Part shown: positions 1-24,000 of the stretch, piece by piece | Numbering within the stretch: position 1 is the stretch's first letter | Layout: each line of letters opens with the position of its first letter | Assembly (NCBI GenBank): GCA_964522015.1 | Contig: CAZFST010000012.1 | Span: forward strand, 17,605 to 41,604 | Length of the DNA stretch: 24,000 nucleotides | Direction of reading: 5' to 3' | From: an uncultured Fusibacter sp. | Lineage (GTDB): Bacteria; Bacillota; Clostridia; Peptostreptococcales; Acidaminobacteraceae | Made by a program: the position numbers and the translations under genes | Notes under the pieces: model-generated | Seen by the model: the letters and a program-made list of their open reading frames with translations, nothing else | Databases searched by the model: none | What the model was told of the DNA's origin: nothing

Positions 1-271
1 AAAAGAAGAATGTCACTTTGTACCACTTGTCCCTAAATAACCACATCATAATCATCAACGACAAACCCAAATTAATGAGCATTCTAAAAGTACTATCAGT
101 TGGTATAGTTGAATCAACAAATCGCCCTACAAAAGCAATACCCAATAATGCGGCTATTTGTGACCATTTAGATGACTGATGACGTTTTAAAAACGACATC
201 ATAAAATAGTAACTGGTTAACAATTCTACAAACCCAGAGGTTAGTAACAATACGTTCTTAAACATCACCAT
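1..271 (-). CDS. Partial membrane protein, probably the N-terminal transmembrane sensor region of an AgrC-like histidine kinase; runs off the window
   Basis: Absent from the ORF track because the window edge truncates it. The reverse-strand frame is open from the ATG at 269-271 to base 1 (90 codons, MVMFKNVLLLTSGFVELLTSYYFMMSFLKRHQSSKWSQIAALLGIAFVGRF...MIMMWLF...). AAAGGAG lies 7 nt upstream of the ATG. The sequence has hydrophobic helix-like segments. It starts 24 nt after the LytTR regulator stop, the usual place for the cognate kinase. The kinase domain is outside the window, so the call is contextual. Confidence 0.4.
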   Translation of the reverse strand, partial: MVMFKNVLLLTSGFVELLTSYYFMMSFLKRHQSSKWSQIAALLGIAFVGRFVDSTIPTDSTFRMLINLGLSLMIMMWLFRDKWYKVTFFF

Positions 272-295
272 ATGTAGACTCCTTTGATTGTTTTT

Positions 296-1015
296 CTAAG
301 AAATCTCTGAGATGATTCGCTCTTTAACGCTCTTAATATGTGCCTTGCTCACTGGCAGGCTCACATCACATGCTGCTATGTAGATTTCATTATTACGATA
401 ATAGCTGACTTTTGATGCACTGATTAGGTAGCTTTGATGGCATCTTAAAAACCGAGCCATATCCAGCTTCTCTTCAAGTTCTTGATAAGAGGCATAAAAC
501 TCAATCTCGCCGCCTTTATAGACGAGTTTGATTTTACGGAGATTCTTTTCAAAGTAATAAATATCATAGTATTTTATAGTGAAATTACCTTCTTTTGTGT
601 CAATATGTAAAACTTCGTTTTGATCCTGCTGAATTAATTTTAGTCGCTGGACGACGGTAAGCATGATTTCGTTAAACCTTTTGTAGGCAATGGGTTTAAG
701 CAGGTAATGATAGGCACGCACACCAAAAGCGTCAAATGCGTAATCCTTATACCCGGTGATATATATTAAAATAGGTTCATCTACCAGCTCTCGGATTAAG
801 CGTCCACAGTCAAGGCCATTCATGCCCGGCATCTCGACATCCATCAAAAATACATCATATCGCTTGCCACTTTTCAAAGCCTGTAGCAAGCTTTCAGCAT
901 TTTGATGGACGTCCAGGGTATAGGGTGTCTTTTGTGCCGAAAAGAACATGGTTAGGTAATGTTTTAAAATTTGAACTTGTTCTGGCTGATCCTCGCAAAT
1001 TGAAATTAAGTACAT
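296..1015 (-). CDS. LytTR-family response regulator (AgrA-like)
   Basis: 239 aa. The N-terminal receiver has the acidic start (ICEDQ) and the phospho-acceptor context YDVFLMDVEMPGMNGL, plus LLKP. The C-terminal half has the LytTR pattern (IYYFE...FLRCHQSYLIS...). GGAGG lies 5 nt upstream of the ATG. Confidence 0.9.
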   Translation of the reverse strand: MYLISICEDQPEQVQILKHYLTMFFSAQKTPYTLDVHQNAESLLQALKSGKRYDVFLMDVEMPGMNGLDCGRLIRELVDEPILIYITGYKDYAFDAFGVRAYHYLLKPIAYKRFNEIMLTVVQRLKLIQQDQNEVLHIDTKEGNFTIKYYDIYYFEKNLRKIKLVYKGGEIEFYASYQELEEKLDMARFLRCHQSYLISASKVSYYRNNEIYIAACDVSLPVSKAHIKSVKERIISEIS

Positions 1016-1080
1016 TTTGCCCTCCTAAAGCGTCTGCTATTAGTCGGCTCTTCTCGTTTCTCTACAGAGCTCATGTACTA

Positions 1081-1109
1081 TATTTAGCATACCTAGGCCC
1101 CCCTGTCAA
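1081..1109 (-). promoter_or_regulatory. Sigma-A type promoter for the regulator/kinase pair
   Basis: On the minus strand: TTGACA (1104-1109), a 17-nt spacer, then TAAATA (1081-1086). It sits about 65 nt upstream of the regulator ATG. The near-consensus hexamers suggest activator-independent expression. Confidence 0.5.
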
Positions 1110-1216
1110 TGAATGGTTTTAATAATTTTCTGAAAGTTCGCAACTATCGCTATCAATTCAATGAACCTAGATCAATATCTCAGTTTTCAGCTCATCTTTT
1201 CAGTGAATATCGGCCA

Positions 1217-2233
1217 CTAACAATGGGGGCAATCCACTTCCCGGTGAAAAATATCACTTCTTCCCGCAAGTGTGGACTTATCAATCACAAACACTTGATT
1301 AAATGGAATTTGAGCATCTTCCAATAAAAATCTAAAATGGTCACCCTGTGTATACAGTATGATTCGGGTAATGAAGCCCATCAGGATATTGCGAAAAGCT
1401 AATGACAGACTATTAGGTGCAAAATTCTCTCCATAGGTATTATGCCACTGTGAAAGACATGCTAAACAGCCGCTTTCCTTAGGTATTACCAAGGGTCCCA
1501 TTAGGATCGATTGCTCGTCAATCGTCATAAAAAGGACTCTCTGATTTAAAGTTTGTGCCATTTCATTAATCTCAAATAACCATTCCCGATTTTTCTCTTC
1601 TTTAGGCGCTAAATGCAATACCCAAGGTTTATTGGCAACTTGTGTCTTCACTTCTGATGCCTCAATTACCGTAATTTGATTCCCAAATTTCTTTTGAAGA
1701 TGCACGGACTTCAGTTGACCAAGTTGATTGACTTGAAAAAGTGAATTGTTGAGGTCAGCAACTTCTACGGTTTCTCCATAGTTAACCATCAATACACATC
1801 CTGCACCTTGTTTTCTCAAGAGTTCAACTAAATCCAGTGCCAGTATCCCCAAGCCATGAATGACAAAAGTACTTTGGGCCAGAGGCGTCACATCAAAATG
1901 TGCCGTCGGCAAGAATTTATTGATCTGGAGGGTATCCTGTAAAGTAGCCCAGTCATATGAAAACTTTGCCGCCTCTACACTGATCTCAATAAACATCTCG
2001 GGATATTTACCATACAGTTTGCCCATCAGAGGACCAAAGGTCCCTTCCAGTAGAGCACCAAGTCTGACTGGTAAGCGGATGGCATGTTGTAAAGCTGCTA
2101 AATTGACCGCATAAGGTATGCGTAGTACTGCTAAAGACTTTTCCGTATCATAAACCATCAAATGATCAGAATGATCTTGAAAAAAAACATATCTTGAATT
2201 CCACTGCACAATTTGAACTGCTTCCCCTGACAT
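1217..2233 (-). CDS. E1/ThiF-like (SagC-type) azoline-synthetase partner protein with a CxxC...CxxC zinc site
   Basis: 338 aa. It has a Rossmann-like stretch (VIHGLGILALDLVELLRKQGAG), a GPLVIPKESGCLACL motif typical of E1-like cyclodehydratase partners, and a C-terminal CPHC. GGAGG lies 4 nt upstream. It is the last gene of the biosynthetic operon. Confidence 0.5.
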   Translation of the reverse strand: MSGEAVQIVQWNSRYVFFQDHSDHLMVYDTEKSLAVLRIPYAVNLAALQHAIRLPVRLGALLEGTFGPLMGKLYGKYPEMFIEISVEAAKFSYDWATLQDTLQINKFLPTAHFDVTPLAQSTFVIHGLGILALDLVELLRKQGAGCVLMVNYGETVEVADLNNSLFQVNQLGQLKSVHLQKKFGNQITVIEASEVKTQVANKPWVLHLAPKEEKNREWLFEINEMAQTLNQRVLFMTIDEQSILMGPLVIPKESGCLACLSQWHNTYGENFAPNSLSLAFRNILMGFITRIILYTQGDHFRFLLEDAQIPFNQVFVIDKSTLAGRSDIFHREVDCPHC

Positions 2234-2242
2234 AATGCCTCC

Positions 2243-3082
2243 TTATCCCACCACAAAAACGTACATGGCCGTTTGAAATGGGGCCTCAAGTTTCAGATAA
2301 TCATTGATACGTTCTTCAAAAAAACCACCCAAGGGAACCGATTTCAGACCCATCATTTCGCAGACAAGCATGATGTTTTGACCGATATGGCCTAATTCTT
2401 GGTATATTAGACGATAGGATAGGGAGTTATACTTCTTCTCTATAAATCGCGTATTACCCACTAACACCACTAAAAACTGTGCATCGTCAAATGGATATAG
2501 CCCAAATTCTGAAGCCGATGTCAAGCGGTTAAGTTCACTCAAGTTCACAGGGTGCAGTGCACTTAGAATCGTATTCTTTTCTTCAAGTCTATATGCGCAA
2601 GCCTCTCCCATGACCTGGGAGCGACTTGCCAGCTTTTCAGTCGGTAATAAGTAAATATCAACGGGATAAAACCTCCCCCCCGAAGGATAAGTCCGGGTCT
2701 GTTCCTTTGCATCGCTTTGTCCAAATGCATAGCCCATAAAGTCCAATAGATTCTGGTCTGACAAGGCTGAGTTCTTAAAGTTCCAAGAACTTCTACGCCC
2801 TAACAGGGCCTGACTCAGCGGCATTTCAAAAGGTGACAGTTCAGAAATAGTCGGCAAATGTGCTACCTCCCGACTTGGCACAAAGGGGGTGCTAATCCCC
2901 TTTAACCGGTCTTGATAATCACTTTTAGGCGCTCTTATTGACTGAGTGTGGGGAGAATGTTTTGAGTTCTCGTGATACATGCGGTAGAGATACGTTTGAG
3001 CATCACTTGCCCCCGAAAAATCCCACAGCGCCCCGCCCTTTGGCTGTGGACTTTGTACTTGTATTTCTTTGATCATCATCAT
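2243..3082 (-). CDS. SagB-type / nitroreductase-fold FMN dehydrogenase (short form)
   Basis: 279 aa. RTYPSGGRFYPVDIYLL matches the SagB-type dehydrogenase signature (PSxGxxyPxeiY). Its ATG overlaps the upstream stop (TAATG), indicating translational coupling. Confidence 0.7.
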   Translation of the reverse strand: MMMIKEIQVQSPQPKGGALWDFSGASDAQTYLYRMYHENSKHSPHTQSIRAPKSDYQDRLKGISTPFVPSREVAHLPTISELSPFEMPLSQALLGRRSSWNFKNSALSDQNLLDFMGYAFGQSDAKEQTRTYPSGGRFYPVDIYLLPTEKLASRSQVMGEACAYRLEEKNTILSALHPVNLSELNRLTSASEFGLYPFDDAQFLVVLVGNTRFIEKKYNSLSYRLIYQELGHIGQNIMLVCEMMGLKSVPLGGFFEERINDYLKLEAPFQTAMYVFVVG

Positions 3083-3966
3083 TAACCAACCCGTCTTTCG
3101 TGAATCAAAGCGCTTACTTCAGACAATAAAAACTCAAATTGGGGCGAAACACCTAGTCGATTATTGGTCATGTGAATGTGTGAGGCCAATAGACTATTTC
3201 TTGCAATCATCCCATCAGGATATGTGGTTTGCTGCGTTAAAATTGCCTCTAAAGCCGCTTTAAGACATTGGTGCCACTTGGCATAGGGTGTCTGTGAAAT
3301 GGCACCGATGATCTGTCGCTGCCGTTCTTGATAGACCTTCATATAGTCAAAAATCAGTTTGTTATAGTTTAAGTGTTCAGATTTATGACTTGACCAAATC
3401 TGGCTATAAATATGATAAAACTGACTTTGATTTTCTGCTAAGCAGGCTGCAATTTGAAAAAGGTCTAAGCTGATAATCATTTTTTTGGAGATTGTCATTT
3501 TTGGATCTTTCAATAGCTCTAATACTAAATCACTGGATGCCTCAAATAGACGTTCGGAATGGTCCATGACTCCTTGACCACCATACCGTTCAAACTCTGG
3601 TTCATAAGGTTTTGCAACAACACTGCCTGAAGAAAACCAATAAAGTGCATTGGCTGAAACGGGAACACCATCAAATGTGTGATTTTGATAGTACTGTTCA
3701 GATTCAAGGCTTATATTATTGGGATAGGCGCGATTAAATCGGTCAAAGGCACTTAAAATTGCCATCTCAACACCCATATCCTCAGATTGTGTCTTAATAA
3801 ATCGCAAGCGAATATGGGGACCTCCCTGCCAGTACCGTATAAAAAAATACTGCTGCAATCGCTTATCTTCCTTGAGTGTTTCTAATGCCAGTTGCAGATA
3901 GTCTCGTAAAAAGATATCTTGAATCTCGTATGTGTGAATAAAAAAGTGAAAAGCAAGCCAGTTCAT
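3082..3966 (-). CDS. SpaB_C-fold (thiopeptide-type bacteriocin biosynthesis domain) protein; candidate [4+2] pyridine synthase
   Basis: FFIRYWQGGPHIRLRF matches the hallmark FxRY..GGPHxRLR motif of the LanB C-terminal/thiopeptide-type domain. I place the start at the ATG at 3964-3966 (MNWLAFHFF...), which has AGGAGG 7 nt upstream, rather than the track start at 4011. About 294 aa, similar in size to TclM/TbtD-type enzymes. Confidence 0.6.
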   Translation of the reverse strand: MNWLAFHFFIHTYEIQDIFLRDYLQLALETLKEDKRLQQYFFIRYWQGGPHIRLRFIKTQSEDMGVEMAILSAFDRFNRAYPNNISLESEQYYQNHTFDGVPVSANALYWFSSGSVVAKPYEPEFERYGGQGVMDHSERLFEASSDLVLELLKDPKMTISKKMIISLDLFQIAACLAENQSQFYHIYSQIWSSHKSEHLNYNKLIFDYMKVYQERQRQIIGAISQTPYAKWHQCLKAALEAILTQQTTYPDGMIARNSLLASHIHMTNNRLGVSPQFEFLLSEVSALIHERRVG

Positions 3967-3970
3967 GATG

Positions 3971-5452
3971 TCACCTCCTTTTTGGTAACAGCAATGGTAC
4001 AACATTTCCAATCGGTAAATTCAAATGCCGGCTATTCCCCTTGCCAATTAGTATGGCATAGAGTATCCGTTGATCTGAAGCCAGTAGAAGTGTTGATTCC
4101 AAATATTCATCATTAAAATTCTTAATAGGTCTTGCATATAGATCGAATTGAGAAGCTACTAAACAGATGTACTGTGCTATTTCGCCACTATTTAGATGAT
4201 GGTAATAGCAGTGGTCTTGATCGGACCAGTCCTCCTGATCACTAGCTACAATAAAAATGACCATTGGATGACTTGCCATATTAAAGTAGTGATGAGAATC
4301 ATTTAAAATTTTGTCGGGTTCGGCACTCACTTCCTGACTGTGGCCAATAACATCTGGAAGCGACCTAACAGGCACTAATCCTCCCTGGTTGGTTAATTGA
4401 AAAATATGCATCGCCTTTTCAGAACTTCCCATTTCGGAACTTTCCGTCTCAGGACTTTCCCTTAAAGCAGCATAAATTGACAGTGTCCCAGATGGACCTC
4501 TCTGCTGCTTCAACATTTCTGAAAGTGTACTGAAGAAGTGATGATAGGTTTCTTTGGATAGACTTGTCCAAAGACTATGGAGGCCCATGTGCGTATGATG
4601 TGATTCTCTAGCCTTGATTTGTGCCATCATCCTATCAAGGGAATCTGCCTTTTCTACCCGGTAGGTTTTTGTGACTTGCTTTTGAGGTTGATGGCAATGG
4701 TGCCTCAAAGTTTCAACCTCTTGATACGCCGAGATTTCAGTGGTATAGTCTTCTCGGCGCTCTATGGCCGGTTGGGATATGTTCCCGTGATGCCATGGAT
4801 AAAACTTGGTTAGAGACGAGATTCGAAGCGAAAAAACAACCATCTGGTTATTCGATTTATCTCCAATGGCTGTTAAAAACGCCTCCCGATTTTTGAGAAA
4901 GTCCACATGGTAGGTTAAATCCTCAGCGCTACCCAATAGAAATTTCAATTGACCAAGAATATGACCTGCATCCAGCATGGCAAGTGCTGCACCAAATGCG
5001 CCATAGTACTTCATAATCCGCCATAAATCGGCTACCACAATGATTTCGATATCTGAATCATTGACTTGAGTATGGGTTCCATCCAAAGGTTCTGGATTCA
5101 AACCCGCTAGCCACTCAAAGTCATTTAACTTCGGATTGAATCGTAAAATATTGCCATTGAGGTACAAGTAGCCCTGGTTAGGATGCATATTGCGGGCGGA
5201 AGGGACTGCCTTATGGAAAATATAGGGGTTATCACTTTGCTGGTTCAAGATCCCAAACGTCCAAGTATAAAGTGACTTCAGCCATGACCACTGCGGGTCA
5301 TTGATGCAACTTGAGATAGTCACCGGGTAGACAGCGCCCTTGATATCCGTTATCAGGTGGTCAACAAATGTGACGGATGGTTGCTTTTTATGGGTTTGAT
5401 AGCGCAACCGGGTCATGTTTTGGTAAATAGTCAGTTCTGACGTCGCTTTCAC
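3971..5452 (-). CDS. SagB-type azoline dehydrogenase (long, two-lobed nitroreductase fold)
   Basis: 493 aa. AVPSARNMHPNQGYLYL matches the SagB-type PSxxxxhPxxxY signature. The start is uncertain. The track start is a GTG fused directly to GGAG, which is bad spacing, and the next ATG (5414-5416) has no SD. The gene may be translationally coupled to the YcaO stop at 5457. Confidence 0.65.
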   Translation of the reverse strand: MKATSELTIYQNMTRLRYQTHKKQPSVTFVDHLITDIKGAVYPVTISSCINDPQWSWLKSLYTWTFGILNQQSDNPYIFHKAVPSARNMHPNQGYLYLNGNILRFNPKLNDFEWLAGLNPEPLDGTHTQVNDSDIEIIVVADLWRIMKYYGAFGAALAMLDAGHILGQLKFLLGSAEDLTYHVDFLKNREAFLTAIGDKSNNQMVVFSLRISSLTKFYPWHHGNISQPAIERREDYTTEISAYQEVETLRHHCHQPQKQVTKTYRVEKADSLDRMMAQIKARESHHTHMGLHSLWTSLSKETYHHFFSTLSEMLKQQRGPSGTLSIYAALRESPETESSEMGSSEKAMHIFQLTNQGGLVPVRSLPDVIGHSQEVSAEPDKILNDSHHYFNMASHPMVIFIVASDQEDWSDQDHCYYHHLNSGEIAQYICLVASQFDLYARPIKNFNDEYLESTLLLASDQRILYAILIGKGNSRHLNLPIGNVVPLLLPKRR

Positions 5453-5456
5453 CTCC

Positions 5457-7223
5457 TCAAGGAAAAGGATGGGGACAAAGATTGAGTTGCTCTAACGAGA
5501 TGGCCTTTTCTCTAAGACCTGCATAAACTGGAGCCGTTGCAATTCTTTCAAAATTGATACGCCTGTTTTGGTGCCCAAATGTCATGGTTAACATAGATGG
5601 CACAATGGATTTGACGCAACTTAGGTCCATGGTTTGTGTCAAGGTATTCTCCATATTAGCGATATAGACAGTTGGGTGGTAGGGCTTGAAGCGGCTGATA
5701 ACCTTATCAAGGGTTACGACCTCTCTTGGTGAGTGATTATACCAATCTGGAAATGCTTTTTTAAAAGCCGCCACATTAGGCGTGTTTATTGCAAAATCCA
5801 AGTGATGATGGTGCGCTGCCAGTCCATGAAAATAGACATGTTGTTCCATTTCTCGTACCTTATTTGGCTTGTTCAGCAGCGATGCCATGATCTCTTGTTT
5901 ATCTGGTGTTGCTAGTAATTTGTTATAGACTGATAAAGAAGTGATTATCTCCACAAGTGCGGCTTCCAAAGCCTTTTCTGGGTCCAGATGTGCCCCTGCC
6001 GCTGTATAAGATTTGAGCGCCCCAGTTCCCTCTTTATCCACCACAAGTGCCCAAATTGCAGGTATCTTTGTCTCCAGTGTGATGTTGAAAATTGAAATAC
6101 TGTACCCTTGAGTTTCAATGTATTGGATCATTCTCATAATCTCGACATTATCTAAATCCTCTAGGGTTAAGCGAATTGGTGGCAGTCCGTTATACCAGTG
6201 AACTAAAAAGCTATCTCGCTCAACGACTTCAAATAAACTAAACACAATTGCTTCTTCTAAAGTACCCCCGACAGCACAGCCATTTGAGGTTTCGTACAAA
6301 AAACGGGCTTCAGGTGCGACTTCTTGATTGTCAAAATAAACCGCCTGTTCTGGCAAATAAACCGTCTCTTGCTTAAAATAGTCAAGGCAGGGGGTCCATC
6401 TATAGCTCCCTTTAGCATCATATGGTTTTAGGGCAAAACCTGGTTCTAAAAATTGTTGTTCAGTCGGTAGCGATAGGGTTTCCGGGTTGCAAATTTTCTT
6501 GGTTTTTGATAGTTCTTGATAGCTCCCACACAGAGGCGCTTTTAGATGTGGCACCATGGAGGCATACCGTTCAATCATTTCTAATGCGGCTCCATATTTT
6601 GCATGGGTTAAATCAGGTGTTCTGCCATATGAAAAATACTGTCGTTTACCCATCCTTGAATCAATGCAATACATGGGCATTACCGCTGAAGAGGCGTCTC
6701 TAAAGATTCGTTTACCAATCCCTGTATGGGGATCAATCAGTTGGTGCAAGGCGAATCCTTCTGGAAATAGGGTCTCTATGGTTTTAAATCGCATGGTGTC
6801 TGGAAATGGTCTATGGCGATCAAGGGTTTGTGCCCCTGCGCTGTTTGTCTGTTCTTCTAGTTGGTGGCTTTCGCAGCGGAAGAAGGGAAGTAATAGATGT
6901 CTTGAGAGAGAGCCATCCTCAGTGCGTCTAATCCAAAGTACATTTTCGCAGTCCTTTTCAACGGCTTGAAGTAGTTGGTAATCAACCGGTTGGTGGATGA
7001 GGGCTTGTTCTTGGATCGCAAGTAGACGCTGGTGGTGTTCACTTTCGTTGGCAGCTAGTACTTCCAGTGCGCAGTTCAAACAGGCGGCTCTTGGTTGACC
7101 ATCTGATAAGACACCGATATAGGTATAGCCAAAGCCTTCATAATAAGCTAAAACTCGATCCCCTTTTGACAGCAGGCTATTGTACCCTTCACGACTTAAG
7201 TTATGGGCAATAATATAGGACAT
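5457..7223 (-). CDS. YcaO cyclodehydratase with an N-terminal E1-like extension
   Basis: 588 aa. YETSNGCAVGGTLEEAIVFSLFEVVERDSF is the canonical YcaO ATP/substrate-site motif (SNGxAxG...EA...E..ERD). The N-terminal portion of about 190 aa carries CLNC and FFRCESH. AAGGTGG lies upstream of the ATG. Confidence 0.9.
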   Translation of the reverse strand: MSYIIAHNLSREGYNSLLSKGDRVLAYYEGFGYTYIGVLSDGQPRAACLNCALEVLAANESEHHQRLLAIQEQALIHQPVDYQLLQAVEKDCENVLWIRRTEDGSLSRHLLLPFFRCESHQLEEQTNSAGAQTLDRHRPFPDTMRFKTIETLFPEGFALHQLIDPHTGIGKRIFRDASSAVMPMYCIDSRMGKRQYFSYGRTPDLTHAKYGAALEMIERYASMVPHLKAPLCGSYQELSKTKKICNPETLSLPTEQQFLEPGFALKPYDAKGSYRWTPCLDYFKQETVYLPEQAVYFDNQEVAPEARFLYETSNGCAVGGTLEEAIVFSLFEVVERDSFLVHWYNGLPPIRLTLEDLDNVEIMRMIQYIETQGYSISIFNITLETKIPAIWALVVDKEGTGALKSYTAAGAHLDPEKALEAALVEIITSLSVYNKLLATPDKQEIMASLLNKPNKVREMEQHVYFHGLAAHHHHLDFAINTPNVAAFKKAFPDWYNHSPREVVTLDKVISRFKPYHPTVYIANMENTLTQTMDLSCVKSIVPSMLTMTFGHQNRRINFERIATAPVYAGLREKAISLEQLNLCPHPFP

Positions 7224-7225
7224 AT

Positions 7226-8884
7226 TTACACCACCTTGCTAAAACGGCCAACAAAAAATCCAGCGGGTGCAATGGCATCTTGATAAACCCATGGTTCTTC
7301 TTTCACTAAAATACCCTTTTCAAAAAGTCTATCCAGTACAACAGCCTTAACACTCTCCATATCTTTAGGCTCTAAGGCCACTGAATCTCTATTGTCCATT
7401 TGAAATTTCCCACCGATTGTCACACCAAAATCCCGTGGTCGATAGTCATCTATTTGTTGTGGTTGTGTGTTTTGTGCATAGCCTATTAGCGTATATAAGC
7501 CCTCTAATATGGCATCTTCTAAGGCATATGTGACCTGGCTTTGCCACATGATATCCAGGGTCTTCTCATTTTGTAGTAAAACTCTACCTACATCTGTACC
7601 AAGCACGGACTGATAATGAACCTTAAGATCTAAGAAAAACTGATTCTTACAATAGTTTTTTAGTGCGGCAGCTTCCTCATTTAACAGAACAGGCACCACA
7701 TCTTGATACACAAATGGTCTTAGGGCACTGATTAATCCAGCTAATTGAAAACTTTGTTCATCTGATTTGCAAATCCAGACCCCCTTTTCTTCTGATAGTT
7801 CTGGTGTAGAGTGATCTTCATGCAGTTCTGGAGCAGCCTGTTTTTCTTGCAAGTAATTTAAAAAACCACTCAACCCATCTGAAATAGCCCGTTCTGCGGC
7901 ATTCAGATAATCTAGGTGAAACCCTACAGATGTATACACTTGCTCACCTCTATGTAAAGTCACCTCGTAACATGCAATTGGGGATTGCTTTGGATATTTA
8001 GCCTTCAAATTTTCGTTTTTGAAAATGTGTGGCATGATACCTTGTAACTGTTCAAATGCAACTACCTGTTCTAATTTTGTACTCGGTACCGAGACCCGTC
8101 TTCGGTGATAAGGTAAGGCAACCGTTGCCATACTCTCACCGATTTCAAAATGATCGACAACACCATCGGCTCGAATAATTCTTGTATTTAGGGCGTTTGA
8201 ACGGATTTCATGTTCAAGGATATGAAAAAGTACGTTCTGTCCAATAATGGCATTGGCAAGTGTCGAATAAAACCGTCCCTCAAGTGGGTATTGTTTAAAT
8301 TGATCCAGGGTCGATTGGTCATAATATTTTAACACTAATAGACCATAGGCATCTCCTACCCTCTTAATCACAAGGACCTTGCTACCACTTTGGAGGCTTG
8401 CCTGAATTAAACTAACATTGTCAACTGATACAATCACCCAATCTGCGTAGTCAGTTGCAACTAAGCAACTGATCCCATGTTCTTGAAAGTAATCCTGTAC
8501 GGAGCACGGGACTGCTGGTTCATCTGCTATGGCAACTTTTATGGCGCTTAACTTATTGAGACAAGCATCGTGATCGGTGTAGTTCATGGTGATGTATTGC
8601 TTTAATGTAGCTGAGAGATTAAATTCTTTTTCGCTGATCTGGTATAGGGTATTCACTTGTATCAGTGCTTTGACCCACCTTTGAATCTCTTCTGAGCTTA
8701 ATTGAACTGTTTCGTATAAACTTTCAATCGTTTGTGGTTGTGAGCACTGACTGATAATCTGCAAGACACCTTGATAAACAGCTTCTGACGCTTTAACTTG
8801 ATAAAACTTTCTATTAACAGTAAGCTGCATTAGAGATGACTGGGCATTGTACCGCACAAATGTATTATGTTTTGATTGGAGCAT
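7226..8884 (-). CDS. Ocin-ThiF-like / leader-binding partner of the YcaO (TclI/TbtF-type)
   Basis: 552 aa. Its stop lies 2 nt before the YcaO ATG. Its size and position match the ThiF-like partner in thiopeptide clusters. The N-terminal portion of about 90 aa could be a winged-helix RRE. I recognised no strong motif, so the call rests on context. Confidence 0.5.
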   Translation of the reverse strand: MLQSKHNTFVRYNAQSSLMQLTVNRKFYQVKASEAVYQGVLQIISQCSQPQTIESLYETVQLSSEEIQRWVKALIQVNTLYQISEKEFNLSATLKQYITMNYTDHDACLNKLSAIKVAIADEPAVPCSVQDYFQEHGISCLVATDYADWVIVSVDNVSLIQASLQSGSKVLVIKRVGDAYGLLVLKYYDQSTLDQFKQYPLEGRFYSTLANAIIGQNVLFHILEHEIRSNALNTRIIRADGVVDHFEIGESMATVALPYHRRRVSVPSTKLEQVVAFEQLQGIMPHIFKNENLKAKYPKQSPIACYEVTLHRGEQVYTSVGFHLDYLNAAERAISDGLSGFLNYLQEKQAAPELHEDHSTPELSEEKGVWICKSDEQSFQLAGLISALRPFVYQDVVPVLLNEEAAALKNYCKNQFFLDLKVHYQSVLGTDVGRVLLQNEKTLDIMWQSQVTYALEDAILEGLYTLIGYAQNTQPQQIDDYRPRDFGVTIGGKFQMDNRDSVALEPKDMESVKAVVLDRLFEKGILVKEEPWVYQDAIAPAGFFVGRFSKVV

Positions 8885-9995
8885 AGACTTGAAAACCCCT
8901 TTCTTTCATAATTTGTTGCCACGATGTGTCATATTTAAAAGACACAAAACGAGAAATTGCATAGCATAGAAAGTGCTTTTGTTTAAAGTCAATATTGAGA
9001 AAAATCAAACTGTTATATAGGACATTTGTTAGGGAGCGGTGCACTAAGTGCTCTTGACTCGATGCGACATCTTCCAGTGCCCCTGAGCTCAGTAGATTAT
9101 CATGGAATGAGCTTTCAATAGCAGATACATTGGTTTTCATTTGTTGAATTTGATCTTGAAGGTTATAGAACCCTTCTTCTTGAAAGCCTTTTTGGTTGAA
9201 TAAATCCAATGTTTCTTGGTAGAAATCCTTAAATACTGCCATGGCTTCTTTTAGTGTGTCATCTTCAACTAAGTGACTATCCAGTTGATCCACATCTAGC
9301 TGGACGTACATATCATTAAAATATTGTTCAAAGGCATCCTCAACACCATATTGTTTTGAAAGTGCCAGCATTCCCTGACTATGGGAATAATATTGAAGCG
9401 CACCATACTTTTCACCATGGGGATACAGTAACAAGAGAATTTGAAATATTTTTAGTAATACAATTTTCTTTTCTGTGCCACTGTCGTCATATTTTAAGAG
9501 CACTGTGTTCAATATGGGTTGAAGTTGCATCCGTGCACGGCAGTGCAGGGCAAAGTGTCTAAATGAATTGTAAAGTTGCTTGTAATAACTTGGATTCAAA
9601 TCAGAACGTACTAATTTGCCGTGTAAATTGCCATCAATCGTCGATACTTCTTTTTTCTCCATCTGACCCAGGGTTTGTGCGTGTTTTGTATAGAGTTCCA
9701 ACTGCTTTTCTATGGCCTCAGGACTAAAAGAATGCCCCATTGCAATGATAGCCTGATCAACACCACTTCTCATCTCATTCAAGAGAGCTGCATCACCTGT
9801 TTGTGGCAAAAGATAAATAATCTGATAGTGGGGACCACCATTCCAATCCCGGGTAATATAGTAGGGTGTTTTGATTAACTTCTGGCAAAGCGGTACTAAA
9901 GCTTCTTTTAAAAAGACGCGCTTTTGTCTTTCATCGCCAAAGTGATAAATCTTCATCATGCCAAGATCAGTAAACTGCTCAATGATCACCTTCAA
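8865..9995 (-). CDS. SpaB_C-fold protein; candidate glutamate-elimination half of a split LanB dehydratase
   Basis: 376 aa. YYITRDWNGGPHYQIIY is a diverged copy of the RY..GGPH.R.R motif. The gene lies directly after the large LanB-N gene. The start is a TTG at 9993-9995 with GAGGAGG 7 nt upstream. The nearby ATG at 9998-10000 is only 2 nt from the SD and hits a stop after two codons. Confidence 0.6.
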   Translation of the reverse strand: MKVIIEQFTDLGMMKIYHFGDERQKRVFLKEALVPLCQKLIKTPYYITRDWNGGPHYQIIYLLPQTGDAALLNEMRSGVDQAIIAMGHSFSPEAIEKQLELYTKHAQTLGQMEKKEVSTIDGNLHGKLVRSDLNPSYYKQLYNSFRHFALHCRARMQLQPILNTVLLKYDDSGTEKKIVLLKIFQILLLLYPHGEKYGALQYYSHSQGMLALSKQYGVEDAFEQYFNDMYVQLDVDQLDSHLVEDDTLKEAMAVFKDFYQETLDLFNQKGFQEEGFYNLQDQIQQMKTNVSAIESSFHDNLLSSGALEDVASSQEHLVHRSLTNVLYNSLIFLNIDFKQKHFLCYAISRFVSFKYDTSWQQIMKERGFQVYAPIKT

Positions 9996-10010
9996 TTCAT
10001 GGCCTCCTCA

Positions 10011-10066
10011 ATTGTTATCCTGTTTTAGTGGTTAATCTATTGTTATCCTGTTTTAGTGGTTAATTC
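10011..10066. repeat. Tandem 28-bp duplication spanning the 3' end of the LanB-N gene
   Basis: ATTGTTATCCTGTTTTAGTGGTTAAT occurs at 10011-10036 and again at 10039-10064 (26/26 identical). The right copy encodes the last residues and stop (LTTKTG*), and the left copy is a non-coding echo in the intergenic spacer. Confidence 0.9.
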
Positions 10067-12706
10067 TATTTGGTACTCATGAATATAGGTCTCATCCTGA
10101 TTATTTGGGTAGACTTCTTCAATAGACACCAATGTCCCCGGTTCCCAATCCGACATAAATTCCCGGAATAATAAGGGGCTTGCTAAGTCAATAAACTGGG
10201 GTTTTAAATCAGTTCTGCCCATATTGACATAGTCTATTGCCATATCGCCAGTATACTTTTTCATAAAAAATTGGGTAGGCACCCCTTCAGCCAAGAACAA
10301 GGAAATGATTTCAGCGTAGCGTTCACTGTCACTCAGCAAGGCCTCAGATTGGATATTCCTTATTAGCCAATGACGCCTGATTAAGGTCATGCTGCCATAG
10401 GTGATTCGCGGAATCTTATCTTCGATAAAACAACCCCTCAGCTGATTTTCCTGATCTAAAGCTGCAGTACCCTCTGGAACATCTGATGATTTCAATTTCG
10501 TTTTTAAGAGCTTTAATTGGCTGACATCAAAACGGGTATTACGATTCATCCCAAGTAGTCCTTTTAAAAGGGATGGCATTAACACATAAACCAGTGAACC
10601 AGCAAAGAAAGGGGAAATTTCTTGTCCCTGTGGACCAAATAATTTAACCATTTGCGTTGCTGCATCATACTTAAAATGACAATGGTGAATATTGAGTTCA
10701 TCAGTTGCCCCGGACTGACCACTTAGTGATTCAGAAAATGGTAGCATTAACCGTTTACTTGCAAATGGGATATGAACATTTGCATTAAATCCAAAAGCTT
10801 CCAATACCTCAATCTTATTTTCAGCATCAAATACCTGATTGCAGTACTGTTGGTAATCATTTTGTTCATACACCCAAGCGTAGTCCTTATAAAATCGTGA
10901 AAAGAACGATTGAAAGCCACTATAAACTTTATTCAAGACCATACCATCTGCCCCATGTTGGTAAAAAAAAGTGGTGGAGTAAGACGTATTTGACTGATGA
11001 ACGATCCTTGGGATTCTTTCAATCAGACCGTCTAAAATTGCATCAAAAGCGACGATATCTTGACCTGATTGTTTAGCAGTTTCTATGGCTGTCACAAATT
11101 CTGCTTTCAACCCCATAGTCTGATCAATCACCTCATGGCCTGATGGCGCCAGTGCTGCGAGTCCATCCTTCCAAAGAGAAACGTGTTTACCACCGGTTTG
11201 TGAATAAATGTGATAGACATCAAGATTATCAGCTGCAATTTTATCCTCTCCGTATATTTCATAAAACTGCTTAGAAAACAGTGCATAAATCGGATAACTC
11301 TGGTCTAATATCGCTGTAAAGTGTTGTAGTTTTGAAAGTGTCGCCAGTTCTTGATCACTGACGGTTGTATTCATCAATGTCGATTCTGTTGTCGGGAAAA
11401 ACGTATCTTCATAAATCAACATATCTAAATTGACATCAACCCCTACGAGTATGTTGATTGCTGCCATTTCTGCCTTTACTGCAGAAATCAACTGATAGCG
11501 CTTTGGCCCTTCTACTTGTCCAAATGCCTGTGTCAAATTATGACACACCTGAAAATGCTCTATGATTGCAGCGAGTACACCTTCTTGACTATCTTGAAGA
11601 TCACTCACTTTTTGTACAAATGTGGTGTGAATACATGGCACAAATTCTGAAAGTGTTGTTATGGGAACTAACATTTGCGACTTAATTAGGATATCCTCTA
11701 AAAAATAAGTCGCTTTTTCCTTTGTCACCAATGTTTCTAGATACTTTAAAAGATCGTTATATGACCTTGTACTTTGGCCAATCCAGTCTATAAGATTTGC
11801 CATAATCACATTTTTCTTAATTGTCATATTGTGGTCAATGGATTTATAGACTTTGCCTTTATTCGGGTCTCTTTGGGTTAAAAAATAATAATGTTCAGGA
11901 TATGTTTGGTAAGAAGCCAAACGATAGCTCAGTTGCTCCCTTACAAAGGGTAAATTTAAAATACTATCAAATACCTTGCGATACACAAAATGATTGAGTG
12001 CAGCAGCATGTGCGATTGAATCCTTTTCATGGGGCTTATTTTGAGTATTTTGAAGTGGTGTTTCAACGGATTTTAGAGAATTTGTGGCACTACAAATGCC
12101 AACCTTACCAAGATCAACTGATGTCAGTGTGCTAAAGGGACTTGTTTTTTTGGTAGCACGAGTCAACAGTCTAGCCAATTGATGATCGAGTTTTCGCTGT
12201 TTTGTTTTATGTTCATGGGCTGGTATTGTCAAATACTTACCAAGACTATGATGGAAATCTGCACTGATTAGGGGCAGTGCTTTTGACACCAATGTATCCC
12301 TTTGAAAAAAATCTTGCAACATACGACGGTTTTCTTGGTAGGCTTCTTCAAATGCAGTTGCAAAGGTTTCTGTATTTGCCATGAAAGCCCCATGGGAATT
12401 TTGATACCCTATGACAATTGAGGCGATATCTTCTGGTAACTCATGGATCTGAGTGTCCGTAATCTTTGCCAAGCGAAACATTTTACGTTTGATATTGAGT
12501 AATCGATTATCTTTAGAATTTGAAAAAGCTAGTTCTAATTGTGCACACGCATTTTGCATGACTGTCAATAATGAAGTCTTACTCTCAACGCATTTCCCCA
12601 TATGTGCCAAGAGAGTCGGTGCGTTAAGTGAACGCACCACCCCTTGAGGAACATTGGTGCGCCTTTCAATATAATAGGGAAATAGCAGTTGATTTTTCAT
12701 GGGCAC
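10043..12706 (-). CDS. Lantibiotic-dehydratase N-terminal (glutamylation) domain protein, split LanB type
   Basis: 887 aa, the size of stand-alone LanB-N proteins in thiopeptide/goadsporin clusters. A SpaB_C-fold gene follows immediately, and Ser-rich precursors lie upstream. GGAG lies 8 nt upstream. The assignment rests on size and context, since I could not verify a motif by eye. Confidence 0.65.
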   Translation of the reverse strand: MPMKNQLLFPYYIERRTNVPQGVVRSLNAPTLLAHMGKCVESKTSLLTVMQNACAQLELAFSNSKDNRLLNIKRKMFRLAKITDTQIHELPEDIASIVIGYQNSHGAFMANTETFATAFEEAYQENRRMLQDFFQRDTLVSKALPLISADFHHSLGKYLTIPAHEHKTKQRKLDHQLARLLTRATKKTSPFSTLTSVDLGKVGICSATNSLKSVETPLQNTQNKPHEKDSIAHAAALNHFVYRKVFDSILNLPFVREQLSYRLASYQTYPEHYYFLTQRDPNKGKVYKSIDHNMTIKKNVIMANLIDWIGQSTRSYNDLLKYLETLVTKEKATYFLEDILIKSQMLVPITTLSEFVPCIHTTFVQKVSDLQDSQEGVLAAIIEHFQVCHNLTQAFGQVEGPKRYQLISAVKAEMAAINILVGVDVNLDMLIYEDTFFPTTESTLMNTTVSDQELATLSKLQHFTAILDQSYPIYALFSKQFYEIYGEDKIAADNLDVYHIYSQTGGKHVSLWKDGLAALAPSGHEVIDQTMGLKAEFVTAIETAKQSGQDIVAFDAILDGLIERIPRIVHQSNTSYSTTFFYQHGADGMVLNKVYSGFQSFFSRFYKDYAWVYEQNDYQQYCNQVFDAENKIEVLEAFGFNANVHIPFASKRLMLPFSESLSGQSGATDELNIHHCHFKYDAATQMVKLFGPQGQEISPFFAGSLVYVLMPSLLKGLLGMNRNTRFDVSQLKLLKTKLKSSDVPEGTAALDQENQLRGCFIEDKIPRITYGSMTLIRRHWLIRNIQSEALLSDSERYAEIISLFLAEGVPTQFFMKKYTGDMAIDYVNMGRTDLKPQFIDLASPLLFREFMSDWEPGTLVSIEEVYPNNQDETYIHEYQIELTTKTG

Positions 12707-12712
12707 TCTCCA

Positions 12713-13447
12713 TTATGCTTCGCGATTTTGATGTAGTTTAAAGAATGAAAGACAGATTAGCGTTGTCACGCCTAAGGCAGCAGCATTGATCCAACCAACT
12801 GACTGTTGGTTCCACATGGCAATTGAGATTTGATTCATATGGTAGACCGGATTAACATATACAAAATACCGTGCAATTTTAGGTAGTGCTTCGATTGGGA
12901 ACATCATACCAGAAGCAAATAGAACATATTGAAATCCCAAAATCGTAATTGGTGTTACTTGCTTTGAGTTCTTAAAGAATCCATGAATAGACAAGCTGAC
13001 AATCAACAAAATTACAATCATCACGATAAAGGCTAGGGTAAATGGGACTAAGTTTGCTGTAATCGGCATACTAAAAACTAGTTTTGCGATTCCAATCATC
13101 TCCAGTAAACCAAGCAAAGAAATGATAATACCTCTTACAATGTAAGTGCCGGTGATAAAAAAGATATTTGTTGGCGATACAATAATTCGTTTATAGACAC
13201 CAGTTTCACGATCATTGACACTTTGTAACCCGATATTGAAGAAAATCGTCATAAAAGATATTAGGATCACATAGAGTGGAATATAGGTACTCGCAAATTT
13301 AGTGACGCCATACTGGGCATAAATTGAAGTGAAAATCATGAAAAATATAGCTGGTACTATTAGGATTGGTAGTGCAAACATCGGTTCTCTGAAGAAGATC
13401 AGAAAATCATACTTCACTTGCTTCCAGAAAAAAGCATATTTAGCCAT
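12713..13447 (-). CDS. ABC-2 type transporter permease
   Basis: 244 aa with about six hydrophobic segments. Its ATG overlaps the ATPase TGA (ATGA). Confidence 0.75.
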   Translation of the reverse strand: MAKYAFFWKQVKYDFLIFFREPMFALPILIVPAIFFMIFTSIYAQYGVTKFASTYIPLYVILISFMTIFFNIGLQSVNDRETGVYKRIIVSPTNIFFITGTYIVRGIIISLLGLLEMIGIAKLVFSMPITANLVPFTLAFIVMIVILLIVSLSIHGFFKNSKQVTPITILGFQYVLFASGMMFPIEALPKIARYFVYVNPVYHMNQISIAMWNQQSVGWINAAALGVTTLICLSFFKLHQNREA

Positions 13448-14166
13448 CAGCTCACACTCCTGTCGATCATATCGAAGTAAACATCATTGAAAAACAGCCT
13501 GTTATTTTTGTTTTTTAGATTTTGAGGTGTATCATCAGCAACTACCTTGCCGCCATTTAAGATGATTGCCCGATCACAAAACTTATCTATTTCTTCCATT
13601 GAATGTGTCGTTAAAATGATGGTACTGTTTTTTTGCTTGATGGCATTGATTTTATCCCAAACAATTTTAGAAGCTCTGGGGTCTAAACCAGTTGTTGGTT
13701 CATCCAAAAATATCAGTGCTGGATCGTGTAAAAATGTAATGGCTAAGAGGCAACGTTGCTTCCAGCCCCCAGATAACTTACAAAACTTTGTGTTCAGGTA
13801 TGGCCCTAGCTCAAATTCTTCAATAATTTCATTTACCCGTTCTCTTTTAACGCCGTAAAAACTGCCAAAAAGATCAAGTGCCTCTTTTATCTTAATGTAG
13901 TTGTACATGCCACCTTCTTGAAGAACAATTCCAATTTTTGATCGAATTTCATTCATGTCTTTTTGAACATCCAGACCCATGATTTCTACTGTTCCACGGT
14001 CGTATTTTCTAAGCGTCATGAGAATTTCCATTGTAGTCGTTTTTCCAGTGCCATTGGGTCCAACTAAAGCCACTATTTCACCTTGGTTGATTTCAAAGTC
14101 AATGCCTTTTAAAACCTGTTTATCGCCATACGCTTTGTGTAGGTCTTTAACCTTGACAATTTGCAT
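13447..14166 (-). CDS. ABC transporter ATP-binding protein (export/immunity candidate)
   Basis: Walker A is GPNGTGKTT, the signature motif is LSGGWKQR and Walker B is LIFLDEPTTGLD. Confidence 0.93.
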   Translation of the reverse strand: MQIVKVKDLHKAYGDKQVLKGIDFEINQGEIVALVGPNGTGKTTTMEILMTLRKYDRGTVEIMGLDVQKDMNEIRSKIGIVLQEGGMYNYIKIKEALDLFGSFYGVKRERVNEIIEEFELGPYLNTKFCKLSGGWKQRCLLAITFLHDPALIFLDEPTTGLDPRASKIVWDKINAIKQKNSTIILTTHSMEEIDKFCDRAIILNGGKVVADDTPQNLKNKNNRLFFNDVYFDMIDRSVS

Positions 14167-14202
14167 TTTTTACCTTCTCTCTCTATCCGCTTTCAGATGA
14201 CA

Positions 14203-14224
14203 GGGGTTGGGTTTAACCAACCCC
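14203..14224 (-). promoter_or_regulatory. Intercistronic stem-loop between the precursor genes and the ABC/biosynthetic genes
   Basis: GGGGTTGG-GTTTAA-CCAACCCC forms a perfect 8-bp GC-rich stem. No U-run follows it on the minus-strand transcript, so it is more likely an attenuator or mRNA-stabilising element than a full terminator. Confidence 0.5.
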
Positions 14225-14274
14225 ACTCATCATTGTTAATTCACCTTTTCAGTTCTAGGTAAACTCAAGGCTAC

Positions 14275-14463
14275 CTATTCAGCAGCGGCCTCTACACTCC
14301 CGCCACCACAGCTGACGCATGATGACGAACCGCAGCATGAGCAGCTTCCGCAAGAAGATGAACCTGATGTTGCACCTGTTTCATTTAAAAGCGCCGCTTC
14401 TGAAATTTCCATGATTTCTAAATCTTCGATTGCTACCAATGTGTTGTTTTTTACTTGATCCAT
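14275..14463 (-). CDS. RiPP precursor peptide, copy 2 (S56 variant)
   Basis: 62 aa: MDQVKNNTLVAIEDLEIMEISEAALLNETGAT / SGSSSCGSCSCCGSSSCVSCGGGS / VEAAAE. AAGGAG lies 9 nt upstream. The stop codon is TAG. Confidence 0.9.
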   Translation of the reverse strand: MDQVKNNTLVAIEDLEIMEISEAALLNETGATSGSSSCGSCSCCGSSSCVSCGGGSVEAAAE

Positions 14464-14558
14464 ATGTTTGTTCTCCTTTGTTTGTGTAATTTTAGCTCAT
14501 TATTTATTTAAGGGTTGAGTTTACGCTTGCATTGACAATTAAAAACTGTTTGGTATGA

Positions 14559-14747
14559 TTATTCAGCAGCGGCCTCTACATTGCCACCACCGCAGCTAAC
14601 GCATGATGACGAACCACAGCATGAGCAGCTTCCGCAAGAAGAAGAACCCGATGTTGCACCTGTTTCATTTAAAAGGGCTGCTTCTGAAATTTCCATAATT
14701 TCTAAATCTTCGATTGCTACCAATGTGTTGTTTTTTACTTGATCCAT
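14559..14747 (-). CDS. RiPP precursor peptide, copy 1 (N56 variant)
   Basis: 62 aa, identical to copy 2 except N56 for S56. It has the same RBS. The stop codon is TAA. Confidence 0.9.
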   Translation of the reverse strand: MDQVKNNTLVAIEDLEIMEISEAALLNETGATSGSSSCGSCSCCGSSSCVSCGGGNVEAAAE

Positions 14748-14923
14748 GTGTTTGTTCTCCTTTAGTTTGTTTGTTAAATGCTCGGGATTGGTTTATATGA
14801 TGCTTCTGGTGATACTTCTGATGCTTGTTTCTTACTGATTGTTCTTGATCATAAACTTGGTTTTCTGTCACCTCCAATCCTGATTTCTCAGTCCCAATTG
14901 TTCTTGCGGTTGTTTACAATTTG

Positions 14924-14984
14924 ACTATACCGCGTTTCAAATCAGGAATCTTTAATATGGAAGCAATGACCTTTCAAATGTAAG
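14924..14984 (-). promoter_or_regulatory. Candidate LytTR-activated promoter of the precursor/biosynthetic operon
   Basis: On the minus strand: CTTACATTTG (14975-14984), 12 nt, TTCCATATT (14954-14962), 2 nt, a weak -35 AGATTC (14946-14951), 16 nt, then -10 TATAGT (14924-14929). The two boxes are 21 bp apart, the canonical LytTR direct-repeat phasing. Confidence 0.4.
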
Positions 14985-15085
14985 TTTTGGTCAACAACCT
15001 CTGTAAAACGGCTTATTTGAAGGGTTTCATGATTTAACAACTCTATATCTGCAATAAAATATCGCTTTCAACTGAAATCATTCAG

Positions 15086-15721
15086 TCAAAAGCGATAAGG
15101 GTTAAAGAGATAATTGTTTTTGTACTTAACTAAGGTTAAAGCTACCATCAATATGGATATGACAGCCACGTTTACGTAGACTGACAGTGATTCAATTGTT
15201 GCACCGCTTAAAATCATGATGACAAGGAAGGCTGTAACCCGGTAAGTTTGCTTTCTTTTCAAAACCCAACTTTGGTCCACCTCTTTATCAATTCGATCAT
15301 CTTTGTTACCATTTTCAGCATTGTCCACTTGATTATCGACATCATCTTTGTTCGCAAATTGATAGATTAAAACCAGTGCCACAACGAGTAATGCCATCGC
15401 AAAATATCTGCTCGTGTTAAATGTCATATTAACACCCATCCAAGTAGTTAGAATACCTAACGATGTGGTCACGATAGTACAACGGGTCAAAGTTGCCATA
15501 TGAAATCCGCCAGTCGTCTGGCGGAGAGTGGCAAAGATGATCATAAAAATGATCATTTCAAGTAATTTATGTGTTAATATCCCGGCAATCAAAAGACATA
15601 AGATGATTTGTAATGTGTTCATGCTCACACGGAGGCCATATTGGATTAGATCCATTTGATCCTTTGTGTATGTGCCAATCAATTGCTGGGCAGTATGATC
15701 ACTTTGATTTTGGCGTTTCAT
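15086..15721 (-). CDS. agrB: AgrB-family membrane peptidase (accessory gene regulator B)
   Basis: A polytopic membrane protein with GGFHMATLTRC, which gives the AgrB catalytic His and Cys at i and i+7. I place the start at the ATG at 15719-15721 (MKRQNQ..., 211 aa). The track start at 15763 is a TTG with no SD. Confidence 0.85.
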   Translation of the reverse strand: MKRQNQSDHTAQQLIGTYTKDQMDLIQYGLRVSMNTLQIILCLLIAGILTHKLLEMIIFMIIFATLRQTTGGFHMATLTRCTIVTTSLGILTTWMGVNMTFNTSRYFAMALLVVALVLIYQFANKDDVDNQVDNAENGNKDDRIDKEVDQSWVLKRKQTYRVTAFLVIMILSGATIESLSVYVNVAVISILMVALTLVKYKNNYLFNPYRF

Positions 15722-15809
15722 ATAAAAATCCCCATTTTGGCTGATTAGTTGCTGATGCCCCAACTTTAAGCAATGTGTTCATCGTAATTTGAGTAAGTGT
15801 GATTTTCAT
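15699..15809 (-). CDS. Unannotated 36-aa ORF; candidate AgrD/FsrD-like autoinducer propeptide
   Basis: MKITLTQITMNTLLKVGASATNQPKWGFLYETPKSK. AGGAGG lies 5 nt upstream of the ATG at 15807-15809. The ORF overlaps the agrB start by 23 nt. The C-terminal ETPKSK resembles the E-x-P-K tail of AgrD/FsrD propeptides as I recall them. It is below the track's size cutoff. Confidence 0.4.
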   Translation of the reverse strand: MKITLTQITMNTLLKVGASATNQPKWGFLYETPKSK

Positions 15810-15882
15810 AATAGCCTCCTAGAATTATGCCCATTGGCATTTGAGTTTTGCAAGCCACTTTGTTGGCCTCTTGCTTAATGTA

Positions 15883-15943
15883 ATCATACCCCAATAGTAT
15901 TTTTTAATCAGATGGATGTACGAATTGTCCATTGAAATGTAAG
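15883..15943 (-). promoter_or_regulatory. Candidate LytTR-activated promoter of the agrD-like/agrB unit
   Basis: On the minus strand: CTTACATTTC (15934-15943), 12 nt, GTACATCCA (15913-15921), 2 nt, -35-like TGATTA (15905-15910), 16 nt, then -10 TATGAT (15883-15888). The geometry matches the precursor promoter. Confidence 0.4.
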
Positions 15944-15960
15944 AATTGTGTGTTAATTTT

Positions 15961-16000
15961 AAAAAACCACCTGTACGTATTACCGCACAAGTGGTTTTTT
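15961..16000 (-). terminator. Rho-independent terminator after the HD-domain gene (bidirectional shape)
   Basis: The minus-strand RNA reads AAAAAACCACUUGUGCG-GUAAUA-CGUACAGGUGGUUUUUU, a long stem with G-U wobbles flanked by an A-run and a U-run. It marks the right border of the island. Confidence 0.8.
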
Positions 16001-16006
16001 GTTAAT

Positions 16007-16573
16007 TTATAATAAGCTTTCTCCACGGGACTCTAAAAATACTTGCTGCGCTTGAAGGCCATCAATCACGGTCTGTATATGGGCATTTAACTCAACCCCA
16101 AGCTCTTCAGCCGCCAATTTGATACCCTCTCGGTCCACAGCCTTTGCAAATGCTTTATCCTTTAACTTCTTGGTAACTGATTTTACGCTGATACCATCAA
16201 AGCCTTCAGGTCGCATCAGGGCAACCGCCACTATAAAACTGGCCAGTTCATCCACCGCATAAAGGACCTTTGCCATTTGTGTCGGCCTCTGGCTAACATC
16301 GTCTAGGGCATGGCCTCTGACTGCCTGAATAAAGTTTTCATCATAGCCTTTTTCCTTTAGCCAAATCAATCCCTGTGCAGGGTGAATTTCTGGATGGGAT
16401 TGATAATCCAAATCATGCAAAAGTCCAAGGGCTGACCACTGGTCAACTGGGGCGTCAAAGTGCTTGGCATAACCCACAAGGGCCCCCTCCACCGCAAGCG
16501 AATGCTTGCGCAGGCTCTCGCTTGTCACATGCTCGTATAGGAATGCTACCACCTGATTGCGTTCAAAAGTCAT
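16007..16573 (-). CDS. HD-domain phosphohydrolase
   Basis: It has HSLAVE...LGLLHDLDY (the H...HD metal motif). I place the start at the ATG at 16571-16573 (MTFERNQ...), which has GGAGG 5 nt upstream, rather than the track start at 16600. Confidence 0.8.
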   Translation of the reverse strand: MTFERNQVVAFLYEHVTSESLRKHSLAVEGALVGYAKHFDAPVDQWSALGLLHDLDYQSHPEIHPAQGLIWLKEKGYDENFIQAVRGHALDDVSQRPTQMAKVLYAVDELASFIVAVALMRPEGFDGISVKSVTKKLKDKAFAKAVDREGIKLAAEELGVELNAHIQTVIDGLQAQQVFLESRGESLL

Positions 16574-16628
16574 GTCAACCTCCTGGAATTTTCGATTCAC
16601 TGTTTAGGTTTTAGGTATTCTAATATTG

Positions 16629-17735
16629 TTAGGCCTTAATCAATTGATAGACAAGAGCTGCAGAATTTTTAAGATTTTCGATGCTGATGCGCTCCTCAAG
16701 GGTGTGGACTTTTTCCATGCCAACCCCAAGGTTGACGGCTTCGATGCCGTTTTTATTGTAGTTATTTGTATCTGAGCCTCCACCTGTGCTTTTGTATTCT
16801 GGTGTCTTGCCAATTGCAAGTATGGCAGCGGTGACGTCCTTAACAATGCTGGCATCTACAGAGACTTCAAAGGCATCGTATGCCCGCTCTACCACAACCT
16901 CAGCGGTTGCGCCAAATTCCTGGGCAGCTTCTTCAAAGCATTTAACCATGTGGTTTGTCTGAATTTCTAGTTTTGGATTGGACTGCGAACGGGCCTCTGC
17001 TTGAATCGAGACTTCTGGACAAACGATATTGGTAGCTTGACCACCGTTGATCACCCCGATATTGGCAGTGGTATCCTGGTCTATTCTTAATAGTTGCATC
17101 CGATTAATGGCAGCAGCCGCGATTTGGATGGCGCTGATCCCTTCTTCTGGACAAACCCCAGCATGGGCCGGTTTACCTTTGATGCGTACGTTAATTTTAT
17201 CCTGTGCAGGTCCTTTGACAATTACCTCACCAGGTGCCCCACCGCTATCCAAAACGATCCCCCGTTTAGCGTTGACTTTGCTGTAATCCAAGTAGCGTGA
17301 CCCATTGAGACCACCTTCTTCTGCAATGCAAAAGACGATTTCCAGTGGTTTTAAGGCTGTATTTTGGTCTTTTGCTACGGCAATGGCTTCGATAATGGCT
17401 GCAATGCCAGCTTTATCATCGCCACCTAAAATGGTGGTGCCATCACTGTAGATATACCCATCTCTGATAACAGGTTTTACCCCCAGTCCTGGCTTGACCG
17501 TATCCATATGGGAAGATAAGAGCAGAGCCTCTGGCTTTGTGGTATCCCCCATGGTTGCAATCAGGTTGCCTGTGTTGGATGGGAATTTCAGATTGGCATT
17601 GTCATACGTGACAGTGAAACCAAGGTCTATAAGAATGGGTTCTATGTAATCTGCAACCGCTTTTTCAAAACCCGTTTCACTATCAATTTGAACCAACTCT
17701 AAAAAACGGCTGACAATACGTTCTTGATTGATCAT
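16629..17735 (-). CDS. M20-family metallopeptidase (PepT-like tripeptidase)
   Basis: It has SSHMDTV, GGDDKAG and CIAEEGGLNGS, the M20 metal-ligand motifs. AAGGAG lies upstream. Confidence 0.85.
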   Translation of the reverse strand: MINQERIVSRFLELVQIDSETGFEKAVADYIEPILIDLGFTVTYDNANLKFPSNTGNLIATMGDTTKPEALLLSSHMDTVKPGLGVKPVIRDGYIYSDGTTILGGDDKAGIAAIIEAIAVAKDQNTALKPLEIVFCIAEEGGLNGSRYLDYSKVNAKRGIVLDSGGAPGEVIVKGPAQDKINVRIKGKPAHAGVCPEEGISAIQIAAAAINRMQLLRIDQDTTANIGVINGGQATNIVCPEVSIQAEARSQSNPKLEIQTNHMVKCFEEAAQEFGATAEVVVERAYDAFEVSVDASIVKDVTAAILAIGKTPEYKSTGGGSDTNNYNKNGIEAVNLGVGMEKVHTLEERISIENLKNSAALVYQLIKA

Positions 17736-17824
17736 ATAAGTCTCCTTTGTGATGAGCCACGGTGCACGTCCCCCCGGCTCGCTATCTTTCTAGTAGCGTA
17801 AGATTATCATACCAAAATTATCGG

Positions 17825-17863
17825 CAAAATGAAACCCTCCGATCCATATGGACCAAAGGGTTT
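17825..17863 (-). terminator. Rho-independent terminator after rubrerythrin
   Basis: The minus-strand RNA reads AAACCCUUUGGUCC-AUAU-GGAUCGGAGGGUUU, a long stem with wobble pairs, followed by CAUUUUG. Confidence 0.65.
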
Positions 17864-17870
17864 ATAGTAC

Positions 17871-18446
17871 TTAGTAGTTTGTTTCTTTGATTTCAAAGTA
17901 GCTTTGTGGATGTTGACATGCAGGACATGTAGAAGGGGCAGTTTCACCTTCGTGAACATAACCACATTTGTCGCATTTCCATCTCTCAACCGTTTCTTTA
18001 GAAAATACAGTTTCAGATTCAACATTTGTAGCCAGCTTCAAATAACGCTGTTCATGCTCTTTTTCAATTTTAGCAATCACAGTAAATGCAGCAGCAACTT
18101 GTGGGAAACCTTCTTCTTTAGCAACAGCAGCAAAGTGAGGATACAACTCAGTGTATTCTTCGTTTTCTCCAGCTGCAGAAGCCAATAAATTTTCAAGGGT
18201 TGTGCCAACTTTACCAGCAGGGTACATAGCTGTAATTTCAACGCCGCCACCTTCTAAAAAGCTAAAGAAACGCTCAGCGTGTACACGTTCGTTCTCAGCT
18301 GTTTCAAGAAAAAGATTTGAAATTTGGTGGTAGCCGTCTTTTTGAGCCTGTTTTGCAAACATTGTGTAGCGATTTCTCGCCTGTGATTCGCCAGCAAATG
18401 CTTTTAACAAGTTTTGTTCTGTTTGAGTCCCTTTAATAGAAGCCAT
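17871..18446 (-). CDS. rbr: Rubrerythrin
   Basis: The N-terminal diiron four-helix domain reads TEQNLLKAFAGESQARNRY. The C-terminal rubredoxin-like part has CDKCGY...CPACQHP. AAGGAG lies 7 nt upstream. Confidence 0.93.
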   Translation of the reverse strand: MASIKGTQTEQNLLKAFAGESQARNRYTMFAKQAQKDGYHQISNLFLETAENERVHAERFFSFLEGGGVEITAMYPAGKVGTTLENLLASAAGENEEYTELYPHFAAVAKEEGFPQVAAAFTVIAKIEKEHEQRYLKLATNVESETVFSKETVERWKCDKCGYVHEGETAPSTCPACQHPQSYFEIKETNY

Positions 18447-18546
18447 TCATGTTCTCCTTATCTCTACAAAATGTTATGCGCCCGAGTCGGCCATGTTATC
18501 TGTTTTGCTTCTTATGCCTTATTTTTTATTTCTTACGTCTTATAGC

Positions 18547-19062
18547 TTATGCCTTGCCAATCACTGGCGGTGTAAATACGCGTGTTGCTAGTTCGCGGTC
18601 TAACATCAAAATCGCTTGACCTTCTCCGTTGACGCGCTTTAGTTGATTCAGAATTGCATGAACATTAGCTTCTTCTTCAACTTGTTCATCCACAAACCAC
18701 TGCAAGAAGTTAGAAGTGGCATAGTCTCGTTCTTCAATCGCAATGCTCATCAAATTATTGATGAGATTTGTCACATGCTCTTCGTGGGCAAGGACATTGT
18801 CAAACACTGCGATGATACTTTCCCAGTTGGTTTCAGGTTTCTCGATTGCTTCAAGGATCACACGACCCCCGCGCTCATTGATAAAACTGTAAAAACGTAA
18901 ACCATGGAACTGCTCTTCTTCAAATTGGACTCGCATCCAATTTGCAAAGCCAGGTAAATTTTGATCTTCAAAGTATGCTGCCATAGACAAGTACAAATAC
19001 GCTGAATAAAGTTCAGCATTGATTTGTGCATTAATCGCATCGTTTACGCGTTGCTTAATCAT
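18547..19062 (-). CDS. Non-haem bacterial ferritin
   Basis: The ferroxidase-centre helices read NAELYSAYLYLSMAAYF...EEEQFHGLRFYSFINERGG. Confidence 0.9.
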   Translation of the reverse strand: MIKQRVNDAINAQINAELYSAYLYLSMAAYFEDQNLPGFANWMRVQFEEEQFHGLRFYSFINERGGRVILEAIEKPETNWESIIAVFDNVLAHEEHVTNLINNLMSIAIEERDYATSNFLQWFVDEQVEEEANVHAILNQLKRVNGEGQAILMLDRELATRVFTPPVIGKA

Positions 19063-19109
19063 ATTGTGCCTCCAATTATAAGTTGCGTTTGGTTGTTGGC
19101 TTTCTTAAT

Positions 19110-19484
19110 TTATGACTGCCAGTTGCCATGCAAGTTGCAATATTCACGGGCACTGACTTCAGTGGCTTCAATCATAAATACAGCGCTTGGTGTTTGGCCA
19201 GGTTGCAAGTATTCTCGGTAAACCTTATTGTCAGCAATCAACTCAATCCACTCGATAAAGTGCTCATCAGTCATTGGGTGAAGTGTCGTACCAACCGTTA
19301 CTTTGTAACCGCCTTCAATTTTCTCAATAACCGGTACATGTTTTTCTGTTGATTTATCAGCTGTTTTTTCAACTAAAAGCGTCATTGGTTGATTACAGCA
19401 AACCAGTTCGCCGCCGCCAACGTGAAGCATTTCTACGATATTACCACATACATCACATTTAAATACATCTAACCGTTTTGCCAT
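19110..19484 (-). CDS. dfx: Desulfoferrodoxin (2Fe superoxide reductase)
   Basis: The N-terminal desulforedoxin part has CDVCGN...CCNQPM. The C-terminal neelaredoxin-type domain has EKHVPVIE...HPM...EW. Confidence 0.9.
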
Positions 19485-19553
19485 GATGGCCTCCTATTAA
19501 AATACAATACAGAATGCACCCATTAGTGGGTGACTCTTATGACTGCCAGATGG

Positions 19554-19985
19554 CTAGTCAAGTCCAGCTGTTTCTTTCAAACAGCGATCACACAAACCTT
19601 TAAAATAAATATGCTTTTGATTGATTTGAAATTTGTCTAAATCCGCAGACTGAATATTTACAATGTCCGTTTGAAAATCAAAGACAATCTTACACTTTTC
19701 ACACTTAAAATGCCCGTGGACCATGGTATCTGCATCGTACCGCGCTTCATTTTCTTCTATTGTAATCATCTGAGCAATTTGCTTTTCAATAAATAAATTC
19801 AGTGTATTATAAACCGTTGTTTTTGAAAGGGTCGGAATTTCACAAATAAGTACTTTATAAATCTCGTCCACTGTTGGGTGGGTCCGTTGTTGATATAAGT
19901 ATTCAAAAATTCTGATCCGTTGAAAAGACGGTTTAATATTATGGCTTTTTAGATAATCACCGATATTTTCAATCCTAAGTTTCAT
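19554..19985 (-). CDS. Fur-family metalloregulator, PerR-like by context
   Basis: It has a winged-helix N-terminus (SFQRIRIFEYL...HPTVDEIY) and HGHFKCEKC...CDRC structural and regulatory metal sites. It is embedded among peroxide/superoxide defence genes. Confidence 0.8.
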   Translation of the reverse strand: MKLRIENIGDYLKSHNIKPSFQRIRIFEYLYQQRTHPTVDEIYKVLICEIPTLSKTTVYNTLNLFIEKQIAQMITIEENEARYDADTMVHGHFKCEKCKIVFDFQTDIVNIQSADLDKFQINQKHIYFKGLCDRCLKETAGLD

Positions 19986-20000
19986 CTGAGATCACGCTGA

Positions 20001-20162
20001 CTAAGCGGGTTCAAACATATCTTTGCCTACGCCACAAAGCGGGCAAACCCAATCTTCAGGAATATCATCAAATGACGTACCTGGCGCTACGCCGGCATCC
20101 GGATCACCAATTGCTGGATCATATTCATAGCCACATGCGATACAAACATACTTTTGTAACAT
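20001..20162 (-). CDS. Rubredoxin (copy 1)
   Basis: It has CIACGY...CPLCG. I place the start at the ATG at 20160-20162 (MLQKYVC..., 53 aa), which has AAGGAG 6 nt upstream, rather than the track start at 20183. Confidence 0.9.
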
Positions 20163-20190
20163 AGTAGACTCCTTCTTGCACATTAAGTGC

Positions 20191-20218
20191 TATAAAAGAA
20201 GCGCCTTTCGACGCCTCT
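20191..20218 (-). terminator. Rho-independent terminator after rubredoxin copy 2
   Basis: The minus-strand RNA reads AGAGGCGUC-GAAA-GGCGCUUCU, a 9-bp stem including two G-U pairs with a GNRA-type loop, followed by UUUUAUAG. Confidence 0.6.
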
Positions 20219-20265
20219 GGTGTCTTTATACCATTTCCTGCTCACTTGGACATACTTTACAGGTT

Positions 20266-20424
20266 TTATGCTGGCTCGAACATATCCTTGCCAACACCGC
20301 AAAGTGGGCAAACCCAATCTTCAGGAATATCATCAAATGACGTACCTGGCGCTACGCCACCATCTGGATCACCAAAAGTTGGATCATACTCATAGCCACA
20401 CGCGACACAAACATACTTTTGCAT
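20266..20424 (-). CDS. Rubredoxin (copy 2), absent from the ORF track
   Basis: Hand translation of the reverse strand gives [52 protein letters not shown] (52 aa). AGGAGG lies 7 nt upstream. The 68-aa plus-strand ORF at 20220-20426 in the track is its antisense shadow. Confidence 0.9.
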
Positions 20425-20611
20425 AATTTTTTTCCTCCTAGAAATAGTTTTAGAGTGTATAGATTTGCCTTCTTATATTACCCCTCAATTGTCTCTTCAA
20501 TCGCTGGTGTTGAATCTGCCACTCCGAGAAAGATGTTTTTTTTGCGTACAAAACTATCTGTGCGCCTAAGGGGTTAAAGAGAGATCATTAGAAACTATCA
20601 TTTTTTCAAGT

Positions 20612-20626
20612 TTGTAATGATTACAT
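20612..20626. promoter_or_regulatory. Fur-family (PerR/Zur-like) 7-1-7 operator, distal copy
   Basis: TTGTAAT-G-ATTACAT is palindromic at 14 of 15 positions. On the minus strand it lies 4 nt downstream of a TTGACA-16-TATTAT promoter facing rubredoxin copy 2. On the plus strand it is followed by CTTTATAAT. Confidence 0.55.
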
Positions 20627-20738
20627 CTTTATAATAACAAACTAAAATTAAATGTCAATACGATTGAGAAAAAATAGTTAATCTTTACGTAGATATAACC
20701 AAACTTACTGCCAATTACAACATTTGCACACAATTCGA

Positions 20739-20757
20739 GATAGTGATTATCGTTATC
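20739..20757. promoter_or_regulatory. Classical Fur-box-like 19-mer
   Basis: GATAGTGATTATCGTTATC matches the textbook Fur box GATAATGATAATCATTATC at 16 of 19 positions. Confidence 0.35.
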
Positions 20758-20815
20758 AACCCCTTTATATTCCTGATTCTTAACATTAATTTTGGATATA
20801 TATTAAAGGTCGGGA

Positions 20816-20844
20816 TTGACAATCTAGTGTCAATGTCATAAACT
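20816..20844 (+). promoter_or_regulatory. Sigma-A promoter of the flavodiiron gene
   Basis: TTGACA (20816-20821), a 17-nt spacer, then TAAACT (20839-20844). Confidence 0.55.
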
Positions 20845-20853
20845 TAATCTAGA

Positions 20854-20868
20854 TTGTAATGATTACAA
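20854..20868. promoter_or_regulatory. Fur-family (PerR/Zur-like) 7-1-7 operator, proximal copy
   Basis: TTGTAAT-G-ATTACAA is a perfect 15-bp palindrome. It starts 10 nt downstream of the -10 element, which is a roadblock position, and lies 25 nt upstream of the flavodiiron ATG. Confidence 0.6.
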
Positions 20869-20892
20869 CTTTATAATGAATAAGGAGGCGGC

Positions 20893-23493
20893 ATGCAAAC
20901 ACTGCAACTTAAAGAGGGTATTACATGGATTGGTTCTTTGGATCCGGATTTACGCATTTTTGATATCGTTATGGAGACTGAGTTTGGAACAACCTATAAC
21001 TCTTACGTCGTTAAAGGCAGCGAAAAAACTGCAATTTTCGAAACTGTCAAAGTTAAATGCTTTGATGAATATTTAGAAAAACTACGTTCAATTGTTGAAC
21101 TTGATAAAATTGACTATATTGTCGTCAACCATACTGAGCCAGACCATGCAGGCTCTATTGAAAAGCTACTTGATTATGCACCACAGGCTAAAGTGCTTGG
21201 TTCTGCTGCTGCAATTAAGTTTCTGCAAGCCATCGCTAATCGTGATTTCAACTACGATATCGTGGATTATGATAAAACCATTAGCCTAGGCGATAAAACC
21301 ATGCGTTTTATCTCTGCCCCCTTCCTTCATTGGCCAGACTCTATATACACGTATATAGAAGAAGATCAAACATTGATTACCTGTGATAGTTTTGGTTCTC
21401 ACTACTCATTTGATAAAGTTTTATTCTCCCAAATGTCTGCCGATGAACACTCAGACTATAAAAAAGCCCTTCTTTATTACTACACCATGATTATGGGCCC
21501 TTTCAAACCCCATGTCTTGTCTGCCATTGATAAAATTGAAGATTTAAACTTTGATTTAATCTGTCCAGGCCATGGTCCAGTTCTTGATCAAAATCCAAGA
21601 CAAATTGTGGATATCTATAAAGCTTGGTCAACTGAGTTCAATCCAAACACTAAAAAAACAGTTGTCATTCCTTATGTAGCTGCCTATGGTTACACAGAGC
21701 AAATGGCACGGGAAATTGCAAAGGGTATTCAAGAAGCTGGGGACATTGATGTTAAGCTTTACGATATGGTGTATGCCGATAAAGCAGAAGTCATGTCAGA
21801 AATCAGATGGGCCGATGGTGTTCTCTTCGGTACACCAACCATCAATGGCGATGCCTTACCACCTATTTGGGATCTCGTCATGGCCATGTCTCCAATTGTT
21901 CATGGTCGTAAGTTAGCGGCAGCTTTTGGCTCTTATGGTTGGTCAGGTGAAGGGGTGCCAAATATTGATGCCCGCCTAAAATCATTAAGAATGAAAATGT
22001 TTGCACCAGGCCTTCGTGTGAATTTTAAACCTTCTGAAGATGAGTTAAAAACCGCCTACGAGTATGGTTATGGTTTTGGTGAAAAGCTTGAAGGCAAAGA
22101 ATCGCAAATGAGCTTCACACTTGGGATGGATGGGGACGAAAAGCGCATGGACGTCACAGGCGAACCACAGTTCTGGCGTTGTGTAGTCTGTAACGAAGTC
22201 TTTGAAGGCATTGAGCCACCAGATATCTGCCCAGCTTGCGGTGCCAATCACGAGCAATTTGAAGTTTACGAAGTTGAAGAAAACACATTCGAATCCACAT
22301 CAAGTGTTGATATCGTCATCATCGGTGGCTCTGCAGCTGGTGTATCAGCAGCAGAAGCAGCCCGCCTAAGAAATGGCGAGGCCACCATTGAAATCATCAG
22401 CGGTGAGAAGCATCTTGCTTACTACCGACCCATGTTATCGGACTATTTGAATGATTCCCATCACGAGAATATGTTCTATTTACACGATGAAGCTTGGTAC
22501 CAAGAAAACAAAATCATCACAACCCTTGGAGTCATGGTTACCATGATTGATACGGAGAATAAGACTTTACAACTGTCCAATGGCAACACACGCCAATACG
22601 ACAAGTTAATTTTGGCCAATGGCTCACAAAATATGGCACCACCAGTGACGGACATCAAAAAAACTGGGGTCTTTACCTTAAAAGGAATTGATGATGCAGA
22701 TGGGATTAAAGCCTATGCAAAAAAATGTAAGCGCTGCATTGTCATTGGAGCTGGTCTACTTGGACTTGAAGCAGCATGGGAACTTAAGAATTTAGGACTG
22801 GACATCATTGTTCTCGAAAGAGAAAATCGAGCACTGCCAAGACAATTAGATCAAGATGCCTCTTCAATCTTTGAAGCGGGTATTGACGCTTCTGGTGTTG
22901 AGTTCTACAAAAATGTTGCAGCTGCTGCGATTGTAGGTAAAGAGCGAGTTGAAGGGGTCCAATTGTCAGACGGAGAGTTTATCCCATGCGATATGGTTAT
23001 CTACTCAACTGGTGTGAAACCTTGTATTGATCTATTTGATAACACTGGGATTATTACAAATCGTGGTGTCGTGGTCGATGGTCATATGAAAACAAATGCG
23101 GAAGATGTATTTGCTTGCGGCGATGTGGCCGAATACAACGGAGTGGTTTATGGCATCTGGCCAGCTGCGGTGGATCAAGGAAAAATTGCCGGGGCCAATG
23201 CAGTGGGTGATCAAATCGAATTCAAACCAACCATACCTGCCAACGTCTTCAATGGCATGCATATGAAAGTCTTCTCAATCGGCGATATCGGTAGAGACGA
23301 CCACCATAGCTACAAAGAAGTTGGCGATATCCAAGAAAAACATGGGATCTACAAGAAAATGTACTTCACCAATAATCACTTTGTCGGTGGCATTTTAATT
23401 GGGGATGTGAACAAATCACTGACCATGATTCGTGGAGTTGCAAAACAAGCAGAACTAAAAGAAATGGTTGAAGAGATCATTTTAAAAGGCTAG
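20893..23493 (+). CDS. Multidomain flavodiiron protein: metallo-beta-lactamase-like diiron domain, flavodoxin, rubredoxin and NAD(P)H:rubredoxin oxidoreductase
   Basis: It has the HTEPDH diiron motif, a flavodoxin module (VVIPYVAAYGYTEQMA), a rubredoxin module (CVVCNE...CPACGA), then the FAD/NAD Rossmann motifs VIIGGSAAGVSAA and VIGAGLLGLEAA. AAGGAGG lies upstream. Confidence 0.92.
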   Translation: MQTLQLKEGITWIGSLDPDLRIFDIVMETEFGTTYNSYVVKGSEKTAIFETVKVKCFDEYLEKLRSIVELDKIDYIVVNHTEPDHAGSIEKLLDYAPQAKVLGSAAAIKFLQAIANRDFNYDIVDYDKTISLGDKTMRFISAPFLHWPDSIYTYIEEDQTLITCDSFGSHYSFDKVLFSQMSADEHSDYKKALLYYYTMIMGPFKPHVLSAIDKIEDLNFDLICPGHGPVLDQNPRQIVDIYKAWSTEFNPNTKKTVVIPYVAAYGYTEQMAREIAKGIQEAGDIDVKLYDMVYADKAEVMSEIRWADGVLFGTPTINGDALPPIWDLVMAMSPIVHGRKLAAAFGSYGWSGEGVPNIDARLKSLRMKMFAPGLRVNFKPSEDELKTAYEYGYGFGEKLEGKESQMSFTLGMDGDEKRMDVTGEPQFWRCVVCNEVFEGIEPPDICPACGANHEQFEVYEVEENTFESTSSVDIVIIGGSAAGVSAAEAARLRNGEATIEIISGEKHLAYYRPMLSDYLNDSHHENMFYLHDEAWYQENKIITTLGVMVTMIDTENKTLQLSNGNTRQYDKLILANGSQNMAPPVTDIKKTGVFTLKGIDDADGIKAYAKKCKRCIVIGAGLLGLEAAWELKNLGLDIIVLERENRALPRQLDQDASSIFEAGIDASGVEFYKNVAAAAIVGKERVEGVQLSDGEFIPCDMVIYSTGVKPCIDLFDNTGIITNRGVVVDGHMKTNAEDVFACGDVAEYNGVVYGIWPAAVDQGKIAGANAVGDQIEFKPTIPANVFNGMHMKVFSIGDIGRDDHHSYKEVGDIQEKHGIYKKMYFTNNHFVGGILIGDVNKSLTMIRGVAKQAELKEMVEEIILKG

Positions 23494-23552
23494 TCTTTTA
23501 ACCAATGCTTGATATGAATGTTTAAAATGAGACATAAGATCAAGATAACCAC

Positions 23553-23588
23553 AAAAAGAACCAGAGGGAGGCCCTCTGGTTCTTTTTC
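23553..23588. terminator. Bidirectional rho-independent terminator shared by the flavodiiron gene and csoR
   Basis: AAAAAGAACCAGAGGG-AGG-CCCTCTGGTTCTTTTT forms a perfect 12-bp stem flanked by an A-run and a T-run. Confidence 0.85.
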
Positions 23589-23631
23589 TATGGTTTTTCT
23601 ATGGTCTTTCTAAAGCTTATTATGCTTAAAA

Positions 23632-23898
23632 TTACTTTGAATAACTTAGCAGGGTTTTAATCACCTTTTCCATTTGTTCTCGGTTTGTAACCTTGCCATC
23701 GTCATCGGAAAGCATGCAGTGCATGGCATGTTCTTCCATGATAACAATACCAACTTTATGGATACTGGATTTGATGGCTGCAATTTGCAGTAAAACCTCA
23801 TCGCAGGACTTTTCTTCTTCAATCATCTTTTCAATCCCTGCGATATGCCCCTTGATGGTTCGAAGTCGATTGATAATCTTTTGTTTAGCTGGTTCCAT
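23632..23898 (-). CDS. csoR: CsoR/RcnR-family metal-sensing repressor (Cu-type C-H-C ligand pattern)
   Basis: 88 aa. INRLRTIKGHIAGIEKMIEE is typical of the family. C32, H57 and C61 have the same spacing as the CsoR Cu(I) ligands. GGAGG lies 8 nt upstream. Confidence 0.85.
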   Translation of the reverse strand: MEPAKQKIINRLRTIKGHIAGIEKMIEEEKSCDEVLLQIAAIKSSIHKVGIVIMEEHAMHCMLSDDDGKVTNREQMEKVIKTLLSYSK

Positions 23899-23901
23899 AA
23901 C

Positions 23902-24000
23902 TTATTCCTCCGTTGATTGGGCTTTTTCTATGAGTCCTATTAAGCGATCTTTGTCAATCAGTCCAACATGATATTCTGATACGATGCCATCTGGCTGAAC
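23902..24000 (-). CDS. 3' end of an unidentified ORF (partial, enters from the right edge)
   Basis: The open reverse frame ...VQPDGIVSEYHVGLIDKDRLIGLIEKAQSTEE* ends at the TAA at 23902-23904, just upstream of csoR. The tail vaguely resembles the C-terminus of thioredoxin-fold proteins, but I cannot support a function. Confidence 0.3.
   Translation of the reverse strand, partial: VQPDGIVSEYHVGLIDKDRLIGLIEKAQSTEE

Follow-up and report, generated by a model that had tools for sequence, protein, structure and literature searches.

The DNA analysed here (the window, 24,000 nucleotides) carries a thiopeptide antibiotic cluster with parts of an agr-type quorum-sensing system at both of its ends, which raises the question of whether the antibiotic is made under the control of a peptide signal. 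Every gene from position 1 to about 20.2 kb lies on the minus strand, to which all features described below belong. The genes follow the order agrD-like ORF and agrB (15.1–15.8 kb), cluster (13.5 kb), regulator and kinase (0–1 kb), and no single contiguous agrBDCA operon is present in the window. The initial annotation had viewed this as an agrBDCA operon pulled apart by the biosynthetic genes. The separation by 13.5 kb was borne out; however, it is one of several arrangements in the family, the regulator gene precedes the kinase gene, and a 36-aa ORF upstream of agrB had been missed. Since the agr kit is found at both cluster ends and the same kit occurs in related clusters, production of the thiopeptide is probably restricted to cells which sense their own signal. 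We assign a probability of roughly 0.65 to the reading that a cluster-situated agr-type peptide quorum-sensing circuit gates the thiopeptide cluster.

The cluster (1217–14747) comprises precursor, YcaO, LanB-type and SagB-type genes along with an ABC transporter. Two precursor genes of the same family, each encoding 62 aa, were identified (gene 1, 14559..14747; gene 2, 14275..14463). The core of gene 1 is SSSCGSCSCCGSSSCVSCGGG, which is followed by NVEAAAE, and gene 2 differs from it by a single residue change (S for N). The gene 2 product was matched by Pfam Thiopep_pre (PF19409, E 1.4e-10, 41.2 bits, cut-off 23.5) and by NCBIfam thiazolyl_B (NF033400, 39 bits, cut-off 30), identifying it as a thiazolylpeptide-family precursor. 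The ABC transporter, with a likely role in export or immunity (12713..14166), consists by profile match of an ATPase (14166–13447) and an ABC-2 permease (13447–12713). Eight biosynthetic genes follow (1217..12706), of which the first four encode, according to profile searches, a LanB-N-like protein (887 aa), a pyridine-synthase-like protein (376 aa), a 552-aa protein for which these searches returned no family match, and a YcaO protein (588 aa). The last four encode a dehydrogenase (493 aa), a Lant_dehydr_C/thiopep_ocin protein (309 aa), a SagB-type protein (279 aa) and a 338-aa leader-binding/docking-like protein. The YcaO protein matched TIGR03604 (266 bits, cut-off 219), and the LanB-type C part matched Lant_dehydr_C (E 8e-44) and thiopep_ocin (107, cut-off 48). 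The Lant_dehydr_N match fell slightly under its cut-off (26.9 vs. 28), and the pyridine-synthase equivalog gave partial matches only, all of them sub-threshold. The thiopeptide enzyme set of YcaO, azoline dehydrogenase, split LanB-type dehydratase and pyridine-synthase-type protein was found together with SagB-type domains, in a biosynthetic gene order common to loci L006–L012 and L014.

Upstream of the precursor genes, the ORF at 15763/15721–15086 (agrB, 15086..15721) encodes a 211-aa polytopic membrane cysteine peptidase. Its earlier placement in the AgrB family was confirmed by a match to PF04647 (E 4.9e-26, 91.7 bits vs. a cut-off of 23), and the GGFH...C motif proved genuine: His74 and Cys81 fall at alignment positions that do not vary among the 139 AgrB-family sequences aligned (139/139), and Arg67 is conserved in 135 of these. 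The catalytic pair of S. aureus AgrB is H77 and C84, also seven residues apart. A hydropathy scan, which is a crude method, placed hydrophobic stretches at residues ~30–66, 101–125 and 162–201, as expected for a polytopic protein, and an acidic insertion occupies about residues 124–153. The closest relatives beyond its own lineage are ~30% identical, and comparison with the sister strain indicates purifying selection (dN/dS 0.24). An intrinsic-terminator-like hairpin (15060..15097) with a 17-bp stem followed by UUUUAUU spans the agrB stop codon and divides agrB and the ORF upstream of it from the precursor genes (fold of -22 to -23 kcal/mol, z-score -5.6).

That upstream ORF, MKITLTQITMNTLLKVGASATNQPKWGFLYETPKSK (15699..15809), encodes 36 aa and has a strong ribosome-binding site, AGGAGG, 5 nt ahead of its ATG. 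It adjoins agrB on the same strand, with its last 23 nt overlapping the agrB start, whereas the usual position of agrD is downstream of agrB. It is annotated as a gene on public contigs, and 34/36 residues are identical in the sister strain, the C-terminal 17 residues being unchanged. Neither Pfam nor NCBIfam, AgrD profiles included, gave a match to it even at E<=10, and against a profile built from five cluster-linked AgrDs it scored E=9 (rank 11 of 1782). Five reference AgrDs (L007, L089, L090, L043, and L047) have the pattern C-x4/5-Y-E/Q-P. The 36-aa ORF contains no Cys throughout, and in ...NQPKWGFL|YETPKSK the residue five before the junction is Lys; neither the Cys nor the Ser from which a (thio)lactone ring would normally be closed is found there. 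The YETPKSK tail resembles YEPxxP/YQPxQPK, yet is only 7 residues long, and WGFLYETP resembles the WGFYEP of the L007 AgrD. A scan for the motif YE.?P returned only ORFs adjoining AgrB, plus one false match. Motif scan and profile search of the window and of 10 kb on the far side of the kinase gave no canonical AgrD, and the 36-aa ORF, as the sole candidate, is likely an atypical, cysteine-free AgrD.

At the other end of the cluster, the LytTR response regulator reported downstream of the last biosynthetic gene was recovered as an AgrA-type protein of 239 aa (296..1015) with REC and LytTR domains (Response_reg E 1e-15, LytTR E 2e-17). For its LytTR part, a structural match to S. aureus AgrA was obtained (3bs1, E 6.8e-6), its score against the NCBIfam AgrA equivalog is far below the cut-off (52 vs. 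400), and it is under purifying selection between the two strains (dN/dS 0.028). Only the first 90 codons of the kinase lie within the window (1..271), and the complete protein of 465 aa was read from a public contig whose sequence agrees with that of the window at every position of an 11,015-bp overlap. It consists of a hydrophobic N-terminal region of 210 residues with about six hydrophobic segments, followed by SPOB_a (E 3.6e-8) and HATPase_c_5 (E 7.9e-18), the sensor and HPK10 core of an AgrC-type kinase, with the H-box RHDFNNHL. Among solved structures, it matches only the kinase module of S. aureus AgrC (PDB 6e52). The suspicion that the left-edge ORF is AgrC-like was well placed, and the objection that it might not be a histidine kinase falls with this extension. 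Its score against the NCBIfam AgrC equivalog (46.8 bits, cut-off 500) is so low that the protein is to be read as of the AgrC family type rather than as an orthologue. The two strains have almost the same sensor domain, and the kinase as a whole is under purifying selection (dN/dS 0.015). A possible promoter for the regulator and kinase genes was read from the sequence at 1081..1109 (TTGACA, 17 nt, TAAATA); a consensus promoter scan did not recover this candidate, which is therefore weak. Since no terminator was found in the interval that separates the regulator gene from the last biosynthetic gene, transcription may also read through from the biosynthetic genes.

The clearest operator candidate is a putative LytTR-type site upstream of the agrD-like ORF (15916..15949), a direct repeat ACAATTCTTACAT/ACAATTCGTACAT of 13 nt with 12/13 positions identical and a distance of 21 bp from start to start. 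It was matched in 0/100 shuffles and, in a second test, reached in 0/200. A -10 candidate, TACTAT (15899–15894), lies 16 nt past the proximal repeat, and the sister strain has the same two repeats, with 2 changes in the 8-nt spacer. The signal-synthesis promoter carries direct repeats of the kind expected in an agr-type circuit, with predicted binding of the regulator at 15949–15916. A weaker operator-like site, CCAAAACTTACAT-N8-TCATTGCTTCCAT (14957..14990), also 21-bp phased, lies upstream of precursor gene 1. It is the top match in the window to the agrD-promoter pattern (17/24 over ~48,000 positions, with overlaps of the pattern's own site excluded), and the chance that the second-best site would fall upstream of precursor gene 1 by accident is roughly 1%. 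The site is identical in the sister strain. TATAGT (14929–14924) follows 27 nt later, farther away than the -10 candidate of the agrD promoter (16 nt), and the repeat taken alone was not significant in a shuffle test. In L006, L008, and L090, too, 21-bp-phased repeats immediately precede the precursor genes.

In the proposed circuit, the 36-aa pro-peptide and AgrB would be produced from a small operon at the upstream end that has an activator-type promoter and a terminator to itself. AgrB would cut the pro-peptide ahead of the YETPKSK tail to give a small hydrophobic signal (...KWGFL), and the AgrC-type kinase, on sensing the exported signal, would phosphorylate the AgrA-type LytTR regulator. 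The phosphorylated regulator would bind the 21-bp-phased direct repeats, strongly at the agrD-agrB promoter, closing a positive feedback loop. Binding would be weaker at the precursor promoter, from which the 13.5-kb operon for biosynthesis and export starts with the two precursor genes, and there the regulator would act as an activator. The initial annotation had proposed autoinducer control of the metabolite, and three independent lines, namely the promoter repeat with its second site, the recurrence of the module and the phased repeats at L006, L008, and L090, make this a well supported reading of the sequences.

The recurrence was found by comparing loci: AgrC-type kinases flank 9/21 other thiopeptide-type loci vs. 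0/62 other YcaO loci (Fisher p 9e-7). The same kinase, regulator and AgrB families adjoin related thiopeptide clusters in differing arrangements. At L007 the cluster is followed by agrB-agrD-kinase-regulator, while at L008/L089 and L090 agrB-regulator-kinase is followed by a precursor gene and then agrD; agrD lies amid precursor genes in two lineages of related clusters. Regulator-kinase pairs are present at L009–L012 and L018, and full agr sets at the Bacillales clusters L043 and L047. The agr proteins are 20–30% identical between the window and related clusters, compared with about 40% for the enzymes, so the modules may have been recruited repeatedly rather than inherited with the cluster. 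This divergence, the L018 pair, the atypical AgrD candidate and the weakness of the site at the precursor promoter count against the proposed circuit.

An unlikely alternative is that the kinase-regulator pair answers the thiopeptide or a fragment of it, as autoinduction or as induction of export or immunity, with AgrB and the 36-aa ORF forming a separate or decaying accessory. Nisin and subtilin are autoinduced by the product itself. Of the genes that accompany these clusters, the regulator-kinase pair is the most constant, no AgrB lies in the 1.7 kb upstream of the L018 pair, a second such pair at L008 comes without a second AgrB, and the AgrD candidate in the window is atypical. Against this, AgrB was found in all four clusters with a visible flank beyond the kinase-regulator pair (L007, L008, L090, and the window), the AgrB of the window has intact catalytic residues and is under purifying selection, and the clearest operator precedes agrD-agrB, the hallmark of an AIP feedback loop. 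Known HPK10 kinases have unmodified or thiolactone peptides as ligands.

It is improbable that AgrB is instead a thiopeptide tailoring enzyme, removing the variable C-terminal follower of the precursor (S/NVEAAAE), possibly with ring closure, with no signal being made. The removal of a C-terminal tail is the natural chemistry of AgrB, which here adjoins precursor genes of a family with variable tails after an invariant SCG, and a canonical AgrD is missing from the window and the 10 kb beyond the kinase. However, the AgrB-bearing loci L007, L089, L090, L043, and L047, some with tailed precursors, have canonical Cys-containing AgrDs, the precursors lack the Y-E/Q-P junction motif, and a plausible substrate ORF overlaps agrB. 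Accidental juxtaposition, in which the agr genes have regulatory targets elsewhere and a cluster happens to have been inserted beside them, would fit the far greater divergence of the agr proteins and the possible promoter of the regulator-kinase pair, but is already disfavoured, and very improbable, given the association repeated across many lineages and arrangements with 0/62 at non-thiopeptide YcaO loci, the agrD genes embedded amid precursor genes in two lineages, and the phased repeats upstream of precursor genes.

The proposed agr-type circuit resembles agrBDCA of S. aureus in its four protein roles, the invariant His and Cys of AgrB, the structural matches of kinase and regulator to AgrC and AgrA, and a signal-synthesis promoter with a 21-bp-phased direct repeat, as at P2/P3, where the AgrA direct repeats have a geometry of 9 bp + 12 bp. 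It differs in that the genes do not form one operon and the pro-peptide is shorter and lacks cysteine; no RNAIII-type effector was seen, and the proposed target is the adjacent antibiotic cluster. In the three-component regulation of class II bacteriocins (plantaricin, sakacin), an induction peptide acts with an HPK10 kinase and a LytTR regulator. These systems share with the window the kinase and regulator families, direct-repeat operators, there before bacteriocin operons, and the logic of an autoinducer-gated antimicrobial. However, their signals have double-glycine leaders and pass through a C39 ABC transporter without AgrB, whereas the cluster of the window makes a thiopeptide, which is heavily modified.

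The control of antibiotics by agr is already known in the literature searched. In Paenibacillus polymyxa, an agr AIP has been experimentally shown to regulate antibiotic clusters, RiPPs and NRPs included, and the genome-wide co-occurrence of agrD with biosynthetic clusters has been reported (PMC12180512); that locus is, however, a global regulator and is not embedded in clusters. A genome note on Lachnospiraceae UBA3401 records a thiopeptide cluster alongside genes for cyclic-lactone autoinducers, both in one genome, and suggests that the bacteriocin is quorum-controlled (PMC11352710). This is an annotation-level remark without gene-by-gene analysis, operators or comparison. In the literature searched, no study was found that dissects how an agr system or a LytTR regulator controls a thiopeptide cluster, in keeping with the earlier impression that such control is not established for thiopeptides. 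New here are the upstream 36-aa ORF, the phased promoter repeat with its second site, the kinase association (9/21 vs. 0/62) and the agrD genes amid precursors elsewhere.

The 36-aa ORF would presumably encode the substrate of AgrB, and the nature of the signal is likewise inferred. It is conceivable, though rather doubtful, that the circuit's signal is a cysteine-free autoinducing peptide, a non-thiolactone product of AgrB from ...PKWGFL|YETPKSK, which gates thiopeptide production; if true, this would be a new signal type controlling the production of thiopeptides. Candidate forms are a lactam through the side chain of Lys-25, which occupies the position that is normally Cys, a 9-residue Thr-21 lactone of GBAP size and a linear peptide. 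GBAP, the non-thiolactone signal of the agr-like fsrABDC system of Enterococcus faecalis, has a 9-residue Ser-lactone ring and its precursor a basic ...KPKK tail. A Thr21–Leu29 ring here would also span 9 residues, and the YETPKSK tail is basic too; lactone formation on the 36-aa pro-peptide is pure conjecture. The regulator gene of fsr has a separate promoter, as the regulator gene of the window may have, but fsr is an uninterrupted set of genes with proteases as its targets.

All genes from the left edge of the window to about 20.2 kb are encoded on the minus strand. Taken in the order of transcription, the region considered here has a 36-aa ORF (15809-15699), followed by agrB (15721-15086) and a strong hairpin terminator (15097-15060, z-score -5.6) which parts agrB from two near-identical thiopeptide precursor genes (14747-14559 and 14463-14275). 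Downstream lie an ABC transporter pair (14166-12713), eight biosynthetic genes (12706-1217), a response regulator (1015-296) and a membrane protein of which 90 codons, the first ones (271-1), fall in the window. The precursors score above the cut-offs of thiazolylpeptide models, and the enzymes encoded include a SagD-type YcaO, two SagB-type dehydrogenases, parts of a LanB-type dehydratase and pyridine-synthase-like proteins; the genes between the end of agrB and the regulator are a thiopeptide cluster. The split agr layout proposed in the initial annotation was borne out, as the agr genes form no single operon and have 13.5 kb of cluster between them. The tandem precursor genes (14275-14747) differ by one residue (GGGS or GGGN before VEAAAE), and their duplication is the exact breakpoint of the public short-read assemblies available for this strain. 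An Rfam scan of the window returned no RNA family.

There is little doubt that the module is of the agr type. The proposed AgrB-family peptidase matches the Pfam AgrB family far over threshold (E 4.9e-26), and when it is aligned with 138 further members of the AgrB family, its predicted catalytic pair, His74 and Cys81, falls in fully invariant columns. The protein annotated as a LytTR response regulator combines a receiver domain with one of LytTR type, the latter matching the structure of AgrA. A public assembly contig, identical to the window over 11,015 of 11,015 compared bases, runs on leftward and completes the left-edge protein, which is a histidine kinase, as the split-module proposal requires. 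It has 465 residues; its N-terminal half is hydrophobic, and it carries an H-box helix (SPOB_a) as well as a HATPase_c_5-type GHKL ATPase. Its sole solved-structure match was the AgrC kinase module of Staphylococcus aureus. In comparison with a sister strain, the kinase (residues 1-345) has a dN/dS of 0.015, the regulator one of 0.028 and AgrB one of 0.24, with a synonymous divergence of about 0.2-0.4 in neighbouring genes. A scan for promoters ahead of the regulator-kinase pair returned no convincing candidate, and the stretch that leads from the last biosynthetic gene to the regulator showed no terminator. An insertion in AgrB, acidic and of low complexity (NKDDVDNQVDNAENGNKDDRIDKEVDQS; window 15262-15352, residues about 124-153), is absent from typical AgrBs (about 190 aa) and holds many of the sister-strain differences. 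Outside the window, about 5 kb past the kinase (L001:15733-16629, in the locus extending beyond this edge), a 146-aa LytTR protein without a receiver domain is followed by a 150-aa membrane protein without a family match, a layout which recalls LytTR regulatory systems.

The 36-aa ORF (MKITLTQITMNTLLKVGASATNQPKWGFLYETPKSK) has AGGAGG five bases 5' of its ATG, overlaps the start of agrB by 23 bases at its end and is included in public gene calls. In the sister strain, which has an AgrB of 82.5% identity, 34 of its 36 residues are identical and the C-terminal 17 are unchanged; the near-invariant sensor domain of the kinase (two substitutions in 230 residues) fits this unchanged C-terminal half. 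By its sequence, the ORF appears to resemble the AgrDs adjoining AgrB in related loci, namely those of L007 (...MCGFWGFYEPEMPES), L089 (...SSCMFWMYQPKQPKAL), L090 (...SSCAFWFYQPQQPKAL), L043 (...NCCLLGIYEPSLPDEL) and L047 (...SCSIFVYEPEFPEEL), the likeness being a hydrophobic stretch that leads into a Y-E/Q-(x)-P-like junction. When the small ORFs of 16 loci were scanned for YE.?P close to their ends, every match but one false one lay beside AgrB. The ORF is atypical in having no cysteine, a Lys at the usual Cys position and a seven-residue tail; it had no match to AgrD profiles, and a profile of the five AgrDs scored it at E=9. No canonical AgrD was found in the 338-bp gap downstream of agrB, elsewhere in the window or within 10 kb past the kinase. 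A word-index search for AgrB relatives returned only the protein itself and one 82% sister, and an exhaustive search returned none between the sister and about 30% identity, so that there is no graded series of AgrD variants to compare. On balance, the 36-aa ORF is somewhat favoured as the substrate of AgrB. With AgrB intact and the sensor domain conserved, this cysteine-free candidate makes it possible to test whether AgrB enzymes can form rings of a kind other than (thio)lactones.

Upstream of the 36-aa ORF is a 13-nt direct repeat (ACAATTCTTACAT / ACAATTCGTACAT) spaced 21 bp start-to-start, which was reached by no shuffle; this spacing is the known geometry of LytTR regulators. Both repeats are unchanged in the sister strain, with two substitutions in the spacer. 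When both strands of the window (about 48,000 positions) were scored with a pattern from this agrD-promoter site alone, the best other site (14990-14957, 17/24 positions) fell in the 338-bp gap upstream of precursor gene 1 and is followed by TATAGT. There is a chance of roughly 1% that the top site falls in this gap and on the correct strand. The site itself is weak, and its distance to the -10 element is 27 nt compared with 16 nt at the agrD promoter. In related loci, significant 21-bp-phased repeats were found directly 5' of the precursor genes of L006 (three units), L008 and L090, the latter two having a TGGCAATAAA box in common, and marginal ones before those of L012 and L018. No significant operator was detected at the precursor promoters of L007, L010, L011, L043 and L047. 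A single terminator hairpin follows the upstream HD-domain gene in the window (15960-16006), and in the sister strain (L002:1776-1860) an insertion of about 30 bp provides another, similar one in tandem.

It is proposed, with a probability of roughly 0.65, that the agr circuit controls the thiopeptide operon. AgrB would cut the 36-aa pro-peptide before YETPKSK, freeing a small hydrophobic signal; the kinase would sense this signal and phosphorylate the LytTR regulator, which may then bind the phased repeats and activate both agrD-agrB, as feedback, and the precursor-led thiopeptide operon. With regard to the claim that the metabolite is produced under autoinducer control, the underlying finding is real: the analysis establishes which proteins these are, the repeats, the terminator and the recurrence of the module. 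The AgrB substrate, the chemistry of the signal and the activation of the precursor promoter, and with them the control itself, are what we infer.

The nearest relatives of the YcaO protein (36-43% identical) belong to clusters that share the window's gene order and precursor family; they were found with an alignment query, a single-protein query of species-representative genomes having returned no close relatives. The precursor family has a leader (...EASLLGETAATSG), a core of SSSCGSCS(C/T)CGS(S/T)SC.SCG and a variable tail. This tail comprises 1-14 residues after the invariant ...SC.SCG in the precursors of the window, L006-L014 and L090. In L007 the cluster is followed by agrB-agrD-kinase-regulator. 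L008/L089 have the order agrB-regulator-kinase, precursor, agrD, precursor, cluster and a second regulator-kinase pair, and L090/L091 the order agrB-regulator-kinase, precursor, agrD and cluster. The cluster is followed by a regulator-kinase pair and then the contig end in L009 and L010, while in L011 and L012 the contig starts with such a pair, followed by the precursors. In L006, at a contig end, a protein with LytTR as its only domain is encoded immediately 5' of the precursor, and the contig of L014 begins at the precursor. These arrangements indicate that a regulator-kinase pair is present wherever the relevant flank is visible, and AgrB is present in 4/4 clusters with a flank visible past that pair. 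The two LytTR-regulator/kinase pairs of L008, one on each side (465-2446 and 15799-17792), are about 26-27% identical to each other.

Other explanations were considered. The kinase may sense the thiopeptide itself, as could be suggested by locus L018, which has a regulator-kinase pair without AgrB nearby, but this is judged unlikely. Trimming of the variable C-terminal tail of the precursor by AgrB was attractive while L008 and L090 seemed to be without AgrD; however, canonical agrD genes (...NSSCMFWMYQPKQPKALKKLRKF) uncalled in public annotation were found between or just after the precursor genes of L089 and L090 (L089:6930-7064 and L090:12934-13068), and on this ground a role as tail peptidase was rejected as the main reading and is considered very doubtful. 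That the agr genes adjoin the cluster by accident is most improbable, being contradicted by their recurrence at related clusters.

This recurrence was counted in loci fetched via YcaO similarity alone, with the window left out and loci with a LanB-type gene taken as thiopeptide-type. An AgrC-type kinase was found in 9 of the 21 thiopeptide-type loci compared with 0 of 62 other YcaO loci (Fisher p 9e-7), and AgrB in 4/21 compared with 0/62 (Fisher p 0.003). Full agr sets with canonical AgrDs also occur at Bacillales thiopeptide clusters, in L043 (Lysinibacillus xylanilyticus) and L047 (Virgibacillus sp. MSJ-26). The data show that agr modules repeatedly accompany thiopeptide clusters and that agrD in some cases lies among the precursor genes. 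Identity to the proteins of the window is only 20-30% for the agr proteins of the related clusters and about 40% for their enzymes; the modules are either fast-evolving, as signal-receptor pairs are, or recruited repeatedly, and both argue for a functional link. The L043 and L047 clusters have different cores, e.g., five copies of ...SMIGNGCSTCGSSSCCSS.

The module has the same parts as the agr system of S. aureus but another layout, with agrD before agrB, the regulator before the kinase, and a pro-peptide without the defining cysteine. It follows the same logic as the three-component regulation of class II bacteriocins, which draws on kinases and regulators of the same families, except that AgrB takes the place of a double-glycine signal. 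Control of RiPP and NRP antibiotics by agr has been shown in Paenibacillus polymyxa (PMC12180512), and one paper on Lachnospiraceae describes autoinducer genes with a thiopeptide cluster and suggests quorum control (PMC11352710). The literature searched yielded no study that analyses how agr or LytTR might control thiopeptide clusters, which is not proof of absence.

Many Firmicutes thiopeptide clusters are silent in the laboratory, and to our knowledge the on-switch of their production is largely uncharacterised. If a dedicated agr circuit gates such clusters, the cognate peptide, either synthetic or obtained by expression of the agrD-like ORF with agrB, would be a direct handle to switch them on, and the Clostridia and Lachnospiraceae relatives found are candidates for the same approach. 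The occurrence of agr modules at thiopeptide clusters, at times with agrD among the precursor genes, is also a design feature usable by cluster-mining pipelines. Autoinducer control of a bacteriocin is in itself unsurprising to a specialist; of greater interest are likely to be the recurrent embedding of agr in thiopeptide clusters, the location of agrD among the precursors in some of them and an AgrD candidate which has no cysteine and adjoins an intact AgrB.

Elsewhere in the window, positions 17871-23898 hold an oxidative-stress gene island of a kind typical for anaerobes, encoding rubrerythrin, ferritin, desulfoferrodoxin, a Fur-family regulator, rubredoxin, a CsoR-type metal-sensing repressor and an 866-aa fusion of flavodiiron (ODP), flavodoxin, rubredoxin-like and NAD(P)H:rubredoxin-reductase-type oxidoreductase parts.

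Follow-up and report, generated by a model that had tools for sequence, protein, structure and literature searches.

Does the run of genes between positions 1217 and 14747 of this window (the whole 24,000-nucleotide stretch of DNA analysed) encode a pyridine-type thiopeptide pathway in an anaerobe, as a preliminary description proposed, and which known system does it resemble? The twelve co-directional genes of that description were all found as intact, densely packed ORFs with unchanged coordinates, and all twelve lie on the minus strand, which it had left unstated (Table 1). At 3082 the genes overlap in TAATG as proposed, and the 2-nt gap was confirmed at 7224-7225; the junction at 13447 reads TGATG with a 1-nt overlap and not ATGA. 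The remaining intergenic gaps range from -20 to +47 nt, except for 95 and 108 nt flanking the precursor genes. Likely true starts shorten two proteins, LanB-N from 887 to 885 aa and LanB-C from 309 to 294 aa. As judged from sequence and profile comparisons, the locus is a genuine thiopeptide (ring-shaped, sulfur-rich modified peptide) gene cluster of a Fusibacter-like, oxygen-avoiding bacterium. Curated cut-offs were exceeded by the precursors, the YcaO protein and the glutamate-elimination domain and narrowly missed by the small SagB dehydrogenase; for the glutamylation protein and the candidate pyridine synthase, support exists at the profile level only. The central claim was thus upheld, and none of the outcomes named beforehand as contrary to it was observed.

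Table 1. Features of the thiopeptide locus and its flanks.
Feature	Position	Strand	Remarks
AgrC-like membrane histidine kinase, N-terminal 90 codons	1..271	-	gene exceeds window
AgrA-like response regulator (receiver + LytTR)	296..1015	-	PF04397 63.7 bits, PF00072 58.2 bits
E1-like (SagC/McbB-type) docking protein, 338 aa	1217..2233	-	extra relative to laz
SagB-type FMN azoline dehydrogenase (LazF C-terminal half), 279 aa	2243..3082	-	
Glutamate-elimination domain (LanB-C; TclL / LazF N-terminal half), 294 aa	3082..3966	-	ORF extends to 4011
Double-length SagB/TclN-like dehydrogenase homologue, 481-493 aa	3971..5452	-	start uncertain; extra relative to laz
YcaO cyclodehydratase (LazE/TclJ-like), 588 aa	5457..7223	-	PF02624, TIGR03604
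Orphan 552-aa protein at LazD position	7226..8884	-	AF2 model, Foldseek
Candidate [4+2] pyridine synthase (LazC/TclM/TbtD-like), 376 aa	8865..9995	-	SpaB_C-type fold
Split LanB glutamylation domain (LazB/TclK/TbtB-like), 885 aa	10043..12700	-	ORF extends to 12706 (887 aa)
ABC-2 type permease	12713..13447	-	PF01061 49 bits; TGATG overlap with ATPase gene
ABC transporter ATPase (DrrA-like)	13447..14166	-	PF00005 104 bits
Stable stem-loop at boundary of precursor and enzyme genes	14196..14231	-	no U-tract
Precursor A2, 62 aa	14275..14463	-	as A1, with Ser56 for Asn56
Precursor A1, 62 aa	14559..14747	-	PF19409, NF033400, TIGR03892
Putative LytTR operator and promoter upstream of A1	14924..14984	-	operator 14957-14984, CTTACATTTGAAAGGTCATTGCTTCCAT
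AgrB-family peptidase	15086..15721	-	PF04647 91.7 bits
Candidate AgrD-like 36-aa ORF, MKITLTQITMNTLLKVGASATNQPKWGFLYETPKSK	15699..15809	-	AGGAGG ribosome-binding site; overlaps agrB start
Putative LytTR operator and promoter upstream of agrB	15883..15943	-	operator 15916-15943

Both proposed precursor genes matched thiopeptide precursor models: PF19409 with 41 bits (cut-off 23.5) and NF033400 with 44.8 (A1) and 39 bits (cut-off 30), and A1 also scored above the cut-off of TIGR03892 (28.4 bits). The genes lie within a 204-nt direct repeat of 94% identity, and their products differ in a single residue (N/S56). The A1 ribosome-binding site is AAAGGAGAA. NF033400 was the best model for the window precursors and for a Streptomyces LazA-like peptide but not for the micrococcin precursor TclE, which falls into NF033401. 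By these comparisons lactazole (laz), rather than thiocillin (tcl), is the nearer counterpart of the cluster, so that the "tclI-N logic" assumed earlier has to be replaced by a laz-like one. The A1 leader ends in IMEISEAALLNETGATSGSS and is followed by the predicted core SCGSCSCCGSSSCVSCGGGNVEAAAE, which starts S-C-G-S-C-S-C-C-G-S-S-S-C-V when Ser37 is taken as position 1. In this register 11 of 14 core positions match the LazA-like core SWGSCSCQGSSSCA, among them Ser1, Ser10, Ser11, Ser12 and Cys13, residues that were indispensable in lactazole reconstitution (PMC7210931). Across the family, position 11 is occupied only by S, T or C and hence always by a residue capable of azole formation.

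The register itself is tentative, since the invariant SGSS preceding the proposed Ser1 could belong to the core. If the 2-pi dehydroalanine came from Ser33, Ser35 or Ser36 in this stretch, a product of the same class would carry a larger ring of up to approx. 44 members instead of one of lactazole size. TSGSSS was invariant in 8/8 precursors recovered from other family loci, and in the HMM alignment leader gives way to core four residues before the proposed Ser1. Moreover, the conserved leader motif E-x-G-A adjoins Ser1 in the LazA-like peptide and here ends five residues before Ser37, a position consistent with the end register of the NF033400 alignment, and enlarged rings were tolerated by Laz enzymes in vitro (PMC7210931). 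The 11/14 match, including Gly3-Ser4-Cys5-Ser6-Cys7, was however obtained only with Ser37 as position 1, and we regard the larger ring as unlikely.

Among the azole-forming enzymes the YcaO protein was identified above its cut-off (PF02624 223 bits; TIGR03604 266.5 bits, cut-off 219; hhalign to LazE 100% and to TclJ 99.9%). It carries the predicted SNGxAxG...ERD signature as SNGCAVGG...VVERD, a C-terminal PHPFP and a vestigial E1-like N-terminus, whose residues 18-120 are similar to the C-terminus of the 338-aa protein. Two SagB-type proteins had been described. The assignment is supported for the 279-aa protein (PF00881 Nitroreductase 68 bits; TIGR03605 SagB 75.9 bits against a cut-off of 78.4; 97% to LazF residues 374-577), which contains an invariant KY...YRLIxxELGHIGQN motif and, with 35-56% identity across loci, is the best-conserved enzyme of the cluster. 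The 493-aa protein gave weak matches only (TIGR03605 E 3.6e-12, Nitroreductase 22.9 bits). Two of its segments align to the 279-aa SagB protein, its alignment with TclN is long but weak, and it has a conserved LWRIMK[YF]YG...LDxGH motif.

The 887-aa ORF product, proposed as LanB-N, matched Lant_dehydr_N with 26.9 bits (E 1.7e-6), slightly below the Pfam cut-off of 28, so that the missing match named as contrary to this identity was not observed. Nearly full-length hhalign alignments were obtained with TclK (97% probability), LazB (95%) and a Streptococcus salivarius LanB (99.6%), and TbtB (PDB 6EC7) was matched with E 2.4e-7. Of the two GGPH proteins, the 309-aa ORF product is clearly an elimination domain (PF14028 Lant_dehydr_C 151 bits, TIGR03891 107 bits; hhalign to TclL 99.7% and to LazF residues 21-306 98%). 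The 376-aa protein had no match in the Pfam search, but matched NF045556 (TbtD/PbtD pyridine synthase; E 7e-13) with 48.5 bits, far under the equivalog cut-off of 325. It aligned over nearly its whole length with LazC (79.5%), and also with TclM (71%) and with the LanB-C of its own cluster (91.7%). We consider it a candidate pyridine synthase. Were it instead a second elimination-type or scaffolding domain, the product would be a linear azole and dehydroalanine peptide of the goadsporin type, in line with the missing Pfam match, the distance to the equivalog cut-off, the resemblance to the cluster's LanB-C and a weak match of LanB-N to a goadsporin protein in the PDB. Such a product would need a leader protease, and none is present; NF045556 was the sole model matched by the four homologues tested (4/4); the alignments to LazC and TclM span nearly the full length; and the precursors, members of thiopeptide families, keep the Ser10-Ser11-Ser12-Cys13 cyclisation motif. 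A linear product is therefore very unlikely.

The 552-aa protein gave no sequence match in Pfam, NCBIfam or the PDB, and hhalign found no similarity to LazD or TclI. It belongs to a rare family, of which no more than 14 representative clusters were found in a set of 1.84 billion. The ThiF-like assignment proposed before found no ThiF signal in the sequence. An AF2 model (pLDDT 85) retrieved LynD/TruD (E 1e-13) as well as MccB and YcaO structures with Foldseek, from which we predict N-terminal leader-binding (RRE-like), E1-like and YcaO-like domains. The protein is probably non-catalytic. A full-length predicted E1-YcaO-type fold, retention of the gene in every family locus and the lack of laz counterparts for the 493- and 338-aa proteins would also suit an active second YcaO-type enzyme that, together with these two, extends the chemistry beyond that of lactazole, be it by a separate azole set or by some other activation of backbone amides. 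Across 13 sequences, though, E278 and E529 are the sole invariant acidic residues, the C-terminus is without PxPxP, and no resemblance to the YcaO of the same cluster was detected at the profile level. The stretch resembling the YcaO motif 'A..SA..EA.ER' reads AAxxAIxxGL and is devoid of the glutamates in this motif comparison, which is not a structural superposition. Additional chemistry of this kind thus appears unlikely. The 338-aa product of the last gene, described as E1-like, gave weak matches to TIGR03882 (TOMM leader-binding; E 8.9e-8), TIGR03603 (SagC) and ThiF. It contains a degenerate glycine loop, CxxC...CxxC-type cysteines and a conserved GPLVxxxESxCxxC together with C-terminal cysteines. 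The roles given below to this protein and to the 493-aa protein are conjectural.

The absence of L11 and EF-Tu copies and of P450, radical-SAM and methyltransferase genes was borne out in the window. The ABC ATPase is a candidate for export or immunity. A leader protease is likewise missing, as had been remarked, but this is expected for a pyridine-forming pathway, in which the leader is expelled by the pyridine synthase itself (PMC7210931). All ten genes other than the precursors were found again in seven further loci, of which one is a close relative and six show 21-66% identity; the sources are Caloranaerobacter, several MAGs, a human gut metagenome and Bacillus aquiflavi. In the six related loci with an ATPase gene, the identity of its product is 53-66%. 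Occurrence of the cassette in B. aquiflavi means that the family is not anaerobe-specific. The host is an anaerobe as described, but the emphasis on this point was overstated, also since thiopeptide clusters had been predicted in anaerobes before (PMC4289311, PMC11352710). Where a precursor was recovered in the related loci, its core is nearly fixed. A silent or decaying cluster without product, a view to which the cryptic state of lactazole in its native host (PMC7210931) lends something, is very unlikely: none of the twelve ORFs is disrupted and their junctions are coupled, the core is kept across loci whose enzymes are just 21-56% identical, and a 17-kb syntenic contig of a relative retains every gene, an identical core and the hairpin.

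This hairpin, the stem-loop at the precursor/enzyme gene boundary, folds with -34.9 kcal/mol (z = -4.5) and is kept in the relative, where the sequence immediately upstream varies. It likely serves to set the precursor:enzyme ratio, either by attenuation or by stabilising the mRNA. The operon is flanked by agr-type regulatory genes, which the preliminary description did not mention. A strong terminator (15060-15097), a 17-pair hairpin followed by a T-run, overlaps the last agrB codons and the stop. The AgrD candidate failed the AgrD model, matched no other model and is without Cys; it has WGF-YE-P in common with the AgrD of a related locus (L010), itself verified by TIGR04223. Agr-type genes accompany four related loci, L010 included. 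The kinase fragment is identical to the start of a 465-aa kinase (SPOB_a, HATPase_c_5) on contig L001. Upstream of A1, the putative operator is followed after 27 nt by a TATAGT -10 box. The one upstream of agrB consists of direct repeats (ACAATTCTTACAT / ACAATTCGTACAT) spaced 21 nt and is followed, again after 27 nt, by TATGAT. The two are identical at 21/28 positions and equally distant from their -10-like hexamers. The A1 operator is the best non-self match in the window to the agrB-operator 28-mer, with a lead in the unbiased scan of 21 versus 19 matches/28 and a motif partly defined from the two sites themselves. The shared 28-nt putative operator suggests density-dependent control of the operon.

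Taken together, the operon probably makes a lactazole-type pyridine-containing thiopeptide, with transcription apparently density-dependent. In the pathway we propose, enzyme identities are at the family level, and order and chemistry follow laz and thiomuracin work. The leader would be bound by the 552-aa and/or the 338-aa protein. YcaO would cyclodehydrate Cys residues and core position 11 to azolines, which the SagB-type dehydrogenase(s) would oxidise to azoles. The split LanB pair would convert serines to dehydroalanines, the 885-aa domain glutamylating them with Glu-tRNA and the 294-aa domain eliminating glutamate. The 376-aa SpaB_C-fold protein would then join Dha1 (Ser37) and Dha12 (Ser48) in a [4+2] aza-cycloaddition to a pyridine, closing a predicted 32-membered macrocycle and releasing the leader as an amide. 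The ABC pair would export the product and probably protect the producer, and the AgrA-like LytTR regulator would act on the matching operators before the precursor genes and before agrB.

Among known systems, predicted thiopeptide clusters of the anaerobic Gram-positives Clostridium cellulovorans 743B, Cutibacterium acnes and Lachnospiraceae UBA3401 were compared by description only. In the cited papers none of the three has a characterised product, the C. cellulovorans cluster is reported without a cyclodehydratase, and cyclic-lactone autoinducer genes are also reported in the UBA3401 genome (PMC4289311, PMC11352710). The Streptococcus salivarius pSaLI10 megaplasmid cluster (L018) is from a Firmicute, in the order LanB-N, 358-aa SpaB_C-like protein, small protein, YcaO, LanB-C, SagB, response regulator, kinase. 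Unlike our locus, it is without homologues of the 552-, 493- and 338-aa proteins but encodes an M20 hydrolase and one more YcaO; no matching precursor was found in the stretch examined. The thiocillin/micrococcin cluster on pBac115 of Macrococcoides caseolyticum (L013) shares counterparts of TclJ (99.9%), TclK (97%), TclL (99.7%), TclM (71%) and, weakly, TclN. Its TclI has no detectable homologue here, its precursor belongs to the other subfamily, and its L11 immunity gene, TclP/TclS tailoring and 26-membered core pattern are absent from our locus. With the laz cluster of Streptomyces lactacystinaeus (MIBiG BGC0000606) and the laz-like plasmid cluster of Streptomyces sp. NBC_01006 (L017), the locus shares precursor subfamily NF033400, the core skeleton S1-x-G-S-C-S-C-x-x-S10-S11-S12-C13, the order LanB-N, pyridine synthase, leader-binding partner, YcaO (lazB-C-D-E), adjacent elimination and dehydrogenase functions, and the lack of tailoring enzymes and resistance L11/EF-Tu. 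In contrast to laz, LazF corresponds to two separate genes, the product of the gene in the LazD position shows no recognisable similarity to LazD, conserved 493- and 338-aa proteins and the ABC pair are added, and enzyme identity is below approx. 30%. The core has Cys instead of Trp at position 2, six Cys instead of three and a longer tail (V-S-C-G-G-G...), and the host is a Firmicute with flanking agr genes. The annotation is sound, and the locus belongs to a Firmicute branch of the lactazole family, a kind of system already known.

The twelve co-directional ORFs that the preliminary description had placed between 1217 and 14747 are present on the minus strand, and both the TAATG overlap at 3082 and the 2-nt gap at 7224-7225 were seen again. 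The ATGA given for position 13447 turned out to be a 1-nt TGATG overlap. Intergenic gaps in the operon mostly range from -20 to +47 nt. The two precursor peptides A1 and A2 (62 aa each) differ in a single residue. Their genes lie within a 204-nt repeat of 94% identity, and each is equipped with the ribosome-binding site AAAGGAGAA. In both peptides a leader of the thiopeptide type is followed by a core rich in Ser and Cys, as expected for the precursor of a pyridine-type thiopeptide cluster. Between the precursor and enzyme genes lies a stable hairpin (-34.9 kcal/mol, z = -4.5), which one close relative also retains. Scans of the window against Rfam and for tRNAs were empty.

Features of the thiopeptide locus and its surroundings, with strand and profile matches
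Feature	Coordinates	Strand	Remarks
Enzyme genes	1217-12706	-	
ABC pair	12713-14166	-	
Precursors A1, A2	14559-14747, 14275-14463	-	PF19409 41 bits (cut-off 23.5); NF033400 44.8 and 39 bits (cut-off 30); TIGR03892 28.4 bits (cut-off 25)
YcaO, 588 aa			PF02624 223 bits; TIGR03604 266.5 bits (cut-off 219); C-terminal PHPFP
LanB-N, 887-aa ORF			885 aa from likely start; Lant_dehydr_N 26.9 bits, slightly below cut-off 28
LanB-C, 309-aa ORF			294 aa from likely start; Lant_dehydr_C (PF14028) 151 bits; TIGR03891 107 bits
SagB-type dehydrogenase, 279 aa			Nitroreductase (PF00881) 68 bits, above cut-off; TIGR03605 75.9 bits (cut-off 78.4)
493-aa protein			weakly related to SagB/TclN; double length
338-aa protein			weak SagC/ThiF/TIGR03882 relative (TIGR03882 E 9e-8); glycine loop degenerate, cysteine pairs conserved
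28-nt element, first precursor	14957-14984		
36-aa ORF	15699-15809	-	strong AGGAGG ribosome-binding site; overlaps agrB start
28-nt element, agrB	15916-15943		direct repeats 21 nt apart
HD-domain protein and PepT-like M20 peptidase	16007-17735	-	between oxidative-stress genes and agrB
Rubrerythrin	17871-18446	-	
Ferritin	18547-19062	-	
Desulfoferrodoxin	19110-19484	-	
PerR-type Fur regulator	19554-19985	-	
Rubredoxin	20001-20183	-	
Flavodiiron and NAD(P)H:rubredoxin-reductase-like fusion, 866 aa	20893-23493	+	divergent from the genes at 17871-20183
CsoR/RcnR/FrmR-family metal or formaldehyde repressor, 88 aa	23632-23898	-	window edge; no partner gene visible

The azole-forming and dehydrating enzymes were recognized by profile matches and conserved motifs. 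The YcaO motif claimed beforehand was found in the 588-aa protein as SNGCAVGG...VVERD, and this cyclodehydratase is accompanied by two candidates for a leader-binding partner, the 552-aa and the 338-aa proteins. The 279-aa protein, assigned as an FMN-dependent azoline dehydrogenase, carries an invariant KY...ELGHIGQN motif. LanB-N aligned almost end to end with TclK (97%), a LazB-like protein (95%) and an S. salivarius LanB (99.6%) in hhalign comparisons, and matched TbtB among PDB entries at E 2.4e-7. Together with the elimination domain of LanB-C, this separate glutamylation domain supports the split LanB dehydratase proposed earlier. The 338-aa protein was dropped as a TclI or LazD homologue, as profile comparisons revealed no similarity.

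The candidate pyridine synthase of 376 aa had no match in Pfam. Its best match to NF045556, the TbtD/PbtD pyridine-synthase model, reached E 7e-13 and 48.5 bits against an equivalog cut-off of 325, and the model was matched by all four proteins tested, namely the 376-aa protein and three homologues. In hhalign comparisons it scored 79.5% with a LazC-like protein over nearly the full length, 71% with TclM and 91.7% with the LanB-C domain of the same cluster. A structure model calculated from the single sequence was unusable (pLDDT 36).

The 552-aa protein, which occupies the LazD position, had been described as ThiF-like. This label was not supported by sequence: neither the single sequence nor the family profile matched Pfam, NCBIfam or PDB sequences, and the family profile gave only chance-level matches against the PDB. 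Two word-indexed protein searches with the protein or its alignment returned just the protein itself and one relative of 83%. When 1.84 billion representative proteins were searched exhaustively, no more than 14 relatives came up. A model built from 13 sequences of this family of 14 relatives (pLDDT 85, pTM 0.76) points instead to a fold with RRE-like, E1-like and YcaO-like parts. Foldseek aligned it over the whole length with LynD and TruD, heterocyclases in which E1 and YcaO are fused (E about 1e-13), and furthermore with MccB and stand-alone YcaOs. Residues 1-80 are modelled as a beta-sheet with three helices (beta3-alpha3), resembling leader-binding RRE domains. Since conserved acidic residues are few in the family and the PxPxP C-terminus is absent, we infer that the 552-aa protein is probably a non-catalytic scaffold. 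It was rejected as a TclI or LazD homologue because sequence and profile similarity to either was not found.

The preliminary description had placed the operon under tclI-N logic. This assignment did not hold, as precursor subfamily, core and gene order all follow laz. The best model of micrococcin TclE is NF033401, which was not matched by the window precursors; NF033400 is the best model of both these precursors and the LazA-like peptide of a textbook laz-type cluster on a plasmid of Streptomyces sp. NBC_01006. No window protein matched TclI in profile comparisons. As stated before, an alternative L11 copy is missing, and no L11 (TclQ) gene is encoded in the window. The combination of TclE-type precursor, TclI and L11 immunity gene that characterizes tcl-type clusters was accordingly not found. 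If numbering starts at Ser37, the window core SCGSCSCCGSSSCV is identical to the core of the Streptomyces precursor (SWGSCSCQGSSSCAQPQ...) at 11 of 14 positions. The common positions include Ser1, Ser10, Ser11, Ser12 and Cys13, the indispensable five of lactazole, in which the pyridine arises from Ser1 and Ser12, and Ser10 is converted to Dha, Ser11 to an oxazole and Cys13 to a thiazole (PMC7210931). Read in this register, the window encodes a LazA-type precursor carrying the minimal scaffold. Summing the modified core residues and subtracting NH3, a rule that yields the published m/z 701.20 of lactazole A, gave predicted masses of 2048.500 Da (A1) and 2021.489 Da (A2) for the lactazole-register products with full tails. 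Seven azoles, Dha at positions 6, 10 and 15 and an unmodified Ser4 were taken as given in this calculation; for a tail cut after Gly19 the predicted mass is 1364.192 Da.

The ten non-precursor genes recur in the same order at seven further loci, six with pairwise identities of 21-66% and one in a close relative. These loci were found on a Caloranaerobacter-type contig, on several contigs from metagenomes and MAGs, on one from the human gut, and in the chromosome of Bacillus aquiflavi. The anaerobe background noted earlier is likely for the window host, and the cluster family extends beyond anaerobes. Beyond one close relative, the nearest YcaO is 42% identical, and a YcaO scan of the genome contigs found no relative. 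The recovered precursors are near-fixed (...E-T-x-A-T-S-G-S-S-S-[C/S]-G-S-[C/T]-S-[C/T]-C-G-S-[S/T/C]-S-C-[V/A/I]-S-C-G...). Core position 11 is always an azole-capable residue, in keeping with the proposal that LazC recognizes an azole11-Dha12 motif. A related MAG locus (L016) encodes two precursor variants with differing tails. In the human gut contig (L014:1-2591) the cassette directly adjoins NikA-like/MobC and relaxase genes, an arrangement that suggests carriage on a mobilisable element. A related, distinct cluster with LanB, SpaB_C-like, YcaO, LanB-C and SagB genes is located on the oral-streptococcal megaplasmid pSaLI10 of Streptococcus salivarius (135521-154789). Genes for another YcaO, for an M20 hydrolase and for a two-component system are also part of it, and a precursor was not found in this stretch.

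The operon is enclosed by agr-type genes. Upstream, agrB (PF04647, 91.7 bits) ends in a 17-pair terminator covering its last codons and stop. Downstream, a LytTR response regulator (PF04397, PF00072) is followed by the start of an AgrC-like kinase, which on a longer contig carries SPOB_a and HATPase_c_5. AgrB, the AgrC-like kinase and the AgrA-like LytTR regulator are three components of an agr-type quorum-sensing system. Genes of the agr type were also present at four related loci; L016 harbors, besides AgrB, a separate LytTR-regulator/kinase pair on either flank of the cluster (L016:1-2446 and L016:15799-17792). Upstream of agrB a 28-nt element was detected, whose best match in the entire window (21/28; runner-up 19/28, the motif being partly defined after the sites were seen) lies upstream of the first precursor gene. 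Both copies are located exactly 27 nt ahead of a -10-like hexamer. This is suggestive of a putative operator common to the agrB and precursor promoters.

A 36-aa ORF lies upstream of agrB and not in the usual downstream place. It contains WGFLYETP, similar to the C-terminal motif (WGF-YE-P) of a verified AgrD in a related locus (L010). It lacks Cys and matched neither TIGR04223 nor Pfam. The description of AgrB as an orphan without AgrD was softened on the basis of this ORF, which itself fails the AgrD models. A genuine ORF would imply an autoinducer that is either linear or closed into a ring through Ser, Thr or Lys.

The ring register is tentative because an invariant SGSS stretch directly precedes Ser37 in the family precursors. 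A ring larger than that of lactazole could be closed via these residues, and the HMM alignment sets the leader/core boundary upstream of Ser37; the 11 identical positions were obtained in the lactazole register. Because the operon resides inside an agr circuit, the peptide might also be a density-dependent bacteriocin or even a signal. A branch departing from lactazole in this manner, with a larger SGSS ring, further chemistry added by the 552-aa protein together with the 493- and 338-aa proteins and a density-dependent bacteriocin or signal as product, appears rather unlikely to us. If it were true, the functionally enigmatic lactazole-like thiopeptides would gain their first ecological role.

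The genes from 17871 to 23493 form a compact oxidative-stress block, and the flavodiiron-reductase fusion is 85% identical to a protein of an uncultured Fusibacter MAG. These neighbours and the Fusibacter match make an anaerobic Clostridia host likely. The M20 peptidase was rejected as a cluster member, being of the PepT-like housekeeping type and missing from the related loci; it is unrelated to the M20 gene of the S. salivarius cluster.

In the 2020 reconstitution study, lactazole-like clusters were reported to account for about half of 508 catalogued thiopeptide clusters; laz was the only lactazole-like one characterised, and no activity is known for lactazole A (PMC7210931). Thiopeptide clusters in anaerobes have been predicted earlier (PMC4289311, PMC11352710). 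The literature searched contained no description of a product for this Firmicute branch. The same cyclisation scaffold, the divergent enzymes, a well-conserved ABC pair as constant feature of the branch, frequent agr genes, the occurrence in gut and environmental Firmicutes and one relaxase neighbour suggest that the product is under real selection. The cluster leaves the current view of thiopeptide assembly unchanged. It offers a reasonable entry point to the function of lactazole-like peptides and a source of putative pyridine synthases and predicted leader-binding proteins with differing sequence requirements.

Compared with laz, the window keeps the lazB-C-D-E gene order, and the adjacent genes for the 294-aa and 279-aa proteins match the two halves of LazF at 98% and 97% in hhalign. 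In contrast to the bifunctional LazF, in which elimination is fused to the dehydrogenase, these functions are split into two window genes, so that the minimal five-enzyme set of laz is not reproduced. The window encodes eight enzyme-like proteins, two of which (493 and 338 aa) are without laz counterpart, as well as an ABC pair. The 552-aa protein has no detectable similarity to LazD in sequence or profile, and identity between the branch enzymes and their Streptomyces laz counterparts stays below about 30% (29% was measured for YcaO). The cluster is a laz variant in which LazF is split and two proteins are added; an orphan protein modelled as leader-binding and putative agr control distinguish it further.

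Follow-up and report, generated by a model that had tools for sequence, protein, structure and literature searches.

According to the lactazole literature, roughly every second predicted thiopeptide cluster is lactazole-like (251 of 508; PMC7210931), yet the group has been little studied, and lactazole A was its sole characterised product as of 2020. The compound is made by the laz cluster (LazA-F) of Streptomyces lactacystinaeus, and its map comprises a pyridine formed from Ser1 and Ser12, Dha10, Oxz11, Thz13 and the segment Ser4-Thz5-Dha6-Thz7. The assignment of Ser12 as a pyridine serine is experimental (PMC7210931; bioRxiv 10.1101/2020.05.12.092031). Natural LazA ends ...AQPQDM and lactazole A ends at Pro16, with QDM absent; the Laz enzymes tolerate tails of 18 residues and rings of 14 to 62 members. 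The tcl cluster of Bacillus cereus (thiocillin/micrococcin), another described system, has tandem identical precursor genes (tclE-H), separate genes for LanB-N, LanB-C, the pyridine synthase and the dehydrogenase, and a Firmicutes host.

The window, by which we mean the whole stretch of 24,000 nucleotides analysed here, carries two open reading frames of 62 codons each on the minus strand, copy A at 14275..14463 (S56, stop codon TAG) and copy B at 14559..14747 (N56, stop codon TAA). Both are present in the ORF list, their coordinates were reproduced, and they translate as MDQVKNNTLVAIEDLEIMEISEAALLNETGATSGSSSCGSCSCCGSSSCVSCGGG(S/N)VEAAAE. A preliminary description of this DNA had proposed that they encode thiopeptide-type precursors, which was borne out by family models and by a full enzyme set downstream. 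Copy A matched Pfam PF19409 (Thiopep_pre) with E=1.4e-10, at 41 bits against a cut-off of 23.5, NCBIfam thiazolyl_B (NF033400) gave 39-45 bits against a cut-off of 30 (E=6e-10 and 9e-12; copy B, 8.7e-12), and TIGR03892 scored 28 bits on the precursor (cut-off 25). The composition given for residues 33-56 (11 Ser, 6 Cys, 6 Gly and 1 Val) was also correct, as was the statement that classical thiopeptide cores are shorter than this one.

As had been counted by hand, the two copies differ at 12 nucleotides, through 10 synonymous changes, one stop-codon change and a single nonsynonymous change (S56/N56). With ~42.7 synonymous and ~143.3 nonsynonymous sites, dN/dS between the copies is ~0.03, and the chance of seeing at most one nonsynonymous change among 11 under neutrality is P=3.5e-6, in agreement with the earlier suggestion of purifying selection on both genes. 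The ribosome-binding site (AAAGGAGAA) is identical in the two copies, and the outer flanks have diverged. In a second strain, from a different sequencing run (contigs L006 and L018, both of which end within the duplicated precursor gene), the precursor terminates in ...CGGGSVEAAAE*, carries synonymous changes only and is a mosaic of copy-A and copy-B states. The precursors are absent from the gene calls in the public collection. Precursor family membership, purifying selection, a conserved syntenic enzyme set and a family-wide core are all present here, and we regard it as likely that both ORFs are genuine tandem structural genes of a lactazole-like, ribosomally made thiopeptide, heading an accessory island of ~17 kb.

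The downstream genes are all encoded on the minus strand. An ABC transporter ATPase (13447..14166; Pfam ABC_tran E=1e-29), which adjoins the precursor in most related loci and presumably serves in export/immunity, is followed by an ABC-2 permease (12713..13447; Pfam ABC2_membrane E=5.5e-13) that is syntenic in relatives. The gap between copy A and the ABC genes contains a strong minus-strand RNA hairpin lacking a U-tract (14196..14231; inverted repeat I3), which folds at -33.3 kcal/mol (z=-4.95), is conserved in L006 and is probably a transcript-stabilising or attenuating element.

Eight maturation genes make up the cluster proper. The first encodes a split LanB glutamylation enzyme of 887 aa, LazB/TbtB-like (10043..12706; Lant_dehydr_N E=1.7e-6, at 26.9 bits slightly under the 28-bit cut-off), which matched TbtB in the PDB (6ec7, E=2.4e-7) and is conserved in all related loci. 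The candidate [4+2] pyridine synthase, a LazC/TbtD-like protein of 376 aa (8865..9995), matched TbtD_PbtD_pyrid with E=7e-13 in the C-terminal half only and at 48 bits against a cut-off of 325; hhalign against LazC gave 73% (E=3e-5), a phmmer search of the PDB gave no match, and the gene occupies the lazC position in all related loci. The position of LazD, the YcaO partner, is taken in all related loci by a conserved 552-aa protein (7226..8884) for which no family was found in Pfam, NCBIfam or the PDB with either the single sequence or a profile, for which a homologue search was likewise negative, and whose AlphaFold (AF2) model was unusable (pLDDT 32). It is followed by the YcaO cyclodehydratase (5457..7223; Pfam YcaO E=7e-66; TOMM_cyclo_SagD 266 bits against 219) and a SagB/McbC-type dehydrogenase-like protein of 493 aa (3971..5452; gene-called at 481 aa), conserved in relatives and below the cut-offs of both antibiot_sagB (E=3.6e-12) and Nitroreductase (E=1e-4). 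A 309-aa glutamate-elimination domain protein (3082..4011; Lant_dehydr_C E=8e-44) resembles the N-terminal domain of LazF (blastp residues 10-290, E=1.3e-15; hhalign 98.6%), and a 279-aa azoline dehydrogenase (2243..3082; Pfam Nitroreductase E=1.4e-18, 68.1 bits against 23.5; SagB 75.9 bits, slightly under the cut-off of 78.4) resembles its C-terminal domain (blastp residues 338-547, E=5.7e-10; hhalign 84%). The last gene encodes an E1/ThiF-like protein of 338 aa (1217..2233; cyclo_dehyd_2 E=9e-8, below cut-off) that weakly resembles TOMM leader-binding domains and, in the PDB, UBA5 and MccB. Comparison of the 552-aa and 338-aa proteins with LazD by blastp, phmmer and hhalign revealed no similarity.

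Longirhabdus pacifica and eight metagenome loci have this gene order too, with protein identities of 20-42%. Longirhabdus pacifica was also the only match in a genome scan with a three-sequence YcaO alignment; a scan with the window YcaO alone gave no match.

A search for homologues returned about 60 relatives with a core of Ser, Cys and Gly only, some of them from the human gut, including copies on conjugative elements in human-gut metagenomes. Twin precursors recur among these relatives, and the core shared across the family reads ET[GA]A-[T/S]-S-G-x-S-S-[C/S/T]-x-S-[C/T/S]-S-[C/T]-C-G-S-[S/T/C]-S-C. The Ser/Cys/Gly composition had been called unusual and closer to heterocycloanthracin-like cores; it is instead a hallmark of the whole precursor family, and a similar sequence, WP_067140220.1, with an extended core like that of the window, already stands in a published lactazole-like alignment (Fig. 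S23; bioRxiv 10.1101/2020.05.12.092031). A literature search for the core sequences (...SGSSSCGSCSCCGSSSC...), with Schwalen et al. 2018 and Donia et al. 2014 outside its scope, returned no paper. For a table of residues by position we used the 56 relatives with standard spacing, chosen by requiring C44 and S48; the invariance of these two residues in the table is therefore a product of the selection.

From sequence comparison, we favour Ser48 over Ser42 as one of the two pyridine-forming residues, because S46-[S/T/C]47-S48-C49 matches S10-S11-S12-C13 of lactazole. Both copies in the window have S46-S47-S48-C49, and the relatives have S-S-S-C, S-T-S-C or S-C-S-C, residue 47 being S, T or C in 55 of the 56; S-T-S-C is counted as a variant of the Ser-Ser-Ser-Cys motif in the published alignment (Fig. 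S23; bioRxiv 10.1101/2020.05.12.092031). In 17 of the 56 relatives, the C-terminus lies only 2-6 residues past S48.

The partner serine could be S33 or S37, closing a ring of ~44 or 32 members, respectively (S36 would give 35), and the sequence does not decide between the two. An unguided MAFFT alignment placed S1-C13 of LazA on S37-C49 of the window, a register in which S37 counts as residue 1 and LazA is matched at 10 of 13 positions. Based on this alignment and on close relatives, we initially preferred S37 as Ser1. In an exhaustive profile search S37 proved variable, with Ala, Gly, Phe or Leu in its place in 4 of the 56 relatives, and we downgraded the clean S37 register because S37 is not invariant and because the leader junction points to S33, which is Ser in 54 of the 56 and Leu in the other two. 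The junction in the window reads ...NETGA-T-S, such that Thr32 lies between GA and the first Ser; position 32 is Ser in 31 of the 56 relatives, and the published lactazole-like alignment sets the leader/core boundary right after GA. We know of no characterised thiopeptide with a Thr at this place and, to our knowledge, all characterised thiopeptide rings have 26-35 members. Tentatively, the entire Firmicutes/gut subfamily might close rings of ~44 members between S33 and S48, beyond the 26-35 range, and AgrB may trim the follower. If true, the subfamily makes natural thiopeptides with rings well beyond 26-35 members.

The preliminary description had instead considered a 26-membered, thiocillin-like ring, with Ser33 as residue 1 and Ser42 as residue 10, in which C41-S42-C43-C44 acts as C9-S10-C11-C12 of thiocillin. 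Such a ring would trail 14-20 residues, and we consider it unlikely. S42 is Ser in all 56 relatives, without being forced by the selection rule, and it is accompanied by C, T or S at residue 43, C at residue 44 and the nearly constant S33, all as this ring would have it; however, residue 41 is His in one relative (P0056) and Asn in another (P0061), neither of which can form an azole, residue 2 would be Gly, and the equivalent C5-S6-C7 of LazA lies within the ring as Thz-Dha-Thz, taking no part in the pyridine. Although one divergent relative (P0029) keeps C-S-C-C and is missing S-S-S-C, closure at Ser42 would reduce G-S-[S/T/C]-S-C, the most conserved block after S42, to part of the tail and would give every member a tail of at least eight residues, unlike known thiopeptides. 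The 26-membered ring is further disfavoured by the S46-S49 motif, which is that of lactazole with its pyridine Ser12, and by the 17 relatives whose tails are of canonical length when counted from Ser48.

With respect to the C-terminus, it had been suggested that a dehydrated S56 (Dha) might lead to a C-terminal amide. This idea lost ground, given that the residue at position 56 varies within the family, occurring as N, S, D, T, A, Q or G. Close relatives most often have Asn there, three relatives end at this Asn, and no amidation enzyme of the NosA type was found in the island. The acidic follower that had been described does exist, but rather than a special acidic device it is one among many C-terminal extensions of variable sequence, which share no motif among the relatives and are carried by LazA homologues and the window precursor family alike. 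By analogy with the loss of QDM from LazA, VEAAAE is most likely removed. The mass of a product can be calculated as M(core) - NH3 - 3 H2O - 20.026 per azole - 18.011 per Dha, a formula that reproduces the published m/z of 701.20 for lactazole A. For a core of S37-E62 carrying the pyridine, six thiazoles, one oxazole and two Dha, it predicts neutral monoisotopic masses of 2039.50 (S56) and 2066.51 (N56), a difference of 27.011 Da, or 1469.24 and 1496.25 once VEAAAE is taken off. A ring starting at S33 would include S-G-S-S as well, which amounts to 318.118 Da more in unmodified form, and its released leader amide would end in ...GAT rather than ...GATSGSS.

The cluster and a set of agr-type genes together form the 17-kb island, which is absent from a related strain whose flanking genes adjoin directly. 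A gene for an AgrC-like histidine kinase runs off the window, and its 5' part (1..271, minus strand) translates as a membrane segment; the full-length gene in L005/L006 encodes SPOB_a and HATPase_c_5 domains. Beside it is a LytTR-type, AgrA-like response regulator (296..1015, minus strand; Pfam Response_reg and LytTR). An AgrB-family membrane peptidase (15086..15721, minus strand; Pfam AgrB E=5e-26), gene-called at 211 aa, marks the upstream end of the island and contains GGFH-x6-C, which we take to be the catalytic His/Cys. A homologue search with this protein returned AgrB itself and a sister strain only. Upstream of agrB, two copies of the direct repeat ACAATTC[G/T]TACAT at 21-nt spacing (15916..15949, minus strand; repeat family D1) have the geometry of a LytTR box, are the sole zero-mismatch copies in the window and are conserved in L018; no LytTR-box motif was found before the precursors. 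Overlapping the start of agrB is a 36-aa ORF with a strong Shine-Dalgarno sequence (15699..15809, minus strand), which is gene-called in the second strain with 34/36 aa conserved; it has no Pfam match and no Cys, and might, speculatively, be an AgrB substrate. Pfam AgrD matched none of the six small ORFs near agrB. A 32-aa TTG ORF downstream of agrB was rejected as AgrD, having no ribosome-binding site and N-terminal residues that differ in the second strain, and the precursors were rejected as AgrD propeptides, given that they match Thiopep_pre only.

Another function for AgrB would be to act on the thiopeptide precursors and remove the VEAAAE follower, which we think quite unlikely. It is the sole recognisable peptidase of the island, its gene lies directly upstream of the precursors, and exactly four residues lie between C52, their last Cys, and the follower, as in the geometry of an AgrD thiolactone; yet the hairpin and T-run that follow the agrB stop codon (15060-15097) resemble a terminator, and agrB is therefore likely to be a separate transcript. 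No ORF of the window or of the distantly related loci L013 and L014, in which AgrB also stands beside follower-bearing twin precursors, matched Pfam AgrD, but the conserved 36-aa ORF at the start of agrB could be the real substrate, and the LytTR box, the LytTR regulator and the AgrC-like kinase fit an ordinary quorum-sensing module. Follower-less relatives stop exactly at ...CGGGN, and no AgrB lies within 19 kb in Longirhabdus, whereas L015 and the human-gut loci have followers and no AgrB in the 3-10 kb upstream.

We think it very unlikely that the product is a linear, goadsporin-like azole/dehydroalanine peptide with no pyridine, the 376-aa protein not being a cyclase: the sub-cut-off match of that protein to half of the pyridine-synthase model, its lack of a phmmer match in the PDB, its 73% in hhalign against LazC, the like pairing of YcaO, dehydrogenase and split LanB in goadsporin clusters and a faint match between the 887-aa protein and 9jhq (E=0.16), a protein of goadsporin biosynthesis, are set against a precursor that matches thiopeptide-specific family models, a leader that aligns with that of LazA (with relative P0044 linking both), two SpaB_C-type genes where elimination needs only one (309 aa), the 376-aa gene at the lazC position in all loci, and the absence from the island of an evident leader peptidase except AgrB.

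We infer the chemistry of this precursor subfamily's product by analogy with lactazole and other thiopeptides. The enzymes would be recruited by the leader, which covers residues 1 to ~31 and shows the pattern ...EDLEIMEISEAALLNETGA, and YcaO, with the 552-aa and/or the 338-aa protein as its partner, would convert Cys and some Ser to azolines, which the two dehydrogenases would oxidise to azoles. Other Ser residues would become dehydroalanine through the split dehydratase, the 887-aa protein glutamylating and the 309-aa protein eliminating. The 376-aa pyridine-synthase homologue would then join Dha48 to an N-terminal Dha, derived from S37 (32-membered) or from the conserved junction serine S33 (~44-membered), expelling the leader as an amide and closing the macrocycle. 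The tail C49-V-S-C-G-G-G-(S/N) would remain on the product, VEAAAE would be trimmed by some peptidase, as QDM is from LazA, and the ABC pair would export the product. Expression is probably under the control of the agr-type module at the borders of the island (AgrB, LytTR regulator and kinase), and the two gene copies would yield products differing only at residue 56 (Ser or Asn).

The window cluster is not a new kind of system; thiopeptides as a kind are already known. It is, however, a compact and complete island-borne cluster that carries two natural variants of the precursor in a low-GC genome of anaerobe type, and offers a practical entry to the product of this Cys-rich subfamily, its ring size and the purpose of the C-terminal extension.

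Of the known systems, the heterocycloanthracins share with the window a composition dominated by Cys, Gly and Ser, but they are linear azole peptides from SagBCD-type enzymes alone, to which the window adds a lanthipeptide-type dehydratase, a pyridine-synthase homologue and a thiopeptide-family precursor. Goadsporin biosynthesis similarly acts with YcaO, a dehydrogenase and a split LanB on a Ser/Cys/Gly-rich core; it has neither a pyridine synthase nor a thiopeptide-type leader, whereas the window has a second SpaB_C-type gene with similarity to TbtD/LazC and precursors that match thiopeptide models. Thiocillin biosynthesis resembles the window in its Firmicutes host, multiple precursor genes, separate enzyme genes and C-S-C-C in the core, and the window precursor matches TIGR03892/PF19409, which cover thiocillin-type precursors. 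However, the window core has 24-30 residues rather than 14, Gly rather than Cys follows the junction Ser, a conserved S-S-S-C lies downstream of C-S-C-C, and a long tail (14-20 residues against ~4, with S33 as residue 1) and a follower are present; C-S-C-C occurs here with neither the S1-C2 start nor the ~4-residue tail of the thiocillin type.

The lactazole system differs from the window in being encoded in Streptomyces rather than in a Firmicutes-type low-GC host, and the window enzymes are only ~22-25% identical to the Laz proteins. The window has eight maturation genes against a compact five-enzyme set, with three extra genes (those for the 493-aa dehydrogenase-like, 338-aa E1-like and 552-aa orphan proteins), no detectable homologue of LazD (the RRE-bearing YcaO partner) and the functions of LazF in two adjacent genes rather than fused. 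Its island also holds two precursor genes, an ABC exporter and agr-type regulators, and in its core the stretch from the GA junction to the C-S-C block is longer by five residues, Cys occurs six times rather than three, and the ring is without aromatic or polar residues. In common with lactazole, the window precursors have a leader pattern akin to ...PE(N/T)GA (here ...NETGA, with Thr32 before the first Ser), S-x-G-S-C-S-C and S-S-S-C in the core and a variable C-terminal extension (VEAAAE; QDM in LazA), the gene order runs LanB-N, (candidate) pyridine synthase, (partner), YcaO, and LazF is matched in one half by the 309-aa protein and in the other by the 279-aa protein.

The two 189-nt ORFs on the minus strand of the window, copy A (14275-14463, S56, stop codon TAG) and copy B (14559-14747, N56, stop codon TAA), encode MDQVKNNTLVAIEDLEIMEISEAALLNETGATSGSSSCGSCSCCGSSSCVSCGGG(S/N)VEAAAE and are real, functional-looking thiopeptide precursor genes. 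Pfam Thiopep_pre (PF19409), NCBIfam thiazolyl_B and NCBIfam thiopep_precurs all match the peptide above their curated cut-offs, and its residues 33-56 comprise 11 Ser, 6 Cys, 6 Gly and 1 Val. Our script counted 12 nucleotide differences between the copies (10 synonymous, one in the stop codon, one nonsynonymous), exactly as counted by hand in the preliminary description. Its proposal that both copies are under purifying selection is likewise borne out, with a dN/dS of ~0.03 (42.7 synonymous and 143.3 nonsynonymous sites) and P=3.5e-6 under neutrality for no more than one nonsynonymous change among 11; so is its identification of thiopeptide precursors, given the profile matches and the maturation genes downstream. 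An identical ribosome-binding site, AAAGGAGAA, precedes both copies, and the flanks farther out have diverged. The exact precursor peptides were not found in a collection of 15 billion proteins in which the proteins of neighbouring genes are present, and we conclude that the precursor genes had never been called.

A second strain is represented by two contigs from a different sequencing run. One (L018) carries agrB and ends at ...MDQVK, whilst the other (L006) begins at ...LNETGATSGSSSCGSCSCCGSSSCVSCGGGSVEAAAE*; both ends lie within precursor sequence, so the assembly broke inside the duplicated gene. The precursor fragment differs from copy A at seven positions, all synonymous, and the match of four of these to copy B suggests exchange between the precursor copies.

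Downstream of the precursors, on the same strand, are genes for an ABC ATPase and a permease, followed by those for an 887-aa protein (Lant_dehydr_N; matching the thiomuracin glutamylase TbtB), a 376-aa protein (with matches to LazC of the lactazole cluster, by profile comparison, and to the TbtD/PbtD pyridine-synthase model over the C-terminal half of that model), a 552-aa protein, a YcaO cyclodehydratase, a 493-aa SagB-like protein, a 309-aa Lant_dehydr_C protein, a 279-aa SagB-type dehydrogenase, a 338-aa E1-like protein and a LytTR response regulator, and then the start of an AgrC-like kinase gene. Laz proteins were translated for comparison from the genes in the supplement of PMC7210931. 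The 309-aa protein resembles the N-terminal elimination domain of LazF (blastp E=1.3e-15; hhalign, 98.6%) and the 279-aa protein its C-terminal dehydrogenase domain (blastp E=5.7e-10; hhalign, 84%); the two domains are fused in LazF, whereas they are encoded by adjacent, separate genes in the window. The 552-aa protein (7226-8884, minus strand) is present in every locus of the cluster family, flanked by the pyridine-synthase homologue and YcaO, with orthologues in the related loci L001, L002, L006, L009, L011, L013, L014 and L015. It gave no Pfam, NCBIfam or PDB match, even with an eight-sequence profile, and no similarity to LazD; its AF2 model has a pLDDT of 32, and a predicted N-terminal order of three strands and three helices hints only faintly at a RiPP recognition element. 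A very stable hairpin at 14196-14231 (minus strand; -33 kcal/mol, z=-4.95), which lacks a U-tract and is also kept in the second strain, separates the second precursor gene from the ABC genes and may set the precursor-to-enzyme transcript ratio.

A word-indexed search returned three precursor relatives (one from Longirhabdus pacifica), all of which stop at ...SCGGGN without a follower. Direct DNA scanning of metagenomes added nine loci, and 53 precursors came from a profile searched exhaustively against 1.84 billion representatives. The loci share the gene order precursor(s), ABC pair, LanB-N, 376-like, 552-like, YcaO, 493-like, 309-like and 279-like, at 20-42% protein identity. Since these relatives carry the same pattern, ET[GA]A-[T/S]-S-G-x-S-S-[C/S/T]-x-S-[C/T/S]-S-[C/T]-C-G-S-[S/T/C]-S-C, the Ser/Cys/Gly-rich core is, as judged from the aligned peptides, a family trait; its variable positions exchange among Cys, Ser and Thr, as would be expected of azole-forming sites. 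Two precursor genes also occur at L013:9748-10153, L014:9763-10153 and L008:604-1133, where the copies are far more diverged than those of the window, with clearly different cores and followers (e.g., ...ASLGVSSCASCSCCGSTSCISCGFGGDSSSN and ...ATSGSSSCGSCSTCGSTSCISCGSGQTSLAK); two different substrates are apparently processed there by a single enzyme set. One 43-aa relative (P0047) has an in-frame internal core deletion (...ETAATSGSCISCGSGTTSV), which looks as if recombination had joined its two S-G-S...S-C stretches; it is probably a dead copy. Relaxase plus a large helicase/methylase is typical of conjugative elements, and the human-gut loci L009-L012 adjoin a relaxase-like gene and a 2303-aa helicase/methylase gene (L011:1-9700; also L009 and L012), which suggests horizontal spread of the cluster in the gut.

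Which serines close the ring can be approached through lactazole, the sole characterised relative, whose precursor LazA reads …PENGA|SWGSCSCQASSSCAQP (PMC7210931). Its pyridine arises from Ser1 and Ser12 (PMC7210931; bioRxiv 10.1101/2020.05.12.092031), Ser10 becomes Dha, Ser11 oxazole and Cys13 thiazole, and residues 4-7 become Ser-Thz-Dha-Thz (PMC7210931). The S10-S11-S12-C13 motif, kept in >60 lactazole-like precursors (bioRxiv 10.1101/2020.05.12.092031), corresponds to S46-S47-S48-C49 of the window. Of the 56 standard-spacing relatives, 55 have S, T or C at position 47, and 17 finish 2-6 residues past S48, often as S-C-C-S-S, resembling canonical thiopeptide tails. S48 is thus probably one of the two pyridine serines.

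With S37 as residue 1, the ring would have 32 members, the size of lactazole; this register, chosen by an unguided MAFFT alignment, makes 10 of 13 positions identical to LazA and restores a classical S1-C2 start. Four relatives, however, have Ala, Gly, Phe or Leu in place of S37, the window junction ...ETGA| is homologous to ...PENGA| of LazA, and a published alignment places the leader/core boundary after GA, including in WP_067140220.1, whose core is extended in the same way (bioRxiv 10.1101/2020.05.12.092031). These points make S33, in a ring of about 44 members, a competing candidate for the N-terminal partner. S33 is Ser in 54 of 56 relatives, with Ser at residue 32 in both exceptions; in P0044, another relative, a leader like that of LazA is followed by SSGSSSC.... 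Such a ring is chemically plausible by analogy, as Laz enzymes form 14- to 62-membered rings in vitro; if closed from S33, it would surpass all characterised natural thiopeptides, whose rings have 26-35 members (PMC7210931). The thiocillin-like Ser33/Ser42 ring of the preliminary description now seems improbable: S42 is also invariant and lies in a thiocillin-like C-S-C-C context, but it aligns with the intra-ring C5-S6-C7 of LazA, whose pyridine motif falls at S46-S47-S48-C49; two relatives have His or Asn at position 41, and an S42 pyridine would leave a long conserved tail on every member.

None of the three database homologues closest to the window precursors has the VEAAAE follower. Elsewhere in the family, precursors extend past the conserved tail with AATMEAAR, GASTVKAD, AVSIST, QTSLAK, TTEVAAQ, DTSI, VEVEVEKTAPAPVEPSIADN, QQLDESVGEESY and others, so that followers are common, variable in length and only sometimes acidic. 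LazA itself ends in ...CAQPQDM, and 3-12 extra, variable residues are present in LazA homologues. The core that becomes lactazole A stops at Pro16; the published m/z is 701.20 (PMC7210931), and our mass bookkeeping on that core gave [M+2H]2+ = 701.203. As the LazA extension is absent from lactazole A, proteolytic trimming would be the likeliest fate of VEAAAE. Position 56 varies across the family, being Asn in GGGN-type relatives, three of which terminate there; the S56/N56 difference therefore requires no special chemistry. The earlier idea that a dehydrated S56 could lead to a C-terminal amide accordingly loses its footing, and the island holds no NosA-type amide-forming enzyme.

In a related strain (L017, flanks ~84% identical in nucleotides), the M20 peptidase and HD genes are followed directly by the decarboxylase gene, which in the window's genome sits beyond the kinase gene. 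The absence there of the agrB-to-kinase segment points to an accessory island of ~17 kb, from about 16029 to ~1.2 kb past the window start (window ~1-16029 compared with L017:1810-1861 and L005:14003), containing agrB, two precursors, the ABC pair, eight maturation genes, the response regulator and the kinase. AgrB (Pfam E=5e-26) has a GGFH-x6-C stretch, which we take to be its catalytic His/Cys pair. A terminator-like hairpin (15060-15097) lies just after agrB, and no agrD was found downstream. The agrB region (15086-15949, minus strand) also includes a 36-aa ORF, MKITLTQITMNTLLKVGASATNQPKWGFLYETPKSK, without Cys, which has a strong Shine-Dalgarno sequence and overlaps the agrB start; the second strain keeps 34 of its 36 residues, and there the ORF is gene-called, while AgrB is only 82% identical. 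Upstream of agrB, the direct repeat ACAATTC[G/T]TACAT occurs twice at 15916-15949 with 21-nt spacing, the geometry of LytTR boxes. The region may encode an atypical agr-type signalling peptide. In L013 and L014, an AgrB/regulator/kinase set is likewise found upstream of the two precursor genes. Most simply, these genes would form a quorum-sensing module controlling the cluster. More exotically, AgrB might cut off the follower, given the C52-x4 geometry before it and the lack of another peptidase in the island; against this, follower-bearing loci without AgrB upstream exist, and the 36-aa ORF is itself a candidate AgrB substrate. The agrB arrangement and the conserved orphan 552-aa protein are side observations that deserve follow-up. 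Separately, an oxidative-stress block at 17871-23493 points to a host that is anaerobic and low in GC; it encodes a Fur-family regulator, desulfoferrodoxin, a ferritin-like protein, rubrerythrin and an 866-aa protein in which flavodiiron, rubredoxin and NAD(P)H oxidoreductase domains are fused.

The window core sequences were printed in no paper found by our literature search. The features of thiopeptide membership that can be read from sequence are present, the pyridine synthase being weakly supported, and the cluster is best filed as an uncharacterised thiopeptide producer of an already known type. The window lacks the fused LazF, the five-gene set and a recognisable LazD, whereas the lactazole-like core motif and follower are present, and by analogy the system would operate like lactazole and other thiopeptide biosynthesis.
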